NCBI GenBank assembly: GCA_903905655.1
Contig: CAIVHG010000083.1
Span: 2,785 to 66,784, forward strand
Direction of reading: 5' to 3'
Length of the DNA: 64,000 nt
Origin: an uncultured beta proteobacterium
GTDB taxonomy: Bacteria > Pseudomonadota > Gammaproteobacteria > Burkholderiales > SG8-41
Part shown: one piece after another, positions 1 through 64,000 of the stretch
Layout of the letters: every line of letters starts with the position of its first letter
Position numbering within the stretch: position 1 is the stretch's first letter
Notes under the pieces: model-generated
The model's input: only the letters and a program-made list of their open reading frames with translations
Databases searched by the model: none
Told to the model about the DNA's origin: nothing
Translations under genes and position numbers: made by a program

Positions 1-776
1 GCGGTTAAGATGAAATCCAGTCCCAGCACCGCCAGCGATGAGGTCACCACCGTCCGCGTGGTGGCGCCCGACACGCCTTCGGCGGTCGGCGGTGCATCAT
101 AGCCCTCGAACAGCGCGATCCAGGTGACGGCGATCCCAAACACGACGCTCTTGATGACACCGTTCACGATGTCTTCCCGAAAATCGACTGCGCTTTGCAT
201 CTGCGACCAGAACGAACCCTGGTCGACGCCAATAACCACGACCCCGATCAGGTAGCCGCCGTAGATGCCCATTGCGCTGAACATCGCTGCCAGCAGCGGC
301 ATCGAAATCACCCCCGCCCAGAAGCGCGGCGCCACCACGCGGGCAATCGGATCGACCGCCATCATCTCCATCGCCGAGAGCTGTTCGGTCGCCTTCATCA
401 AGCCGATCTCGGCCGTCATCGCGGATCCGGCGCGACTGGCAAACAGCAGCGCGGACACCACCGGCCCCAGCTCGCGCACCAGCGACAAGGCAACCAGCAC
501 TCCGAGGGCCGATTCCGAGCCATAGATCTTCAGCGTCTGGTAGCCCTGAAAACCCAACACCATGCCGACAAATAATCCCGAGACCAGAATGATGATCAGC
601 GAAAGCACGCCGGTAAAGTACAGTTCGCGCACGATCAGCCGCGGACGCCGGAAGCAGGTTCCCGAATGCAGAATCGTAAGCGCAATAAACCGCGCAGAGT
701 AACCGAAGCGCAACACACCGTCGACAATGTGGTGGCCAATGCCGCGAATATTGATGATGGAACCGCGGTTAAACAA
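1..776 (-). CDS. mlaE: Phospholipid ABC transporter permease MlaE (C-terminus runs off the window)
   Basis: The reverse frame is open from a TTG at 776 to the window edge. The translation ([25 protein letters not shown]...[66 protein letters not shown]...LDFILTA) reads as the MlaE/YrbE family. The start overlaps the mlaF stop. It is absent from the ORF track because no stop lies inside the window. Confidence 0.8.
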
Positions 777-1572
777 GTTCGAGCTCCTCGCTGAAGTCTT
801 TACTGGGGTATTGGTAAGCAACCGGTCCGTCGGCCTCACCCCACACGAACTGGTGCACCAGCGGGTCCTTTGAGGCGCGCAGCTCGTCCGGTGTGCCGTG
901 CGCGACCATCACGCCCTCGGACAGATAGTACACGTAGTCGACCACGTCGAGCGCTTCCTGCACGTCGTGCGTCACCACGATCGAAGTAGAGCCGAGCGCG
1001 TCGTTGAGCTTGCGCACCAGATTGCGTATTACCCCGAGCGAGATCGGATCGAGGCCGGTAAATGGCTCGTCGTACATGATGAGCATGGGATCGAGCGCAG
1101 TCGAGCGTGCAAGCGCCACGCGCCGCGCCATGCCTCCGGAAAGCTCGCCGGGCATTAGATGGTGCGCGCCGCGCAGGCCCACGGCATGCAGCTTCATCAT
1201 GACGAGGTCATGAATCATCGCTTCGGGCAGATCGGTATGCTCGCGCATCTGAAACGCGACATTGTCAAATACCGACAGGTCGGTAAACAAGGCGCCGAAC
1301 TGAAACAGCATGCCCATGCGCCGGCGCATCCGGTACAGGCCCTCGCGATCGAGGTCGTGAGTAAACTGTCCATCGATCTTCACCGATCCCTGCGTAGGCT
1401 TCAACGCCCCGCCGATCAGGCGCAGCAGCGTGGTCTTGCCCGAGCCGCTGATGCCCATGATCGCCACGACCTTGCCGCGCGGAATCACCATGTCGATATC
1501 GCTGAGGATCGTGCGGCGCTTGTCGTACGAGTAGCCGACGCCGGAGATTTCAATCAAATTATCTGAAGCCAT
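769..1572 (-). CDS. mlaF: Phospholipid ABC transporter ATP-binding protein MlaF
   Basis: 267 aa with Walker [10 protein letters not shown], signature [13 protein letters not shown] and Walker B LIMYDEP. It sits immediately upstream of mlaE on the same strand. Confidence 0.9.
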
Positions 1573-1810
1573 GGCGCAACCGTGAGCCGAATTTTTTCAT
1601 TGTAGCATTCGATAACTGGTGCTCTATCCGAACCCAACTGCAATTTGCCGTGCGCTCAAACCCAACAATCCCGGTAATTCTGACCGCTTTTCTTACAAGC
1701 GATTATAAGGCTTACACGATGCGCTGACTAGTTCCAATTTCCGAGACAAAAGGCCTCAATCAAGCGCTGCATGTGCGCTAGAATCCGTTGCAAATTAGCT
1801 GTGCCCACCC

Positions 1811-2575
1811 ATGTCAAAAACGGCGCTCACCTTCTCAAGTCTCACCAAGGATTATGGCCGCTCGGCCGTACTAAACGCCGTCTCGTTTGAGGTGGCCGCC
1901 GGGGATTTTTTTGGTCTGGTCGGGGTGAACGGGACCGGAAAGACCACACTGCTCAAATGCATGCTCGATCTATGTGCAGCCGATTCCGGAACCATTGAAA
2001 TTTTCGGCCGCTCGCACCGTGACCATACTGCACGCCAACGGCTCTCATTCCTGCCGGAGCGTTTCAATCCACCTTATTTCCTGACCGGCGAAAATTTCAT
2101 CCGCCATGCGCTACGCCTTCAATCGGTCGCCTATGATCGCCGGCAGGCTGAGCACACACTGGGCATGCTTGATCTCGATCTAGCAGCGCTGAAACTTCCA
2201 GTGCGCGCTTATTCCAAAGGCATGACGCAAAAACTGGGGCTGGCTGCTTGCTTCCTGAGCGGCAGGGAACTCTACGTATTCGACGAACCGACGAGTGGGC
2301 TGGATCCCAAGGCGCGCGCGCAATTTAAATCGCATCTACGCGAACTCAAGCGGCGATCTCACACGCTTTTTCTGACATCGCACGCCTTGACCGACGTCGC
2401 TGAAATCTGTGACCGCGTGGCGGTGATGCACGCGGGAAAGCTGTGCTTTGCTGGCACGCCGCGCGAGTTGTGCCAGAAATTTGGAGCGGACGCACTGGAG
2501 CAGGCATTTCTACGCTGCATAGAATCGAGCGCAGCGCACGATGCGTCGAATAATTCGCTGGGCCGCGCCGCTTAA
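1811..2575 (+). CDS. ABC transporter ATP-binding protein (ABC-2/NatA-like subfamily), no adjacent permease
   Basis: 254 aa with Walker A GVNGTGKTT, variant signature YSKGMTQKLGLA and Walker B LYVFDEPTSGLD. It is divergent from mlaF. A TAGAAT -10-like hexamer lies about 30 nt upstream. Confidence 0.85.
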   Translation: MSKTALTFSSLTKDYGRSAVLNAVSFEVAAGDFFGLVGVNGTGKTTLLKCMLDLCAADSGTIEIFGRSHRDHTARQRLSFLPERFNPPYFLTGENFIRHALRLQSVAYDRRQAEHTLGMLDLDLAALKLPVRAYSKGMTQKLGLAACFLSGRELYVFDEPTSGLDPKARAQFKSHLRELKRRSHTLFLTSHALTDVAEICDRVAVMHAGKLCFAGTPRELCQKFGADALEQAFLRCIESSAAHDASNNSLGRAA

Positions 2576-2653
2576 TGCACAGCAAACTTTGAGCCCTGAC
2601 ACACGCAGTATCAGGTTACGCCGTCAACGCCGCTGACCGACTAAAAACACGCC

Positions 2654-4075
2654 ATGGTCAAGCCTGCTTTGCTGATCGTCGACGATGATCCCATGATCGT
2701 CGATACGCTGAATTTCGTGCTCCAGCGTGAATTCACGGTCTATTCAGCGGCATCGCGTGCCGATGCGCAGGCACTGCTGCGCGGACTCGACCGCGCGCCA
2801 CCTCTTGCACTCGTTGATCTCGGACTGCCGCCGGCCCCGCATCGTCCCGACGAAGGCTATGCTCTGATCGCAGAACTCATCGCTCGTGCGCCGAACATGA
2901 AGATACTCGTGCTCTCTGGGCAAAATGCCGAAGCCAGCGCGCGGCATGCGCGCACCCTGGGCGCAATCGAGTTTATCGCCAAGCCATGCGATCCGGCAAA
3001 GATCAAAGCCATACTGCTCGATGCACTGCACATGAGCGAAGCTGAAATGCGCGCCGCAGCGGCAGATTCGGGACTCGTCGGCGCGAGCCTGCCCATAGAG
3101 AAGCTGCGCTGCCAGATCGCACAATACGCAAACGCGCCATTTCCGGTTCTGATCGAAGGCGAATCCGGCAGCGGGAAGGAACTCGTCGCCGCTGCGCTGC
3201 ACCGCATGAGTGCGCGCGCCGCGCGCGCATTTCTCGCACTGAACTGCGCTGCCATTGCGCCCACCCTGGTCGAGCCCACCCTTTTTGGCTACAGCAAGGG
3301 CTCGTTTACGGGCGCCACCTCGTCGCGTGCGGGCTACTTCGAGGATGCCAAGGACAGCACTCTGTTCCTGGACGAGATCGGGGAATTGCCTCTGGAGCTG
3401 CAGGCGAAGCTGTTGCGGGTGCTGGAAAACGGCGAGTATCAGCGCGTAGGCGAAACTCAGAGCCGGGTCAGCAACGCGCGTGTGATCGCGGCCACCAACC
3501 GCAACCTGCGCAACGAAATGCGCAGCGGGCGCTTCCGCGCCGATCTCTATCACCGGCTGTCGGTATTCACGATCGGGGTCCCGCCGCTGCGCGATTTGGG
3601 TGACGACAAGCACCTGCTGCTTGCATATTATCGGGACTTCTACGCACGCCAAGCGGCAAGCGCACCCTTCGAACTCGACGAGCAGGCGCTGTCGCTATGG
3701 CTTGATTACCCGTTTCCCGGCAACGTGCGCGAGTTGCGCAACATCGTGATCCGCCTGAGCACCAAGTACGGCGGCCAGCGCATAGCCCTCGCCCAACTCG
3801 AGGCCGAGCTCGACATGGAACGCATGCAGCCAGACGCGCCTCCGCTGCCCGTCCGCCAGGATTTCAAGACGGCGCTGGAGGCGGCCAAGAAGCATCTGCA
3901 GACGCAAAAAGACTTCAATCTGGACCTGATGTTGCAGCAGTGGGAACAGAGCTATGTGGAGGCAGCGCTCGCGGCGACCGCCGGTAACCTGTCGCGGGCG
4001 GCCAAATTACTTGGCATACAGCGCACCACGCTCTACAGCCGAATGCGCAACTACGAGTCGGCGCGTGAATCATGA
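2654..4075 (+). CDS. Sigma-54-dependent response regulator (REC + AAA+ + Fis-type HTH), PrsR-like
   Basis: 473 aa. The receiver has the acceptor-Asp context LALVDLGLPPAPHRPDEGYALIAELIARAPNMKILVLSG, which resembles the PEP-CTERM-box regulator family. The AAA+ core has GESGSGKE and the GAFTGA variant GSFTGA. The C-terminus carries the HTH NLSRAAKLLGIQRTTLYSRM. Confidence 0.85.
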   Translation: MVKPALLIVDDDPMIVDTLNFVLQREFTVYSAASRADAQALLRGLDRAPPLALVDLGLPPAPHRPDEGYALIAELIARAPNMKILVLSGQNAEASARHARTLGAIEFIAKPCDPAKIKAILLDALHMSEAEMRAAAADSGLVGASLPIEKLRCQIAQYANAPFPVLIEGESGSGKELVAAALHRMSARAARAFLALNCAAIAPTLVEPTLFGYSKGSFTGATSSRAGYFEDAKDSTLFLDEIGELPLELQAKLLRVLENGEYQRVGETQSRVSNARVIAATNRNLRNEMRSGRFRADLYHRLSVFTIGVPPLRDLGDDKHLLLAYYRDFYARQAASAPFELDEQALSLWLDYPFPGNVRELRNIVIRLSTKYGGQRIALAQLEAELDMERMQPDAPPLPVRQDFKTALEAAKKHLQTQKDFNLDLMLQQWEQSYVEAALAATAGNLSRAAKLLGIQRTTLYSRMRNYESARES

Positions 4076-4164
4076 ACCCCGCCGCCTCGATAGATCGCTG
4101 CCGGATGCGCCCCGCGTCGCCGGGCGCATGCAATCCGCATCCCTGCCACGACTAAGCGAGGCGG

Positions 4165-5715
4165 ATGATGTATTACGAGCACTTCGGTCTGGCACAGCCC
4201 CCGTTCCGGATTACGCCGGACACTGCGTTCTTCTACGATGGCGGCAATCGTGGCCCCATACTGGAAGCGCTGATTTACGCGATCCGGCACGGCGAGGGCA
4301 TCATCAAGGTCACCGGTGAAGTCGGCACCGGCAAAACAACGCTCTGCAGCATGCTGCAGACATTGCTGCCCGCCAGCGTTGAAACCATCTATATCGTCAA
4401 CCCTGGCGTCTCGCCCGCGGAAGTCCTGCGCGCGATTGCGCTCGAACTGCAGCTCGAAGCGCAGCACAGCTCGAGTCATCTTGAACTCATGCAGCTGGTG
4501 CACCACCATCTGCTCAAGTGCCACGCCGAGCACCGCCAGGTGGTCATGTTCGTCGAGGAATCGCAAAACATGCCACTCGCAACCCTGGAAGAGATCCGCC
4601 TGCTCTCGAATCTCGAAACTGCGCGCGGCAAACTGCTGCAAATCGTCCTGTTCGGCCAGCCTGAATTCGACGACACGCTGCGCCAGCCGAATATCAGGCA
4701 ATTGCGGGACCGCATCTGCTACAGCTTTCATCTGTCACCATTGAAGCAGACTGAAATCCGCGACTACCTGAATTTTCGCATGCGTGCGGCGGGCTACCAC
4801 GGGCCAGAACTTTTCACGAAGTGGAACAGCGCCGCGATCGCACGCGGCTCCCGCGGACTCACGCGGCGGATCAATTTGATCGCCGACAAGGCGCTGCTCG
4901 CGGCATATTCCGAGAACACACACGCCATCAAGTTCAAGCATGTTAAAGCCGCGATTCATGACTGCGAATTCGGGAACCTGCAGCCAGCAAAGCCCATGCT
5001 GCAGTTTGCGCTGGCACTCGGGCTGCTGGTGATCGGGACCGGCATCGGCGCGGCGCTCTACCCCATCGTGCGCACCTACCTGAATCGCGCAATTATGCCC
5101 CTCGCCTCCGAGTACCGCGAACTGTTGCCCGCCACAGGCAGCGGCGCATCTGCGCAGAATACCGCGCAGATGCTCTGGGCTAACGATCGTGCCAACTCGC
5201 AACTCATGTACACACAGCGTGTGCTGGCGGCTTCAGTGACCGCGACCGCATCCAGCGTAGACACCACGCCGCCTGCGCGGTCAGTTGATGCGGACGCGAG
5301 ATCTGCGGCGGGCGCTGAGCAGCCGGGAACCACCGAACAGTTAGAGCGGCGGCTTGCAGCGACTCAAGCCTGGCTGGAGCAACGCGCCCAAACCGATTAC
5401 AGCATTCAACTCATGGGTGTCGATAACGTCGCACAGTTGCAGCGTCAGCTCGGCTTTATAGGGAGTCATATCAATGTCAACGAAGTACACTTGTACCGCA
5501 CCATTGCAAAACACCGGCCCTCGCTCACCCTTTTGTACGGCTCGTTTGACGATCGCATGTCCGCTCAGAGCGCACTTGCCCAATTGCCCGCGGGGCTGAA
5601 GGCATTCAAGCCGATATTGCGCACGGCGCAGGGCATCCGTGCCGAGATCGCGCAAGCCGACAACGACAAACGGATCGCGGCACGCGACCGCGCAGCGCCG
5701 ACAAAAACGGAGTGA
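4165..5715 (+). CDS. ExeA/GspA/MshM-like AAA ATPase with a membrane span and a C-terminal SPOR-like domain
   Basis: 516 aa. The N-terminus YEHFGLAQPPFRITPDTAFFY plus P-loop GEVGTGKTT is typical of ExeA/MshM. There is one TM segment (LALGLLVIGTGIGAALY). The C-terminus DYSIQLMG...LYRT...LLYGSFDDRMSAQSALAQL looks like a SPOR or peptidoglycan-binding fold. Confidence 0.8.
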   Translation: MMYYEHFGLAQPPFRITPDTAFFYDGGNRGPILEALIYAIRHGEGIIKVTGEVGTGKTTLCSMLQTLLPASVETIYIVNPGVSPAEVLRAIALELQLEAQHSSSHLELMQLVHHHLLKCHAEHRQVVMFVEESQNMPLATLEEIRLLSNLETARGKLLQIVLFGQPEFDDTLRQPNIRQLRDRICYSFHLSPLKQTEIRDYLNFRMRAAGYHGPELFTKWNSAAIARGSRGLTRRINLIADKALLAAYSENTHAIKFKHVKAAIHDCEFGNLQPAKPMLQFALALGLLVIGTGIGAALYPIVRTYLNRAIMPLASEYRELLPATGSGASAQNTAQMLWANDRANSQLMYTQRVLAASVTATASSVDTTPPARSVDADARSAAGAEQPGTTEQLERRLAATQAWLEQRAQTDYSIQLMGVDNVAQLQRQLGFIGSHINVNEVHLYRTIAKHRPSLTLLYGSFDDRMSAQSALAQLPAGLKAFKPILRTAQGIRAEIAQADNDKRIAARDRAAPTKTE

Positions 5716-5800
5716 CCACGCTATGCCTGCAATCACGACGCGCGACCTGCGCCTCACTACCACTCCTAGTCTCAGCAGCCACAGCTTCCTGCCGGCTGCC

Positions 5801-7600
5801 ATGCCTGCGCGCATCTTCGTCTGCGCGCTCGCCCTATGCATGCTCAATGCCTGCTACCGGCCGGCGGTGTTGCCGCAATCGGAGGGGCACGTCTCAGCCC
5901 CCGCGGCGCGGCCGTCCGCTGGCGAAGCGCCCGCGCTGGCGCGCAACAGCCTGTACCTGCCGCCGCCCAAGCCCGAAATCAAAGCGCCGACCTATACGGT
6001 CGTCGTCAACGAAGTCCCGGTAAAAGAACTGCTGCTCGCGCTCGCGCGCGACACCAAACAGAACATCGACATCCATCCCGCATTGCAGGGGCTGGTGAGC
6101 ATCAACGCCGTGAATCAGACGCTGCCTGCGATTCTCGAGCGCCTCTCCAAGCAGGTAAATCTGCGCTACACCAACAGCGGAAACTCAATCGCAGTTTCCC
6201 CCGACACGCCATACGTAAAGACCTACCGCGTCAATTACGTGAACATGCTGCGCGAGACCACTTCCAGCATCGGTGTTTCCGGCCAAATCCAGGCCGCCGG
6301 CGGCGCGGGAGCGGCCAGCAACACTGCCGCGAGCAGCCAGCTCAACTCCTCAAACACGGTTGTCAAGACCGTTTCCAGCAATAACTTCTGGGACACGCTG
6401 CGCGACAACGTCCGGGCGATCCTCAACTCGACTCGCCAGCAGACGCTCTCGGCGGAAGCGAAAGCGGAACGCGCCGATCTCGTTAGGCAAGAGCAGGAAT
6501 TCAGGATCAAGCAGCTGGAGGCCACAAGCCGCGCCGGTCAGGGCGCATCCGGGGTCGCCAACAACATCATCGCCCCCGGCGGCGCCGTGCCGCAGCCGAC
6601 GCTGCTGCCCGATGATGTGGTCATCAACTCCATGGCCGGCACGTTGACGGTAAATGCGACGGAGAAGCAGCATCAGCTCGTGCAACAGCACCTCGACAGC
6701 ATCCTGCAGATGTCGCAACGCCAGGTATTGATCGAGGCGACGATCGCCGAAGTCACCCTGTCCGATGCCTACCAAGCAGGTATCGACTGGAGCAGGCTGG
6801 CCGTGAGCGGCGGCGTGAGCTTCAATCAATCTCTAATCGGCAGCGTCAGCAATGCGTTCGGGGCAGGCAGCCTCACCATCGGTTACGCGAATCCGACTTC
6901 GAGCGTCGGCAACCTGTTCGCCAATATCCGCCTGCTCAATCAATTCGGCAGCACGCGTGTGCTCTCGAGCCCCAAGCTGATGGCGCTCAACAATCAGACG
7001 GCCCTGCTCAAGATCGTCGACAACATCGTTTATTTCTCGATCGAAGCGCAGCAGGGCATCTCGAACAACGTAGGCATCTCGCCCGCGACCTTCACCACGA
7101 CTGCCCAGACGGTGCCGGTCGGCGTCGTCATGAGCATGACGCCGCAGGTGAATGAGAATGGACAGGTTACGCTGACGGTGCGACCAACGATTACCCGCGT
7201 CATAGATTTCAAGAATGATCCGAACCCCAGTTTGTGCGACGCTGCTCGGGTGAAATGCGTATCCAACCCGGTGCCGGAAATACAAACCCGCGAGATGGAA
7301 TCGGTGCTGCAGCTGGTAAGCGGACAGACCGCCATCATGGGCGGCCTCATGCAGGACAACGTTCGACGCGACCGCAACTCGGTTCCGGGTGCAGGCAATC
7401 TGTCAGGCATCGGTGAGCTGTTCGGCATGCGCAACGAAGTGGTCGCAAAATCGGAACTCGTGATCTTCCTGCGCTCAACGATCATCACCAATCCATCGCT
7501 CGAGAGCGAGGAACTGAAGTTCTATCAGCGCTTTTTGCCGCAGCAGGCCGCAGCGCCAACAGAGCCGCCGCCCGGCAACAGTACAGGTGCCGCGAAATGA
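5801..7600 (+). CDS. Outer-membrane secretin, MshL/GspD-like lipoprotein
   Basis: The secretin C-domain is recognisable (QVLIEATIAEVTLSDAYQAGIDW...STRVLSSPKLMALNNQTALLKIVDN...IMGGLMQDN...VPGAGNLSGIGELFG...SELVIFLRSTII). The ATG at 5801 gives the signal and lipobox MPARIFVCALALCMLNAC. Alternative upstream starts at 5723 and 5639 are less likely. Confidence 0.85.
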   Translation: MPARIFVCALALCMLNACYRPAVLPQSEGHVSAPAARPSAGEAPALARNSLYLPPPKPEIKAPTYTVVVNEVPVKELLLALARDTKQNIDIHPALQGLVSINAVNQTLPAILERLSKQVNLRYTNSGNSIAVSPDTPYVKTYRVNYVNMLRETTSSIGVSGQIQAAGGAGAASNTAASSQLNSSNTVVKTVSSNNFWDTLRDNVRAILNSTRQQTLSAEAKAERADLVRQEQEFRIKQLEATSRAGQGASGVANNIIAPGGAVPQPTLLPDDVVINSMAGTLTVNATEKQHQLVQQHLDSILQMSQRQVLIEATIAEVTLSDAYQAGIDWSRLAVSGGVSFNQSLIGSVSNAFGAGSLTIGYANPTSSVGNLFANIRLLNQFGSTRVLSSPKLMALNNQTALLKIVDNIVYFSIEAQQGISNNVGISPATFTTTAQTVPVGVVMSMTPQVNENGQVTLTVRPTITRVIDFKNDPNPSLCDAARVKCVSNPVPEIQTREMESVLQLVSGQTAIMGGLMQDNVRRDRNSVPGAGNLSGIGELFGMRNEVVAKSELVIFLRSTIITNPSLESEELKFYQRFLPQQAAAPTEPPPGNSTGAAK

Positions 7601-8856
7601 GCCTGTTGATGAAAGCGCTGGAAAAAGCATCCAAAGACCGCGCATCTACAGACGCCGCCCAAAACACGGAAAAAATCTCGGTGCCACGTCCCTGCAGCGC
7701 GCCACCCGATCTTAGGCTTGAGCCGATTCCGCTGCACAGCACAGCTTCGCATGACGCTTCGACCTCACCCCGCAACCCGCAAGGCGCGAGCGCAACCGCT
7801 CATGGAGATGCGCCGGCTGATCCCAGGCTGGCCGGCGTCATCCGGCAGGCGGGCGAACGCAGAGGTAGCAGCCTGATCGGACACTTGAGCGATCACCCGC
7901 TGATCACGTTTGGCGCCTGCGCCGCCCTCTTCCTCGCCTGCTACGGGGGCTATATCTATCTGCAGATCACACGGCCGACGCTACTCGTCAGACTGCCGAT
8001 GGGTCCGGTGGCGGTGGCCGGTGATGCGCCAAACGCGCACCCTTCCGAAATCGCCACCTCAAAGCCCGACTACAGTGCGGCACCAGCGCCTCTCGCGCTC
8101 GCTCCGCTGCTGCAACCGCCCGCTGCACAAACTGTGGAGCCAGGGCTTCCCCGACTATCTGCCGCGGTCGCAGCGCCGCGCCGCAATTCCGCTGCCACCG
8201 GCTCCGTCGCGACGGCTGTGCCAGCTGCGCCGAATTCCGGCAGCGCTGCGATCCAGGTCTCCGCAGGCGACGCAGCCCCCGCGCTCAATCCGCTGCTCGC
8301 ACAGGCCTACCAGGCTTACAACAGCGGCCGCATTGAAACCGCACAGCCGCTCTACGAACAAGCGCTCAAGAGCGAACCGGAAAACCTGGATGTCCGCTAC
8401 GGATTAGCGGCAATCGCCGCACTGCAGGGCGACCAACTCGCAGCAGCGCGGCATTACGTCAGGATTTTAGAGCTCGATCCCCGCAACGCGCTGGCGCAAG
8501 CCGGATTGATCGCGATGGCGGGCAGCGCCGATCCGCTCGCTGCCGAAACGAGACTCAAGCAACTCATCGCACGCGAGCCATCGGCCTATCTCTACTACGC
8601 CCTCGGCAACGCCTATGCCGACCAGCGGCGCTGGCCGGACGCCCAGCAAGCTTATTTCCAGGCGCATCACCTGGAGCCGGCCAACCCCGACTATGCCTAT
8701 AACCTCGCGGTCGGACTCGAGCATATCGGGCAACCGCGCAGCGCGCTCGGCTTCTACAGGCGCGCTGCGCAACTCGCGACGGCGACAGGCCATGCCGGCT
8801 TCGATACTGCAGCCGCGCAGGCGCGCATCTCCCGGCTGGCACGCGATTTTCCCTAA
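7597..8856 (+). CDS. TPR-repeat protein, MshN-like
   Basis: 419 aa. Its start overlaps the secretin stop (ATGA). It has one TM segment, a Pro/Ala-rich linker, then TPR-like repeats (AYQAYNSGRIETAQPLYEQALKSEPENLDVRYGLA..., YYALGNAYADQRRWPDAQQAYFQAHHLEPANPDYAYNLAVGLEH). Its position between secretin and ATPase matches MSHA loci. Confidence 0.65.
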   Translation: MSLLMKALEKASKDRASTDAAQNTEKISVPRPCSAPPDLRLEPIPLHSTASHDASTSPRNPQGASATAHGDAPADPRLAGVIRQAGERRGSSLIGHLSDHPLITFGACAALFLACYGGYIYLQITRPTLLVRLPMGPVAVAGDAPNAHPSEIATSKPDYSAAPAPLALAPLLQPPAAQTVEPGLPRLSAAVAAPRRNSAATGSVATAVPAAPNSGSAAIQVSAGDAAPALNPLLAQAYQAYNSGRIETAQPLYEQALKSEPENLDVRYGLAAIAALQGDQLAAARHYVRILELDPRNALAQAGLIAMAGSADPLAAETRLKQLIAREPSAYLYYALGNAYADQRRWPDAQQAYFQAHHLEPANPDYAYNLAVGLEHIGQPRSALGFYRRAAQLATATGHAGFDTAAAQARISRLARDFP

Positions 8857-8947
8857 CATCACGAGAATAACAGCGCCCACATGCTGCTGCACGCGAACCC
8901 GATGCGAAATTCCATCCTGTCCGACATTCGCGGCACACTGAACTTTC

Positions 8948-10642
8948 ATGGCTGAACAGCGCAAGAAACTGCGTTTAGGCGAGTTGCTCGCACAACAGGG
9001 ACTGATCTCGGCCGACCAGCTCGGCATCGCGCTCGCCGAGCAGAAGCAAACCCATCTGCCCATCGGGCGGCTGCTGGTGCGCCTTGGCTTCATCACCGAA
9101 GGCACGATCCGCGACATCATGGCGCGCACCGTGGGCCAGGAGGCGATCGACCTGGCGCAGGTGGTCGCCGATCAGGAAGCCCTGCGGCTCGTGCCGCAGG
9201 AATTCGCACGGCGTCACCGCCTGCTGCCGATTGCCTACGACTCGGAAGAACGGCAGCTGAGCATCGCCACCACCGAGATCTTCAACATCGTGGCGCTCGA
9301 CCAGCTGCGCGCCATGCTGAGCCCGGACATCGAAATCCAGACCCAGCTCGCCGGCGAAGCGCAGCTCGAAGACTATATCGATCAATTCTACGGCCACGAG
9401 CTGTCGGTGGACGGCATCCTGCAGGAAATCGAAACCGGCGAAATCGACTATTCGACGCTGCCGGCGGGCGGCGGCGAATACACGCAGCCCATGGTGCGCC
9501 TCATCAACGCGCTGCTGATCGACGCCGTAAAGTGCGGAGCCTCCGATATCCACTTCGAGCCGGAATACGCGTTCCTGCGCATACGCTACCGCATCGACGG
9601 CGTGCTGGAAACGGTGCGCAGCCTGCACAAGACCTATCTGCCAGGCATCACAGTGCGCATCAAAGTCATCAGCGGCATGAACATCGCGGAGATGCGCGCG
9701 CCGCAGGACGGCCGGCTGTCGCTGACGCTCAACGGCAGGCCGGTGGACTTCCGGGTTTCGTCACATCCCACGATCCATGGCGAAAACATCGTCCTGCGCA
9801 TCCTGGACCGCGAGAAGTCGATCATCCGCCTGGACGACATGAACCTGCCGAAGCCCACGCTGGCGAGCCTGAATCAAATACTCGCGCGGCCGGAGGGCAT
9901 CCTGATCGTGACCGGTCCGACCGGCAGCGGCAAGACAACCACCCTCTATTCGCTGCTCTCGCAGGTCAACGACGACACGGTGAACATCATGACGCTCGAG
10001 GACCCGGTCGAATATCCGGTGACCCTCATGCGCCAGACCTCGGTAAACGACGCCGTGCGCCTGGACTTCGCCAACGGCATACGCTCCATGATGCGCCAGG
10101 ACCCCGACATCATACTGGTCGGAGAGATCCGCGATCACGACACTGCTGAGATGGCGTTTCGCGCGGCGATGACCGGCCACCAGGTGTTCTCGACGCTGCA
10201 CACCAATTCCGCGCTCGGCGCATTTCCGCGCCTGCTCGACATCGGCATACAGCCTACCATCATGGCCGGCAACATCATCGGCGTCATCGCGCAACGCCTG
10301 GTGCGTGTGCTATGCGTGCACTGCAAGGAAGCGTACGCCCCGTCGAGCGACGAGCGCCGGCTGCTGGGTTCGTCCGCGGCCAATACGGGTTACGTCTACC
10401 GTCCCCGCGGCTGCAGCAAATGCAACAACAAGGGCTACAAAGGGCGCAGCGCTCTCATGGAACTGCTGGCGATGGATGGCGATCTGGATGAACTCGTGGC
10501 ACGCAGCGCCACCGCCAAGGAATTGCGCGCTGCAGCCCTGACCAAGAACTTCAGACCGCTGGCGGAGGAAGGCATCGCACGGGTGCTCGACGGCACGACC
10601 AGCCTCGCCGAAGTAACGCGCGCCATCAGCCTCGCAGGATAG
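8948..10642 (+). CDS. Type II/IV secretion-family assembly ATPase, MshE/GspE-like, with an MshEN-type N-terminal domain
   Basis: 564 aa with Walker A GPTGSGKTT, Asp box, Walker B DPDIILVGEIRD, His box and a tetracysteine motif (CVHC...CSKC). The N-terminus RLGELLAQQGLISADQLGIALAEQ matches the MshEN motif. Confidence 0.9.
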   Translation: MAEQRKKLRLGELLAQQGLISADQLGIALAEQKQTHLPIGRLLVRLGFITEGTIRDIMARTVGQEAIDLAQVVADQEALRLVPQEFARRHRLLPIAYDSEERQLSIATTEIFNIVALDQLRAMLSPDIEIQTQLAGEAQLEDYIDQFYGHELSVDGILQEIETGEIDYSTLPAGGGEYTQPMVRLINALLIDAVKCGASDIHFEPEYAFLRIRYRIDGVLETVRSLHKTYLPGITVRIKVISGMNIAEMRAPQDGRLSLTLNGRPVDFRVSSHPTIHGENIVLRILDREKSIIRLDDMNLPKPTLASLNQILARPEGILIVTGPTGSGKTTTLYSLLSQVNDDTVNIMTLEDPVEYPVTLMRQTSVNDAVRLDFANGIRSMMRQDPDIILVGEIRDHDTAEMAFRAAMTGHQVFSTLHTNSALGAFPRLLDIGIQPTIMAGNIIGVIAQRLVRVLCVHCKEAYAPSSDERRLLGSSAANTGYVYRPRGCSKCNNKGYKGRSALMELLAMDGDLDELVARSATAKELRAAALTKNFRPLAEEGIARVLDGTTSLAEVTRAISLAG

Positions 10643-10643
10643 C

Positions 10644-11852
10644 ATGCTCGCATTTCGCTACAAAGCAGTCGACCGTGCCGGGCGCCCGGCACGCGGGGCG
10701 CTCGATGCGCTCAATGAAGTCGACCTCGAACTGCGCCTGCGCCGCATGGGGCTCGACCTCATCACCTTTCGTGAAGTAGACAAAAGCGCAGGCGGATTCG
10801 GCGGCGGCCGCCGCATCACGCGCCGCGATCTGATCACCTTCTGCTTCGATCTGGAGCAGATCACGCGCTCCGGCATCGCGTTGCTCGACGGCGTCCGCGA
10901 TCTGCGCGATTCGATCGAAAACCTGCGCTTCAGGGAAGTGCTCACCGCCCTCATCGAGGACATGGAGGGCGGTCAACTGCTGTCGCAGGCGATGTCGCAT
11001 CAGCCCCACGTATTCGACAAGGTGTTCGTCAGTTTGGTGCGCGCCGGTGAGCAGGCCGGGCGACTGCTGGAGGTATTCGAAAATCTCGGCAAGACGCTCA
11101 AATGGCAGGATGAACTCGCAAGCCAGACCAAGCGCCTCCTGATCTACCCCGCGCTGGTGCTGGCGGTCGTCTCCGGCGTGATGGTATTCATGCTCGTCTA
11201 CCTGGTGCCGCAGGTCGTGCAACTGCTGAAGACCATGGCGATCGCGCTGCCGCTGCAAACGCGCGTGCTGATCTTCATCTCGGATGCGTTCGTCGAGAAC
11301 TGGATGCTGCTGCTCGGCGTGCCGCTCGCCGGTGCCGCCGTCCTGACGGCGCTCGTCGCACGCAACCAGAAGGCGCAGTACCTGTGGGATTACGCGAAGC
11401 TGCACTTTCCGGTAATTGGACCGATCCTGCTGAAGATCATATTGTCGCGTTTCGCCAATTTTTTTGCGCTCATGTACCAATCGGGCATCAGCATTCTGGA
11501 TGCCATCAAGACTTCCGAAGGCATCGTCGGCAATCGCGTCATCGCCGACGGCCTGATGCGCGCCGGGCAACAGATCAATGCCGGCGAGAATCTTACCGAC
11601 ACCTTCCACAATCTGGGGGTGTTTCCGCCGCTGGTGATCCGCATGATGCGCGTAGGCGAGGTAACCGGCTCGCTGGACACCGCGCTGCTTAACATTACCT
11701 ACTTCTACAACCGGGACGTCAAAGAATCGGTGGACCACAACCTTGCCCTGCTCGGTCCGCTGCTGACGCTGGTGCTCGGCGGCATGCTGATGCTGATCAT
11801 GTGGTCGGTGCTTGGCCCGGTATACGAAATCTTCGGCAAAATGAGAATTTAG
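10644..11852 (+). CDS. GspF/PilC/MshG-type inner-membrane platform protein
   Basis: 402 aa with the two-repeat T2SSF architecture (FCFDLEQITRSGIALLDGV... and FFALMYQSGISILDAI...). It starts 1 nt after the ATPase gene. Confidence 0.9.
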   Translation: MLAFRYKAVDRAGRPARGALDALNEVDLELRLRRMGLDLITFREVDKSAGGFGGGRRITRRDLITFCFDLEQITRSGIALLDGVRDLRDSIENLRFREVLTALIEDMEGGQLLSQAMSHQPHVFDKVFVSLVRAGEQAGRLLEVFENLGKTLKWQDELASQTKRLLIYPALVLAVVSGVMVFMLVYLVPQVVQLLKTMAIALPLQTRVLIFISDAFVENWMLLLGVPLAGAAVLTALVARNQKAQYLWDYAKLHFPVIGPILLKIILSRFANFFALMYQSGISILDAIKTSEGIVGNRVIADGLMRAGQQINAGENLTDTFHNLGVFPPLVIRMMRVGEVTGSLDTALLNITYFYNRDVKESVDHNLALLGPLLTLVLGGMLMLIMWSVLGPVYEIFGKMRI

Positions 11853-13409
11853 ATGTCTGACAAGCTGCTCATCGCATTATCTGCGCGACAGGTCAGTGTC
11901 GCGCGCTGGCAGGGCCGGCGCTTCGACGGCTGCCTACTCTTTGCCTATAGCGACACCGGGCTCGACGAGTTCAGGGGATATCTCGCGACACTGAGCCGCA
12001 TGCCGGTCTACATGATCGTCGATGCAGTCGAGGAAGATTATCGCGTCGAATCGCTGCCCCACACATTCGGCATCGATCGCGCCCAGCTCTTGAAGCGCAA
12101 GCTCAAACAACATTACCGGAACTCGCCATACTGCAATGCCCTGCTGCAGGGCCGCGACACTGGCAAGCGCCGCGACGACCGTTATCTGTTCTGCGCGCTC
12201 ACCAATCCCGGGCTCATCGACGCCTGGGTGGCCGCCATCCTCGAGCTTGGAATGCCGCTTGCCGGAATCTATCTGCTGCCCACGGTGAGCCTGTGCCTGG
12301 TGGAAAAGCTGAAGCTCAGGAGCACCAATCTGCTGGTGGTATCGCCCGAGAGCTCGGGCCTGCGCCTGACCTGCCTTAGAGGCCAGAAACTGCGCTTAAG
12401 CCGCCTCGCGCGCATCGAGGCGAGCGGCATACCCATCACCCAGTACGCGGCGGAGATCTCGAACACGCGTTTGTATCTGCACGCGCAGCGCGTGATGACG
12501 CTCGAAGAACGGCTGTCGGTGTTGATCGTCGACCGCCACGACTCCCTGGGCCGGCTCGAGTACACCATCGGGCGCGACAATCCAAATGTGGACTGTCGCC
12601 GCCTCGGCCACCAGGACATCATCGAACAGGTCGGCATTTCCGCAGCGGCCCTCGACTCAACCGTCGATGCGCTCTATCTGCACCTGCTGGGACTGCGCGC
12701 CCCAGCAATCAATCTTGCCCATGGCAATATCACCTTTGGTCACCGTCAGCATCAGGCGCGCCGCGGAATCCATGCGCTGGCAGCACTCAGCGCGTTTGGC
12801 GCAGCCGTGTGGTGCGCCTTCACGGCGTATCAGATCTTCGATACGACCTCGGAGACCGCCCAGGCCACCCGCCAAACCACTGCACTGCAGGCTCAATATA
12901 CGATTGCGGCGCGCCAGTTTCCGGCCGCGCCCACGTCTTCCGAAAACCTGCAGCGTGCGGTGGAGGTTTCGCAAAGGATAGGCGCCACTACGCGCTCACC
13001 GGACGCCATGATGGGGTTGGTAAGCCATGCGCTCGCCGACTATCCGTCGATCACGCTCAAGGCCTTTGGCTGGAAATACGGGTCCACCGAGATCGATCCC
13101 GAGACCAGCCGCGGGCTGCCGGCGCCTCACAGCGCACCGGTGCCCGGTACAGGCAGCGTGCGCCGGCAAAGCGGCTTCATCGCGGGAGAAGTTCGTCCTT
13201 TTCGCGGCGACTATCGTGCGGCGATCGAGGTCATCAACCGCTATGCCGACAGCCTGTCACGGCAGCCGCAAGTCGCGGAAGTGCGAATCATCAAGCTGCC
13301 GCTCAATATCAGCCCCAGCCTGACGCTCTCCGGCAACACCAGCGACAGTGCGGAAAACAGCGGGAAAGCAGAATTCAGATTGCTGTTGATACTCAAGCCA
13401 ACCGCATGA
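11853..13409 (+). CDS. Bitopic assembly protein, PilM-PilN fusion-like (MshI-like)
   Basis: 518 aa. A roughly 300 aa cytoplasmic domain is followed by one TM segment (GIHALAALSAFGAAVWCAFTAYQIF) and a roughly 190 aa periplasmic domain. It abuts the platform gene. The assignment rests on architecture and position only. Confidence 0.5.
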   Translation: MSDKLLIALSARQVSVARWQGRRFDGCLLFAYSDTGLDEFRGYLATLSRMPVYMIVDAVEEDYRVESLPHTFGIDRAQLLKRKLKQHYRNSPYCNALLQGRDTGKRRDDRYLFCALTNPGLIDAWVAAILELGMPLAGIYLLPTVSLCLVEKLKLRSTNLLVVSPESSGLRLTCLRGQKLRLSRLARIEASGIPITQYAAEISNTRLYLHAQRVMTLEERLSVLIVDRHDSLGRLEYTIGRDNPNVDCRRLGHQDIIEQVGISAAALDSTVDALYLHLLGLRAPAINLAHGNITFGHRQHQARRGIHALAALSAFGAAVWCAFTAYQIFDTTSETAQATRQTTALQAQYTIAARQFPAAPTSSENLQRAVEVSQRIGATTRSPDAMMGLVSHALADYPSITLKAFGWKYGSTEIDPETSRGLPAPHSAPVPGTGSVRRQSGFIAGEVRPFRGDYRAAIEVINRYADSLSRQPQVAEVRIIKLPLNISPSLTLSGNTSDSAENSGKAEFRLLLILKPTA

Positions 13410-14014
13410 ACATCCACGATCTCAAGGCGCTCAGGATTCCACTGGCGATGCTGCTGGCCGTGCTTGCCACAGCGGCAGGCCTGATCTATTACAGCAATGC
13501 CGTGCTCGCTCAGGCGCGGCTAGAATTGACCGGGAAACAGGCTCAACTGCGCGAGGCGCGCCTGCGGCTGCAAACCTCCGGCGACCAGAAGGCAGTCATC
13601 GTGCGTTATCTGGACGACTACCGCCGCCTGCAGCAGCTCGGTTTCATCGACGAGGAGCAGCGCATCAACTGGCTCGACGGCTTGCGCCTCAGCAATCAGC
13701 AGCTGCGGCTGTTCGGCGTGGATTACGAAATCGGCACGCAGCAGCCATACCCCTATGCGAGCGAGCTCAATCCGGGCCAGCTGGCGCTGTTTCAATCGGT
13801 CATGAAAGTCCACCTGAGCCTGCTGCACGAAGCGGACCTGCAGCATTTCCTGGGCATCCTCTCGCAGCAGGGCGCGGGCGTGTTCTCGGTCAACGAGTGC
13901 CTGCTGGAGCGCAGCGAGGCACCCGACGGCATACGCTATCAACCCAATCTGCGCGCGAACTGCGAGCTCGCCTGGATCACCATGCGGCCAGGCGCACCGG
14001 GAGAGAAGAAATGA
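13406..14014 (+). CDS. Bitopic coiled-coil protein, PilO/MshJ-like
   Basis: The ATG at 13406 overlaps the upstream stop (ATGA). The 202 aa product has an N-terminal TM segment (IPLAMLLAVLATAAGLIYY), a coiled coil (QARLELTGKQAQLREARLRLQ) and a globular domain. Confidence 0.45.
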   Translation: MNIHDLKALRIPLAMLLAVLATAAGLIYYSNAVLAQARLELTGKQAQLREARLRLQTSGDQKAVIVRYLDDYRRLQQLGFIDEEQRINWLDGLRLSNQQLRLFGVDYEIGTQQPYPYASELNPGQLALFQSVMKVHLSLLHEADLQHFLGILSQQGAGVFSVNECLLERSEAPDGIRYQPNLRANCELAWITMRPGAPGEKK

Positions 14015-14598
14015 TGCGAACTATGACTGCGCTGGTGCTGTGTCTGGTCTGGTGTGCACCGCTCGCTGCGGCCGATATCGAACGCATGTTTTACACGCGG
14101 CAGGAACGCGCTCTGCTCGACGACATGCGAGAAAACAAATTACGCAGCACAGTCGCCAGCGAGGAGCCTGCCGCGCCGATCCCACAGCATGTGGTGGTGA
14201 ATGGACTCGTGCGCCGCAGCGATGGAAAAAACACCGTTTGGCTCAACAACCGCGCAACCACGGAACGTCGTGCAGAGCCCATCAGCGTCACGACCAGCAA
14301 GAACAACGACCGCGTCAGTCTCACCGTACGCGACAGCGGTCGCAGCATCGACCTCAAGGTCGGACAAAGCGCCGAGATCGTGAGCGGGACCATTACCGAA
14401 GGCTATGCCAAGCGCGCAGCACCGATACCGGTGACCAAACCGGATGGCGAAAGAAGCACAGGCAGCAACGGCAAGACCACACGCGCTGGCTCCATGAGAT
14501 ACGATCAAATCACCTCCAGAGACAGCCCTCGGGGGGGCGAAAAAACGTTTGATCCGCCGGATGAAGCTGTGCGCGCGAAAGATGAAAATTCAAAATAG
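14011..14598 (+). CDS. Secreted/periplasmic protein of unknown function (in the MshK/PilP position)
   Basis: The ATG at 14011 overlaps the upstream stop (ATGA). The signal peptide is MMRTMTALVLCLVWCAPLAAAD. The 195 aa product has a charged, low-complexity C-terminus. Confidence 0.4.
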   Translation: MMRTMTALVLCLVWCAPLAAADIERMFYTRQERALLDDMRENKLRSTVASEEPAAPIPQHVVVNGLVRRSDGKNTVWLNNRATTERRAEPISVTTSKNNDRVSLTVRDSGRSIDLKVGQSAEIVSGTITEGYAKRAAPIPVTKPDGERSTGSNGKTTRAGSMRYDQITSRDSPRGGEKTFDPPDEAVRAKDENSK

Positions 14599-14636
14599 TT
14601 TTGCGTCGTGTTAATCGGGCTTCAGAACCACTCACG

Positions 14637-15839
14637 ATGCTCGTGATACTCACTCCTGACAATTCCGGTCCGGCTTTGACCAGCTGCCGCACCCGCGGCT
14701 CGGCTCAGGCAGGCTATGCGCTGCTGCTGTTTCTGCTCCTGATCATCACAGGTCTCGCCGCGGCACTGTTAAGCTACGCCAGAACTTCGTCGCAGCAACT
14801 CACCAGAGATCAGATCACGGCCGCAGCGCTGGCGCAGGCTAAAACGGCGCTGATCGGCGAGGCGGCAGACGACCTTAACAGGCCCGGTAGCTTGCCGTGC
14901 CCAGATCAGGACAACAATGGCCAGCTTGATCTCGGCGTCGACTTCTCTGGCAACAGCTGCGTAAGCTATATTGGCAGGCTTCCCTGGAAAACTCTGGGCC
15001 TGCCGGACCTACGGGATGGAAGCGGCGAGCGGCTCTGGTATGCCTTGTCCCCCAACTTTCGCGATTATTCCGCAGCCGGACCGCTCAACAGCGACACCAA
15101 CGGCATATTGACGATCACCGGCATCAGTCCGGCAGCCCAGATAATAGCAATTGTATTTGCGCCCGGCCCTGCGGTCGGCATCCAACTCCGCGATGCCGCA
15201 AACCAAAACAACGTTGCGAACTATCTTGACGGCATCAATACGCTGGGTGGCAATACCAATATTTATACCACGGGTCCTGCGACCGATATCTTCAACGATC
15301 GCTTGCTAGAAATAACGAGCGACGCGCTGTTTCCCGCCGTCACGATGCGGGTCGCCCGCGAGGCGAAGTTGCTTCTCAACAAGTACTATACCAACTATAA
15401 CTATTTTCCAAACGCAGCCAGCTACGCCAGTTCGAGCTGCGACCCCAACCTTACTCAGGGCAGAATTCCACTTACGATAGCCAACACCTGCCCTAAGCAA
15501 CAAGAATGGGGCCCATCAATAATGAAGACTTGGAAATGGTTTTTTGACAACAACTGGCACCAGGTGGCGCATTACGCGGTCGCCCCCGCTTGCGTTGATC
15601 CCATGCAACCCAATTGCACGGGCACCGGCTTTCTCACGGTAATAGGCGCCGGGGCATCCAACCCTACCGTAGAAGCGCTGACCATCGTCACGGGGCGCGC
15701 TTACACTGGCCAAGCTCGCCCTTGCGCAGTTGTCGCCGATTGTCTTGAAGCTCCCGAGAATACGAACACCGACAACGTTTACCTCGATGCCCGAGTCACT
15801 CCCAGCACCAACGACCGCCTGATGGTTGTTGCCCCTTAG
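14637..15839 (+). CDS. Large minor pseudopilin-like protein lacking Glu+5 (GspK-like class)
   Basis: About 400 aa. The N-terminus ...RGSAQAG/YALLLFLLLIITGLAAALL resembles a prepilin leader and hydrophobic helix, but position +5 is Leu rather than Glu. The large periplasmic domain has several Cys residues. GC is lower (about 50-55%) than its surroundings. A TTG at 14601 is an alternative start. Confidence 0.45.
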   Translation: MLVILTPDNSGPALTSCRTRGSAQAGYALLLFLLLIITGLAAALLSYARTSSQQLTRDQITAAALAQAKTALIGEAADDLNRPGSLPCPDQDNNGQLDLGVDFSGNSCVSYIGRLPWKTLGLPDLRDGSGERLWYALSPNFRDYSAAGPLNSDTNGILTITGISPAAQIIAIVFAPGPAVGIQLRDAANQNNVANYLDGINTLGGNTNIYTTGPATDIFNDRLLEITSDALFPAVTMRVAREAKLLLNKYYTNYNYFPNAASYASSSCDPNLTQGRIPLTIANTCPKQQEWGPSIMKTWKWFFDNNWHQVAHYAVAPACVDPMQPNCTGTGFLTVIGAGASNPTVEALTIVTGRAYTGQARPCAVVADCLEAPENTNTDNVYLDARVTPSTNDRLMVVAP

Positions 15840-15848
15840 GACGAGCCG

Positions 15849-16586
15849 ATGAAGACAGATGGCGGTTTTACACTGATTGAACTTGCCGTGGCACTGGTCG
15901 TCGTCACACTCATATTAGGCGGCCTGCTGGTGCCACTGAACACCCAGGTTGAGCAACGCAAAATCTCGGATACGCAAAAGAGTCTCGATGAAATTAAGGA
16001 AGCACTGATCGGGTTTGCCGTTGCCTATGGTCACCTGCCGTGTCCGGCAACTTCTGCAACTGGCCTCGCAAGCGGCCTGGAAGGGCCACGCACCGGAGGC
16101 ATATGCACGCCACGTACAGGTTTTGTTCCATGGGCTACGCTGGGCACCTCCAAATTAGATGCCTGGGGAAATATCTTCGGCTACAGGGTTAGTGACAACT
16201 ATTCTTCCGCTGTGTCTCCAATCACCTTCACCAGCTCAGCCGATATGACTATTCTGACGAAGGACGGCACCGGTGCGATCGCCTTTCTTAGCAACGTCAA
16301 CGGCACACCAGCAGTGGTGATGTCCTACGGCAGGAATGGTTACGGTTCCGTCAATGATCGAGGCATCGCACAAGCACTACCCGCTAATTGGCCGGCAAAC
16401 AACGCCGACGAAAATAGCAACGCAACCCGCTTAAGCGCAGACCCCCCGATCCGAGCTGGCTTTGTCAGTCGCGCCCCGCAAGCCGATAGCGCAAGCGGCG
16501 CTGGTGGAGAATTCGATGACATCGTGGTGTGGATCTCACCAAGTATTTTGTTCAACCGGATGGTGGCAGCGGGCAGACTGCCGTAG
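15849..16586 (+). CDS. Prepilin-type N-terminal cleavage/methylation domain protein (minor pilin or pseudopilin)
   Basis: It carries the canonical class III signal MKTDGG/FTLIELAVALVVVTLILGGLL. 245 aa. Confidence 0.8.
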   Translation: MKTDGGFTLIELAVALVVVTLILGGLLVPLNTQVEQRKISDTQKSLDEIKEALIGFAVAYGHLPCPATSATGLASGLEGPRTGGICTPRTGFVPWATLGTSKLDAWGNIFGYRVSDNYSSAVSPITFTSSADMTILTKDGTGAIAFLSNVNGTPAVVMSYGRNGYGSVNDRGIAQALPANWPANNADENSNATRLSADPPIRAGFVSRAPQADSASGAGGEFDDIVVWISPSILFNRMVAAGRLP

Positions 16587-16594
16587 CCACGACT

Positions 16595-18295
16595 TCAGAC
16601 AGCGGCGCGCGCCAGCTCGAAACACACCCTGCCGTCGACGTTGCTGTTGAGCGCAAGCCGGTAACCCAGGCGCTGTGCATGCCGCCCTGCCTGTAACAGC
16701 CCAACCCCGAGTCCAGTGGCAGATGGGACGGGCGCGCTGAACAGTCCGGATGCAATCGCAGCGGGTAGCGCAGGGCCGGTATCGCACACCGTAAGCCTCC
16801 CTCCGCGCGCGCAGGCTAACGCGACTTCAATGCTCACGCCCGGATGCTGCTGCGCCTTCGCGATCGCATTCTGCAGCAGATTTTCCGCAACGCTGTCGAA
16901 GAGCTCGCCCGGCAACGGGACGCCCGCAGTGACGCCAGCATCCAGAAAGCTGACGCACCCCACGGCATAGCGCTGTTTGAGCGCCTCCCACCAGGCCAGT
17001 GCGTCGACCTGCGTCGTCCTCGCCTGGTGCGGCGTCCTGAGCTTCTCGAGCGTGAGCGAGAGGCGCTGCGCGATGGCGGGCAGCTGACGCTTGATCAAAG
17101 CCTGAAACTCCACCGACTCCTCAGCGTTGCTGTCCTCAGCCGCGGCACATAGCGCCGCCAGCGACTGCAGTAGATTCTTCACGTCGTGCGTAAGCCGCGC
17201 GCCCGTCTCGTAAATGGCTTGGGCATAGGCATTGTCGCGTTGCGCCTGTTCGCGCCGCTTCGCGTCGTAAAAGTGCGCCAGCATCTGAGTCAACAGCTTC
17301 AGATGCAGGTAGAGCGCCGGGCTCAGAGACCAGCGCGTGTGGAACGTCAGGTGCACATCACTGGCCGTACATTGCGTCGTGAAACGCGTACGCGCCCCGA
17401 GCTCCCCGCTCGCATGCGGCGCATCCCATGCAACACCCGATACCCAGGGCAGCTCGCAAAGGCTCTGCATTGCAAGCGCCATGAACTGCGCCGGTTGCGG
17501 TTCGCGCTCGGCGACATCTGCGAGTTCATGCAGCCAGCGCTCGAACGGCAAACCCAGCGTCATCAGATAGCGCGACCAGAGCTGACCGATGCCGATGAAA
17601 CCGCTGTGCGGATTCCACAGCCAGCTCAGGCTGAGCAGGACAACTGCCATCACCATCAGGCTTTGTGCAAGCGCCAGCGGATAGTCGCCCTGGCTCAACT
17701 GCTTCACCACAAAGCTGCCGAGCACGAGCCCGGCCACCAGCAGGAACAGCATCATGCTGTAGTAGAGATCCACGACGACCGGCGGACAGCGGCGCCCGCC
17801 CACCGCCGGAACGGCGATGATGACGAGCGGCAGCCATACCAGCCCGTACTGCACGAACCACACGAACGTCGACGCCAGCGCCAGGTCCGCGAACAGGTGC
17901 GGAACCACCCACACCAGCAGCAACGTCAGCAAGTATAGTGCCGCCAGCAGCGCGACGAGACGCTGGCTGCGCGGCGCGCTTCCCAGCAGGCTACCGCCGA
18001 TCAGCGCGAATAACACCGCGATCCAGGTAGCCATCACCCACCAGGTGTTCCAGACCATGAACATCAGCGCTGCCGCGGCGATCCACCCAATGTGCCGCGG
18101 TTCCAGGCTGCGCTCACCGCACCACAGCGGCTGCCACACCAGGAACAGCCCACAATGCGCGAGCAGCATGGCGCGCGCCGGCCAGCCGTCGATGCCCCAG
18201 GCGAGCGAGCTATGCAGCGTCAGCAGCATCGCAGCCAGCCACCATTGCGGATGTGATGCTGTAGATTGAGACGGCAAAACCGTGGAGGATTCCAT
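16595..18295 (-). CDS. Polytopic membrane sensor histidine kinase, PrsK-like
   Basis: 566 aa. The first roughly 250 aa are almost entirely hydrophobic (about 8-10 predicted TM segments). It has the H-box ARLTHDVKNLLQSL, the N-box ENLLQNAIAKA and the G-box TGLGVGLLQ. It is convergent with the pilus operon, with stops 8 bp apart. Confidence 0.85.
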   Translation of the reverse strand: MESSTVLPSQSTASHPQWWLAAMLLTLHSSLAWGIDGWPARAMLLAHCGLFLVWQPLWCGERSLEPRHIGWIAAAALMFMVWNTWWVMATWIAVLFALIGGSLLGSAPRSQRLVALLAALYLLTLLLVWVVPHLFADLALASTFVWFVQYGLVWLPLVIIAVPAVGGRRCPPVVVDLYYSMMLFLLVAGLVLGSFVVKQLSQGDYPLALAQSLMVMAVVLLSLSWLWNPHSGFIGIGQLWSRYLMTLGLPFERWLHELADVAEREPQPAQFMALAMQSLCELPWVSGVAWDAPHASGELGARTRFTTQCTASDVHLTFHTRWSLSPALYLHLKLLTQMLAHFYDAKRREQAQRDNAYAQAIYETGARLTHDVKNLLQSLAALCAAAEDSNAEESVEFQALIKRQLPAIAQRLSLTLEKLRTPHQARTTQVDALAWWEALKQRYAVGCVSFLDAGVTAGVPLPGELFDSVAENLLQNAIAKAQQHPGVSIEVALACARGGRLTVCDTGPALPAAIASGLFSAPVPSATGLGVGLLQAGRHAQRLGYRLALNSNVDGRVCFELARAAV

Positions 18296-18384
18296 CTTTG
18301 ACCCCTCAAGCTCGCTTCAAGTGCAGCCTCCGGGACGCAACATTCGCTATACTGACCCGGTTAACGGATCGGGCCAGCATATCC

Positions 18385-19158
18385 ATGCACGGGCACCAAA
18401 TTGCAGCCATCGCCCGCTTCACGGTAATTGAAGCCTGGCGCACGCGGTTGCTGTTGCTCTACGCAGTCTTGCTCGGGCTGATCCTCGGCGCGGCATATTT
18501 TCTGCAGCAACTCGCGATCACGGAAAGCATCCGCCTGCAGCTTGCGTTTTCCGCTGCCGCCATCCGGCTGGCGTCGGTCTGCGTGCTGTGCCTGCATGTG
18601 TCAACCAGCGTCACCCGGGAATTCAACGACAAGGGCCTCGAGCTCACCCTCTCTTTCGATCTGCCGCGCTCCCATTATATTCTCGGCCGCCTGGCGGGGT
18701 TCTTGATCGTTGCAGTGCTGCTGGCGATGATGGCGACGCTCCCGCAACTGCTGCTCGCTCCGGCGCCGGCGGCTTTGCTGTGGGGTGCGTCGCTCGTACT
18801 GGAGCTGGCGATCGTCGCCGCGCTCAGTTTGTTCTGCGTAGTGACCTTCACTCAGCTCATGCCGGCGGCAAGCTTTGTCTGCGGATTCTATCTGCTCGCG
18901 CGTGCGCTGACGGCGCTACGGCTGATGAGCAGCGCACCGCTCGCCAGTGCAGACACGCTCACCCATCAGTTGATCGGCGTACTGATCGATACCTTGGCGC
19001 TGCTGTTGCCGGCACTGGACGATTTTGCGCAAAGCGCCTGGCTAATCGAGGGCACGGCAAACTGGGCCGTGCTCGGCGCTAATGCGGCCCAGGCAGGGCT
19101 CTACATAGCACTGCTCGGCGCAGCGACGATGTTCGACTTCTACCGCAAAAATCTATGA
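18385..19158 (+). CDS. ABC-2-type transporter permease
   Basis: About 257 aa and 6 hydrophobic segments. The N-terminus IAAIARFTVIEAWRTRLLLLYAVLLGLILG is typical of ABC-2 permeases. There is no ATPase gene next to it. The ATG at 18385 is preferred over the 18298 start that abuts the kinase gene. Confidence 0.7.
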   Translation: MHGHQIAAIARFTVIEAWRTRLLLLYAVLLGLILGAAYFLQQLAITESIRLQLAFSAAAIRLASVCVLCLHVSTSVTREFNDKGLELTLSFDLPRSHYILGRLAGFLIVAVLLAMMATLPQLLLAPAPAALLWGASLVLELAIVAALSLFCVVTFTQLMPAASFVCGFYLLARALTALRLMSSAPLASADTLTHQLIGVLIDTLALLLPALDDFAQSAWLIEGTANWAVLGANAAQAGLYIALLGAATMFDFYRKNL

Positions 19159-19859
19159 AGCGTCGGGAGGAGCGGCCGCTCGCCGCAGTGCCGCGTGCAG
19201 TATGGTTTGTGCTATGCGCCGTCCTGAGCCTGCAAATACTGTGGCACGCCTCGCTTTCCAGGCCGGTCGCGAGCGCAGACGCCCTTCCAACTCCGCCACG
19301 AGCAGGCGCGCTGCGGCTTGCAAGCCTGGGCGAACCCGCGGCGCTTGCCCAGTTGATGACGCTCTACCTGCAGGCCTTCGACAACCAGCCGGGCGTCAGC
19401 ATCCCGTTTAGTGAACTCGATTACGCACGCGTGACGGAATGGCTGGCCGCCATACTCGAGCTCGATCCCGCCAGCCAATATCCCCTGCTGCTCGCCGCCC
19501 AGGTCTACTCCCAAGTGCCGGACGCGGCGCGCGTCCGCCTGATGCTCGATTTCGTCGAACGGCAGTTCATGCGCGATCCGAACCGCCGCTGGCGCTGGCT
19601 TGCGCATGCCGTGATCGTGAGCAGGCACCAGTTGCACGACGACGCGCTGGCTCTGCGCTACGCGCGCGAAATCGCGCGCAGGGCGCCCGCGGCGCCGGAT
19701 TGGGCGAAGCAGATGCACATCTTCATACTCGCGGACATAGGCGAAATCGAGAGTGCGCGGATTCTCTTGGGTGGTCTGATCGAGAGTGGCCAGATTACGG
19801 ATCTGCACGAGCAGCGCTTCTTGCTGGAACGGCTGAAAGCAATGAAATCCGGCGAGTAG
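19155..19859 (+). CDS. Membrane-anchored helical-repeat protein of unknown function
   Basis: 234 aa. Its start overlaps the permease stop (ATGA). It has an N-terminal anchor (AVWFVLCAVLSLQILW) followed by an all-helical, TPR-like sequence. Confidence 0.55.
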   Translation: MKRREERPLAAVPRAVWFVLCAVLSLQILWHASLSRPVASADALPTPPRAGALRLASLGEPAALAQLMTLYLQAFDNQPGVSIPFSELDYARVTEWLAAILELDPASQYPLLLAAQVYSQVPDAARVRLMLDFVERQFMRDPNRRWRWLAHAVIVSRHQLHDDALALRYAREIARRAPAAPDWAKQMHIFILADIGEIESARILLGGLIESGQITDLHEQRFLLERLKAMKSGE

Positions 19860-19984
19860 CCGTCAGTGTCGTCGAAGTATCGACGGCCGCCCCCCACTGC
19901 CGCGTGCGAATTGCATTCAATGCGGCCAATCATCGAGCGAGCATCAGTAGGGCCACGCCGTTAACCTGCGTGCGGGCGAATGGA

Positions 19985-20000
19985 TGGCACAGATGTTGCT
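19985..20000 (+). promoter_or_regulatory. Sigma-54 (-24/-12) promoter for the pilin gene
   Basis: TGGCAC-AGATG-TTGCT is an exact match to the consensus TGGCAC-N5-TTGCW. It lies in a 185 bp intergenic region, 45 bp upstream of the pilin ATG. Confidence 0.7.
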
Positions 20001-20044
20001 CATTGCGTATGGCTTAATTGCTTACTTTGTAAAGGACCGCGGCG

Positions 20045-20740
20045 ATGCGCAGACAAACCGGTTTTACCTTGATCGAAATCGCGATCGTGCTCGTCATCAT
20101 AGGCCTGTTGCTGGGCGGAATCCTTAAGGGGCAGGAGCTCATCACCAGCGCGCGCGTGCGCAACCTCATCTCACAGCAGGAAGGCGTCAAGGCCGCATAT
20201 TTTGGCTTCCTCGATCGCTATCGCGCGCTTCCCGGAGACTACGATCAGGCGAGCAAGAACATCGCGAACATCGCCGGAGTGACGCAATGCGGAACCGGCG
20301 ACGGCAATGGCAACGGACGCATCGAGACGACCGGCAACGAGAACATCCTGGCATGGGAACATTTATCGAAAGCCGGCTTCATCAATGGATCGTACACGTG
20401 CAACCCTACAGAATCGAATGCAACGACCCCGACCAACCCGTACGCGGTGCGGCTGCAGCTGGTATGGGACAGCGATTATGCCGATGCCGGCGGCAATCCA
20501 CCGCTGCGCCACAATCTCAAAACCGGCAATCAGATCCCTTCGGACATACTCGCGGAAGTCGATCGCAAGATAGACGACGGCAACGCCCTGGCCGGGGTGT
20601 TTAGATATACCAATGCAACTTATCTCGGCGGCGCATCGCCCGTCGCTTCGTCTGCATCAACCTGCTATTCAGCGACAGCGCCCTATAACTGGAACGCCAC
20701 CAGCCCGCAGTCGAATTGTAGCGGCGTCACGCTGTTCTAG
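20045..20740 (+). CDS. Type IV pilin / T2SS-type pseudopilin (candidate major subunit)
   Basis: It carries the class III signal MRRQTG/FTLIEIAIVLVIIGLLLGGILKGQELI. 231 aa with four Cys residues (two potential disulfides). GC is about 50%, lower than the flanks. Confidence 0.85.
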   Translation: MRRQTGFTLIEIAIVLVIIGLLLGGILKGQELITSARVRNLISQQEGVKAAYFGFLDRYRALPGDYDQASKNIANIAGVTQCGTGDGNGNGRIETTGNENILAWEHLSKAGFINGSYTCNPTESNATTPTNPYAVRLQLVWDSDYADAGGNPPLRHNLKTGNQIPSDILAEVDRKIDDGNALAGVFRYTNATYLGGASPVASSASTCYSATAPYNWNATSPQSNCSGVTLF

Positions 20741-20870
20741 CGCCTAAACGCCAGCCAACTCCCCCAAAAGCATTTCCGGTATCACGCCGACCGCATGTAT
20801 ATGCGGCCGGTGATTGTAGGTTTGCCATGGCCGCAGCGTCGCAGGGGACATTTGATATACTGTCCGCCTC

Positions 20871-21872
20871 ATGACTGCCCCCCAAAAAGCCTCAGCGCCC
20901 GTTTCCGGCGACGCGCTCGAACTAGCGCGCGAAGTGCTCGAGATCGAGGCGGCGGCGATCACCGGCCTCATCGCAAAGCTGGATCAGGCGTTTCAGCATG
21001 CGGTCGATCTGATCCTCGCCTGCCGCGGGCGCGTCATTGTGACCGGCATCGGCAAGTCCGGGCACATCGCGCGCAAGATCGCTTCCACCATGTCGAGCAC
21101 CGGAACGCCCGCTTATTTCCTGCACCCCGCCGACGCCAGCCATGGCGATCTGGGCATGATCGCAAGCGGCGACGTGGTGATCGCGCTGTCCAATTCCGGG
21201 GAGAGCGCAGAACTGCTCGCGATCCTGCCGTTGCTCAAGCGCCAGGGCGCGCGCTTGATCGCGTTTACCGCCAGAGCCGATTCGGAACTCGCCCGCGAGT
21301 CCGATGCAGTTTTGTACGCGGGCGCGGAAAAGGAAGCGTGCCCACTCAATCTCGCGCCGACCGCTAGTTCCACCGCCGCGCTCGCGCTCGGCGACGCACT
21401 TGCGCTCGCGCTGATGCAGGCCAAAGGCTTCAGCCGCGACGAATTCGCGCGCTCGCACCCAGGCGGCAGCCTCGGCCGCAAACTGCTCACCCACGTGCAC
21501 GACGTCATGCGAAGCGGCCCCGAAACGCCGCATGTTCCCGTCGCGGCGAGCCTGTCCGACGCAGTCCTCGAAATCACTCGCGGCTGCCTGGGCATGACCG
21601 CGGTCGTCGACACCGATCAGCGCGTCGTTGGCATCTTCACCGATGGCGACCTGCGCCGCACGCTGTTCAATGGCAGTGCCGACTTCCAGTCCCAAAAGGT
21701 CGTGAACGTGATGACGCGCAGCCCGCGCACCATCGGCCCGGACAAGCTCGCGGTAGAAGCGGTAAAGCTCATGGAAGATCACCGCATCAACCAACTGCTG
21801 GTGGTCGACGCCGACCAAAGGCTGCTGGGCGCGCTCAACATGCACGACTTGTTCAAAGCCAAGGTGATCTGA
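20871..21872 (+). CDS. kdsD: Arabinose-5-phosphate isomerase KdsD (SIS + tandem CBS)
   Basis: 333 aa. SIS motif GRVIVTGIGKSGHIARKIASTMSSTGTPAYFLHP, with CBS domains at the C-terminus. Confidence 0.9.
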   Translation: MTAPQKASAPVSGDALELAREVLEIEAAAITGLIAKLDQAFQHAVDLILACRGRVIVTGIGKSGHIARKIASTMSSTGTPAYFLHPADASHGDLGMIASGDVVIALSNSGESAELLAILPLLKRQGARLIAFTARADSELARESDAVLYAGAEKEACPLNLAPTASSTAALALGDALALALMQAKGFSRDEFARSHPGGSLGRKLLTHVHDVMRSGPETPHVPVAASLSDAVLEITRGCLGMTAVVDTDQRVVGIFTDGDLRRTLFNGSADFQSQKVVNVMTRSPRTIGPDKLAVEAVKLMEDHRINQLLVVDADQRLLGALNMHDLFKAKVI

Positions 21873-21960
21873 CCGCAGCGTCATTCAAGTATCCGGCAGG
21901 CACGCCACATTTGCGGCGCGCCTGCCGGCGCCAATCAACACAGAGACTACAACCTCCCCT

Positions 21961-22485
21961 ATGCAGCAAATCCACGACCGGGCGCAGAAAATCCGCCTCG
22001 CGATCTTCGACGTCGATGGCGTGCTCACCGATGGCATGCTTTATTACACCGACGGCGGCGAAGAAATCAAAGCGTTCAGCGCGCAAGACGGGCATGGCAT
22101 GAAGATGCTGCGGGAAAGCGGCGTCGAGCTCGCGATCATCAGCGGGCGCGCTGCGCGCTGCGTGGAGCTGCGCGCAAAAAATCTGGGCGTGAAATTTCTC
22201 TACCAGGGCGTCGCAGACAAGGCCAAGGCGTATGCCGAACTGCTGGCTACGCGCGGGCTTGATGCCAGCGCCGCGGCGTACATGGGCGACGACCTAGTCG
22301 ATCTGCCCGTCATGCGGCGCTGCGGCCTTGCGCTCACGGTGCCGGCGGCGCCGGTGCTGGTCAAGCAGCACGCGCATTACGTGACCCGCGCACACGGCGG
22401 CCGCGGGGCCGTGCGCGAGGCCTGCGAACTTATCATGCAGGCGCAAGGCACGCTCAGCGCCCAACTAGAGGCATATTGCAAATAA
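21961..22485 (+). CDS. kdsC: KDO 8-phosphate phosphatase KdsC
   Basis: 174 aa. HAD motif LAIFDVDGVLTDG and later GDDLVDLPV. It follows kdsD. Confidence 0.9.
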   Translation: MQQIHDRAQKIRLAIFDVDGVLTDGMLYYTDGGEEIKAFSAQDGHGMKMLRESGVELAIISGRAARCVELRAKNLGVKFLYQGVADKAKAYAELLATRGLDASAAAYMGDDLVDLPVMRRCGLALTVPAAPVLVKQHAHYVTRAHGGRGAVREACELIMQAQGTLSAQLEAYCK

Positions 22486-22486
22486 G

Positions 22487-23065
22487 ATGGGACGGCTGAC
22501 CGGCTGGTTTCCCGTCGTGCTGCTGGCCGTCCTCGCAGCGCTCACGTTCTGGCTCGACCGCCAGGTTCAGTCCGGCGACCGCGCGCGCGACGGCAAGCTG
22601 CGCCACGATCCGGATTACATCGCGCAGAATCTAGCCGGCACCAACATCGGCCCCGATGGCGTCGCACTCTATACGCTGACCGCAAAGAGCATGGTGCATT
22701 ATCCCGACGACGATACGACCTACGTCGAGGCGCCCAAGCTCGTGCAGTTTCGGCCCGCCGGCATGACGATCACGGCTACCTCAAAGAACGCGACGCTGTC
22801 GAGCAACGGCGACCATGTCTACCTGACAGGCGATGTACGCCTGGTGCGTTCCGCCTATGAAAACAAGAGCGCGTTGACAGTTGAGACCACCTACCTGCAT
22901 GTCGTGGCCAAAGACAACTTTGCCGAGACCGACCGGCCGGTAAGAATATTCGATGCCAGCACACTAACCACGGCAGTTGGCTTAGAATTCAATACTGAAA
23001 CCCACATTCTAAAACTCCACTCCAACGTACGGGGTCAGTATGCAAAACCGAAGCGGGCACAGTGA
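22487..23065 (+). CDS. lptC: LPS export protein LptC
   Basis: 192 aa with an N-terminal anchor and a beta-jellyroll-type sequence, in the conserved position between kdsC and lptA. Confidence 0.8.
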   Translation: MGRLTGWFPVVLLAVLAALTFWLDRQVQSGDRARDGKLRHDPDYIAQNLAGTNIGPDGVALYTLTAKSMVHYPDDDTTYVEAPKLVQFRPAGMTITATSKNATLSSNGDHVYLTGDVRLVRSAYENKSALTVETTYLHVVAKDNFAETDRPVRIFDASTLTTAVGLEFNTETHILKLHSNVRGQYAKPKRAQ

Positions 23066-23702
23066 TTTGAACGGGTTGCGCCAGCGCGCATCCCAGGCCC
23101 GCTGGCGCAGCAAGCTGCTGCTGTGTTGCCTTTTGCTGTGCGCCGTGCCATCCCACGCAGAACGCGCGGACCGCGACAAGCCGGTGAATCTGGAGGCTGA
23201 CCAGGTGACGGTCGACGATCAAAAACAGGTCGCGACTTTCGTGGGCAACGTGATATTGACGCAAGGCACGCTCAAGATCACGGGAGACCGCATGGTGGTG
23301 CAGCAGGACGCCGACGGCTTCAAAGTCGGCACCTCATACGGCAATCTCGCGAGCTTCCGCCAGAAGCGCGAAGGCTACGACGAGTATATCGAGGGCCGGG
23401 CGGAGCGCATCGAGTACGACAGCAAGGCCAACAAGGTGCAGATGTTCGAGCGCGCCAATCTCAAGAAGACCAATGACGACGTGCGCGGCAACTATATTTC
23501 ATACGACGTGACAACCGAGTTTTTCCGCGTTACCGGCGGCGGCGCCAAAGCAGCCACTGCCGCCAATCCGCAGGGCCGCGTGCGAGCGGTGATACAGCCA
23601 CAGAGCAAGCAGCCGCAGCCCGCGACTAGCGCGGCGCCGCTCGCGCTCAAGCCCGCCGCCGAAGTTGAAAATCCGCGCGACACCCCCGGCACGCAGCGTT
23701 GA
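23040..23702 (+). CDS. lptA: LPS transport periplasmic protein LptA
   Basis: 220 aa with a signal peptide and the OstA-like motif PVNLEADQVTVDDQKQVATFVGNVILTQGTLKITGDRMVV. Confidence 0.85.
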   Translation: MQNRSGHSDLNGLRQRASQARWRSKLLLCCLLLCAVPSHAERADRDKPVNLEADQVTVDDQKQVATFVGNVILTQGTLKITGDRMVVQQDADGFKVGTSYGNLASFRQKREGYDEYIEGRAERIEYDSKANKVQMFERANLKKTNDDVRGNYISYDVTTEFFRVTGGGAKAATAANPQGRVRAVIQPQSKQPQPATSAAPLALKPAAEVENPRDTPGTQR

Positions 23703-23748
23703 GTGCGCAGCCACGCACTGCGGCCGCTGAAGCGCCCACCCTGCGATC

Positions 23749-24471
23749 ATGAGCGAACTCAAGGCTGATCAGCTCAACAAGCGCTATAAATCGCGCGTCG
23801 TGGTAAAGGATGTTTCCCTCGAGGTCCGCAGCGGAGAAGTCATCGGCCTGCTCGGCCCCAACGGGGCCGGCAAGACGACGTGCTTTTACATGATGGTCGG
23901 CCTGGTACCGCTGGATGGCGGCGAGATATTCCTCGACCAGAAGCGCCTCACCCACATGCCGATCCACCGGCGCGCGCGGCTGGGGCTGTCCTACCTGCCC
24001 CAGGAAGCCTCGATTTTCAGGCGCATGACGGTAGCCGAGAACATCCGCGCGATACTCGAACTGCAGAAGCTCGACGAAGCGCAGATCAGCTCGCGGCTGG
24101 ATGAACTGCTCGAAGATCTGCACGTCAGCCACCTGCGCGACAATCCGGCGATCAGTTTGTCCGGGGGCGAGCGGCGGCGGGTGGAAATTGCGCGCGCGCT
24201 TGCCACCGATCCACGCTTCATCCTGCTCGACGAGCCGTTTGCGGGGGTCGACCCGATCGCCGTCCTCGACATCCAGAAGATCATCAGCTTCCTGAAGCAG
24301 CGCGACATCGGTGTGCTGATCACGGATCACAACGTGCGCGAGACCCTCGGCATCTGCGATCGCGCCTACATCATAAACGAGGGGATGGTGCTCGCTTACG
24401 GCACCCCAGACGAAATCGTTTATAATGAAAGCGTGAGGAAAGTCTATCTTGGGGAGCATTTCCGCCTGTAA
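23749..24471 (+). CDS. lptB: LPS export ABC transporter ATP-binding protein LptB
   Basis: 240 aa with [24 protein letters not shown] and [13 protein letters not shown]. Confidence 0.95.
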
Positions 24472-24548
24472 GGCGGCCGGGCAGCAACCGCCGGCACCGC
24501 GATGGGACGTCCATCGATCGCGATCGCCAACGCCAGACTTCTTTCATC

Positions 24549-26012
24549 ATGATGAAGCACTCGCTCCAACTCCGGCTATCGCAGCACCTGACGCTCACCC
24601 CGCAGTTGCAGCAGTCGATCAGGCTACTGCAGCTCTCGACGCTGGAGCTCGATCAGGAGATCGAGAAGTTTCTTCAGGACAATCCTTTGCTCGAGCGCGA
24701 AGACGACGCACGCGCAGAAGGGATTGACGCGCCTCCAGCCGGAGCCGTGGATTACGCCCCCAGCGCCCCCGTTTCGAGCAGCAGCACCGAGACGGCAAGC
24801 GACACGGACGGCGATATGCGCAACGCGGGCTCCGATAGCGCCGCGGGCTACGAGGAAGAATCCCGCTACGCGTCTGCGCCCAACCGCGATGACAACGACG
24901 AAGCGCAGTATCCTCAGGTCGCCGCTGAAACAGAGTCGCTGCGCGAGCACCTGCTTGCCCAGCTGTCGGTCACCAACATCGGGGTGCGCGAGCAGCGCCT
25001 GGTCGAGCTGCTGATCGACTCTCTGGATGAGAACGGCTACCTGCAGCAAGACCTGGAAGAGCTCGCGGGCATCCTGCCGCCGGAACTGGAGGTAGGGATC
25101 GATGAACTGCACCTTGCGCTCACCTACCTGCAGCACCTGGAGCCTGCAGGCATCGGCGCCCGCAATCTCGGCGAATGCCTGAGGCTGCAGCTCGACGCAT
25201 TGCCGGAAACCACCCGCTACCGTGCGCATGCGCTGAACATCGTCGTGCACCATCTGGACGCGCTTGCGGCCCGCGACTACAACAAGCTGAAGAAGCTGCT
25301 GCATTGCGAGGACGAAGTCCTGCGTGGCGTGAAAAACCTGATCACCGGACTCAACCCGCGCCCGGGCGCCAGCTATTTCTCCGGCGATACCCGCTACATC
25401 ATCCCCGACGTCATCGTCAAGAAGACCAAGGGCGAGTGGGTTGCTGCGCTCAATCCCGACGCCATGCCGCGGCTGCGCATCAATCAGATGTATGCCAATA
25501 TCCTGCAGCGCAACCGCGACAGCGGGCACCAGCAGCTCGCGAGCCAACTACAGGAAGCGCGCTGGCTCATCAAGAACGTGCAGCAGCGCTTCGACACCAT
25601 ATTGCGCGTCTCGCAGGCCATCGTCGAGCGCCAGCGGCATTTTCTGGAACACGGAGAAGTCGCCATGCGGCCGCTGGTGCTGCGCGAAATCGCCGATACT
25701 CTCACCCTGCACGAGTCTACGGTGTCGCGCGTCACGACGCAGAAATTCATGTCGACGCCGCGCGGAATTTTCGAGCTCAAATATTTCTTCGGCAGCCACG
25801 TGACGACGCACACCGGCGGCGCCGCATCGAGCACTGCGATCCGCGCGCTGATCAAGCAGCTGGTGAGTTCGGAGAACGCAAAGAAACCGCTTTCGGACAG
25901 CCAGATCTCGGAGATATTGAGTCAGCAGGGCATGGTGGTCGCACGGCGCACGGTGGCAAAATACCGGGAGTCGATGCGAATACTTCCAGTCAATCTGCGC
26001 AAATCGATTTGA
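24549..26012 (+). CDS. rpoN: RNA polymerase sigma-54 factor RpoN
   Basis: 487 aa. Region I is LQLRLSQHLTLTPQLQQSIRLLQLSTLEL. The RpoN box is ARRTVAKYRESM. Confidence 0.95.
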   Translation: MMKHSLQLRLSQHLTLTPQLQQSIRLLQLSTLELDQEIEKFLQDNPLLEREDDARAEGIDAPPAGAVDYAPSAPVSSSSTETASDTDGDMRNAGSDSAAGYEEESRYASAPNRDDNDEAQYPQVAAETESLREHLLAQLSVTNIGVREQRLVELLIDSLDENGYLQQDLEELAGILPPELEVGIDELHLALTYLQHLEPAGIGARNLGECLRLQLDALPETTRYRAHALNIVVHHLDALAARDYNKLKKLLHCEDEVLRGVKNLITGLNPRPGASYFSGDTRYIIPDVIVKKTKGEWVAALNPDAMPRLRINQMYANILQRNRDSGHQQLASQLQEARWLIKNVQQRFDTILRVSQAIVERQRHFLEHGEVAMRPLVLREIADTLTLHESTVSRVTTQKFMSTPRGIFELKYFFGSHVTTHTGGAASSTAIRALIKQLVSSENAKKPLSDSQISEILSQQGMVVARRTVAKYRESMRILPVNLRKSI

Positions 26013-26063
26013 TGCAGCAGCAAGCGGGCGCCACTGCGCCCGCCTAACAAGCCAGGAGAGTTC

Positions 26064-26390
26064 ATGAATCTACATCTAAGCGCACATCATCTGGAAATCA
26101 CGCCGGCGATCCGCGAATACGTCACCGGCAAAATGGAGCGTATCGGCCGTCATTTCGACCACGTGATCGATGCCAATGTCCTGCTGTCTGTGGAAAAGCT
26201 CGAACATCGGGTGGAAGTGAACGTCCATCTGCGGGGCAAGGACATTTTCGTGGAAAGCTCCGGCGCCGACATGTACGCCGCAATCGACGCCGTCATCGAC
26301 AAACTCGACCGCCAGATCATCAAGCACAAGGAAAAGAGCGTCGAGCACCGTGGCGCCGAGCACCGCGGCACCCAGGGCACCGAAGACTGA
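26064..26390 (+). CDS. hpf: Ribosome hibernation promoting factor
   Basis: 108 aa. N-terminus LHLSAHHLEITPAIREYVTGKMERIGRHFD, in the conserved position after rpoN. Confidence 0.9.
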   Translation: MNLHLSAHHLEITPAIREYVTGKMERIGRHFDHVIDANVLLSVEKLEHRVEVNVHLRGKDIFVESSGADMYAAIDAVIDKLDRQIIKHKEKSVEHRGAEHRGTQGTED

Positions 26391-26441
26391 AATGTAGTAG
26401 CGGCGCGCATACGCGATGCCAACCATACACGGCTGAACCAG

Positions 26442-26927
26442 ATGAATCTCATAGCCCAACTCGTTCCGCTTGAGAACATACTGCTCGACCTGGACGTCGG
26501 CAGCAAGAAGCGCGTATTCGAGCAAGCCGGCCTGCTGTTCGAGAATCAGAACAACATCGCACGTGGCCTGGTTTTCGACAGCCTGTTTGCGCGCGAGAAA
26601 CTGGGATCGACCGGCCTCGGCCAGGGCATCGCTATTCCGCATGGACGCATCAAGTCGCTGCGCCAGGCGGTAGGCGCAATGATCCGGCTGCGCGAGGCGA
26701 TCCCCTTCGATGCTCCCGATGGCAAGCCCGTCAGCCTGATCTTCGTGCTGCTGGTGCCGGAACGCGCGACCGACGAGCACCTGCGCATCCTGAGCGAACT
26801 CGCGCAGATGTTCAGCGAACCGGCGTTTCGCGAGCAACTGCTGCACGCCCCCACCCCCGAGGCCGCACGCCGGCTGATTAGCGAATGGCAACCCCATGCA
26901 GAGAATCAGCGTAGCCCAGCTGTTTGA
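26442..26927 (+). CDS. ptsN: PTS-Ntr EIIA protein PtsN
   Basis: 161 aa. Phosphorylation-site region REKLGSTGLGQGIAIPHGRI. Confidence 0.9.
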   Translation: MNLIAQLVPLENILLDLDVGSKKRVFEQAGLLFENQNNIARGLVFDSLFAREKLGSTGLGQGIAIPHGRIKSLRQAVGAMIRLREAIPFDAPDGKPVSLIFVLLVPERATDEHLRILSELAQMFSEPAFREQLLHAPTPEAARRLISEWQPHAENQRSPAV

Positions 26928-27837
26928 GGACAACCGGGAGAAATTGGGCCTCCTGTGGATCGCCGGGCGCGATGGCGGCATCCGGCAGCTCGACACCTCG
27001 AGCCTCAGGGGCCTGCACGAAGGCCTGATCGGGCACCTCAACTTCATCCATCCGAACTGGATCCAGGTGTTCGCGCGCCCGGAGCTGGAGTACCTTGAGC
27101 GCCTCGAGCCGGCGCAGCGCCTGCAGATGCTACAGCCGCTGGTGGAGACCGGCCTCGCATGCATGATCGTCGCAGGCGATGAAGGCGTCCCTGCGCATCT
27201 GGCAGCCCTGGCCGACGAGATGCATGTCGCGCTCTTCACCTCGCCGCGCGAAAGCCTGGAAATGATGTCGCTGCTGCGCCCCTATCTGGCGCGCGCCCTC
27301 GGCGAATCCACCACCGTGCACGGCGTGGTCCTCGACGTGCTCGGCGTCGGGGTCATGATCACCGGCGACAGCGGAGTCGGCAAGAGCGAGCTCGCGCTCG
27401 AATTGATCAGCCGCGGAAGCGGGTTCATCGCCGACGACGTGATTGAGCTGCATCGCCTGGGACCGGAGACGCTGGAAGCCTCGTGCCCGCCGATGTTGCG
27501 CGATTTTCTCGAAGTGCGCGGTCTGGGCGTGCTCAACATTCGGACTATCTTCGGCGAATCGTCGCTGCGGCCGCGCAAGAACCTCAATCTGATCGTGAAT
27601 CTGGAAAAGCCCGGCGGGGCGGACACCAGCTACGTAGAGCGGCTCCCGCTCAAACCGGGGAGAGAGGAAATCATGGGCGTGCGGGTAAGCAAGGTCACCA
27701 TCCCCGTCGCAGCCGGTCGCAATCTTGCGGTGCTGGTCGAAGCGGCGGTGCGCAACTACGTGCTGCAGATGCGGGGCATGGACAGCACGCGCGAATTCAT
27801 CGCACGCCAGGCGCAGCAAATCGCAAAGGATGAATAA
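26896..27837 (+). CDS. hprK: HPr kinase/phosphorylase
   Basis: 313 aa. P-loop GDSGVGKSELALELI and LEVRGLGVLNIRTIFG. Confidence 0.9.
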   Translation: MQRISVAQLFEDNREKLGLLWIAGRDGGIRQLDTSSLRGLHEGLIGHLNFIHPNWIQVFARPELEYLERLEPAQRLQMLQPLVETGLACMIVAGDEGVPAHLAALADEMHVALFTSPRESLEMMSLLRPYLARALGESTTVHGVVLDVLGVGVMITGDSGVGKSELALELISRGSGFIADDVIELHRLGPETLEASCPPMLRDFLEVRGLGVLNIRTIFGESSLRPRKNLNLIVNLEKPGGADTSYVERLPLKPGREEIMGVRVSKVTIPVAAGRNLAVLVEAAVRNYVLQMRGMDSTREFIARQAQQIAKDE

Positions 27838-27918
27838 CGGGCGCGGCATCACTGCCGGCAAACTGGCGCAGCTCTGACAGAGGATCTGACACCGAAGTCA
27901 TCTGGTATAGTATCTAAG

Positions 27919-28764
27919 ATGCGTCTCATCATCATCACCGGTCTTTCCGGATCCGGAAAAAGCGTAGCGCTCAAGGCGCTCGAGGACGGCGCGTACTACA
28001 CCACCGACAATCTGCCGGCGAAGCTGCTGCCCGAGATGGTGGATTTTCTGAGCGCGGCCGGCTACAACCGCGTGGCGGTCAGCATCGACGCGCGCAGCGG
28101 AGATACGCTGAACCAGCTGCCGCAGCAGGTGCGCGACCTCAAGGCGCGCGACATCGACGTGCGGGTGCTGTTTCTAGACGCCAAGGACGACACCCTGCTC
28201 AAGCGCTATTCCGAAACCCGGCGCCGCCATCCCCTGAGCAACTCCGACCTCACAGTCGCGGAATGCATCGCGCGCGAACGCGAACTGCTCGCCGAGATCG
28301 GCAGCATGTCGCACCACATGGACACCAGCGACATCCGGCCCAACGCGCTGCGCGCCTGGGTCAAGCACATGGTCGAGTTCGATCTGTCGGAGATGACCCT
28401 GCTGTTCGAGTCGTTCGGATACAAGCACGGCATTCCGCTCGACGCCGATTTCGTATTCGACGTGCGCTGCCTGCCCAACCCGTACTACGATCCGCTGCTG
28501 CGGCCGCTCACCGGCAGGGATCAGGAGGTAATCGCCTTTCTGGACGCAGACAGCAACGTGACGCAGATGCTCGGCGACATACGCAGCTTCGTGGAGCGCT
28601 GGCTGCCTTGCTTCGTTGCCGACCACCGCAGCTATGTGACGGTGGCGATCGGCTGCACCGGTGGCAAACACCGCTCGGTGTACTTCGTCGACCAGCTTGC
28701 CCGCTATTTCGGCGAGTACCAGCGCGTGCTGGTGCGGCATCGCGAACTCGACGTAAACGAGTAG
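27919..28764 (+). CDS. rapZ: RNase adapter protein RapZ
   Basis: 281 aa. N-terminus [23 protein letters not shown] and C-terminal CTGGKHRSV motif. Confidence 0.9.
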
Positions 28765-28821
28765 CCGCGCGAGCAGGCGCGGTCCGCGACCGCGCTTCAG
28801 GCGTCCGCTGCGCTCCGGAAC

Positions 28822-29619
28822 CTAGACAGATTTTCCGCGGGGGTCGGCGCGTTGCACTTCCGCGCCCGGCTGCGCGCCGGTGTCGTCCGCACCGCCCTCG
28901 AACTCCCCGGCATAGCAGGGCGGCGAACTGTAGCTGCGCTCGTGCAATTGCCTGCGCGGCAGGCCGCGCGCATCGCACAGCGCGCGAGCGCGCGATTCAC
29001 ACGCCGCGGCATCGATGCGCGTCAGCACGCCACCGATTGGCGCATGCAACCCAGCTTCGGTCACGATGAAGTCCATCGCGATGTCGTGCGCCTGCGGCCG
29101 GATCGTCGCAAGCCGCGCCAGCTCGAAGCCCACCCCGATCGCGAGCGGCTGCGGACGCATCGCCGCGAGCGTCGCGTCGAAGTAGCCGCCGCCGTAACCG
29201 AGGCGATAGCCCTGCTCATCAAAGCCGTTGAGCGGCACCAGCAGCGCATCCGGCACCACGATCTCAGTACCCGTGGGCGACGGAATGCCCCACACACCGG
29301 GCGTCATTGCAGCACCCGGCCACCACTTCCTGAAGCACAGCGGGCTGCCCTTGGCGACGACTTTCGGAAGTGCGGCAATCGCCGCCAGCGCGCGAAAACT
29401 GCGGATCGTGAAACGCGCGTCGAACTCGCTCTTGAATGGCCAGCAGAAGCCGATCACCATGCCGGCAAGCATGGGAAATCCGGCCTCGATCGCAGCCGTG
29501 ATCGCTGTGCTCGAGGCCTGCCGCGCGCCGCATGTGGCCGCCTCGCGGCGCGCGATCAACAGAGCGCGTTGATCCTTGCGCCAGGCGTTGACCTGCGCCC
29601 AGTCTGTGTCCGCGCTCAT
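28822..29619 (-). CDS. 5-formyltetrahydrofolate cyclo-ligase family protein with a roughly 65 aa C-terminal extension
   Basis: 265 aa. Family motif LLVPLNGFDEQGYRLGYGGGYFD. Confidence 0.8.
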   Translation of the reverse strand: MSADTDWAQVNAWRKDQRALLIARREAATCGARQASSTAITAAIEAGFPMLAGMVIGFCWPFKSEFDARFTIRSFRALAAIAALPKVVAKGSPLCFRKWWPGAAMTPGVWGIPSPTGTEIVVPDALLVPLNGFDEQGYRLGYGGGYFDATLAAMRPQPLAIGVGFELARLATIRPQAHDIAMDFIVTEAGLHAPIGGVLTRIDAAACESRARALCDARGLPRRQLHERSYSSPPCYAGEFEGGADDTGAQPGAEVQRADPRGKSV

Positions 29620-29731
29620 GCGCGCTGTTTCTTCCGAAGCCTCATGGTGCTCATGATGCAGCAGGCGCGCGTTTGCGGCAAGCGCCTAGATCCCAGAGAG
29701 CGCGCAAGGCTGCGCTCAAAATGTGCGGACC

Positions 29732-30793
29732 CTAAGTTCGATGCCTGCCAGAGGAACCCAGAGCGGCGATGATCTTGCGCACCGGAGTCGGAATTGCGGC
29801 GACCAGCGCGTCCGCGATCGGCAGCCAGACCGCACCCGGAGACGCGGCACGCGGCAACAGCGACGCCACCGCAATGCGCTGCGGTTCGATCTCGAGCCTG
29901 AAATGTGTGAAGCTGTGCGCGATGGGTGCGAGCGCCGCGTGCTTGGATATCCTTGCGCCATAACGCTGCGCGCACAACTCGGCCAGATTCGCATCCGGCC
30001 CGGCTTCAGGCAGACTCCACAGACCGCCCCAGATTCCGGTGGGCGGGCGTTTTTCGAGCAGCACCGAGCCCGCATGCAGCAGCACCAGCATGCGCGTGTA
30101 GCGCTGCGGCAATTTCTTGCGCGGACGCGGCGCCGGAATTTCACCGGTCTTGCCGCGCCTGCGCGCATCGCATGTCAGCGCCACCGGACACGCGTCGCAG
30201 CGCGGAGCGCCGCGCACGCACACCGCATTCCCGAGGTCCATCAATCCCTGCGTATAAGCTTCGATACTGCGCGAGGGCAGCTCGGCCAATGCGCTGCTCC
30301 ACAGTTTCGCCTCCACCTTGGCATCGCCGGGATAGCCCGCGATGCCGAACTGGCGCGCAAGCAGGCGCTTGACGTTGCCGTCGAGGATGGCGTGCTGCGC
30401 CCCGTGCGCGAACACGCAGATCGCCGCTGCCGTGGAAGGTCCGATCCCCGGCAGTTCGAGCACTTCAGCGTAGTCCGCCGGAAAGCAGCCGCGATGTTGC
30501 GCGACGATGTGCTGCGCAGCGCGATGCAGATTGCGCCCGCGCGAGTAATACCCGAGCCCGCTCCACACTGCGAGCACCTCGTCCTGAGTGGCTGCTGCCA
30601 GGGATCTGAGATGCGGAAAGCGCGCGAGAAAGCGCTGGTAATATGCGATCACCGTCGCCACCTGGGTCTGCTGCAGCATGATTTCGGAGAGCCAGATGCG
30701 GTACGGATCGCGCGTGTTCTGCCACGGCAAATCGTGGCGGCCGTGGACGCGTTGCCAGCGCACGACCCGGGCCGCGAAGCCGGGCGCGCTCAT
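29732..30793 (-). CDS. mutY: A/G-specific adenine DNA glycosylase MutY
   Basis: DLPWQNTRDPYRIWLSEIMLQQTQV, an HhH-GPD region and an Fe-S cluster loop (C...C..C....C). The ATG at 30793 is preferred over the ORF-track start at 30859. Confidence 0.9.
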   Translation of the reverse strand: MSAPGFAARVVRWQRVHGRHDLPWQNTRDPYRIWLSEIMLQQTQVATVIAYYQRFLARFPHLRSLAAATQDEVLAVWSGLGYYSRGRNLHRAAQHIVAQHRGCFPADYAEVLELPGIGPSTAAAICVFAHGAQHAILDGNVKRLLARQFGIAGYPGDAKVEAKLWSSALAELPSRSIEAYTQGLMDLGNAVCVRGAPRCDACPVALTCDARRRGKTGEIPAPRPRKKLPQRYTRMLVLLHAGSVLLEKRPPTGIWGGLWSLPEAGPDANLAELCAQRYGARISKHAALAPIAHSFTHFRLEIEPQRIAVASLLPRAASPGAVWLPIADALVAAIPTPVRKIIAALGSSGRHRT

Positions 30794-30818
30794 GAATCGA
30801 ACCGCCGGGCGCGCGCGG

Positions 30819-31787
30819 CTACTCCAGTGCAAACCAAGCGACGGCGTTCCGGTAAGCAACCTTTTCCGCGACCGCCGGGCTCAGGTTTGCGAGCAGCCCG
30901 AAGCGGATGTTCCTGACCGTCGCCTCATAGTCGCCCCAACTCTGCACATCGTCTACGCCCACCGTGAAGCGGTCGGGATAGTCCTCGATCAATTGCATCC
31001 AGTCGCTGCGCAGCGCGCTATCGAATACCGTGCGGTCGATGGCGCGGCCCTTCAGTTGCGGTGGGCTGCGATAAGAGAGGTCGCAGTAGACATTGGGATT
31101 TTTTTCCAGCAGTTCGCGCATCGCGGAGGCGCTGGCGAAACTGCCGCAATGGGACAGTATCAGCCGCGCATTGCGGTTCGATTCCGCCAGTTGCTGAAAC
31201 TCACGGGCCGTGTCGTCGTCCCACTGCGCATGCAGGTTGAGCGGCCGCCCGTACTTGGCCGCGAGATCGAGCAGCGCCTTGAGCGTGGGCGCGTGGGCAT
31301 CGATCTTGTGATAGACGATTTGGTTTGCGGCGGACTGCAGCGTGTTCACGTGAATCTCGCTGATCGCGCGGGCGCCGTTGTCGCGCAGATCGGTCTCGAC
31401 GCTGGCCAGCATTTGCTTGAACAGAGGACCGCCGGCGTTCTCTAGTGCCTCCACGCTGTCCTGCCGCTTGATGGCCAGCCATTGCACCTGCCCGGTAGAG
31501 CGGATGTAACGGCGACCGAGGGCGGCAATCGCCTGCATGTCCCTCACCGGTGGCCCTACTGCAGCAGCGCCTCCAGCCCAGCGTATGCCGTTGCGGTCCA
31601 TGTAGCCGATGACCTGCGCGATGTCCATCCATGGCATCACGTGGAAGTGCGCATCGGCCAGCGGCATCGTCTTAGCTGCTTCGGGACCCAGCACGCTGTC
31701 CGCTGCGCGGCTTGCCGGCGCCGCAAACCCCACTGCGGCAATGCACGCCAGAATCCGCGCCCCTCGCCCCGCCCATCCGTTCCTCAT
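30819..31787 (-). CDS. Secreted metal-dependent amidohydrolase-family protein
   Basis: Signal-like N-terminus MRNGWAGRGARILACIAAVGFAAPASRAADS, then ADAHFHVMPW (HxH metal motif) and a TIM-barrel-type sequence. The start is chosen at the signal peptide. Confidence 0.6.
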   Translation of the reverse strand: MRNGWAGRGARILACIAAVGFAAPASRAADSVLGPEAAKTMPLADAHFHVMPWMDIAQVIGYMDRNGIRWAGGAAAVGPPVRDMQAIAALGRRYIRSTGQVQWLAIKRQDSVEALENAGGPLFKQMLASVETDLRDNGARAISEIHVNTLQSAANQIVYHKIDAHAPTLKALLDLAAKYGRPLNLHAQWDDDTAREFQQLAESNRNARLILSHCGSFASASAMRELLEKNPNVYCDLSYRSPPQLKGRAIDRTVFDSALRSDWMQLIEDYPDRFTVGVDDVQSWGDYEATVRNIRFGLLANLSPAVAEKVAYRNAVAWFALE

Positions 31788-31914
31788 CCGCCAGCTCCTA
31801 GAGAATTGCGCGGCCGCCTCAGCCAGCCTCCGCCCACCCCGCCGCAAATCAATGTGCACTTCCGCGACCGTGCGCATGCGCACTTGCGATCTACGGAGCA
31901 GAACAAGGAGAAGC

Positions 31915-31988
31915 TGGAGCGGGTGAAGGGAATCGAACCCTCGTCTTAAGCTTGGGAAGCTTTCGTTCTACCATTGAACTACACCCGC
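31915..31988 (-). tRNA. tRNA-Gly (anticodon CCC)
   Basis: The reverse complement is GCGGGTG-TA-GTTCAATGGTAGAAC-G-AAAGC-TTCCCAA-GCTTT-AAGAC-GAGGG-TTCGATT-CCCTT-CACCCGC-TCCA. It forms a full cloverleaf with a CCC anticodon and an encoded CCA. Confidence 0.9.
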
Positions 31989-32385
31989 GGCAGGTGCCGA
32001 TTCTATAGGGGGAGCGTGCCATGTTGCAAATCCTAGCCTGATTGCAATCCGCAGCGGCGGCGGACAGCGGTCAGATTTTCGACCCGTGAGCACGCTCAAG
32101 TATGAAACTATGCCCCGTTAGCACCGCGCGCACAGCCTGGTGAGTCCCTGCATCGATGACAGGAAGCATGCGACATAGTGGCGGACGATGAAGCCGATGT
32201 TACCGCGAGTCTGTACGCGGAAGGCGCGCCCCCGGCATGCTCGTGACATGGCGCGAATTTCGCTACATCAAGCACACAGCGTGCCCCAGATGCACATCCG
32301 CCCCGTCGTTGTGATTGCGCATTGCCCTTGTGCTAGAATGCCCGACGGTTACTGTCAACAATAACGTTTGAAAGGAGCGGACTTT

Positions 32386-32991
32386 ATGGGAGCAATATTT
32401 CAATCGCTGGGACGCACCGTCGTAGCAGGCATCGTTCTCCTGATCGCGATCATCGTTGCGGTTAAAGCGATGTCGCTCGGTGGCGTAAACCTGGGTGACC
32501 ACAGCTGGTGGGCATTTTTCGATCGCTGGCTGCACGTGGTTTCCGGAGTGATGTGGATCGGCCTGCTCTGGTACTTCAATTTCGTGCAAACGCCCTCCAT
32601 GCCGAAGATCCCGGATGATCAGAAACCAGCCATCACCAAGGTGATCGCGCCCAGAGCACTGTTCTGGTTCCGCTGGTCCGCGCTTGCCACGGTCGTCACG
32701 GGTCTGATCCTGGCCAGCATGACCGGCTACCTCGGTGACGCGCTGATGCTCAAAAAAGGCGTGCACGCCATCGGCATCGGCATGTGGCTCGCGCTGGTGA
32801 TGGCATTCAACGTCTGGTTCATCATCTGGCCCAACCAGAAGAAAGCCCTTGGAATCGTGCAGGTCCCCCCTGAAGAAAAAGCGGCGGCGGCCAAGATGGC
32901 AGGCATGGCGTCGCGCTTCAACACCATGTTCTCCATTCCCATGCTGTTCTGCATGGTCGCACAGCAAAACGCCGGACTCGCCGGAATGTAA
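32386..32991 (+). CDS. Polytopic membrane protein, possibly of the PuuD/urate-hydroxylase N-terminal-domain family
   Basis: 201 aa with 4-5 TM segments. The motif WLHVVSGVMWIGLLWYFNFVQ is recalled from PuuD-like proteins, so the family call is tentative. A good SD (AAAGGAG) lies 8 nt before the ATG, with an upstream TGcTAGAAT extended -10. Confidence 0.55.
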   Translation: MGAIFQSLGRTVVAGIVLLIAIIVAVKAMSLGGVNLGDHSWWAFFDRWLHVVSGVMWIGLLWYFNFVQTPSMPKIPDDQKPAITKVIAPRALFWFRWSALATVVTGLILASMTGYLGDALMLKKGVHAIGIGMWLALVMAFNVWFIIWPNQKKALGIVQVPPEEKAAAAKMAGMASRFNTMFSIPMLFCMVAQQNAGLAGM

Positions 32992-33026
32992 ATAGATCCA
33001 GGCCAGCAAGCGCCGGCTTCGGACAC

Positions 33027-33057
33027 AAAAACGCGCGGCATTGCCGCGCGTTTTTTA
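33027..33057. terminator. Bidirectional rho-independent terminator
   Basis: AAAAA-CGCGCGGC-ATT-GCCGCGCG-TTTTTT: a perfect GC-rich stem flanked by an A-run and a T-run, between convergent genes. It overlaps the stop codon of the DUF192 gene. Confidence 0.75.
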
Positions 33058-33495
33058 TTGCGCCGGTGGTACTTTGTCGAGCCCGTCCACCTTTGCGCCC
33101 GCCCTGATGCCGCGCTTGGCGAACCAGCCCTGATTCATTTCCAGCGCATATTGCGCCGGCTTCAAGGAAGGATGGGGATCGGTGGTGAGCGGCTTCATGT
33201 CAGCGATGTTGACGATGATGCCGTGCTCGTCGATGAAGGCGATGCTCAGTGGTATGTAGGTGTTCATCATCCAGAAATTCTGGACCGATGGATAAGGAAA
33301 GACGAACAGCATGCCCCGGCTCTCCGGCATTATGCGCCGATGCATGAGCCCGACGGTGCGCGTCGCATCGCTGGCAGCCACTTCAACAGTGAACTTTTGG
33401 CTGTTGATCTGCAGCTGCATCTCGGGCAGCACAGGGCCGTCGGCCGCACGCGCGCTGCAGGCGCAGAGGAAGAGTATGAGCAGCAGCTTTTTCAT
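33055..33495 (-). CDS. DUF192 domain-containing secreted protein
   Basis: Signal peptide MKKLLLILFLCACSARA. The DUF192 core is TVGLMHRRIMPESRGMLFVF...FWMMNTYIPLSIAFID. The long upstream extension in the ORF track is Arg/Ala-rich and implausible. Confidence 0.8.
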   Translation of the reverse strand: MKKLLLILFLCACSARAADGPVLPEMQLQINSQKFTVEVAASDATRTVGLMHRRIMPESRGMLFVFPYPSVQNFWMMNTYIPLSIAFIDEHGIIVNIADMKPLTTDPHPSLKPAQYALEMNQGWFAKRGIRAGAKVDGLDKVPPAQ

Positions 33496-33518
33496 GCCGG
33501 ATTCCTTTCCTAAAATAT

Positions 33519-33929
33519 TTAGCCCTGCCTCAGGCAGTTCGCCCACAGCCAGTCTGCAATCGCGTCGAGTATCGCACCCACTTCCCCGATCGCCGGCAGC
33601 AGCGTGATGTTGCAGCCGCGATGCTCGGCGCGTATCCCTTCCAGAATGCGCGGCACGTCCTGCTTGAGGTGGCCGCCCTGCGCCATGAAGAGCGGCGCCA
33701 CCACGATGCGCTCGTGGCCTGCGCCCGCGAGACGGGCGATTGCGTCTGCCAGCGACGGCTGCATGATCTCCAGAAACGCAAGTTCCACCACCGCGCCGGG
33801 GCGGCGCTCCACGAGCAGGCGCCTGATGTTGTGGAACGGCTCGGCCCATTGCGGGTCGCGCGCTCCATGCGCGAACAGGACCAGTGCCGGAGCTTCGCTG
33901 CTGGCGGTCGAACGAGCGGCTTTAGACAT
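33519..33929 (-). CDS. CbiX/SirB-type chelatase family protein
   Basis: 136 aa. LVLFAHGARDPQW...IVVAPLFMAQGGHLKQDVP. Confidence 0.7.
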   Translation of the reverse strand: MSKAARSTASSEAPALVLFAHGARDPQWAEPFHNIRRLLVERRPGAVVELAFLEIMQPSLADAIARLAGAGHERIVVAPLFMAQGGHLKQDVPRILEGIRAEHRGCNITLLPAIGEVGAILDAIADWLWANCLRQG

Positions 33930-33956
33930 TTACAGTTCCAGACTGCACACCCGACA

Positions 33957-34406
33957 TCAATGCTTGCCAGTGCTGCCGAAACCGCCCGCACCGCGCATGC
34001 TTTGCGAGAATTCCTCGACCACATGCAATTCCACCTGCACAACCGGCACCACCACGAGCTGCGCGAGCCGCTCCATGGGATTCAACACGAACGCGCTGGC
34101 GCCGCGGTTCCAGGTAGAGACGAAGATCTGTCCCTGATAATCCGAATCGATGAGACCGACCAGATTGCCGAGCACGATGCCGTGCTTGTGGCCGAGTCCG
34201 GAGCGCGGCAATATCACCGCCGCCAGCCCCGGGTCGGCCAAATGGATTGCAATGCCGGTCGGTACCAGCTCGGTCTGCCCTGGTTCCAGCGTGATTGGGT
34301 GATCTATGCAGGCGCGCAAGTCCAGACCTGCCGAGCCGGTCGTCGCATATTGAGGCAACAGCTCGCGCATGCGCGGATCGAGTATTTTGACGTCGAGTTT
34401 TTTCAT
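33957..34406 (-). CDS. dut: dUTP diphosphatase
   Basis: 149 aa. [13 protein letters not shown]...GLIDSDYQG...[10 protein letters not shown]. Confidence 0.95.
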
Positions 34407-34493
34407 AGTGGCTTGAGGTTCAGGTGTGCCGATTTACGGACAATCAGCTTGGTGCGCGCGCCTGCGCATGCGTTCCGTGGATCGACGGTTGGT

Positions 34494-35702
34494 TCAAGAT
34501 TTTTGAGTTGCGCGGTAGCGCGCGGCAATGTATGCGATGAGGCTGCGGGCGAGCGCAGTCTTGGCGGCGCGCGGCAGCACGTGAATGCCATCGTCGTCAA
34601 GCAGCGTGAGCTCGTTGTCGTCGGCGCCGAGCGCCTCATGCGCGAGATTGGCAACCAGCAGGGGAATTTTCTTGCGGCGGCGCTTTTCCTCCGCGTACTG
34701 CACCAGGTTGTCCGTCTCCGCGGCAAAGCCTACGCAAAAAGGCGGGCGTGGCCGCGCCGCAACCCACGACAGGATGTCCGGATTGGGCAAGAGCTTCAGG
34801 GTCAGGGTATCCTCTGACTTCTTGATCTTGTTCTTCCGGGGAGCATCGACGCGATAGTCGGCCACCGCTGCAACGCTGATGAATATGTCCGCGCGCTCTA
34901 CATGCTTTTGAACTGCAGAGTACATTTCGGCTGCAGTCTCCACGCGCTCAATGCACGCGGCAGCCGGCGGATCGAGCGCGGTCGGCCCTGATATCAGGGT
35001 GACTTCGGCGCCCGCCGCGAGCGCGGCGCGCGCGATCGCGTAGCCCATCTTGCCGGAACTGCGGTTGGTGATGCCGCGCACTGCATCGATCGGCTCGAAG
35101 GTGGGGCCGGCGGTGATCAGGATGCGCGTCCCGTCGAACAGCCGCGGTTCAACAAGGGCGCAAAGTTCCGCATGGATCTCAGAAGCTTCGAGCATGCGGC
35201 CCGCGCCCACCTCGCCGCAGGCCTGTGCTCCGCTTGCGGGACCCAGGATGGAAATGCCATCGCGCGCGAGCTGCGCGACGTTGCGCTGCGTCGCAGGGTT
35301 GCCCCACATCTCGCGGTTCATCGCGGGTGCGACCGCCAGCCGGCAGCCGCCGCGCGAACGCGCGAGGCACAAGGTCGAGAGCAGATCGTCGGCAAAACCC
35401 TGCGCGAGCTTGGCTAGAAAATCCGCAGACGCAGGCGCCACCACGATCATGTCGGCTGCGCGCGTCAGCGAAATATGCGCCATGTTGTCTGGCGCCCGGG
35501 CATCCCACATGTCGGTATATACCGGCTTGCCCGAGAGCGCCTGCATGGTTGCAGGCGTGATGAAGCCGCACGCCGCCTGCGTCATCACGACCTGCACGTC
35601 CGCACCATCCTTGATCAACAGGCGCAACAACTCCGCGGCCTTGTAGGCAGCGATGCCGCCGGTCACGCCCAGCACGATGCGCTTTTGCTGCAAATCCGCC
35701 AT
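34494..35702 (-). CDS. coaBC: Bifunctional phosphopantothenoylcysteine decarboxylase/synthetase
   Basis: 402 aa. Flavoprotein N-domain IVLGVTGGIAAYKAAELLRLL and the DFP C-domain ITNRSSGKMGYAIA. Confidence 0.95.
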   Translation of the reverse strand: MADLQQKRIVLGVTGGIAAYKAAELLRLLIKDGADVQVVMTQAACGFITPATMQALSGKPVYTDMWDARAPDNMAHISLTRAADMIVVAPASADFLAKLAQGFADDLLSTLCLARSRGGCRLAVAPAMNREMWGNPATQRNVAQLARDGISILGPASGAQACGEVGAGRMLEASEIHAELCALVEPRLFDGTRILITAGPTFEPIDAVRGITNRSSGKMGYAIARAALAAGAEVTLISGPTALDPPAAACIERVETAAEMYSAVQKHVERADIFISVAAVADYRVDAPRKNKIKKSEDTLTLKLLPNPDILSWVAARPRPPFCVGFAAETDNLVQYAEEKRRRKKIPLLVANLAHEALGADDNELTLLDDDGIHVLPRAAKTALARSLIAYIAARYRATQKS

Positions 35703-35821
35703 GGAGCCTGTTCTCCGAAAACCGCTAATGTCCTGAGTCTTTATAGAGTGTAAACCAAATCGCCGCGTGCAGACACGATTGCGCGCAACCAGTGCGCCGC
35801 CAGCATAGCGGTACTCGCGTG

Positions 35822-36797
35822 TTACTCGTCGCGGATGTCGAGCGCTTTGATCAGCTTGCCCATGATAGCGATGTCCGACCTGACTGCACTCGTCAGCACC
35901 TCGGGCGGGCCGCCGGCCACGTCGAAACCGAGCTTCTCCAGGCTTTCCTTCACTGCGGGCCGGTTCAGCACCTGCCCGATCTCGCGGTTCAGCCTCGCAA
36001 CCACTGCGGCCGGCGTTTTGGCCGGCACGAAAAGACCCGTGACCGCTGTCACCCGGTAGTCCGGCAGCCCGGCACTCGCCACTGTCGGCAAATTCGGGAC
36101 GCGGGTGAAGGCTGCGGACTGGTGATGGCCAGCGCCTTTACGCGGCCTATCCGTACGTGCCAGGTGACTGATGACGCGCCGGGAAACATGAGCTGCACTT
36201 CGCCGCTCATCAGCGCGTTGAGCGCGGAAACGATGCCCTTATAAGAAATGCGCACGACGTTGATGTGCGCCAAGGACTTGAATAGCTCGGCTGAGAGGTG
36301 GTTCACCGTGCCGGTGGCTGCGGACGAGTAGTTGAGCTCCCCCGGCCGTGCTCTGGCGAGCGCGATCAACTCCTTCACCGAGCGCACTGGCAAAGAAGGA
36401 TGCACGGCGAGCACGCTGTATTGCCGCGTCGCGAGCACAATGGGCGCGAAGTCCCGCTCGACATCGTAGCCCACGTTGCTGCGCATCAGCGGCAGGAGCC
36501 AAAAGGTGTTGCCGTAGTAGAGCAGCGTGTGACCGTCCGCGGGAGACTTTGCAACGGCTTCTCCGGCAAGCGAGCCGCCGCCGCGATTCTCTACGATGAC
36601 GGGCTGGCCCATGCTCGCCGTCAGGTTCTGTGCAATGAGCCGGATCGCCGCGTCATTTCCGCCGCCGGCTTCCGAGGCGAGAATGCGTATAGGCCTGGTT
36701 GGAAACTCGGGCGCAGCGGCCTGTGCCGTGCCGTGCCGTGCACGCACGCGGCAACCGGCACTACTGCCAGCGCAGCGTATAACCGATTGCGTTTCAT
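35822..36797 (-). pseudogene. Bug/TctC-family periplasmic binding protein, disrupted by two frameshifts
   Basis: The gene is split across three reading frames. The signal peptide MKRNRLYAALAVVPVAACVHGTA runs from the ATG at 36797. The core PTRPIRILASEAGGGNDAAIRL...RVKALAITSPQ lies in ORF 36049..36747. The C-terminus LPTVASAGLPDYRVTAVTGLFVPAKTP...IRDE lies in ORF 35822..36091. All three align colinearly with the intact paralogue next door. Confidence 0.75.
36726..36740. repeat. Pentanucleotide tandem repeat (CCGTG)x3, preceded by a degenerate CTGTG unit
   Basis: Direct reading gives ctgtg-ccgtg-ccgtg-ccgtg. It lies in the signal-peptide coding region of the Bug pseudogene and coincides with the first frame change. 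Confidence 0.85.
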
Positions 36798-36810
36798 TTC
36801 GCTATTCACT

Positions 36811-37764
36811 TTAATCATCCCGAATGCCGAGTTCCTTGATCAACGCACCCAGAACATTGACTTCGGTCCTGACGGTGTCTGCGAGGACTTGTGCCGTGCT
36901 TCCTACCGTCTCGATTCCCGCGTCCATCATGCGCTGCCGTACTTCCGCGTGCGCAAGAATTCTGACGGCTTCCTGATTGATGCGCGCGATCACTGCGGCA
37001 GGGTTACGCGATGGGGCGAAAATGCCCCAGGTGGAGCGAAACTCATAGCCGGGCAGGCCGGTTTCCGCAATTGTCGGCAGGCCAGGCGCAAGCCGGGAAG
37101 GCTTCATGCTCCCGACGCCCAAGCCGCGCAGCCTTCCGGATTTCATATGCGACATTACGGATCCTGCAGTCGTGACCACGGCCTGCACCTGGTTCGCCAT
37201 GACCGCGTTCACTGCGGGCGCGGCGCCTTTGTATGGAATGCGCACGATGTTGATTCCCGCCTTCGCCTTGAACAATTCCATGGCCAGATGCGGCACGCTG
37301 CCGGGACCGCCCCCGCCGTAATTGAGCACACCTGGGCGCGCTTTCGCCAGCGCGATCAATTCGGCAGCGCTGGTCGCGGCGACCGACGGATGCACGACCA
37401 GCACCCCTGGAGACGCGACTGCGAGCGTGATCGGCGCAAAGTCGCGGATCGGATCGTAGCCGATCTTCTCCCTCATTAATGGCGCCAGCCACAGCGTGCT
37501 TCCATAGCAGAGAAGCGTGCAGCCGTCGGGTGCGGCACGCGCCGCCATGGTGCCGGTGATGGCGGCGCTGCCGCGATTTTCGACGATCACTGCCTGGCCT
37601 AAGGCCGCGGCCAGACCCTGCACAATGATGCGCGTGGCGACATCATTGATGCCGGCGGTCTCACTGGTGATGATGCGCACCGGCTTCGTGGGATAATTTT
37701 GAGCGGCGGCGGGAAGCGCCGCGCAGAGCAGCGCGGCCAGCGCGAATTGCCAGGCCCGTTTCAT
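36811..37764 (-). CDS. Bug/TctC-family tripartite tricarboxylate transporter substrate-binding protein (intact)
   Basis: Signal peptide MKRAWQFALAALLCAALPAAAQ, then NYPTKPVRII...VENRGSAA...LPTIAETGLPGYEF... The ATG at 37764 is preferred. Confidence 0.85.
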   Translation of the reverse strand: MKRAWQFALAALLCAALPAAAQNYPTKPVRIITSETAGINDVATRIIVQGLAAALGQAVIVENRGSAAITGTMAARAAPDGCTLLCYGSTLWLAPLMREKIGYDPIRDFAPITLAVASPGVLVVHPSVAATSAAELIALAKARPGVLNYGGGGPGSVPHLAMELFKAKAGINIVRIPYKGAAPAVNAVMANQVQAVVTTAGSVMSHMKSGRLRGLGVGSMKPSRLAPGLPTIAETGLPGYEFRSTWGIFAPSRNPAAVIARINQEAVRILAHAEVRQRMMDAGIETVGSTAQVLADTVRTEVNVLGALIKELGIRDD

Positions 37765-37896
37765 TTCCTCTCCTATATACAAGCTTGCTATACCAGCTTG
37801 CGAATTTCCGGATTGCGCGCTCGGCATCCGCCCATCAAGCGATGGCAGCACTGTGGGATAATCGCTGCCTCAAGTCAATAACGAGCAGAGACTGCC

Positions 37897-38922
37897 ATGA
37901 TCGACATGCACGCGCATGTGAGACCCGCAGAGCTCATCGAAATATTTCGCGCGCACCCGCGCCCGCCGCACATCGTGCGCAATGCCGGTGGTGCAGAAGT
38001 CCTGAGGACCAGTTTCGGCGAGCAGCCCATGGAGTCGTTCGACGACGTGGCTGCGTACGTCGAACAGATGGACCGCCTGTGCGTAGAGACCAGCGTCGTC
38101 TCCGACCCGGTTGTGTTTCGCTGGAGCGACGCGCAGTCCGACGCGGCTTCGGTGAACCTGTTCCGGCAGGTGAACGCGGTGTACTCGCGCATGTCGGAGA
38201 AATAGCCCGGACGCTTCGTGGCATTTGCCGCACTGCCTAGCGGTGACATTGCGCTTGCCGCTTCCGCGCTCGAGCGCGCACTGCTGCTTCCGGGCATCGT
38301 CGGCGTGCAGTTCCCCGGCAACGCCTTCCTCACGCGGCAGGATGCGCTAGCCATGCATCCGCTGCTGGAGGCGGCGAATCGCAGCCGCGCCATCGTCTTC
38401 ATCCACCATGGACCGCGTCCCGGAGATAAATACCCGATCTACGGCCGCCGGGACATCGACAATCCCAGCCCGCGCTATCAGACGCTCGATATGCAGGCGA
38501 GCATCTCCTCGATCATGGTCACGCTGTGCCTGACCGACATTCTCGATCCGTACCCCGACCTGCAGGTCTACACGCACAATCTGGGAGGCAACATCGCCTA
38601 CAAGGTCGAGCGCATGGACCACCGTTCAATCATATTCACGCCGGACGAAGAGCTGCCCTCGGCGCGCTTCCGGCGCTCGAAGGTCATCGTCGACTGCAAT
38701 TCATTCGGACCGCATGCGATCGAGGCCGCCATCCGGCTGTATGGCGCCGGGCGCATCGTTTGCGGGACCGACGGCACCGCATTCGGCGTGGAGTGGACGA
38801 CGAATGCGCTGCGCAACGCCGCCATCGACGATGCATCTCGCGCGGGCATCCTCGCGGGCAATGCTCGGTCAATGCTCGCGCAATTCTCTGACGCTGCGCG
38901 CCGCGAGTCAGCAGCTGCGTAG
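37897..38922 (+). pseudogene. Amidohydrolase-2 (ACMSD-like) family gene interrupted by an in-frame TAG
   Basis: ORFs 37897..38205 (MIDMHAHV...SRMSEK*) and 38218..38922 share one frame. The sequence gag aaa TAG ccc gga cgc ttc reads EK*PGRFVAFAALP, where family members have Y-P-x-RF. It is a single 341-codon frame with one stop at 38203..38205. Confidence 0.7.
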
Positions 38923-39086
38923 ATCGATTAGAACGGTCCGGACGCGTTCGCGCGACCTACTGCCTACCGCCGCCACACGCTTTGAAAAAACGCGCAGCGT
39001 GAGCATCGTGCATACCCTCGCTTTTTCGGATAACCAATTCGCAGCTTGAGGCGTTAAGCAGGGTAATACCCAGCACGGGGCCGCTT

Positions 39087-39761
39087 ATGTCCATCACTGA
39101 TTGGCCGGTCGACGACCGGCCGCGCGAAAAGCTGCTGAACAAAGGCCCTTACGCGCTTTCGGACGCAGAGCTGCTGGCGATCTTTCTGCGCACCGGTACG
39201 CGGGGCAAGAGCGCGGTAGATCTTGCGCGCGCGCTGCTTACCCGCTTCGGCTCGCTATCGGCGCTGTCGGCAGCGGACGCGCGGCACCTCTGCGGGCAGC
39301 CTGGCATCGGGCCCGCCAAGTACGCGCAGCTCCAGGCGGTGATGGAAATGGCGCGCCGCGCGCTCCGGGAGCAGATCGCGCATGGCAGCGCACTCAACTC
39401 CGCGGCGGCGGCACGCGACTACCTGCGCCTGAAGCTCGCCGGGCTGCCGCACGAGATTTTCGTCGCCGTGTTTCTGGATGCCCAGCACCGGGTGCTGGCG
39501 ATCGAGGATCTATTCCGCGGCACGCTGACGCAAACCAGCGTCTACCCGCGGGAGGTCGTGAAACGGGCGCTGGATCACAACGCCGGCGCCGTCATCTTTG
39601 CGCACAACCATCCGTCGGGCGTCGCCGAGCCCAGCCATGCCGACGAGGCGCTGACCCAGGCGCTGAAGCAGGCGCTGGCGCTGATCGACGTGCGGGTGCT
39701 CGATCACTTCATCGTTGCCGGCAACGGCATGCTGTCGCTGGCCGAGCGCGGGCTGCTGTAG
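39087..39761 (+). CDS. radC: RadC-family (JAMM/MPN) protein
   Basis: 224 aa. N-terminus [36 protein letters not shown] and JAMM motif HNHPSG. Confidence 0.9.
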
Positions 39762-39834
39762 GGGTTCCGCGAGGTGTGCGGCCTTGGAGTTCCTAAAGCC
39801 TTGATTGCTCGGCCTTCTGACCCTAAAGAGGCAC

Positions 39835-39864
39835 TTGGTCAAAACACTCAAAATAGTGTAGAAT
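39835..39864 (+). promoter_or_regulatory. Sigma-70-type promoter for rpmB-rpmG
   Basis: TTGGTC-18 nt-TAGAAT, with TG immediately 5' of the -10 hexamer, about 33 nt upstream of the rpmB ATG. Pattern match only. Confidence 0.4.
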
Positions 39865-39896
39865 CGCGCCTCTTTCAAGGAATCTGGAGCTACACC

Positions 39897-40133
39897 ATGT
39901 CACGGGTGTGTGAAATCACTGGCAAGAAGCCGCAAATGGGGAACAACGTTTCCCACGCCAACAACAAGACGCGCCGCCGCTTCCTGCCCAACCTGCAGTA
40001 CCGCCGTCTCTGGGTCGAAAGCGAAAACCGCTGGATCCGGATGCGCATCACCCAGAATGCTCTGCGCACCATCGACAAAAAGGGCATCGATGCGGTGCTC
40101 GCCGAGATGCGTGCGCGCGGCGAACAGATCTAA
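39897..40133 (+). CDS. rpmB: 50S ribosomal protein L28
   Basis: 78 aa. [34 protein letters not shown]. Confidence 0.95.
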
Positions 40134-40144
40134 GGAGATAAGAC

Positions 40145-40300
40145 ATGCGAGACAAGATCAAGCTCGAATCCACGGCCGGCACCGGGCACTTCTACACCAC
40201 CGCCAAGAACAAGCGCACCACGCCCGACAAGATCGAAATGATGAAATTCGACCCCGTCGCGCGCAAACACGTGCTCTACAAGGAAACGAAGATCAAGTAA
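40145..40300 (+). CDS. rpmG: 50S ribosomal protein L33
   Basis: 51 aa, below the ORF-track cutoff. [58 protein letters not shown] upstream. Confidence 0.9.
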
Positions 40301-40321
40301 GCGCGCTGTAGCAGCGCCAGC

Positions 40322-40352
40322 AAAAAAGCCCGCACACAGCGGGCTTTTTTAT
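40322..40352. terminator. Bidirectional rho-independent terminator
   Basis: AAAAAA-GCCCGC-ACACA-GCGGGC-TTTTTTATT, between convergent rpmG and the desaturase gene. Confidence 0.75.
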
Positions 40353-40371
40353 TGGCGCTGCCGCTGCTTAA

Positions 40372-41556
40372 CTAGGTCGCCCGCAGCACGTAGCAGCGCA
40401 GACGTTTCGAGAAATCCCGCAGGGCAACGATTCCGCTCGCCTCGGCGCGATGACACCAGTCTTCGAGCTGGTGCACCAACTGCTCCTTGGTCGCGGTCGA
40501 ACGCGCCCACACCGCAACCAAATCCCGGCGCATCGAACAAACGGTGTCGAGCACGCTGCTGTGGCGCTGCATCTCACGCATGCGCTCGAGTTCGGGCGCG
40601 CTCAGATGCTGCTCGTCGCTATGCAGCCAGCGCTTGACGAGGCGACGATCAGCCAGCACCGCGCGCGCCTTGAGATGGCGAATTTCCTCAGCGCAGGTGC
40701 GCTTGACCGAAACCGCGTAACGCGCGAGCACATCGTAACGATGTGCGATGACCGCCTGCAATGTATCCGCATCGCATTGTGACTTGCGCTCGAGCTTGAT
40801 CCTGGGCGCGACCCGCTTTACCTGCGCGAGCCCGACGAACGCCAGCAGGCGGATATAAATCCAGCCAATATCGAGTTCCCACCACTGGCTCGAAAGCCGC
40901 GCCGAGGAGGCGTAGGCATGATGATTATTGTGCAGTTCCTCGCCGCCGATGATGATGCCCCACGGCACGATATTGCGGCTCGCATCCCCGGTCTGGAATT
41001 TACGATAACCCCAGTAGTGCCCGATGCCGTTTACGATGCCCGCGGCAAAAATCGGAATCCACATCATCTGCACCGCCCAGATCGTGATGCCGATGAATCC
41101 GAACAGCGCAACATTGACGACCATCATCAGCGAGACGCCTAGCAGCGAGTGCCGGGTATAAAGGTTGCGTTCTATCCAGTCTTCGGGCGTGCCCTGCCCG
41201 AAGCGCTCCTGGATCTCGTGATTGCGGCCCGCCTGTTTATAGAGCTCGGCGCCCTGCCAAAATACCGTCCCGATCCCGCGCACCACCGGACTGTGAGGAT
41301 CGTCAGCCGTCTCGCAATACGCGTGATGCTTGCGATGCACGGCGGTCCACTCCTTGGTCACCATGCCGGTCGTCAGCCACAGCCAGAAGCGAAAGAAATG
41401 GCTGACCAGCGGATGCAGTTCCAGCGCACGGTGCGCCGAATGGCGGTGCAGGTAAATCGTAACCGCGGCAATGGTGATGTGGGTAAAGCCCAGCGTGACG
41501 GAGACATAGCCCCACCACGGCAATTGCAATAAACCCGAGTACACGCCTGAAAACAT
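40372..41556 (-). CDS. Membrane fatty-acid (acyl-lipid delta-9 type) desaturase, DesA-like
   Basis: 394 aa from the ATG at 41556. Histidine boxes HRHSAH, HRKHH and HNNHH. The longer ORF-track start would overlap the upstream PLD gene and is rejected. Confidence 0.85.
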   Translation of the reverse strand: MFSGVYSGLLQLPWWGYVSVTLGFTHITIAAVTIYLHRHSAHRALELHPLVSHFFRFWLWLTTGMVTKEWTAVHRKHHAYCETADDPHSPVVRGIGTVFWQGAELYKQAGRNHEIQERFGQGTPEDWIERNLYTRHSLLGVSLMMVVNVALFGFIGITIWAVQMMWIPIFAAGIVNGIGHYWGYRKFQTGDASRNIVPWGIIIGGEELHNNHHAYASSARLSSQWWELDIGWIYIRLLAFVGLAQVKRVAPRIKLERKSQCDADTLQAVIAHRYDVLARYAVSVKRTCAEEIRHLKARAVLADRRLVKRWLHSDEQHLSAPELERMREMQRHSSVLDTVCSMRRDLVAVWARSTATKEQLVHQLEDWCHRAEASGIVALRDFSKRLRCYVLRAT

Positions 41557-41674
41557 ATTGCACCTCATAGGTAGCATTGCGGCGAAGTGTACCGAAAAGC
41601 CGCTAGCTAGCATAGCGCTATTTCGGGACGGTATTGCGGAGGCTGCAGAGCGCTGTCTCCGCCCGTGAATACCG

Positions 41675-42262
41675 CTAATGCGGCAACGGAATGGCGTGGG
41701 CGCGGTGCTGCTCCCAGTTGCGCCGGTAAGCCTCGCACAAAACGGGGTTGTCGCGCAGCACCAACACATTCTCGGCATTTCGAAATTGCGCCGCCTGGGT
41801 GAAATTGTAGCTGCCGGTGATGACCGCGCAGCGCGCATTGCGGGGATCGATCAGCATGATCTTGTTGTGCGCGAGCGCGTGCTCGCTATCAAGCAGCACG
41901 CTGACGCCCGCACGCGCGACCACCGGCACCATGCCGCGCACGTCCTGCGCTGCCTGCTCGCGATCGGCGACGACCGTGACCTCGACTCCGCGCCGCTGCG
42001 CCTTGATCAATGCTTCTGCAATCTGCCGGTGGGTGAAGCTGTAGGCCTGCACCAGCACCTGCTCGCGCGCACCCGCGATGGCATCAATGATCACCTCATC
42101 TGCGCGGTCTCCCGGGGTGAACGCGTATTGCACGCTGCCGGCGGCGGGAATCGGCGCCGGCTTCAATGCATATGCGCTGGGCGCGATCAGCGCGGCGCCG
42201 ATGACGATCGCCGCCACAGCGATGCGATGCACCGCTTGCGGGTACGCGCCGCCGATTTGCAT
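41675..42262 (-). CDS. Secreted phospholipase D/Nuc-family (single HKD) protein
   Basis: Signal peptide ...AVAAIVIGAALIAPSAYA and HKD motif HNKIMLID...GSYNFT. The start overlaps the upstream stop (ATGA). Confidence 0.8.
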   Translation of the reverse strand: MQIGGAYPQAVHRIAVAAIVIGAALIAPSAYALKPAPIPAAGSVQYAFTPGDRADEVIIDAIAGAREQVLVQAYSFTHRQIAEALIKAQRRGVEVTVVADREQAAQDVRGMVPVVARAGVSVLLDSEHALAHNKIMLIDPRNARCAVITGSYNFTQAAQFRNAENVLVLRDNPVLCEAYRRNWEQHRAHAIPLPH

Positions 42263-43509
42263 CAGCAGCGCTCCATCACCGCAGCGAAAAAGCCGTCGCA
42301 TCCGTGGCGATGCGGATAGAGCTCGAGAAAATCACCGGTGTCGAGCGCGATCTGCTGCTCGGCCAGTATATCCCGCGCGGGCTTCAGCACGAACTGCGGG
42401 TGCGCGGCGAGAAAGGCCGCGACCACGTCCTGGTTTTCGCAACGCAGCAGGCTGCAGGTCGCGTAGACCAGCCGCCCTCCGGGCTTGAGGAGTGCAGAGG
42501 CTGCGTTAAGAATCGACGCCTGCTTGAGCATGAGCTCCGCGACCGAGGCTTCCGATTGCCGCCACTTGAGATCGGGATTGCGGCGCAGCGTGCCCATGCC
42601 GCTGCAGGGCGCATCGACCAGCACGCGGTCGATCTTGCCGGCCAGCCGCTTCACCTTGGAGTCGTGCTCGTCGCGCAGCAATTGCGGATACACGTTGGAC
42701 AACCCGGAGCGCTTGAGCCGGGGTTTGAAGCGGGTGAGCCGCGGCTGCGAGATTTCGTACGCATAGAGACGGCCGAGCGACTGCATGAGCGCGCCCAGGG
42801 CGAGCGTCTTGCCGCCCGCCCCCGCGCAGAAATCAATCACCATCTCACGCCGCTTCGGCGCGAGCAGGCAGCAGGCGAGCTGGCTGCTTTCATCCTGCAC
42901 CTCCACCACGCCACTGGTGTAGAGCGTGTGGCGGTTGAGCGCGGGCTTGCTTTCGAGGCGTATGCCGAATGGGGAATAGGGCGTGGGCCGCGCTGCGATC
43001 CCCTCCTGAGCGAACCGCGCCAGCACCGAGCTGCGGCTTGCTAGCAGGGTGTTGACTCTGAGGTCGAGCGGCGCCGCCTGCTGCAGCACGCGCCCCAGTG
43101 TGAGGATTTCCTCCCGCGGCATCTGTGCAGCCAGCCGCTCAACCAGCCATTCCGGCAGTTCGGCTGCGACATGGAGAGGCAGCTCGACACCGGGCTGCCG
43201 CTTGTGCTCGGCTGCCCATTGCGCATCCGCGCGGCTGACCAGTGGCGCGAGTTCGCGCAGGCTCATGCCCTGCACGCTGTTGAAATAGGCCAACAGCAGG
43301 CGCACCGCCGTGTCTGCGCCGGTATGGAATTCGAGCCCGTAGCGATGGCGCAAAACGCCATAAACCGATTCCGCAACCACCCCGCGGTCATGCGGTCCGA
43401 GCTCGCGATGAATGCGAAAATAATGCGAGAGCGCCAGATCGGCGGGTTCGCTCATGGGAAGCACGCGCCCCAGTGCGGCGACGGCATGATGCATTTGTGC
43501 GGCGATCAT
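42262..43509 (-). CDS. RsmB/NOP2/Sun-family RNA cytosine-C5 methyltransferase
   Basis: 415 aa. SAM motif DFCAGAGGKTLAL and catalytic DAPCSG...TCS. Confidence 0.8.
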   Translation of the reverse strand: MIAAQMHHAVAALGRVLPMSEPADLALSHYFRIHRELGPHDRGVVAESVYGVLRHRYGLEFHTGADTAVRLLLAYFNSVQGMSLRELAPLVSRADAQWAAEHKRQPGVELPLHVAAELPEWLVERLAAQMPREEILTLGRVLQQAAPLDLRVNTLLASRSSVLARFAQEGIAARPTPYSPFGIRLESKPALNRHTLYTSGVVEVQDESSQLACCLLAPKRREMVIDFCAGAGGKTLALGALMQSLGRLYAYEISQPRLTRFKPRLKRSGLSNVYPQLLRDEHDSKVKRLAGKIDRVLVDAPCSGMGTLRRNPDLKWRQSEASVAELMLKQASILNAASALLKPGGRLVYATCSLLRCENQDVVAAFLAAHPQFVLKPARDILAEQQIALDTGDFLELYPHRHGCDGFFAAVMERC

Positions 43510-43516
43510 TTTCTTC

Positions 43517-44569
43517 TTAATCCTTACTCACGCGTATATCGGTCACCACCTGCTCGCCCGCAAACTCACCGTCGCGATCGAAGAACATGATGCGCACTGG
43601 CAGCAGCCGATAGGCTGGCGCCAGCCACAATTCTATGGTTTCCTGGCCGCGGCCGTGCACCTGCTTTACCGGTAGCGCGCGCAGCGTACCCATCGGGGTA
43701 TCCAAAGACACTTCGGCGCCGACCTCGAGCTCGTATTGCTCGAGCTTCCAGCCGTTGCTGATCGAAAGTTTTAGGAGGCCGGACGAAAGCGGCATCAGCC
43801 CCAGCTGATACATGAAACTCAGCATGTCCTGCGTTCCGGTTGGCAGCGTCAGGCTCTGCCGGGGATCACCGATTGCGGCCTGCATCGCGTTCCAGTTGAA
43901 ATCAGCCGTCACATCCTCGCTACGCCCCGACCGTACGCGCCGGTTGATGAAGCGCTCCGGCTGCAAACCGCCTGCGGTCAGCTTGCCGCGGCTTTCCGCG
44001 CTGATGCGCTGATCGACGAAGATCGCTGCGAGCCCGGTGGTTTCAGAATGGCTGGTCAGTGTATAGCCGTCGTCGGAGAGCTCCCAGGTCTGTACCGTAC
44101 GTCCAACCTGGAAGCGCTGGCTGCCCAGATAAAGTGCGTAATCGATTTCGCCCTTGCGCGGCAGGCGGCGTGCGACGATCGCTGGCGCGGCCGCGGGTAT
44201 TGGCTGCTCCACTGCTGCGGGGGCCGGCGCTGCTGCTTCTGCCGCGAGCGGCGGTGGCGCTGCGTCCAGAGCGGCCGGTTGCGCTGATGCTGCGGGCGCA
44301 GCCCCTTGTGGCTGAAGAATTTCGATCTGCGCAGCGGGCGCCGAGTACACCAGTGGCGCAGATGCGATCGCGGGCTGAGCAGTGCGCGCGCGGACCTGTC
44401 TGACACGGGGCCACTGCACCAATCGCGGCGCAGGCAAGGAAGCCGGCGCGAGCCGTGCGGTGATTACCGTGGAGTCGCGAACGGGCTGCGGCAGATGCAA
44501 CGGCACGCCGTACAGCATCAGCAGATGCCCCAACAAAGACACGACCAGAAAGCCCGCGAGCCTGCGCAT
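43517..44569 (-). CDS. DUF3108-like protein with an N-terminal anchor and a long Ala/Pro-rich linker
   Basis: 350 aa. The C-terminal beta-rich domain is homologous to the next gene (shared block TQDxLSxMYQ...). The family name is recalled, not searched. Confidence 0.6.
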   Translation of the reverse strand: MRRLAGFLVVSLLGHLLMLYGVPLHLPQPVRDSTVITARLAPASLPAPRLVQWPRVRQVRARTAQPAIASAPLVYSAPAAQIEILQPQGAAPAASAQPAALDAAPPPLAAEAAAPAPAAVEQPIPAAAPAIVARRLPRKGEIDYALYLGSQRFQVGRTVQTWELSDDGYTLTSHSETTGLAAIFVDQRISAESRGKLTAGGLQPERFINRRVRSGRSEDVTADFNWNAMQAAIGDPRQSLTLPTGTQDMLSFMYQLGLMPLSSGLLKLSISNGWKLEQYELEVGAEVSLDTPMGTLRALPVKQVHGRGQETIELWLAPAYRLLPVRIMFFDRDGEFAGEQVVTDIRVSKD

Positions 44570-44589
44570 GTGTGCGGTCGCTCCAAGCG

Positions 44590-45315
44590 TTACTTGAATT
44601 CAAGCCGAGTGATCGTCTGCTGAAATCTGGAGCCGTCGTTTTCGATGATCAGGAGCTGCACCGGAAAAAAATTCATTTCCGATGCCAGCCATACTTCGGT
44701 CCCGTTCTCTCCGGGATCGCGCTGCTTGGCGAGATGCAGCGTTTCAATTTTTCCCAGCGGCGTATCGAGGCGCTCGCGGCCGACTAGCCGGTAGTGATAG
44801 GGCTCGATCTTCCTGCCGTTGGTCATCTGAAATGCGAAGTCCGACAGCCGCTCGGCGGGCAGGTACATGAACTGGTACATCACGGACAGCCGGTCCTGCG
44901 TGCCCGCGGCGAGCGCTGCACTTTCGCTGCGGCTCTCGTAGCTCATGCGCAGCTGCCCACGTGCCCAGTCGAAGGCGGCGCTCGAGTTCTTGCTGGCATC
45001 ATCCTGGCGCGTGTACTCGTACTGCTCGGGGCGCAGCCCGTTCGCAGTTACGTTGCCGCTGCTCTTGCTCTCGAGCCGGGTGCGCAGGAATGCGGCGAGC
45101 AGGGGCGTGGGCACGCTCGTGCTCACTACCTGATAACGCGCGCCCGTCACGTGGAACTCCTCTTCGATCAGGCCTATATGCAGCGCGTCCTTGTATAGGT
45201 CATAGCTCGCCTTGGCCGATTGCGGGGCCGCGGCGCACGCCATAGACGCTGCGCATAGCGCGAGCCAGGCGCACGCCAGCAAACCTAAGTTCAGGCTTCG
45301 CACGCAGGCGAACAC
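44590..45315 (-). CDS. DUF3108-like secreted protein (paralogue of the preceding gene)
   Basis: 241 aa with a signal peptide (LGLLACAWLALCAASMACAAA). A GTG at 45303 is an alternative start. It overlaps the purN 3' end slightly. Confidence 0.6.
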   Translation of the reverse strand: MFACVRSLNLGLLACAWLALCAASMACAAAPQSAKASYDLYKDALHIGLIEEEFHVTGARYQVVSTSVPTPLLAAFLRTRLESKSSGNVTANGLRPEQYEYTRQDDASKNSSAAFDWARGQLRMSYESRSESAALAAGTQDRLSVMYQFMYLPAERLSDFAFQMTNGRKIEPYHYRLVGRERLDTPLGKIETLHLAKQRDPGENGTEVWLASEMNFFPVQLLIIENDGSRFQQTITRLEFK

Positions 45316-45932
45316 AATGCTCCAACGGCATCCTGGGCACGCGCCAAGCGCACCGTGCCGTCGTCTCTGATCTCAAGGCGATCCTCGCAGAACCAGCGCA
45401 CCGCCTGCGCGTAGATGCGGTGTTCCTCGGCGAGCACGCGCTGCGCGAGCGTATCTTCGGTGTCGTCGTGCGCCACCGGCACCGCAGCCTGCACGATGAT
45501 CGGGCCGTGATCGAGCGTGGGCGTCACGAAATGCACAGTACAGCCATGCACCCGCACGCCGGCTTCGAGCGCGCGCCGGTGCGTATGCAGGCCGGGAAAC
45601 ACCGGCAACAGCGAGGGATGGATGTTGATAAGCCGCCCCGCATAGCGGCGCACGAAACCGTCGGTCAGAATGCGCATGAAGCCGGCCAGCACCACGAGTT
45701 CTGGTTTGAACTCGTCGATCTCTGCAGCGAGCGCCGCATCGAACGCCGCGCGCTCGGCATAGGCGCGGTGATCGACGACACGCGTCGCCACCCCGGATGC
45801 GCGCGCGAATTCAAGCCCGGCCGCGCTGCTGTCATTGCTGATCACCGCGGCAACCGTCAGCGGCAGGCGCGCATCGAGGATCGCCTGCATATTGCTGCCG
45901 CGGCCCGAGATCAGGATGACGACCTTCTTCAT
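45291..45932 (-). CDS. purN: Phosphoribosylglycinamide formyltransferase
   Basis: 213 aa from [19 protein letters not shown], with INIHPSLLP. The start overlaps the purM stop. Confidence 0.95.
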
Positions 45933-46978
45933 GCGACGTAGGTGTGCGCGCCGTCTGCAGTGCGCGGCTCGATGGCGCCGATGCGATATACGGTTTCTCC
46001 GGCCGCCTGCAGCAGCTCGGTGGCAGCAGCCACGTGCTGCTCTGCCACGATCACCACCATGCCGATGCCGCAGTTGAACACGCGCAGCATTTCCGCGCGC
46101 GCAATGTTGCCCTGTTGCTGCAGCCACCCAAAAAGCGGAGTCAGCGGCCAGCTGCCTTCCACCAGGCGCGCGGCGAGGTGCGCAGGCAGGATGCGCGGGA
46201 CGTTGTCGACGATCCCGCCGCCGGTGATGTGCGCGAGCCCCTTCACCGGAAGCTTTGCCATAAGCTGCAGCACCGGCTTCACGTAGATGCGCGTGGGCGC
46301 GATGATCAGATCGGCGAGGCTCTGTCCCGCAAGCTGCGTCGAAAGATCGACCTTGTTTTGCGCGATGATGCGCCGGATCAGCGAATAGCCGTTGGAATGC
46401 GCGCCGCTCGAAGCCAGCCCCAGCACCGCGTCACCGGCGACGATGGTGCTGCCATCTATGATGGCGCTCTTCTCCACCACGCCGACTGCGAAGCCGGCCA
46501 GATCGTATTCGCCGGGCGGGTACATCCCTGGCATCTCTGCCGTCTCGCCGCCTATCAGCGCGCAGCCGGCCTGCTCGCAGCCCGTCGCGATGCCCTTCAC
46601 GACGCTGGTCGCGGTCGCGACCTCGAGCTTGCCGCAGGCAAAGTAATCGAGGAAGAACAGCGGCTCCGCGCCCTGCACGAGGATGTCGTTGACGCTCATC
46701 GCCACCAGGTCGATGCCGACGGTGTCGTGGCGGTCGAGTTCGAACGCGAGCTTGAGCTTGGTGCCCACGCCATCGGTGCCGGAAACGAGCACCGGCTCGC
46801 GGTACTTGCCGGGCACGCTGCACAGCGCGCCGAAGCCGCCGATGCCGGCCATCACTTCCGGACGCATCGTCCTCTTGGCAAAGGGCTTGATGTTTTCGAC
46901 GAGCGCATCGCCAGCGTCGATATCTACTCCGGCATCGCGATAAGTAAGGCTAGTAGGTCTATCAGATTTGGTTACCAT
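45929..46978 (-). CDS. purM: Phosphoribosylformylglycinamidine cyclo-ligase
   Basis: 349 aa. [19 protein letters not shown]...GGFGAL...DGVGTKL. Confidence 0.95.
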
Positions 46979-47183
46979 GCGCTCTCGGAAGGTAGCTGGA
47001 ACAGGACAACGGCCAGCGCTGCGGGCACAACTCGGTTAAGATAAGCCTAGACTAAACGCCTCATCGAATTTGCCGAATTTGCCATTTGCCTAATTGCCGC
47101 GAGTTGCGAAGAATGCATTCAACTCACTGGCGCCAAATTTTACCCGAAATGCACCGCTACCGCTTCGCTCTCACGCCTGCCGC

Positions 47184-47873
47184 ATGAGACAGATCGCACT
47201 GGATATCGCGCCGGCGCCGGCGCCTACGCTGGCTAACTTCGTCGCCGGGCGCAACGCCGAACTGCTGGCGGCGCTGCGTGCCCTGGTGAGCGGCGCCGCC
47301 GGCGAACGCTCGTACTACCTGTGGGGCGATGCCGGCAGCGGGCGCAGCCATCTGGTGCGCGCCGTCGTCGCCGCCGCGCGCGCACACGGCAGAACTGCGC
47401 TGCTGTGCGCCGATGCAGGCATGCTGCGCGAGGCTCCCGACGATGCCTTGGTCGGGGTTGACGACGTGCACCTGCTGGCCCCTGCCGCGCAGATCGATCT
47501 ATTTGACCTCTACAACCGCCTGCGCGCGGGCGGCGGCGCGCTGGTGGCGGCCGGCAATGCCGCGCCCGCCCAGCTCGCGCTGCGTGCCGATCTTGCGACG
47601 CGCCTCGCCTCCGGCCTCACCTACCGGGTGCATGTGCTGAGCGACGAGGAAAAGAAGACCGCGCTGCTCAATCATGCCGGGGAACGTGGCCTGCCGCTGG
47701 CCCCGGCGATCGCCGATTTTCTGCTGGCCCACGCCCGCCGCGACCTGCCCTCGCTGCTGGGGCTGCTCGATGCGCTCGACCGCCACGCGCTGGAAACCCG
47801 ACGCGCCATCACCATCCCGCTGCTGCGCGAGCTGCTCGACGCGGAAGCCTCCAATCAGAACCGCCCGGAATGA
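47184..47873 (+). CDS. hda: DnaA regulatory inactivator Hda
   Basis: 229 aa from MRQIALDI. Includes FVAGRNAELLAAL and the degenerate P-loop YLWGDAGSGRSHL. The upstream extension in the ORF track is not supported. Confidence 0.8.
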   Translation: MRQIALDIAPAPAPTLANFVAGRNAELLAALRALVSGAAGERSYYLWGDAGSGRSHLVRAVVAAARAHGRTALLCADAGMLREAPDDALVGVDDVHLLAPAAQIDLFDLYNRLRAGGGALVAAGNAAPAQLALRADLATRLASGLTYRVHVLSDEEKKTALLNHAGERGLPLAPAIADFLLAHARRDLPSLLGLLDALDRHALETRRAITIPLLRELLDAEASNQNRPE

Positions 47874-47880
47874 CGCCATC

Positions 47881-48555
47881 ATGACCACTGCACCGACTTC
47901 CAATCTCGCCTTATTTGATCTCGACAACACGCTGCTCTCTGGCGATAGCGATTTCGAGTGGGCGCAGTTCCTGATCGAGCAGGGTGTGCTCGACCGCGAG
48001 CTCTACGAAGCACGCAACGCCGAATTCTACGAGCAGTACAAGGCGGGAACGCTCGACATCCACGAATTCCTCGATTTTCAGCTGCGCCCACTGGCGCGGC
48101 ATCCGCGCCGCTTGCTCGACGAGTGGCATCGACAGTTCATGCAAAGCAAGATCATTCCCCTCATCCGCCCGCGGGCGCGCGAGCTAATCGAACGCCACCG
48201 TGGCGACCTGTGCGCCATCGTCACCGCCACCAACAGCTTCGTGACGACGCCGATTGCGCGGCAATTCGGCATTCCCAACCTGATCGCAACCGAGCCCGCG
48301 CACGTGGCGGACGAATACACCGGGGAAGTCAGCGGCACGCCCTGCTTCCGCGAAGGCAAGGTGGCCCGGCTGGACGCGTGGCTGGCGGCCCGCGGACAGC
48401 CGTTGGGCAGCTTTGCGCACAGCTGGTTCTACAGCGATTCGCTGAACGACATCGCGCTGCTCTCGCACGTCACGGATCCGGTTGCCGTAGATCCCGACCC
48501 GACGCTGCGTGCGCATGCCGAGCGTCTGGGCTGGCCGATCATCAGCCTGATCTAA
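47881..48555 (+). CDS. HAD-IB family hydrolase
   Basis: 224 aa. Motif I LALFDLDNTLL and motif IV YSDSLNDIALL. Confidence 0.8.
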   Translation: MTTAPTSNLALFDLDNTLLSGDSDFEWAQFLIEQGVLDRELYEARNAEFYEQYKAGTLDIHEFLDFQLRPLARHPRRLLDEWHRQFMQSKIIPLIRPRARELIERHRGDLCAIVTATNSFVTTPIARQFGIPNLIATEPAHVADEYTGEVSGTPCFREGKVARLDAWLAARGQPLGSFAHSWFYSDSLNDIALLSHVTDPVAVDPDPTLRAHAERLGWPIISLI

Positions 48556-48711
48556 CATCAGACCAGATTTAAGAGCTGAGCTTTGCGGGATCTGAAACTC
48601 CAGTTGCGAAACCCGAATATAATAGCCGGCGTTCGCCATCTCATAACTATACTGAAACTGTGAAGCATACTATCCAGGGTGCCATCGCCGTGACCGCAGG
48701 CCATTGACCCG

Positions 48712-50073
48712 ATGCTGCGTCGCATACTCGGCAAAGTATTCTCAGGGAAATCGCTGTTCAAGGCAGCCCATCCGCGCGTCATTGCACGCAAAGTCCACGG
48801 CATCGAGCGCGACCACATCAGCCGCGGCGCAACCCAGACCTGCGAGACGCTGCAGAAGAGCGGCCACGCGGCCTATGTAGTGGGCGGCGCGGTGCGCGAT
48901 CTCATGCTCGGGCGCGCTCCCAAGGATTACGACGTCGCGACCAGCGCCAGCCCCGAACAGGTGCGCGCGCTGTTCCGGCGCTCGCGCATTATCGGGCGCC
49001 GCTTCCGCCTGGTGCACGTGATGTTCGGAGCTGAGACCATAGAAGTCTCCACCTTTCGCGGCAGCGTCGAAGCCGGCGCCGTGGACAGCAGGCAGGCGAC
49101 CGATGAACACGGGCGCATCCTGCGCGACAACGTGTTCGGCAGCCTGGAAGACGACGCACGGCGGCGCGATTTCACCGTCAACGCGCTATTCTATGACCCG
49201 GTGCGCGAGGAAGTGCTCGATTTTCACAACGGCGCCGCCGACCTCAAGGCAAAGAAGCTGCGCATGATCGGAGAGCCGACCCTGCGCTATCGCGAAGATC
49301 CGGTGCGCATGCTGCGCGCGGTGCGGCTGGCGGCAGGACTCGGCCTGGAAATCGAGCACGGCACGCGCAAGCCGATCCGCGCCCTCGCCGAACTGCTGCA
49401 AAACGTGCCGCAGGCGCGGGTGTTCGACGAGATGATGAAGCTCCTGCTGTCGGGGCACGCAGCCGAAGCTGTGCGGCGCCTGCGCAAGGAAGGGCTTCAT
49501 CACGGCCTGATGCCGGTGCTCGACGCGATACTCGAGCAGCCGCTGGGCGAACGTTTCGTCATGAGCGCGCTCGAAAACACCGACCGCCGCGTCAACGCCG
49601 ACAAACCGGTGTCGCCGGGATTCCTGTTCGCAGCGCTGTTGTGGCACCAGGTGCTGGAAGCATGGAAGAAGGCCACCGCGCGCGGCGTGAAGACCATGCC
49701 CGCCCTGTTCGAGGCCATGGATCAGGTGAGCCAGGAGCAGGCCGAGAAGCTCGCCATCCCGCGTCGCTATAGCGCGGACATGAAGGAAATCTGGGCGCTG
49801 CAACCGCGCTTCGAAAACCGCTCCGGCCGCCGGCCCTTTACATTGCTCGAACATCCGCGCTTTCGCGCTGCGTTCGATTTTCTGCTGCTGCGCTGCGCGA
49901 GCGCGGAGCTCGATCCTGCGCTCGGCAAGTGGTGGCAGAGCTTTCAGGATGCCGATCCGGAGGCCCGCACCGAGATGCTGGTCGCGCCTACGCCCGGGGA
50001 CGCCAAAAAGCGCCGGCGGCCGCGGCGCAAGAAACGCGTGGCTCCTGCTGCGGACGCAGCACCGACCGGATGA
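48712..50073 (+). CDS. pcnB: Poly(A) polymerase I
   Basis: 453 aa. AYVVGGAVRDLMLGRAPKDYDVAT, RDFTVNALFYD and a basic C-terminal tail. Confidence 0.9.
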   Translation: MLRRILGKVFSGKSLFKAAHPRVIARKVHGIERDHISRGATQTCETLQKSGHAAYVVGGAVRDLMLGRAPKDYDVATSASPEQVRALFRRSRIIGRRFRLVHVMFGAETIEVSTFRGSVEAGAVDSRQATDEHGRILRDNVFGSLEDDARRRDFTVNALFYDPVREEVLDFHNGAADLKAKKLRMIGEPTLRYREDPVRMLRAVRLAAGLGLEIEHGTRKPIRALAELLQNVPQARVFDEMMKLLLSGHAAEAVRRLRKEGLHHGLMPVLDAILEQPLGERFVMSALENTDRRVNADKPVSPGFLFAALLWHQVLEAWKKATARGVKTMPALFEAMDQVSQEQAEKLAIPRRYSADMKEIWALQPRFENRSGRRPFTLLEHPRFRAAFDFLLLRCASAELDPALGKWWQSFQDADPEARTEMLVAPTPGDAKKRRRPRRKKRVAPAADAAPTG

Positions 50074-50103
50074 ACCGGAGGACGCTGCTTCCAGGCATCC
50101 ATC

Positions 50104-50601
50104 ATGAGCGATCCGCATTCCGTCGCCGCGTTCATCGCGCTGGGCAGCAATCTCGGGGATGCGGCGGCGCACGTGCGCTCCGGGTTTGCTGCGCTTGCTG
50201 CCCTGCCGCGGACGGCCGTCAGCGCGCGCTCCTCTCTGTATCTCAGCGCGCCGGTGGGCTATGCCGATCAGAATGACTTCGTCAATGCGGTGGCCGCGAT
50301 TGCAACCACGCTCACCCCGCGCGCGCTGCTCGAGGCATTGCTCATGAGCGAGAACCAACACGGCCGCGTGCGCGAATTCCTAAACGCGCCGCGTACGCTC
50401 GATCTCGATCTGCTCGTATACGGCGATCTGCAGTTGCACGAACCCGGCCTCACGATCCCGCACCCGCGCATGCACCAGCGCGCGTTCGTGCTGGTGCCGC
50501 TGGCTGAAATCGCGCCTGATTGCGTGGTGCCTGGTCGCGGCGCACTGCGCGAACTATTACGCGCGGTCGACCCCGGCACCGTGCGGCGCATCGGACGCTA
50601 A
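50104..50601 (+). CDS. folK: 2-amino-4-hydroxy-6-hydroxymethyldihydropteridine diphosphokinase
   Basis: 165 aa. AFIALGSNLGD...PRTLDLDLLVYGD...LTIPHPRMHQRAFVLVPL. Confidence 0.9.
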   Translation: MSDPHSVAAFIALGSNLGDAAAHVRSGFAALAALPRTAVSARSSLYLSAPVGYADQNDFVNAVAAIATTLTPRALLEALLMSENQHGRVREFLNAPRTLDLDLLVYGDLQLHEPGLTIPHPRMHQRAFVLVPLAEIAPDCVVPGRGALRELLRAVDPGTVRRIGR

Positions 50602-50618
50602 CGCAAAATCCAATACAC

Positions 50619-51266
50619 TTGACCACGCTCCCCGACAAATACCGCTACATTGCCGTCGAAGGGCCGATCGGCGCCGGCAAGACCACGCTCGCGCGCGCGC
50701 TCGCCGAGCGCAGCGGCAGTTCGATACTGCTCGAAGCCCCCGAGGCCAACCCCTTTCTGCCGCGCTTCTATCAGGACCGCGCGCGCTATGCGCTGCCGGT
50801 GCAGATGTTCTTTCTGTTCCAGCGGCTGCAGCAGGTGCGCGATCTCGCCCAGACCGATATGTTCAAGCGCGCGACAATTGCGGATTTCATGCTCGACAAG
50901 GACCCGCTGTTCGCGCGGCTCACGCTCAACGATGATGAGCTGCGGCTCTATCAGCAGCTCTATGACAGCCTCAAGCCGCCGTCCGCCGTTCCCGACCTCG
51001 TCATCTACCTGCAGGCGCCGGCCGAGACCCTGATCGAGCGCGTGCGGCGGCGCGGCCTGGATTACGAGCGCGCCCTCTCGGAGGAGTACCTGGTGCTGCT
51101 CGCGGAAAGCTATGCGCGCTTCTTCTATCATTACGAGGCGGCGCCGGTGCTGATCGTGAACTGCGAAAATCTCAATTTTGTTGATTCGACCGACGATTTT
51201 GATTTATTGTTGCAACGCATAAATATGATGCGCGGAACGCGCGAATTTTTCAGCCGCGCCGAGTGA
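50619..51266 (+). CDS. Deoxynucleoside kinase family protein
   Basis: P-loop [16 protein letters not shown] and later ERS/DRY-like motifs. The TTG at 50619 is the proposed start. There is no ATG upstream of the P-loop after the folK stop. Confidence 0.75.
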
Positions 51267-51336
51267 TGCGCGGCTGGTAGCCGCATACTCGGGCAAGGCG
51301 CGCGCTGGCACGCGTCCGCCGCCTAAAGGAGAGGTC

Positions 51337-52128
51337 ATGAGGATCACGCTGGCCGCACTGAACAAGATGAAGCAGGAAGGTGAAAAGATCACCATGCTCA
51401 CCTGCTACGACGCGAGCTTCGCTTCCGTACTCGACGCTGCCGGCGTCGACACGCTGCTGGTCGGCGATTCCCTCGGCAACGTGGTGCAGGGACATGACTC
51501 GACATTGCCGGTGACGATGCGCGACATCGCGTATCACACGGCATGCGTGGCGCGCGGCTCGAAGCGTGCGCTCATCATCGCGGACATGCCGTGGGGCAGC
51601 TACCAGGAGAGCCCGGCGCAGGCCTACCAAAACGCAGCGCTGCTGCTCGCGGGCGGCGCGCAGATGGTGAAGCTCGAAGGCGGAGCGACGATGGCGGAGA
51701 CGATTTCCTTTCTGACCGCGCGCGGCGTGCCGGTGTGCGGGCACCTGGGACTGACGCCACAGTCGGTCCATCAACTGGGCGGCTACCGCGTGCAGGGCAA
51801 GACCGAATCGCAGGCGCAGCGCCTGCTGGCCGATGCCAAAATGCTCGAGGATGCCGGCGCCACCATGCTAGTGCTGGAGATGATCCCGGCGCCGCTTGCG
51901 CGCGAGGTGACCGTGCAGCTGACAATGCCGACGATCGGCATTGGCGCAGGCGTGGACTGCTCGGGCCAGGTGCTGGTGATCTACGACATGCTCGATATCT
52001 ATCAGGGCAAGAAGGCGCGCTTCGTCAAGAATTTCATGCACGGCGCGGCGAGCATCCAGGCCGCGGTCGAGACCTATGTGAAGCAGGTGAAGGCCCAGAC
52101 CTACCCCGGTCCCGAGCATTCGTTTTAG
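51337..52128 (+). CDS. panB: 3-methyl-2-oxobutanoate hydroxymethyltransferase
   Basis: 263 aa. [12 protein letters not shown]...[14 protein letters not shown]...VKLEGG. Confidence 0.95.
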
Positions 52129-52233
52129 CGCAGCGTCGCTTCAGCATTTGCGCATCCACACGGCGCGCCGCTTGCGCTTGTGGTATAAAAAAGCCAGCCC
52201 TTCGAACAAGATCAAAGGCATCTCCCCCCCCAC

Positions 52234-53058
52234 ATGGACGTCATCCATTCAGTCGCAGCGTTGCGCGAACGCCTGAAGCGCGAACCCAACAACGTCTTCG
52301 TCCCCACGATGGGCAATCTGCACGACGGCCACATCGAGCTCATCAACATCGCCAAGCCGCGTGCCGCTTGCACCGTAGTGAGCATCTTCGTGAACCGGCT
52401 GCAGTTCGGTCCGCGCGAAGACTACGACCGCTACCCGCGCACGCTCGAAGCCGACTGCGCCAAGCTCCTGAATGCCGGAGTCGACGTCGCGTTTGTCCCG
52501 GACGAACGCGAGATCTACCCCGAGCCGCAGAACTACCTGGTAGACCCCTCCGACCTGCAGGACATCCTGGACGGCGCAGTGCGGCCGGGCCATTTCCGCG
52601 GCGTGGCGACGGTGGTGCTCAAGCTCTTCAACATGGTAGCTCCGCGTGCTGCGATCTTCGGCAAGAAGGACTATCAGCAGTGCCTGATGCTCGCCAACAT
52701 GGTGCGCCAGCTCGCGCTACCGATCGATCTCATCCTGGCGGAAACGGTGCGCGCTCCGGACGGCCTCGCCTTGTCCTCGCGCAACGCCTACCTCACGCCC
52801 GAGGAGCGCAGCGAGGCGCCGCGGCTCTACCAACTGCTAAAGAAAGCGCGCACCGATATCCTGGGCGGCGCACTCGATTATCAACGCATCGAGCTCGATG
52901 CGATGGCAACGCTGGCGCGCCAGGGCTGGAAACCCGATTACGTCGCGGTGCGGCGCGCCAACGACCTGCAGGCGCCCGAGCCCGGCGCACCGCGCCTGGT
53001 GGTGCTGGCGGCAGCCCGCCTCGGCAAGGCGCGGCTGATCGATAACATCGAGGTGTGA
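52234..53058 (+). CDS. panC: Pantoate-beta-alanine ligase
   Basis: 274 aa. VPTMGNLHDGHIELI...VVSIFVNRLQF...GKKDYQQ. Confidence 0.95.
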   Translation: MDVIHSVAALRERLKREPNNVFVPTMGNLHDGHIELINIAKPRAACTVVSIFVNRLQFGPREDYDRYPRTLEADCAKLLNAGVDVAFVPDEREIYPEPQNYLVDPSDLQDILDGAVRPGHFRGVATVVLKLFNMVAPRAAIFGKKDYQQCLMLANMVRQLALPIDLILAETVRAPDGLALSSRNAYLTPEERSEAPRLYQLLKKARTDILGGALDYQRIELDAMATLARQGWKPDYVAVRRANDLQAPEPGAPRLVVLAAARLGKARLIDNIEV

Positions 53059-53699
53059 GCGGCAAGACGCATGACAGCGACGGCGGCCCTGAGATCTCGG
53101 CCGCCACCCTCGCCTACTATGAAGAGCGCGCCGAGCGCTCCTGGGAGGGCACGCGCAATCACGACGTACGCCAGAACATCTCGACCCTGCTAGCGCACAT
53201 CGAGGGTGAACCGCCGTATGAGATTTTGGATTTCGGCTGCGGACCTGGGCGCGACCTGAACACCTTCTCCGAGCTGGGTCACCATGCCATCGGACTGGAG
53301 GGCACGCAGCGCATGGCGCAGATGGCGCGCGAGTACAGCGGTTGCACGGTGTGGCAGCAGGACTTCCTGCGGCTGACACTTCCCGAGCAGCACTTCGACG
53401 GCGTTTATGCGAATGCCGCCCTGTTTCACTTACCGAGCGCGGAACTGCCGCGCGTGCTGAAAGAACTCTGGCAGGCGCTCAAGCCGGGCGGCGTGCTGTT
53501 CAGCTCCAACCCGCGCGGTAACAATGAAGAAGGCTGGAACGACGGCCGCTACGGCGTGTATCACGACCTTGAATCATGGCGCCGCTACCTGAGCACCGCG
53601 GGTTTCGTAGAGCTCACCCACTACTACCGGCCGGCGGGACTACCGTGCGCGCAACAGCCGTGGCTCGCCAGCGCATGGCGCAAGCCGCGCTGCCCGTAA
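53055..53699 (+). CDS. Class I SAM-dependent methyltransferase
   Basis: 214 aa. Motif I ILDFGCGPGRD. The GTG start overlaps the panC stop. Confidence 0.7.
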   Translation: MSGKTHDSDGGPEISAATLAYYEERAERSWEGTRNHDVRQNISTLLAHIEGEPPYEILDFGCGPGRDLNTFSELGHHAIGLEGTQRMAQMAREYSGCTVWQQDFLRLTLPEQHFDGVYANAALFHLPSAELPRVLKELWQALKPGGVLFSSNPRGNNEEGWNDGRYGVYHDLESWRRYLSTAGFVELTHYYRPAGLPCAQQPWLASAWRKPRCP

Positions 53700-53712
53700 A
53701 TCACATCGCATC

Positions 53713-54669
53713 TCAGCGATCGGACGCGCTGATGAATTCGCCGAGCACCGCGTTCCACGCTCGCGCGAGGTTGCCGCGATCGTAACCGCCGCCGCCGAAT
53801 CCCATGATGCGCCCGTGGCCCAACTCATTCGCAAGACGGCACAGGCTGCGCGCCGCATGTGCGTGCGCAGCCGTCGTATAGCTCAAGTGCGCCAGCGGGT
53901 CTCCGGCAATGCTGTCGGCGCCGCACTGGAACAGGATGAACTCGGGCTTGTGCCGCGTGAGGTGCTCAAGCGCACGCTCCCACTGCTCGTAGAACTCGCG
54001 GTCCCCAGCGCCGGGCGCCATCGGTATGTTGAGCTTCGTCCCCTTGGCCGCGCCGCTGCCGCACTCCTCAGCGCCGCCGGTTCCAGGATAAAGGAACGCG
54101 CCGTCTTCGTGCAGATCGACGATCGCGAGATCGGGATCGGCTTCGAACGGGTAATACAGTCCGTCGCCGTGATGCACGTCGATGTCGACGTAGGCAACGC
54201 GCTTTACACCGTAGAGCGCGCGCAGCGTTTCGATGACGACGGCGCAATCGTTGAACACGCAGAAACCTGCGCCGCGCTCGCGCCGCGCGTGGTGCAGGCC
54301 GCCGATCGCCTGAAAGGTGCGGTGGCACTCCCCGCTCATCACCTGCGCGAGGCCAGCCAGCGCCGCCCCCACCACCGATGAGGCGGCTTCAAAGACGCCA
54401 AAATAGGCAGGCGTGTCGCCTTGATCGATGCTGCCGTAGCCCTGGAACGAGAGCGCATGGACGCGCTCCACATAATCGCTGGTATGGAAGCGCTCCATCT
54501 CGGCGCGCGCTGCCGGCCTTGAAGCGGCGAGCCGCACGCTGCGGTCCAGCTTCAGCCTGACGGTTTCCTTCCAGAATGCATCCTGGCGGTCGGGCCCCCA
54601 GGGATGGCCGTCCGGAAAGCCATAGCGGCCCAGGGCCTCGTCGACGTAAAGCACAACTTCGCTCGTCAT
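53713..54669 (-). CDS. Histone deacetylase-family (AcuC/AphA-like) deacetylase
   Basis: 318 aa. GGLHHARRERGAGFCVFND...DIDVHHGDG...GGGGY. Confidence 0.85.
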   Translation of the reverse strand: MTSEVVLYVDEALGRYGFPDGHPWGPDRQDAFWKETVRLKLDRSVRLAASRPAARAEMERFHTSDYVERVHALSFQGYGSIDQGDTPAYFGVFEAASSVVGAALAGLAQVMSGECHRTFQAIGGLHHARRERGAGFCVFNDCAVVIETLRALYGVKRVAYVDIDVHHGDGLYYPFEADPDLAIVDLHEDGAFLYPGTGGAEECGSGAAKGTKLNIPMAPGAGDREFYEQWERALEHLTRHKPEFILFQCGADSIAGDPLAHLSYTTAAHAHAARSLCRLANELGHGRIMGFGGGGYDRGNLARAWNAVLGEFISASDR

Positions 54670-54689
54670 GTCTGCCTCTATGAGAATTT

Positions 54690-55787
54690 CTAGAACAGCG
54701 CGACCTGGCCGCCGCGCAGCGGCGCGCGGAAGCGGCTCGTATCGAGCGCCGACTCACGGCCGGCCGCATAACCGAGCCGTTTGCACGCGATGTCGAAGCG
54801 TTTGCGCAGCAGCTCGGCGAACTCGCCGCTGCCGCGCATGCGGCTGCCGAAATTCGGATCGTTGTCACGGCCCGCGCGCATCGCCTGCACGCGGCTCATG
54901 ACGTGCTGCGCCTTGAGCGGATAGTGAGTTTCCAGCCAGTTCCTGAAAAGATCCTTCACCTCATAGGGCAAACGCATCAGCACATAGCCGCTGGCGCGGG
55001 CGTCCGCCGCATAGGCCGCTTCGAGCACCGCTTCGATCTGATCATCGGTGAGAAACGGGATCACCGGCGCGACGATGACGCCGGCCGGTATGCCCGCTGC
55101 ATTGAGCCGCCTGATCGTCTCCAGCCGCCGCGCCGGCGCCGAGCAGCGCGGCTCCAGCCGCCGTGCCAGCTCGTGATCGAGATTATTGAGCGATATGAAG
55201 ACCCGCACGAGCTTCTTTGCCGCCATCGGGGCCAACAAATCTATATCGCGCTCGACCAGCGCATTCTTGGTCACGATGGTCAGCGGATGCTCGCACTCGG
55301 CCAGCACCTCGATGAGGCTGCGCGTGATCTTCCAGTCGCGCTCGATCGGCTGATAGGGATCGGTGTTGGAGCCGAGCGCGATCGCCTCGCATGCATAGCC
55401 GGGACGCGCCAGCTCATTGCGCAGCAGTTCCGCTGCGTTCACCTTGGCGTAGAGCCGCGTCTCAAAGTCCACGCCCGGCGAAAGGTTGAGATAGGCGTGG
55501 CTGGGGCGCGCGTAGCAGTAAATGCAGCCATGCTCGCAGCCGCGGTACGGATTGATCGACTGGGTAAACGGCACGTCGGGCGAATCGTTGCGCGTGATGA
55601 TGCTCTTCGCGTATTCCTCGGTGACGTAAGTCTTGAGCGGCGGCAGCTCCGCGCCATCTAGTGGATCACCCCATCCGTCGTCAACCGCCTCGCGCAAGAC
55701 GTGCTCGAAGCGGCCCTCGGGATTGATGCCCGCGCCACGGCCTTTGCGCGGCGCGGCGTATTCGTGATTGACGGTCTTGAGGGACAT
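54690..55787 (-). CDS. Radical SAM protein (PA0069-like family)
   Basis: 365 aa. The cluster motif CEHGCIYC follows INPYRGC. Confidence 0.8.
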   Translation of the reverse strand: MSLKTVNHEYAAPRKGRGAGINPEGRFEHVLREAVDDGWGDPLDGAELPPLKTYVTEEYAKSIITRNDSPDVPFTQSINPYRGCEHGCIYCYARPSHAYLNLSPGVDFETRLYAKVNAAELLRNELARPGYACEAIALGSNTDPYQPIERDWKITRSLIEVLAECEHPLTIVTKNALVERDIDLLAPMAAKKLVRVFISLNNLDHELARRLEPRCSAPARRLETIRRLNAAGIPAGVIVAPVIPFLTDDQIEAVLEAAYAADARASGYVLMRLPYEVKDLFRNWLETHYPLKAQHVMSRVQAMRAGRDNDPNFGSRMRGSGEFAELLRKRFDIACKRLGYAAGRESALDTSRFRAPLRGGQVALF

Positions 55788-55836
55788 GCTGATCGATTAT
55801 ACAAGTAGCCATGCCACGCACTGCTGCGCACGAGCG

Positions 55837-56709
55837 CTACTTCTGCGCGCCGCTCAGCACGCGCTCGATCCGCGCAAGCGCAGCTGGGTCCGCCGCGCCC
55901 TGCGTGCGCGCAAGTCCGAGTGCCACCGCGCCCAGATCGGAGTAGAGCGCCGCGATCTGTGGCTGCCACGCAGTGAGCGCCTCCAGATGGCGTTGCACCA
56001 CCTGGTGGTCGCCGCGTGCGATCGGCCCGGTAAGTGCGCGCGCAGTACCGAGCTCGAACACGTGATCCAGCGTCTCGCGCGCCAGCGGCTCCAGCATGCG
56101 CAGCGCGTCAGTGCGCGCGTAGCCCGCCTTTTCGTAGCAGGCGAGCCCCGCTTCGATAAGCGCGGTCAGGTAATTGCACACGATGACGCTGGCCGCGTGA
56201 TAGATCGCCTTGAAGCGCGGATCAATTTCCGACACTCGCGCGCCCAGCCGCTCGAACGCGGCGCGCAGCACCTGCAGCGCGGCCTGATCGCCCTCAGCGG
56301 CGCAGTACACGCCGGCCAGGCTGTGCTCGGCGCCGGTCCCGGCAAAGGTCTTGAGCGGATGCACGCTCGCCACGCGCGCACCGAGTGCTGCGAGCGGCGC
56401 CAGCTCTGCGGCAGTGAGCGTGCCGCTGCAATGGAAGACGACGTTGCCGGCAGCGATCCGCCCGCTCGCAGCGAGTTCGCGCGCGCAGGCGGCGATGCGA
56501 TCGTCGCCCGTGGCGAGCATCCACACCTCGGCACTGCGCATTGTGGCGACGCCTGCGACCGCGCGACCGCCGCCGATCGCGGCCACCGCTGCGCTGCTCT
56601 TGGCCAGCGCATGATCGTCGACGTCGCCGATTTCGAAGACGCCGCTATGCAGCCACAAGCGCGCGAGCGTGCGGCCAAGGCGGCCGCAGCCGATGATGTT
56701 GAGATTCAT
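55837..56709 (-). CDS. Rossmann-fold oxidoreductase-like protein with a DUF2520-type C-terminal domain
   Basis: 290 aa from MNLNIIGCGRLGRTLA (GxGxxG). The family name is recalled, not searched. Confidence 0.6.
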   Translation of the reverse strand: MNLNIIGCGRLGRTLARLWLHSGVFEIGDVDDHALAKSSAAVAAIGGGRAVAGVATMRSAEVWMLATGDDRIAACARELAASGRIAAGNVVFHCSGTLTAAELAPLAALGARVASVHPLKTFAGTGAEHSLAGVYCAAEGDQAALQVLRAAFERLGARVSEIDPRFKAIYHAASVIVCNYLTALIEAGLACYEKAGYARTDALRMLEPLARETLDHVFELGTARALTGPIARGDHQVVQRHLEALTAWQPQIAALYSDLGAVALGLARTQGAADPAALARIERVLSGAQK

Positions 56710-56728
56710 CATCGCATCTACCACAGCG

Positions 56729-58009
56729 TCATGGATAGAGCCCGCGCAGCTGGCGCGCCTGCAGGATGCGCTCGCAGGCGACGATGAAGGTCGCCGTGCG
56801 CAGGCTCACGCGGTGGCGCGCCGCGACCTCCCAGATCGCATGCAGCGCTTCGAGCATGATGCGGTCGAGCCGCGCATTGATCTCGCTTTCGGACCAGAAG
56901 AAGCTCGAGAAGTCCTGCACCCACTCGAAATAACTCACCGTGACGCCGCCCGCATTCGCGATGACATCGGGCACCACGAGGATGCCGCGCTCGTGCAGAA
57001 TATCGTCGGCCTCCGGCGTGGTCGGGCCATTCGCGCCCTCGACCACGATGCGCGCGCGGATTTTCGGCGCATTGGCGGCGGTGATCTGCGCTTCGAGAGC
57101 AGCGGGCACCAGGAACTCGCAGGGCAGCGGCCAGAAATCCTGCGCGCTGATCGTCTCGGCCCCGGGAAAACCGAGGATGCTTCCGGTGCGCTGCTGATAT
57201 TCGATGAGGCGCTCGGGAGCCAGCCCGGCTGCGCTGTGGATGGTACCCAATGCAGTCTGCACGGCGATGACCTTGCAGCCATGCGCGTGAAACAGCTTCG
57301 CCGCCGCCGAGCCGACGTTGCCAAAGCCCTGGATGATGCAGCGCGCTGAGGCCAGATCGATTTTTTCACGCTTCGCAGTCTCTGCCGCGACGACGAATAC
57401 GCCGCGCCCGGTCGCATCGCGGCGCCCGAGACTGCCGCCCAGGGACAGCGGCTTGCCTGTGACGACACCGGTGAGCGTGCGGCCCTGATTCATGGAATAG
57501 GTGTCCATCATCCACGCCATGATCTGCTCGTTGGTGTTGACGTCGGGCGCAGGGATGTCCTTGTCGGGCCCGATCATGAAATTGATCTCGCTCGTGTAGC
57601 GGCGCGTGAGCCGCTCCAGTTCCGCCAGCGAGAGTTTGGCGGGATCCACGCGCACGCCGCCCTTGGCGCCGCCGAACGGCACGTTGACCGCGGCATTCTT
57701 GATCGACATCCACGCGGCAAGCGCCATCACGTCGGAAAGCCCGACGTCCTGATGGAAGCGCACCCCGCCTTTGCCCGGCCCGCGCGCAGTGCTATGCTGT
57801 ACACGATAGCCCTCGAAGTGCGCCATCGAGCCGTCATCGAGCCGGATGGGAACATCGACGATCACGATCCGCTTCGGGTGGGTTAGGGTTTCCGCAAGTG
57901 ACCCGAGTTTGCCCAGATAGGGCAGCACGCGCCGAATCTGCTCAAGATAGATGGCCCAGGCGCCCATCTGGCCCGGCGCCAGGTAAGAGGGTAAACTGCC
58001 GATATCCAT
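56729..58009 (-). CDS. gdhA: Glu/Leu/Phe/Val dehydrogenase family, glutamate dehydrogenase
   Basis: 426 aa. Active-site region [10 protein letters not shown] and dinucleotide fold IQGFGNVG. Confidence 0.9.
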
Positions 58010-58148
58010 GGTTTAGAATCCTGTCTACGTGCCGTGTGCGGCCCCCGGGAATATTCTGCTTTTTGCGGGTGCGATGCAATACGGACTTGAACTCAGCGGC
58101 AATTGCCATTATCTTCGCGACATGTTGTAGATTAAAATAGAGGCAGGC

Positions 58149-58547
58149 ATGGCTCAAGCGCAGGACGACCGCATGAATCTCACCATGGATGCGGCGAATA
58201 TATACCGTGAGGACGTCTACACCGATCGCCGCGTGGGGACGATACGCTGCCTGGTACCGGTGAATGGCGACGGCACGCAGGATGCTAACCGCACGCCGGT
58301 TTATATCGGGGAAGCGCAGATCATGAGTCCGATGGGCGCGATCCCCGTGACTTTCGAGATTGAGGCGGCTACCCTCGCGGACGCGGTGACAGGATATGCA
58401 GCAGCGGCTAAAGAAGGTGTCGAACGCACGGTAAAGGAAATTCAGGAATATCGCCGTCAGGCGGCCTCCTCGATCGTGATCCCGCAGGGCGGCGCGGCCG
58501 GATTGCCGCCGGCGGGACTGGGCGGCGGAAAAATACAGATCCCCTGA
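58149..58547 (+). CDS. Hypothetical cytoplasmic protein
   Basis: 132 aa with no recognised motif and a Gly/Pro-rich tail. Codon usage is consistent with the neighbours. Confidence 0.45.
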   Translation: MAQAQDDRMNLTMDAANIYREDVYTDRRVGTIRCLVPVNGDGTQDANRTPVYIGEAQIMSPMGAIPVTFEIEAATLADAVTGYAAAAKEGVERTVKEIQEYRRQAASSIVIPQGGAAGLPPAGLGGGKIQIP

Positions 58548-58802
58548 ACACGGGGCAGCGAACCTCGCGCATGGCGCGCTCGTGACGCGAACGAAGACGG
58601 ATGACCAGTCGCGGCTTTCTTGGATGCCGCGCAGCGCGCCCAATAAATTGGCAATCGTAAGCAGCCCTGCTCCACGCAGCGCATGCTCTGAGAGAGCACA
58701 AGGATAAAGCCGTGATTCAACGCAGCGCGCGCCGCGAGCTGCGTGCGGCACAGTACAGGCGCATTTCGCATCGCTTGTACCTACAATAAATAGCGGCCAC
58801 AG

Positions 58803-58832
58803 TTGAATCGTGAAGTCCGGCTGAGTCATAAT
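58803..58832 (+). promoter_or_regulatory. Sigma-70-type promoter candidate
   Basis: TTGAAT-18 nt-CATAAT, about 29 nt upstream of the ATG at 58861. Pattern match only. Confidence 0.35.
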
Positions 58833-58860
58833 GCGGCGATTTTTTTAAAGGGATGTAGCA

Positions 58861-59319
58861 ATGGCAACGGAAATGGCAAGCGATGAAATAACCGATAGCA
58901 TTGCTCTCATCGAGATGCACCGTCAGGAAGCGCAAAAGGAATCGGGTCTCGCCGCGGCATGCAGTGAAGCTTTGCGCCAGCTGAACGAACTCCTCGACAG
59001 CGAGAAGGAAGCGTTGCGCCTGAACGGGCCCGATCACGGGCACACGACCAACATCACCGCGATCGCCAACCACATACAGCGCGTCAAGCAGATGGCGGGC
59101 GGCGGTGGATCGCGACAGGGGCAGGCAGCGGGCGCGGGTCGCGCGCATCCCCGGCCACAGCAGGGTGGACAGCAGCAAGCCGGCCGCTCCAACGGCTCCG
59201 GCGAACCCGGTCGCTCCGGCGGACCGGGTGGACAGCGCAACAATAACGGTTCGCGCAATCGTGGACGCCGCACCATGGGCCGCCGCGCTGGAGGTGGAGG
59301 TGGAGGTGGCGCACGCTAG
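58861..59319 (+). CDS. Hypothetical protein with a helical N-domain and a Gly/Arg/Gln-rich (RGG-like) disordered tail
   Basis: 152 aa. The N-terminal roughly 80 aa is coiled-coil-like. The C-terminal roughly 70 aa reads GGGGSRQGQAAGAGR...GRSGGPGGQRNNNGSRNRGRR...GGGGGGGAR. Confidence 0.45.
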   Translation: MATEMASDEITDSIALIEMHRQEAQKESGLAAACSEALRQLNELLDSEKEALRLNGPDHGHTTNITAIANHIQRVKQMAGGGGSRQGQAAGAGRAHPRPQQGGQQQAGRSNGSGEPGRSGGPGGQRNNNGSRNRGRRTMGRRAGGGGGGGAR

Positions 59320-59383
59320 ACTGCCGCGTTGCGCGGGCAGAATCCGCCCGGCTTAGTTCAATTCCAGTTCTGCGAGGCAGCCA

Positions 59384-62300
59384 TTAGCCCGACTCATCAA
59401 CTTCGATCATGCTGGCATCGGTGAACACCAGCGCGCCACGCACGCGCCGTCCCGGATAAACCTGCCTCAGTACTCCCCGGTACTTCTGCATCTGATCGCG
59501 ATAGCTTGCGAGCAGAGACTGCTCGAGCGACTTCGCGTTGCCGGTCTTGTAATCCAGAAACCATATCTCGTCCTGAAACTCTACCACGCGATCGATGCGC
59601 ATGATTGCGTCGGACTGCGTGACCAGCGACACCTCGTTGGCCGCTCGCACACATCTCCCACGATCGAAAAACCGTGCGAGCTCAGGTGCAGACAATACCC
59701 GCTGCACCTGCGCCCACAACGGCGCGAACTCGCTTTCGCTCAATCCAATCTCATGCCGCAGCTCAGCGCCGGAACGCGTGCGCCCCGCTTCGGCATCCGT
59801 GGCAAGTTCCAGTATCCGGTGAAAATACGTACCATAGCGCTCGCCCTGGTTCGGTGTCGCGTCGCGCCGCATTCCCGTCGCAAGCGGCGCATTGAGCCGC
59901 GGATCGATCGTGCACGCCGCGCGCGCACCTGCCGCCGCACCTGCGGGCACGCCCTGCGCGAGCGCGGCCAGATCGGCACCCAGAGCAATCAGGCCTTTCT
60001 CATCTGCAGCGTTGGCCAGTTGCGCCGCCGCGGCGCACATGCGCGCATACCATGAATCGTCAGCGCCCTTGCCGTCCACGCCGCTCACGATGAGGGCCTG
60101 CTTCGCGCGCGTCATCGCGACATACATGAGATTGGTGGCCTCGCGTGCGGCCAGCACCTGCTCTGCTGCCGCGAGTTCGCCCTGCATCGTGCTGCGCTCG
60201 GCCATGCGCGTGTAGAGCGACAGGTGCCGGGGCGCGGCTGCGCCCGGCGGCCAGTCGACCATCACGTCATAGTTGCGCTCGCGCTTGGGTCCCGCCGCGC
60301 AGTCGATCAGGAACACCACCAGCGCTTCCAGCCCCTTGGCGCCATGCACCGTCAGGATGCGCACGGCGTCGCCGGAGTCCCCGATCACTCCTTCATCGGG
60401 CGCTTCCTCAGGAGGCGCTGCGCCCAGTTCGGCAAGCTCGCGTATGAAACGCGGCAAACTTGGATAGCGGCCGGCATCGGTGTCGAGCGCACGCTGGATA
60501 AACGCCTGCAGATTGGCAGTCACTGCGCCCTGCATGGCATCCGGGACGGCACTGCCATAGCGCCGCATGATATCCGCTTCGAAATAAATGCGATCGAGCT
60601 GGTCGTGCACGGGCAGCGCATCGGCGCGCGCCAGCCACAGCGCAAGCAGGCGCGCGGCGCGGGACAGCGCATGACTCACCGGCGCGCCTGCGTCTGCCGT
60701 AAGCGTCCCCAGTCGCGACCACCAGGTGTCGCCGGCAGTGCGTGCCAGCGCCATCAGGTCCTCGTCCGCGCAGCCGAACATGGGCGAGCGCAGCACCTGC
60801 GCCAGCGCCAGATCCGAGTAGGGCGAGACCAGGAAGGTCAACAGCGCCATCAGGTCCTGCGCTTCCAACGTCCCCAGCAAGCCGCCGCGGCCGGAGGTCA
60901 CGAAGGGTATGTGCGCGTGGCGCAGCGCCCGCTCATAGGTGGCGAGATGAGTGCGGCTGCGCACGAGTATCATGATGTCGCGGTAATCCGCCGCACGCGC
61001 AGCCGTTGCATGTCCATCCGGCGCCAGCATCCAGTGCCCGACGATGGCGCGGATCTTCTCCGCGATCGCCCGCGCCTCGTCTTCGCGCCGCCGGTCTTCC
61101 GCTTCGGCAAACGGCGCGAGCAGCGAATTGCGCAGTTCCGGTTGCGGCGCACTCTCGGGGACGATGTCTGCATTCCGGCCGACCAGTGGCAGCACTTCGA
61201 CGCGGCCGGGCAGCTGCGTGTAATGCGCGCTGTGTGCGTTGAATTCCGGTTCCTGCGCAAATACCTGATTGACGAGATCGATGATGGGCTGCGCGCAGCG
61301 GCGCGAGCTGTCGCGCTTGAGATCCGCGTCGGCGTGAAAGTGCTCTTTCAGATAGCGCCGTGCCTCGGCGTAGAGCCGCGCTTCCGCGCGCCTGAAGCGG
61401 TAGATGGATTGCTTGGGATCGCCCACCATGAATACCGTAGGCAGGCTCGCGGCTTCTCGCGCCGCCGTAAACCACGCGTCCAGCGTCAGCCATTGCAGCG
61501 GATTGGTGTCCTGAAATTCATCGAGCAGGACGTGGCGGTAGCGGGCATCAAGCTTGTACTGCAGGAAGGTCGCATGATCGCCGGTAGCGAGCACTTCGTA
61601 CGCGCAACGCTCGATGTCCGAAAAATCGATCGCGCGCCGCTCTTCCTTCACGCGCGTATAAGCATCCAGCAGCGCGGCGCCGGCTGACAGTCCGGCCTCG
61701 TTGATGCGATAGGCTTCCTGATCGGTGAGACTGCGCTGCGCGCGCATCAGACGCTCGCTCAAGTTGGCGTTGAGTTCGAGCAAACGCTGCTCTCCCGCGG
61801 AACCCAGGCGTTTGGCCTGGGCGGCGCTGGGCTTGCGTACGCGCGCCGCACCCTCGGCGGTGAGCACGGTGCGCACTATGCCCGCAAAGCGCGCTGCGGC
61901 ATTCTCGATTGCCAGCGCTTCCAAAATCTGCACCGCGGCCTTTTTGTCGCTCGCCGTGTTGCGGTCTAGCAGAGCACTGAACTCCCGCAAATCGGAAATG
62001 CACACGCCGTCGGCAAACGGTGCAGCGCAGACATCGAGTTGCGGATCAACATTGAAATCGATGCGCAGGCGCTCGAGCGCGTAGCCGACCGCGGCGTCGC
62101 GGCTGCGCGTGTGCCGCGTGTACGCCCACCACTCGGCGCGGCAGCGCAGAAATGCCAGCAGCAGGTCGCGCGTGCTCTGCAATCCATAACCGGCAAACAA
62201 CTTTTCGAGACCCAGCGCGGCAGCCGCCTGCGGAGCGCGCTCGAGTTCCGCCGCAAAACGTTCCCACGCTTCATCGATGAGCGGCGCGGTATGCTCGATC

Positions 62301-62713
62301 AGGCTGACGTCGCCCAGCACACCGGCGTCAAGCGGCGCCGCTTGCAGCAGCCGCAGAAACCAGCTGTGAAAAGTCGTGACGGTCAGCGCCGGCTGCGCCG
62401 TCAACGATGCCTCGTAGAGCCCGCGCGCCCTGGGAATCGCGGCTTCCACTTCGCTTTCGGGCAGCGCGAGTTCAAGCAGAAATTTGCGCACCGCTGCATC
62501 GTCCGGGGCGACGGCGAGCTCATACAGCCAGCTGCGCAGCCGGCTTTCCATCTCCTGCGCCGCCTTGCGCGTGAACGTGATCGCCAGTATCTCGCCAGGC
62601 TTTACACCCGCCAGCAGCCAGGTTTTGCCGCTGCCCGCGCAGGCCTCGATCACCACGCTCCTCTTCGGATCGAGCGCGCGGCGGTTGAAATCGTCGGGGC
62701 CGGGCGCGCTCAT
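59384..62713 (-). CDS. UvrD/Rep-family helicase with a C-terminal PD-(D/E)XK nuclease domain (AddA-like)
   Basis: 1109 aa. Walker A ACAGSGKT, motif Ia ITFTRKAAQEM, LLDEFQDTN, GDPKQSIYRFR, VHGAKGLE and VAMTRAK. The C-terminal nuclease region is IDRVVEF...WFLDYKTG. Confidence 0.8.
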   Translation of the reverse strand: MSAPGPDDFNRRALDPKRSVVIEACAGSGKTWLLAGVKPGEILAITFTRKAAQEMESRLRSWLYELAVAPDDAAVRKFLLELALPESEVEAAIPRARGLYEASLTAQPALTVTTFHSWFLRLLQAAPLDAGVLGDVSLIEHTAPLIDEAWERFAAELERAPQAAAALGLEKLFAGYGLQSTRDLLLAFLRCRAEWWAYTRHTRSRDAAVGYALERLRIDFNVDPQLDVCAAPFADGVCISDLREFSALLDRNTASDKKAAVQILEALAIENAAARFAGIVRTVLTAEGAARVRKPSAAQAKRLGSAGEQRLLELNANLSERLMRAQRSLTDQEAYRINEAGLSAGAALLDAYTRVKEERRAIDFSDIERCAYEVLATGDHATFLQYKLDARYRHVLLDEFQDTNPLQWLTLDAWFTAAREAASLPTVFMVGDPKQSIYRFRRAEARLYAEARRYLKEHFHADADLKRDSSRRCAQPIIDLVNQVFAQEPEFNAHSAHYTQLPGRVEVLPLVGRNADIVPESAPQPELRNSLLAPFAEAEDRRREDEARAIAEKIRAIVGHWMLAPDGHATAARAADYRDIMILVRSRTHLATYERALRHAHIPFVTSGRGGLLGTLEAQDLMALLTFLVSPYSDLALAQVLRSPMFGCADEDLMALARTAGDTWWSRLGTLTADAGAPVSHALSRAARLLALWLARADALPVHDQLDRIYFEADIMRRYGSAVPDAMQGAVTANLQAFIQRALDTDAGRYPSLPRFIRELAELGAAPPEEAPDEGVIGDSGDAVRILTVHGAKGLEALVVFLIDCAAGPKRERNYDVMVDWPPGAAAPRHLSLYTRMAERSTMQGELAAAEQVLAAREATNLMYVAMTRAKQALIVSGVDGKGADDSWYARMCAAAAQLANAADEKGLIALGADLAALAQGVPAGAAAGARAACTIDPRLNAPLATGMRRDATPNQGERYGTYFHRILELATDAEAGRTRSGAELRHEIGLSESEFAPLWAQVQRVLSAPELARFFDRGRCVRAANEVSLVTQSDAIMRIDRVVEFQDEIWFLDYKTGNAKSLEQSLLASYRDQMQKYRGVLRQVYPGRRVRGALVFTDASMIEVDESG

Positions 62714-62738
62714 CGCGGGCTCCTGAGTACGCGACTGC

Positions 62739-64000
62739 TCATGACCAGTAATCCTTGCGGCACAGGCCGCGCGCTTCGCAGCGCTCGCACGCGCTGTCCG
62801 CCCCGTGCGCCGGCAACTGCGCGCCGTTCTGCAGCATGTCGTACATCAGCGCGATGCGTTCGCGGTTTTCTGAGACGAGCTGCTCGAGGTCGCCCTGCGG
62901 CACGGGCCTGACGCCGTCGCGCTCCATGGCCAGAAAAAAGGCTGCCGCCACCGGCCCGCCCCACAACAACGCATAGACGGCAAGCTGCACGTCCTCGCCG
63001 GGACTCTGGAGCTTGCTCCGCAATAAAGTGCGGCTGCTGGTCTTGTAGTCAACGACTGCGAGCTCGCCGCCGCTGCGCATATCGACGCGATCGAGCCGAC
63101 CGCTCAGCACCAGCGTACGGCCCTCCGGCGTAATGATCTCGATGCGCCGCTTCGCCTCGGCGGCGTGCCAGCACCAGCCCTCGGCCTCACGCGCACACTG
63201 CCAAATCAGATATTCAGGGATCAGCGCCTGCCACTGGATCAACCAGGCCCGGGCCAGATAATTGTCTGCCACGGCCTCGCGGAAAGCTTCGGCGCTCAAC
63301 TGCGCCAAGGCCTCGTGCGCCGCGCCGGCAGGGATCTCAGAGACGACCGGATAAGTGCGATGAAACTTCGCAAGCACCCCGTGCAGCACGGTTGCCGTAA
63401 TCGCGCTTGTCAATCAACTCCTGAACTTCATCGAGCTCGCCCAGCTTGAGCATGTAGCGCTCATAGAACTGGTAGGGGCAGGTGATGAGCGCGTTGTAAG
63501 CGCTCGCGGAAAACTCGCGCGGCAGCAGATCCGCACTGGCTAAGGGGCTAGACCGCAGCGTGGGTGCCGGCAGCGGCAGTTCATCGGGACTCGCGACTTC
63601 CGAATGTTGTAGACGCGACGCCAGCCCGTCATCGTCCAGATCGCTGCCGTACGCGATTCCGTGCAGCGCCACCAGGCGCGCCAGCAGCGGCGAGAGCAGA
63701 TTGTCCTCGTCGCCGAGCCGGCGCTGCCACGTGCACAGCACTACCCCGCTACAGGCGATCAAAGCCGACAGTTGCGCTTCAGTTTCGCGCAGGTCGTCGG
63801 CTTGCGTAGGCAAGCCGAGCTCGGCCCGCACCGCCTGGTTGAATAACCGCGGGGCGGGCGAGTTGCCGGGGAGATGTTGCGCATCACAGCCGCAGATGAG
63901 CACGGCGTCGAAACGCCGCAGACGGGTGGCAGCGAGATAGGTAAAGATCACCGTACTTTCAACGCCGCGATCGAGAAACGTCGCCGCCTCGATCTCGCCC
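62739..64000 (-). pseudogene. AddB-like PD-(D/E)XK nuclease subunit, 5'-truncated by the window edge and carrying a +1 nt frameshift
   Basis: The upstream frame (63337..64000) reads ...YERYMLKLGELDEVQELIDKRDYG and then terminates. The downstream frame (62739..63413) continues TVLHGVLAKFH...RLDRVD...VVDYKTS...CERCEARGLC. Removing one A of the AA at 63392-63393 (minus strand) fuses them into DYGTVLHGVL. Confidence 0.65.

Follow-up and report, generated by a model that had tools for sequence, protein, structure and literature searches.

A conserved, probable MSHA-class pilus locus with a co-inherited split ABC transporter in mostly uncultured Betaproteobacteria

Introduction

A locus of ~19 kb in an uncultured betaproteobacterium places the genes of a type IV filament machine between an ABC transporter ATPase gene at one end and a putative ABC-2-type permease gene near the other, accompanied by a sigma-54-dependent response regulator and a histidine kinase. 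This arrangement raises the question of what kind of machine the locus encodes, and whether the transporter and the two-component pair are part of it. We addressed this question in the window (the whole 64-kb stretch of DNA that was analysed) and in ~150 related loci that keep its gene order; the comparisons drew on 80 species-level genome loci and on 69 informative metagenome loci, the latter found via the ABC ATPase.

Results

Organization and chromosomal setting

The locus is flanked upstream by mlaE and mlaF on the minus strand and downstream by kdsD-kdsC-lptC-lptA-lptB-rpoN...rapZ, bearing out the position between mlaF and kdsD, near rpoN, that a first-pass annotation had proposed. All of the genes listed in that annotation are present, in the order and at or near the positions it gave, starting with the ABC ATPase gene abcA (1811..2575, plus strand, as are all features below unless the minus strand is given), which is divergent from mlaF. 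The genes are closely packed, and the ATGA junctions that had been described were found as four 4-nt overlaps (7597/7600, 13406/13409, 14011/14014 and 19155/19158), while gaps of 0-2 nt separate the genes at 10642/10644, 11852/11853 and 14598/14601. The annotation had also described the genes as inserted. The locus is not a recent insertion, since the mlaF/kdsD position is clade-wide, Sulfuricella denitrificans carries pilus genes at the same junction (there without the ABC genes and without the regulator genes) and the composition is native, with a G+C content the same as that of the flanks.

Components and class of the filament machine

The pilus genes begin with an ExeA/GspA/MshM-like AAA ATPase (4165..5715; AAA_22, 99 bits) with one TM segment (hydrophobic residues 281-299) and a weak SPOR-like periplasmic C-terminus (E=0.0015, below the cut-off). 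The secretin that follows (5723..7600; Pfam Secretin and Secretin_N_2) is MshL-like, scoring 233.3 bits on the MshL model (TIGR02519), just below its cut-off of 250.2, versus 131 bits for GspD and 83.5 bits for PilQ. A lipobox (LNAC) in its N-terminal sequence indicates that it is probably a lipoprotein. The start codon of the secretin gene is uncertain, the open reading frame opening at 5639. Overlapping the secretin gene by an ATGA junction is the gene for a TPR protein (7597..8856), which occupies the MshN position in all loci and in which several TPR Pfam families cover residues 230-400. The MshE-type extension ATPase (8948..10642; T2SSE, 407 bits; MshEN, 57 bits) matches the c-di-GMP motif model NF053729 with 62.1 bits, above the cut-off of 38, and the tandem motif RLGELLAQQGLISADQLGIALAEQ / IGRLLVRLGFITEGTIRDIM can be read in its sequence; its identity is 76-87% in 79 of the 80 genome loci and 54% in L070. 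The adjoining GspF/PilC/MshG-type inner-membrane platform protein (10644..11852) contains two T2SSF copies and reaches 293 bits on TIGR02120 (cut-off 424).

The next three products have no family match, and their assignments rest on fold, architecture or position, as does the MshM-type assignment, because the models searched included none specific to MshM, MshI, MshJ or MshK. The first, a 518-residue MshI/GspL-like protein (11853..13409), has no Pfam, NCBIfam or PDB sequence match and was assigned as a PilM-PilN fusion from its predicted fold. In the AlphaFold2 model (mean pLDDT 72.5) it comprises an actin-like cytoplasmic domain, a TM/coiled-coil segment and a ferredoxin-like periplasmic domain, and the best Foldseek matches of the model are PilM (5eox, E=1e-8), FtsA and the EpsL cytoplasmic domain. 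The second (13406..14014), a bitopic protein with an N-terminal TM segment whose gene is kept in all loci, is without family or PDB match and appears PilO/MshJ/GspM-like by position and architecture. The third (14011..14598), likewise lacking a family or PDB match, has a signal-peptide-like N-terminus, a small β-rich domain and the conserved motifs LGRLFFTPAQR and VNGxVRRSDGKxTVWLNN...LKVGQ, and its position suggests a secreted PilP/MshK-like protein.

Three genes encode pilin-like products. A large minor-pilin-like protein (p412; 14601..15839), for which no family or PDB match was found, has a GspK/MshP-style N-terminus, consisting of QxG and a hydrophobic helix without Glu5; its family consensus opens with QRGQAxL followed by the TM helix and contains the invariant motif LPCPD...GRLPWRTLGLPDLRD, while its size and copy number differ among loci. 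The minor prepilin (pp245; 15849..16586) has a GFTLIE N-terminus, a Pfam N_methyl match and a weak GspG match. The 231-residue major prepilin (20045..20740), encoded by 1-3 tandem gene copies in relatives, shows the leader MRRQTG / FTLIE, a Cys pair near the C-terminus and matches to N_methyl (30 bits) and TIGR02532. The initial description of an MSHA-like type IV filament machine thus holds, in that the family matches (the MshL-best secretin and the MshEN-containing ATPase) and the PilM/GspL-like fold agree.

A type II secretion (T2SS)-like exporter, in which a short pseudopilus drives folded proteins through the secretin and the ABC-2 transporter handles a second, related cargo, would account for part of this inventory. 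GspE and GspF are the top-scoring models for the extension ATPase (519 bits) and the platform protein (293 bits), the pilins weakly match GspG and GspH, the 518-residue protein also fits the EpsL cytoplasmic domain, the accessory ATPase resembles ExeA/GspA in its TM segment and possible peptidoglycan-binding end, and a retraction ATPase is absent from the locus. However, the T2SS model scores are all below their cut-offs, and the secretin prefers MshL over GspD by 233 to 131 bits. The ATPase carries the MshEN c-di-GMP module typical of MshE, a PDZ-containing GspC is absent from the locus, the minor pilin-like genes number two, short of a GspH-I-J-K set, and the major pilin, with its 231 residues and C-terminal Cys pair, is unlike GspG. 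Since MSH systems are a sister group of the T2SS, partial similarity to T2SS components is expected (Denise et al. 2019, PMC6668835), and we regard the exporter as improbable relative to an MSH-class pilus.

Absence of a prepilin peptidase and of a retraction ATPase had at first been viewed as an oddity of the locus. We know of no PilT gene in the MSHA locus of Vibrio cholerae. MSH systems are encoded in a single locus, and none of their loci includes a prepilin peptidase (Denise et al. 2019, PMC6668835), so the missing peptidase is a regular property of the class.

The two-component pair and the pilin promoter

The response regulator (2654..4075) combines Response_reg, Sigma54_activat (212 bits) and HTH_8 domains. 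The histidine kinase (16595..18295, minus strand; HATPase_c, 27.7 bits) is polytopic, with ~7 TM segments, no sizeable periplasmic domain and the H-box THDVKNLLQSL; its family profile matches the catalytic domains of solved histidine kinases, and its TM region has many invariant Trp, Gly and Pro residues.

A perfect sigma-54 (-24/-12) consensus match, TGGCACAGATGTTGC (19985..19999), precedes the major pilin gene and is the sole perfect TGGCAC-N5-TTGC match in the 64-kb window. The promoter had been noted previously, and comparison strengthens it: 38 of 39 loci have a site 35-57 nt ahead of the pilin ATG, scoring at least 18 in 28 of the 39, versus 2.4% of random windows (the background reaches 16 or more in 26% and 18 or more in 2.4%). 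No conserved site was found before the permease, mshE, exeA, regulator, p412, pp245 or secretin genes, the seven genes that the comparison covered; for the ABC ATPase gene, sufficient upstream sequence is present in one locus only. Among loci without an AAA+ regulator the pilin site is missing in five of six; L165 has a sigma-54-like site before the pilin gene, yet its local regulator lacks an AAA+ domain.

The pair had been interpreted as a switch of the PrsK/PrsR type, which accompanies exosortase/PEP-CTERM exopolysaccharide loci, running the filament machine and the ABC-2 exporter as one regulon. Several matches lean this way: the top NCBIfam match of the regulator is PrsR (TIGR02915), the many-TM N-terminus and the HDxKN H-box of the kinase resemble PrsK, the TPR protein weakly matches the NCBIfam model PrsT, and the sole NCBIfam match of the ExeA-like ATPase is the XrtA/PEP-CTERM-associated ATPase TIGR03015. 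The PrsR score of 344.7 bits, however, falls well short of the cut-off (502.6) and is equalled by that of NtrC (341 bits, cut-off 558.6), no match of the kinase to PrsK emerged even at E<=10, and the TIGR03015 score of 217 bits is below the cut-off of 324.5, the family being described by its curators as homologous to MSHA and GspA ATPases. Membership of the pair in PrsK/PrsR was rejected on these scores. The scanned ORFs of the window include neither an exosortase nor a glycosyltransferase, in agreement with the first-pass annotation. Among the genes compared, the conserved sigma-54 promoter is confined to the pilin gene, and related systems retaining the transporter lack the pair or have a substitute for it, findings that also contradict the single regulon. 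A PrsK/PrsR switch over one regulon is largely refuted by the family scores and is, in our judgment, highly improbable. The sole conserved promoter at the major pilin gene suggests instead, by analogy, that the pair works like PilS/PilR, without visible control of the whole locus.

Conservation of the locus

The full gene order is kept in essentially all of the 80 genome loci, across which the PilM-PilN fusion (p518) retains 42-66% identity. The carriers make up a large betaproteobacterial group, mostly uncultured and from soil and groundwater, in which the pilus machine always comes with a small ABC transporter of its own; a Desulfobulbaceae genome bin has related forms. In the metagenome sample, abcA is followed by the regulator gene in 57 of the 69 informative loci and by the ExeA-like gene in 10. 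The two-component pair travels with the pilus genes less consistently: the regulator is at its position in these 57 loci, but elsewhere the pair is absent or replaced. It is missing in the Desulfobulbaceae and in Oxalobacteraceae bacterium GrIS 1.18, and in Undibacterium and L165 a short REC-HTH_8 regulator and a 354-aa kinase take its place, so the pair is a variable add-on of the pilus/transporter system.

The split ABC transporter

AbcA (ABC_tran, 80 bits) is nearest among NCBIfam models to the ABC-2-type partners RbbA, DrrA, NodI, GldA and PmtA, all below cut-offs. The permease gene (18385..19158) is divergent from the kinase gene, its likely start being 18385 and not the TTG at 18298. The product has six hydrophobic segments and no Pfam match at E<=0.1; its orthologues carry PF12698 (ABC2_membrane_3), its family profile matches the PmtD permease (E=0.006) and JGI names its relatives 'ABC-type transport system involved in multi-copper enzyme maturation, permease'. 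The orthologues and the weak profile match point to an ABC-2-type permease. Translationally coupled to it by the ATGA overlap is p234 (19155..19859), a 234-residue protein whose gene directly follows the permease gene in every locus compared, and whose family comprises 689 clusters at 50% identity, none annotated. The AlphaFold2 model (pLDDT 80.8) has one TM helix followed by 10 helices, with weak, generic TPR matches (best PilW 2vq2, E=0.016), suggesting that p234 is probably a membrane-anchored, periplasmic, TPR-like protein.

In L148 the ATPase, permease and p234 genes are contiguous, forming a stand-alone operon between metXW and ptsI/gshAB. This contiguity supports the view that the three proteins form one transporter, as the first-pass annotation had surmised in pairing the 5' ATPase with the 3' permease and 234-aa protein. 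The split arrangement, with the ATPase first and the permease and p23x genes just ahead of the major pilin gene, recurs in the Desulfobulbaceae metagenome bin (L163/L164), in a different genomic context, in Oxalobacteraceae bacterium GrIS 1.18 (L166) and in L165. The association of the three ABC genes with the pilus genes thus extends beyond one order and even one class.

The transporter could nevertheless have no functional tie to the pilus, if pilus genes once landed within an operon of three transporter genes and the arrangement was simply passed on. No pilus gene lies within 10 kb of the L148 operon, showing that the transporter also occurs away from pilus genes; the pilus genes of Sulfuricella without a transporter show that it is not strictly required for every member; and the size of the p234 family implies that many of its members may be stand-alone. 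Against a simple insertion into an unrelated operon, the ATPase heads the pilus cluster in 67 of the 69 informative metagenome loci, the next gene being either that of the regulator or the ExeA-like one, and the split arrangement has persisted in at least four chromosomal settings among Burkholderiales, Oxalobacteraceae and Desulfobulbaceae. The permease and p234 genes always adjoin the major pilin gene, like pilGHI beside pilA in Myxococcus xanthus. Between the Betaproteobacteria and the Desulfobulbaceae bin the transporter proteins are more conserved than several pilus proteins, the transporter parts of the window sharing 57%, 46% and 53% identity with the Desulfobulbaceae locus versus 31% for the PilM-PilN protein. 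We consider mere inheritance unlikely.

Discussion

The reading we favor, and consider probable, is that this MSH-class filament builds an adhesive surface pilus, with PilSR-like control of its pilin and an ABC transporter as an integral, co-inherited accessory. In such a machine the secretin lipoprotein would form the outer-membrane pore, with the ExeA/GspA-like ATPase and the TPR protein beside it, while the platform, the PilM-PilN fusion and the putative PilO- and PilP-like partners would constitute the inner-membrane assembly complex. The intact tandem c-di-GMP motif in the MshE-type ATPase suggests that pilus extension is probably c-di-GMP-activated, as in Vibrio cholerae (PMC4624765). 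The GspK/MshP-like large protein and the one minor prepilin may prime the fibre, of which the 231-aa prepilin would be the major subunit. As for all MSH systems, the prepilin peptidase would be supplied by a gene outside the locus.

The NtrC-family regulator and the kinase are proposed to act like PilR and PilS (PMC6058289), the regulator activating the sigma-54 promoter of the major pilin gene. With a membrane domain that is both long and highly conserved, and with no periplasmic one, the kinase probably responds to an intramembrane signal, which could be the pilin pool itself. The ABC transporter, as a vertically co-inherited accessory of this pilus subfamily, most likely assists the biogenesis of the pilus or the handling of pilins at the inner membrane, where p234 might, more speculatively, dock it to the periplasmic part of the pilus machine.

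The combination had initially been thought not to have been described. The pilSR-pilA-pilGHI cluster of Myxococcus xanthus is a precedent, in which pilus genes, an ABC transporter and a sigma-54 two-component system likewise occur together, and its PilGHI transporter is required for type IV pilus-dependent (S) motility (PMC6060248, PMC5544727). PilGHI appears, by analogy, to be the closest precedent for the pilus-associated transporter described here, pilGHI adjoining pilA in M. xanthus as the permease and p234 genes adjoin the major pilin gene. The locus is an undescribed variant of the known MSHA-class machine, and not a new kind of system.

Organization of the locus

The locus lies between mlaF and kdsD at nucleotides 1811-20740 of the window, and the gene order given by the first-pass annotation is borne out by the ORF listing and family scans, in window coordinates, on which our map is based. 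On its upstream side a partial mlaE and mlaF (769-1572, MlaF model) are encoded on the reverse strand. The forward strand then carries genes for an ABC ATPase (1811-2575, ABC_tran), a sigma-54 response regulator (2654-4075; REC, Sigma54_activat and HTH_8), an ExeA/MshM-like ATPase (4165-5715; AAA_22, one TM segment and a weak SPOR-like end), a secretin (5723-7600; best model MshL, lipobox LNAC), a TPR protein (7597-8856, TPR repeats), an MshE-type ATPase (8948-10642; T2SSE, MshEN and a c-di-GMP motif) and a GspF-type platform protein (10644-11852, T2SSF). Four products without a family match follow, p518 (11853-13409), p202 (13406-14014), p19x (195 aa, 14011-14598) and p412 (14601-15839), together with a minor prepilin bearing the GFTLIE prepilin motif (15849-16586). 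Beyond a polytopic histidine kinase gene on the opposite strand (16595-18295, HATPase_c), the forward strand resumes with a permease gene (18385-19158), placed as ABC-2 through its orthologues, family profile and hydrophobic segments, the overlapping gene for a 234-aa anchored protein, p234 (19155-19859), a sigma-54 promoter of perfect consensus (19985-19999) and the major prepilin gene (20045-20740, N_methyl). The downstream flank comprises kdsD, kdsC, lptC, lptA, lptB and rpoN (24549-26012), and further on rapZ (27919-28764).

Four gene pairs in the locus overlap by ATGA and three further pairs are spaced by 0-2 nt. Locus and flanks are equal in G+C content, and a scan of the locus for sigma-70 promoters and terminators found such sites to be rarer than in shuffled controls. 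The sole tRNA gene of the window, tRNA-Gly(CCC) (31915-31988, reverse strand), is away from the locus and therefore does not offer it an integration site. Elsewhere in the window, two DUF3108 paralogues lie side by side (43517-45315, reverse strand) between genes for an rsmB-like methyltransferase and a formyltransferase (purN-like), and a UvrD-type helicase of 1109 aa with a C-terminal PD-(D/E)XK nuclease domain adjoins a second PD-(D/E)XK protein (59384-63413, reverse strand), which looks like an AddAB-type pair.

The filament machine

Judged by its family matches and a predicted fold, the locus is assigned to the MSH class of type IV filament systems, and the MSHA-like machine recognized in the first-pass annotation is supported by three components: a secretin matching MshL best, an MshEN-bearing ATPase with a c-di-GMP motif, and a PilM-N fold. 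The secretin scores 233.3 bits on MshL (TIGR02519), slightly under the cut-off of 250.2 but well ahead of GspD (131) and PilQ (83.5). The MshE-type ATPase matches T2SSE (407 bits) and MshEN (57 bits) in Pfam and passes the c-di-GMP motif model NF053729 (62.1 bits, cut-off 38), the tandem motif RLGxxLLxxGLIxxxxLxxxLxxQ being legible in its sequence. The platform protein (T2SSF), the ExeA-like ATPase (AAA_22) and the N_methyl prepilins are held in the same locus, with matches at the domain level only. The ATPase encoded at 4165-5715 contains a TM segment, and its C-terminal region is weakly SPOR-like (peptidoglycan-binding; residues ~409-481, E=0.0015, under the Pfam cut-off), so that it resembles ExeA/GspA more than MshM, which in Vibrio is short and cytoplasmic.

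Two absences had been singled out as oddities. The MSHA locus of Vibrio is not known to us to include a PilT gene either, so that the lack of a retraction ATPase is nothing out of the ordinary here. As to the prepilin peptidase, none was found among the locus genes by family scans, which is normal for MSH loci according to the passages of Denise, Abby and Rocha (2019, PMC6668835) cited here, where the class is described as encoded in a single locus that never includes this peptidase.

The identity of p518 came from its predicted fold only, as searches of PDB sequences with family profiles of the 518-, 202-, 195- and 412-aa proteins gave nothing usable. In the AlphaFold2 model (mean pLDDT 72.5) the N-terminal domain resembles PilM (E=1e-8), FtsA and the EpsL cytoplasmic domain, and is followed by a long TM/coiled-coil helix and then a small alpha-beta domain; because of these matches and this arrangement, p518 is identified as an MshI/GspL-like protein in which PilM and PilN are fused. 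The adjacent p202 is bitopic with a coiled coil and p19x is secreted with a small beta-rich domain, making them candidates, by architecture and position only, for the PilO/MshJ-like and PilP/MshK-like partners. The N-terminus of p412 consists of QxG and a hydrophobic helix without Glu5, as in GspK or MshP, and its family has the invariant motif LPCPD...GRLPWRTLGLPDLRD; from these features we infer that p412 may be a tip or priming minor pilin. Among related loci the major pilin occurs in 2-3 tandem copies, or the p412-like or minor prepilin gene is duplicated, in L026, L034, L046, L070, L072, L002-L004, L006, L009, L010, L052, L058, L062 and L077.

Conservation and distribution

Since p518 is without a family match, it was chosen as a system-specific marker; its relatives number in the hundreds, all unnamed. 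A scan with one genome per species gave 203 loci, and all window proteins were compared by tblastn with the best 80 of the 203. The order ATPase, regulator, ExeA-like, secretin, TPR, MshE, GspF, p518, p202, p19x, p412, prepilin, kinase (opposite strand), permease, p234, pilin, kdsD is kept in essentially all of these 80 loci that are sufficiently long, with p518 identity among them reaching down to 42%. To cover the upstream side, metagenome contigs were then scanned for relatives of the ABC ATPase. There, mlaF and mlaE are divergent from the ATPase gene in 42 of 57 informative loci, and the gene following the ATPase is the regulator in 57 metagenome loci, the ExeA-like gene in 10, the permease in one and something else in one. 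Two loci of the regulator-less variant (L121 and L144) have a second, divergent MshE/GspF-like pair just upstream of the ABC ATPase (~6900-9900, reverse strand; identity 36% and 27-28%).

A wider search, using a distant version of the marker that is 28% identical to the p518 of the window, found cultured bacteria and another class. Sulfuricella denitrificans skB26 (L161) has the system at the same junction, between mlaDEF and kdsD-kdsC-lptCAB-rpoN, with both the ABC module and the two-component pair absent. In a Desulfobulbaceae bin (L163/L164) the neighbourhood is unrelated and the two-component pair absent, while the ATPase gene comes first and the permease gene precedes the pilin gene together with p236, a homologue of p234; identity to the window is 46-57% for the transporter proteins and 31% for the PilM-N protein. 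The arrangement in Oxalobacteraceae bacterium GrIS 1.18 (L166, GCA_040544425.1) is the same, ATPase first, permease and the homologue p272 before the pilin and no two-component pair, in a different context; directly downstream of its pilin gene is an ISL3-family transposase gene (17057-18376, reverse strand). Undibacterium sp. Ji50W (L162), also in a different context, has a permease and p237 with no ATPase gene seen in the locus, and a short REC-HTH_8 regulator and 354-aa kinase lie between the p234 homologue and the pilin gene. A JGI contig (L165), again in a different context, combines the same short pair with an ATPase gene in first position, a permease and p236.

Comparison of these loci (L161-L166) indicates that the pilus core is old, with the mlaF | kdsD position ancestral for part of the Betaproteobacteria, that one subfamily has the split ABC module as a stable component, and that the regulator module is interchangeable. 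A recent horizontal insertion does not fit the native composition and conserved position of the locus, and 'inserted' in this sense is dropped.

The ABC transporter module

The window permease has no Pfam match of its own. Its orthologues, which have NosY-like names at JGI, contain PF12698, its family profile matches the PmtD permease (E=0.006), and it has six hydrophobic segments. On account of the orthologue domain, the profile match and the segments we place it, from sequence, in the ABC-2 group. Set against ABC-2 exporters with small 6-TM permeases (Staphylococcus PmtABCD, NosFY, GldAFG), the ATPase is nearest the DrrA, NodI, GldA and PmtA families and the permease family, NosY-like by its JGI name, weakly resembles PmtD and PF12698, with all curated cut-offs missed. 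The exporters differ in having no membrane-anchored TPR-like partner, which is present here, and the genes here are split across the pilus locus.

The partner, p234, is predicted (pLDDT 80.8) to consist of one TM helix followed by ten helices. Foldseek returned generic weak TPR matches only, none at E <=0.001; PilW was the top match yet also fell short of this value and was not taken as a homologue. Positive charges ahead of the TM helix imply that the repeat domain should be periplasmic. The family comprises 689 clusters at 50% identity, each of ~230-260 aa and none named.

In one related locus (L148) the genes for the ATPase, permease and p234 adjoin one another as an operon of three; metXW and ptsI/gshAB flank this operon, and no pilus gene lies closer than 10 kb. 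Because the three are contiguous there, ATPase, permease and p234 are taken to be one unit, in support of the earlier reading of a split transporter.

The two-component pair and the pilin promoter

The first-pass annotation likened the kinase and regulator to PrsK/PrsR, and there are points in common: the receiver and AAA+ region of the regulator is marginally best on the PrsR model, and the kinase, like PrsK, has many TM segments and then a kinase core. The scores do not sustain membership. The regulator reaches 344.7 bits on PrsR (TIGR02915), its top NCBIfam match, far under the cut-off of 502.6 and tied with NtrC (TIGR01818, 341 bits), while the kinase has no match to the PrsK model (TIGR02916) at E<=10, only weak ones to the catalytic domains of other kinases. 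Its core is genuine (HATPase_c; family profile against solved histidine kinases). The sole NCBIfam match of the ExeA-like ATPase is a 'PEP-CTERM-associated ATPase' model. No exosortase, PEP-CTERM protein or glycosyltransferase/polysaccharide gene was found in the locus or in 30 other ORFs of the window, in agreement with the annotation on this point, and together with the model scores this leaves PrsK/PrsR unsupported; PrsR as top model for the regulator should not be taken as a sign of an exosortase system.

The sigma-54 site at 19985-19999 is the sole perfect match within 64 kb. An equivalent site is found 35-57 nt 5' of the pilin ATG in 38 of 39 related loci, and in 28 of the 39 it scores at least 18, a value reached by 2.4% of random windows. 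Sigma-54-like sites 5' of the regulator, ExeA-like, secretin, MshE, permease and minor-pilin genes occur at about background (26%), and a recurrent 'site' 5' of exeA falls inside conserved coding sequence for the regulator C-terminus; the survey leaves out the ABC ATPase gene, for which one locus only has enough upstream sequence. A sigma-54 regulon spanning the locus was accordingly rejected, and the 'one regulon' proposed earlier contracts, among the genes tested, to a conserved site at the pilin gene only.

Among loci lacking the AAA+ regulator the sigma-54 site is absent in five of six. The exception is L165, the JGI contig, in which a good sigma-54-like site (TGGCAACATTATTGCC) lies ~60 nt 5' of the pilin gene at 18156 and the local regulator is a short REC-HTH_8 protein without AAA+. 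This site is either a chance match or used by a distant activator, and it breaks any strict rule that the promoter occurs only with the AAA+ regulator.

The simplest reading is that the regulator would activate the major pilin gene in PilR-like fashion. With ~7 conserved TM segments and no periplasmic domain, the kinase may be an intramembrane sensor, by analogy with PilS, and regulation of the locus would thus resemble that by PilSR. PilS has 6 TM segments against the ~7 hydrophobic segments here, and the present kinase differs from it further in its H-box (HDVKN) and in having no detected PAS domain; the genes for kinase and regulator, 12.5 kb apart and on opposite strands, are another difference from PilS/PilR. 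P. aeruginosa PilS/PilR, an intramembrane-sensing system with a sigma-54 pilin promoter (PMC6058289), is like the present pair in that the kinase is polytopic and has no periplasmic sensor domain, the regulator is a sigma-54 activator of the NtrC family, and a sigma-54 promoter precedes the major pilin gene. In five related loci (L028, L043, L051, L048 and L032) an inverted repeat GTGA-N6-TCAC (e.g. GTGATATATTTCAC) is located ~60-75 nt 5' of the pilin sigma-54 promoter, where the regulator may bind it; there is no clear copy in the window at 19860-19984.

Discussion

Vibrio cholerae makes its first attachment to surfaces by means of MSH pili, which also serve as a model of how c-di-GMP controls a nanomachine. 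The pilus system described here is of the MSH class and includes an ABC-2/TPR module as an integral part, and in this lineage the pilin gene has a sigma-54 switch resembling PilSR; the parts of the system and its logic are already familiar. What the analysis adds is that Betaproteobacteria of soil and groundwater commonly have an MSH-class system, with matches in 203 species-level genomes, that its place is fixed beside LPS-transport and rpoN genes, and that in one subfamily an ABC-2 transporter has been retained across orders and classes along with a TPR-like membrane protein that has no annotation. A provisional role is given to seven protein families that neither Pfam nor NCBIfam models, and Oxalobacteraceae bacterium GrIS 1.18 and Undibacterium sp. 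Ji50W are simpler cultured carriers for genetics. Among cultured bacteria no carrier of the sigma-54 form was found.

With the V. cholerae MSHA system and the MSH class the locus shares an MshM/ExeA-like ATPase, an MshL-like secretin, a TPR protein at the MshN position, an MshE with MshEN, an MshG/GspF platform and an MshI-like PilM-N fusion, all in one locus that includes neither a prepilin peptidase nor a retraction ATPase. The gene order is different, M-L-N-E-G-I-J-K here and I-J-K-L-M-N-E-G in V. cholerae. Unlike in MSHA, a TM segment and periplasmic tail are present in the ExeA-like protein, the pilin-like genes are far fewer, with none of the size of MshQ (~1,200 aa), and the locus encodes its own ABC-2 transporter, joined in this clade by a sigma-54 two-component pair. 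The present system is found in Betaproteobacteria and Desulfobulbaceae, whereas the taxa named for MSH in the cited passages of the 2019 survey are Gammaproteobacteria, Epsilonproteobacteria and Chrysiogenetes (PMC6668835).

The Myxococcus xanthus cluster pilS-pilR-pilA-pilG-pilH-pilI, in which pilA is sigma-54-dependent, also has ABC transporter genes beside the major pilin gene within a type IV pilus cluster, a likeness in gene content and position. Wu et al. in 1998 reportedly described PilH as the ATPase, PilI as the permease and PilG as a small accessory protein. Deletion of pilGHI abolishes pilus-dependent S motility and EPS production (PMC5544727, PMC6060248), and pilS-pilR lie in the same cluster (PMC6060248). 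The two systems differ in class, that of M. xanthus being a T4aP with PilB, PilT, PilC and PilMNOPQ whereas the locus here is MSH-class, and in layout, the transporter genes forming a contiguous trio in M. xanthus whereas here the ATPase gene stands apart from the other two, at the far end of the locus. To our knowledge no ABC transporter other than PilGHI has been linked to type IV pili in the literature, and we know of no explanation of mechanism for a requirement recognized since the late 1990s. Our search of the literature on MSHA and ABC transporters in Betaproteobacteria found no description of the present system. As a second, independent association of an ABC transporter with a pilus, of another filament class, it makes the PilGHI question more general, and the cross-class conservation of the transporter offers a fresh handle on it. 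One rather unlikely answer is that the ABC-2 transporter and its periplasmic TPR-like partner are a working part of the filament machine and not a passenger, serving for instance in inner-membrane extraction, recycling or quality control of pilin or cleaved leader peptides, or powering disassembly where a retraction ATPase is absent. If so, the PilGHI requirement in Myxococcus would be one case of a principle widespread across several bacterial classes.

Follow-up and report, generated by a model that had tools for sequence, protein, structure and literature searches.

Gene content and organization of the pilus cluster

The window, by which we mean the whole 64-kb stretch of DNA from an uncultured beta proteobacterium that was analysed, contains a pilus cluster of about 19 kb (1811-20740) placed between mlaFEDCB on the minus strand (mlaF, 769-1572) and a plus-strand series that starts at 20871 with kdsD-kdsC-lptC-lptA-lptB and continues with rpoN and hpf. 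The cluster opens with the plus-strand genes for an ABC ATPase (1811-2575) and a response regulator (2654-4075). These are followed by a machine operon on the same strand, which encodes an ExeA/MshM-like AAA_22 ATPase (4165-5715), an MshL-like secretin (5639-7600; 233.3 bits against the MshL cut-off of 250.2), a TPR protein (7597-8856), an MshE-like ATPase with a c-di-GMP-binding MshEN motif (8948-10642; NF053729, 62.1 bits, cut-off 38), a GspF-like platform protein (T2SSF; 10644-11852), several unknown proteins (11853-15839) and, at its end, a second prepilin-type protein of 245 aa with an N_methyl domain (15849-16586). With the MshEN motif above its cut-off and the MshL model just under, the machine can safely be labelled MSHA-like on these model scores. 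A histidine kinase gene on the minus strand (16595-18295) comes next, and then, on the plus strand, genes for a polytopic membrane protein (18385-19158, a probable start within the frame 18298-19158), a single-TM protein (19155-19859) and the pilin.

The pilin gene (20045-20740, plus strand) encodes a prepilin of 231 aa in which a MRRQT leader is followed by GFTLIE (MRRQT, then GFTLIEIAIVLVIIG...), and it is recognized by the PF07963 N_methyl, TIGR02532 and IV_pilin_GFxxxE models. Its match to MshA is limited to the first 23 residues, and its resemblance to solved type IV pilins is confined to the N-terminal helix, the globular part having no solved relative by sequence. The protein belongs to a large family whose members, 60-75% identical, occur in Burkholderiales and in Betaproteobacteria metagenomes; a 99% identical pilin (P0001) is known as well. 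The gene at 20045, which a preliminary description of this DNA had called the separately encoded pilin gene, is not the lone prepilin-type gene, given the N_methyl protein at 15849-16586. The gene just before the latter (14601-15839) codes for 412 aa and shows a hydrophobic segment at its N-terminal end, and both products are likely minor or atypical pilins. Downstream of the pilin gene, 45 nt past its stop codon, a hairpin followed by a weak T-tract (ATTGTAGGTTTG; 20785-20812, plus strand) was predicted in the MFE structure as well as in the centroid; it may tentatively be taken as the end of the pilin transcript, the terminator scan giving no call there.

The placement of the cluster at the mla/kds-lpt-rpoN junction is kept in many Betaproteobacterial relatives, and the cluster resembles a conserved island in a housekeeping junction of which rpoN happens to form part. 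The cluster also occurs in complete genomes, among them OZ244144.1 and OZ244981.1. The rpoN gene, which encodes σ54 (24549-26012, plus strand; NF004598, 724.9 bits, cut-off 621), lies 4.5 kb downstream of the pilin promoter region, as had been described. In most relatives a KefC-like gene (Na_H_Exchanger and TrkA domains, ~653 aa, minus strand; for instance at 1922-3078 in L084 and 1943-3066 in L086) stands between the pilin gene and kdsD; the window has no such gene, and kdsD begins 130 bp past the pilin gene. An ABC ATPase, a membrane protein with 5-6 TM segments and a single-TM protein accompany the pilin across loci. In the Gammaproteobacterial loci (L055-L078), an ABC ATPase gene, recognised solely through a 22-31% tblastn match to lptB, directly follows the pilin gene, and the ABC ATPase gene of the window (1811-2575) lies at the opposite end of the cluster from the pilin. 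This association of an ABC ATPase and membrane proteins with a pilin is reminiscent of PilGHI, the ABC transporter associated with Myxococcus pili.

A probable σ54 promoter element upstream of the pilin gene

A σ54 -24/-12 promoter element, TGGCAC-AGATG-TTGCT (TGGCACAGATGTTGCT), was located by pattern match and conservation at 19985-20000 on the plus strand. It consists of TGGCAC (19985-19990), AGATG (19991-19995) and TTGCT (19996-20000), and it matches all 11 specified positions of the consensus TGGCAC-N5-TTGCW. The two characteristic doublets, GG at 19986-19987 and GC at 19998-19999, are separated by exactly 10 bp. The sequence and coordinates given for this consensus-perfect element in the preliminary description were thus exact. 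The element is intergenic, has the same orientation as the pilin gene and ends 44 nt before the pilin ATG (20045), so that its reported position just ahead of the GFTLIE pilin also stands.

A search of both strands of the window with TGGCACNNNNNTTGCW returned a single match with zero mismatches, the element at 19985-20000, against a chance expectation of 0.08. The exact match taken alone is only suggestive, because at least one such match also appeared in 7 of 100 dinucleotide-preserving shuffles of the window. Matches with up to two mismatches showed no enrichment in the window, with 31 found and 39.6 expected.

The gap in which the element lies extends over 185 bp (19860-20044), from the end of the upstream gene at 19859 to the pilin ATG, and is the largest in the cluster; the remaining gaps measure about 78-91 bp once one gene start is corrected, which bears out the earlier statement that this is the only sizeable gap of the locus. 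A Shine-Dalgarno-like AAGGA, read directly from the sequence, is found at 20032-20036, 8 nt before the pilin ATG. In the standard geometry of σ54 promoters, transcription starts about 12 nt after the -12 GC, and the start predicted in this way, about 12 nt past the C of that doublet, falls at 20010-20012 on the plus strand. The resulting 5' UTR would measure about 34 nt; in folding predictions it performed no better than shuffled sequences and appears unstructured. Rfam yielded no match at E-values up to 1 in the interval 19600-21000, and between 19859 and 20045 we found neither a σ70-like promoter nor, with the terminator scan, a terminator.

Two further features of the gap were noted. On the minus strand, a σ54-like sequence with two mismatches (TGGCCCTACTGATGCT, 19940-19955) points away from the pilin gene, and a 10-nt direct repeat (GCGTGCGAAT/GCGGGCGAAT) is present in two copies 70 bp apart. 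Both are probably due to chance.

Conservation of the element in related loci

The comparative set comprised 80 fetched loci from Beta- and Gammaproteobacterial MAGs, with relatives of the pilin at 42-70% best-segment identity. In these loci we searched for elements with the GG-N10-GC doublets in register and at most two mismatches. Such an element was present in the zone from -100 to -20 of the pilin start in 54 of the 77 testable loci, when about one was expected at the rate observed over all 1.5 million scanned positions (0.013 per locus). In a histogram of plus-strand matches, 54 lay in the pair of 50-bp bins immediately before the pilin, and every other bin held at most 4. With the first pilin of each locus taken as reference, tandem-pilin loci included, 50 of 64 loci carry the element in the stretch that separates this pilin from the gene upstream. 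In loci with two or three pilin paralogues in tandem (L007, L022, L032, L044, L049), the σ54 element and the palindromes described below precede the first copy only.

In most relatives, the distance from the end of the element to the start codon ranges from 33 to 60 nt, and in three closer relatives that were fetched separately (L084-L086) the element stands 36-48 nt before the ATG. A MAFFT alignment of the whole gap with these closer relatives misaligned the -24/-12 elements, which were therefore located by pattern instead. The elements compiled across the family give the consensus TGGCACG-N4-TTGC, in which the seventh position, outside the search pattern, is G in 45 of 56 elements. The extended σ54 consensus is reportedly TGGCACG (attributed to Barrios and co-workers, 1999), with which the G at this unselected position agrees. 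Such positional conservation constitutes a strong phylogenetic footprint of a σ54 promoter.

A clear element is lacking in about one quarter of the related loci. The gap is very short in part of them, suggesting co-transcription of the pilin with the genes upstream. L001, L018 and L064, for example, have a short gap ahead of the pilin and no σ54 element. L001 (4391-6675) and L018 (4476-6663) are variant loci in which only genes for the membrane protein, the single-TM protein and the pilin lie beside kdsD, the pilin being preceded by a gap of 69-123 bp, with no kinase or machine gene within 4-6 kb upstream. Neither the σ54 element nor the palindrome is present in L001 and L018, and the joint absence of machine and kinase, promoter and palindromes in these two loci is consistent with the promoter model.

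A tandem palindrome as candidate enhancer, and a variable IHF site

In the aligned upstream regions we observed a recurring palindrome, TGTCGA-N4-TCGACA, which was absent from the preliminary description. With up to three mismatches allowed, it produced 82 matches in the zone from -260 to -30 of 57 loci, 26-fold more than the 3.2 expected from the remainder of the same loci, and at least one site was present in 50 of the 57. Paired sites are usual, with a modal start-to-start spacing of 20 bp (17 pairs in other loci) followed by 30 bp (4 pairs).

The window carries such a pair. The proximal candidate activator site, CGTCGA-AGTA-TCGACG at 19870-19885, is a perfect palindrome identified by both PWM and pattern. 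It is the sole exact match in the window to YGYCGA-N4-TCGRCR and, at 16.2 bits with a PWM built from other loci only, the top position of the entire 64 kb. A weaker distal copy, CGGCGA-GTAG-CCGTCA (CGGCGAGTAGCCGTCA), is located at 19850-19865, exactly 20 bp upstream of the proximal site, sharing bases with the stop codon of the preceding gene; it has 4 mismatches to the strict consensus and ranks 12th by PWM among about 64,000 positions. The proximal site aligns with the equivalent element in L084-L086, and distal copies align in L084 and L086. Other high-scoring PWM palindromes, at 38446 and 46337, are intragenic, have no nearby σ54 element and were taken as chance occurrences, the only strong intergenic occurrence in the window being at the pilin promoter. 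The tandem dyads, which lie 115-135 bp ahead of the -24 element and so in the range of about 70-250 bp usual for σ54 enhancers, have the arrangement expected for the sites of an NtrC-type activator, and we consider them putative binding sites.

Eleven relatives carry exact matches to the IHF consensus (WATCAANNNNTTR) between the palindromes and the promoter (12 matches against 0.25 expected), and an IHF site between enhancer and promoter is classic σ54 architecture. In the window, the interval 19886-19984 contains no match to WATCAANNNNTTR on either strand with up to two mismatches, and, there being no recognisable IHF site, no IHF-dependent loop is proposed for the window. An AT-rich segment of about 100 bp that is present in L084-L086 is missing from the window, so that the enhancer lies closer to the -24 element here (about -115) than in relatives (about -185 to -250). 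The helical phasing of enhancer and promoter was also considered. In a Rayleigh test on 50 proximal sites of related loci, with periods between 8 and 13 bp, the best value (p = 0.009 at 11.0 bp) was unconvincing, because 21 periods were tested and the loci are related to one another.

Some relatives have additional conserved sequences in this region. A Betaproteobacterial subset (L012, L023, L033, L038, L050, L054) has a second conserved palindrome, TGTGA-N6-TCACA, that resembles CRP-type sites. It is located some 60-90 bp ahead of the -24 element, with the IHF-like AT-rich segment on one side and the promoter on the other, and has no counterpart in the window. In L008, L011 and L030 the corresponding place, some 60-100 bp ahead of the -24 element, is taken by different conserved blocks common to the three loci, GGTTTCCGCACGG ... 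TTCACGGA, which suggests additional clade-specific regulators.

The regulator, the kinase and control of the machine operon

The response regulator at 2654-4075 combines Response_reg, Sigma54_activat (E = 5.7e-63) and HTH_8 domains and is the sole σ54 activator encoded in the window, which substantiates the earlier report of such a regulator 16 kb upstream of the promoter. Its REC and σ54 AAA+ domains are accompanied by an intact Walker A motif (GESGSGKE) and a Fis-type HTH. The σ54 contact loop reads GSFTGA in place of the canonical GAFTGA, with the F-T-G-A residues kept. The best NCBIfam matches, to the PEP-CTERM-box regulator at 344.7 bits and to NtrC at 341 bits, stay below the respective cut-offs of 502.6 and 558.6, and no PilR model is among the listed matches. 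Its closest solved relatives are generic NtrC-family proteins. Orthologues with 75% identity in L081 and L083 keep the position between the ABC ATPase gene and the machine operon, the gene order there being mlaFEDCB on the minus strand, then ABC ATPase, regulator, ExeA-like protein, secretin, TPR protein, MshE and GspF.

The candidate sensor partner is the histidine kinase encoded at 16595-18295 on the minus strand, which has a HATPase_c domain and the H-box RLTHDVKNLL. Judged by hydropathy only, it has at least five strong hydrophobic segments in residues 81-225, weaker ones before them and no large periplasmic loop. Its position near the pilin region is conserved in most related loci. The regulator and kinase genes lie about 12.5 kb apart on opposite strands.

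Since it is the only one nearby, occupies a conserved position in the cluster and has an intact Walker A motif, GSFTGA loop and Fis-type HTH, the response regulator (2654-4075) ranks as the best candidate for the activator of the pilin promoter, and probably is that activator, its link to the palindrome being drawn by location only. The Gammaproteobacterial loci were rejected as proof of a regulator beside the pilin: the regulators in L068 and L078 carry the NtrC HTH and are non-orthologous, and L073 alone has an HTH similar to that of the window regulator.

The preliminary description had also stated that no comparable element precedes the machine operon or the ABC ATPase gene, and this holds for both consensus and PWM scans of the window and of two relatives. 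Ahead of the ABC ATPase gene, no σ54-like element with the GG/GC core and up to three mismatches was present in the window or in L081 and L083, and neither a palindrome nor a σ54-like element was found upstream of the regulator gene in the window and the two relatives. Near the machine operon, no palindrome occurs in any of these three loci, and the σ54-like matches, such as the intragenic TGGACCTGATGTTGCA of the window (3921) and, for L081 and L083, AGGCGGCGAAATTGCT, were discarded as weak and unconserved. The divergent region between the kinase gene and 18385 and the region of the second prepilin gene gave only weak intragenic matches to the σ54 and enhancer elements, which were likewise set aside. 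The genes of the assembly machine appear to use other promoters. As a separate observation, the c-di-GMP motif on the pilus ATPase raises the prospect that the machine may be gated post-translationally and the pilin transcriptionally.

Weighing of alternative explanations

We assign a probability of roughly 80% to the reading that 19985-20000 is a functional σ54 (RpoN) promoter driving the gene for the major pilin in an MSHA-like type IV pilus cluster. That a σ54 promoter drives the pilin, as originally proposed, is strongly supported by the conservation in related loci together with the conserved upstream palindromes. An accidental match without promoter function might be argued from the shuffled windows that also yield exact matches and from the lack of window-wide enrichment of looser ones, but it would leave unexplained why 54 of 77 loci carry the element in the same place, with a conserved enhancer alongside and with the orientation and start-codon distance of a promoter; this very improbable reading is effectively refuted by the comparative data. 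It is also quite unlikely that the pilin is expressed mostly by read-through from the 18385-19859 unit or from an unrecognised σ70 promoter, with the σ54 element playing a minor role or acting under special conditions. Some read-through from the two upstream genes could occur because no terminator was found ahead of the pilin, and the loci with a short gap and no element (L001, L018, L064) indicate that co-transcription exists in the family. Yet element and enhancer alike are retained beside pilins of 42-75% identity in two proteobacterial classes, which would be hard to reconcile with a minor promoter; moreover, the gap is the largest of the cluster and contains no σ70-like site.

A further alternative concerns the activator and accepts the σ54 promoter as real, with the activating protein encoded elsewhere in the genome and the regulator at 2654-4075 serving other targets. 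The regulator gene lies 16 kb from the promoter, is not in an operon with the kinase gene, and its product scores below the cut-off of every NCBIfam activator family. In the Gammaproteobacterial relatives, moreover, the 6 kb on either side of the pilin encode no activator other than NtrC itself (HTH ...LLGWGRNTLTRK), if any, so that adjacency of an orthologous regulator is seen in the Betaproteobacterial clade only. Against this, the regulator is the lone σ54 activator in the 64 kb, it stands at the head of the pilus cluster in relatives too (75% identical), and the palindrome has its only strong intergenic site of the window at the pilin promoter, as would be the case for a dedicated regulator. 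We regard an activator encoded elsewhere as unlikely.

Comparison with known pilin regulatory systems

σ54-dependent pilin promoters are textbook knowledge, and the case described here matches the PilS/PilR-σ54-pilA paradigm in an MSHA-like cluster. Control of pilins by σ54 is also known in Kingella, Dichelobacter, Geobacter and Myxococcus. In Pseudomonas aeruginosa, PilS/PilR and σ54 control pilA, and the PilR sites are NifA-like TGT-N11-AGA sequences plus GTCT elements (PMC6058289); in Xanthomonas, the pilin is under RpoN2-PilRX control (PMC7170775). The PilS/PilR system has a polytopic kinase without a large periplasmic domain, and its assembly genes are transcribed separately (PMC6058289; PMC7170775). 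The locus in the window appears to share with it a pilin that has its own σ54 promoter, a REC-AAA+-HTH regulator, repeated upstream sites and separate machine genes. Its sites, a palindrome that reads TGT-N10-ACA with GTC/GAC, recall the TGT-N11-AGA and GTCT elements of PilR. PilS-type kinases have about six transmembrane segments, and the kinase here looks polytopic by hydropathy, with at least five strong segments. There are also differences: pilSR form an operon by pilA, whereas the two genes here are separated by about 12.5 kb on opposite strands, and the regulator here is under all curated family cut-offs. Unlike type IVa systems, the machine is MSHA-like (MshL-like secretin, MshE-type ATPase with a c-di-GMP motif, ExeA/MshM-like ATPase) and not PilBCD/PilMNOPQ, and the pilin is long, at 231 aa. 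We did not file the system as a member of PilSR, because the kinase and regulator genes do not form an adjacent operon and the NCBIfam matches are all below cut-off.

In commensal Neisseria, which are Betaproteobacteria, pilE is controlled by RpoN, IHF and Npa/Nps, the IHF site being placed between the activator sites and the promoter (PMC6528607), and in Geobacter PilR acts with IHF (PMC2725144, PMC7962754). A σ54 pilin promoter and a two-component activator would be common to the Neisseria system and the window, and the position of IHF is shared by relatives of the locus. In contrast, the window has no recognisable IHF site, its enhancer is closer (about 115 bp, compared with about 185-250 bp in the relatives), and the pilus is of another type.

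The MSHA locus of Vibrio cholerae, with a secretory and a separate structural operon, resembles the window in its MSHA-like components and in having the pilin apart from the secretion genes; it differs in gene order, and the two-component pair, the ABC ATPase and the membrane protein found here are not in the Vibrio locus. ATPases of the MSHA/MshE type carry a c-di-GMP-binding N-terminal motif (PMC4624765, PMC4624772). No report of σ54 control of an MSHA pilin was found in the literature searched, a limited negative.

The palindrome also invites comparison with NifA, whose consensus upstream activating sequence is TGT-N10-ACA, since TGTCGA-N4-TCGACA is formally of this form. However, the regulator here has a receiver domain, whereas NifA has a GAF domain; the conserved inner bases CGA...TCG are particular to the family described here, and tandem spacing of 20 bp is not a NifA hallmark.

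Proposed mechanism and biological significance

In the mechanism that we infer, including its start site, its dependence on rpoN, the identity of the binding activator and the signal sensed by the kinase, σ54 RNA polymerase would bind the GG (-24) and GC (-12) doublets and form a closed complex unable to open alone. Dimers of an NtrC-type activator would occupy the two palindromic sites at 19850-19865 and 19870-19885, assemble into an ATPase ring, loop to the polymerase and open the promoter, and transcription from near 20011 would then yield a short-leader, probably monocistronic pilin mRNA. Phosphorylation of the regulator (2654-4075) would be carried out by the kinase (16595-18295), which, by analogy with PilS, might monitor pilin in the membrane (PMC6058289). 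It is plausible that the pilin subunit is the gated step, which would match the Pseudomonas pilA paradigm.

A more far-reaching reading, which we offer tentatively and consider rather doubtful, is that the orphan regulator of NtrC type and the polytopic kinase could, together with the tandem enhancer, form a dedicated σ54 circuit distinct from PilSR. This circuit would govern an uncharacterised, widespread island of an MSHA-like pilus and an ABC transporter in uncultured soil and groundwater Beta- and Gammaproteobacteria, with the kinase sensing the membrane pool of pilin in the manner of PilS. The placement next to kdsD-lptCAB-rpoN, found in Betaproteobacteria, would then be functionally meaningful and not a neutral insertion site.

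The findings leave the general understanding of σ54 or of pilin regulation unchanged. The additions made here are a tandem enhancer that relatives conserve, an IHF module that varies, and evidence of how broadly the arrangement is kept. The notion of a σ54-gated pilin with a machine that is otherwise expressed is extended to an MSHA-like system, the Vibrio model of which is known for c-di-GMP control of the ATPase. The pilus family is common among uncultured Burkholderiales and their relatives but has yet to be described experimentally, and for it the analysis adds a confident regulatory annotation consisting of a promoter, enhancer sites, and a candidate activator and sensor. The conserved palindrome, in turn, offers a concrete DNA target for the regulator of the cluster and can be used to define its regulon in complete genomes.
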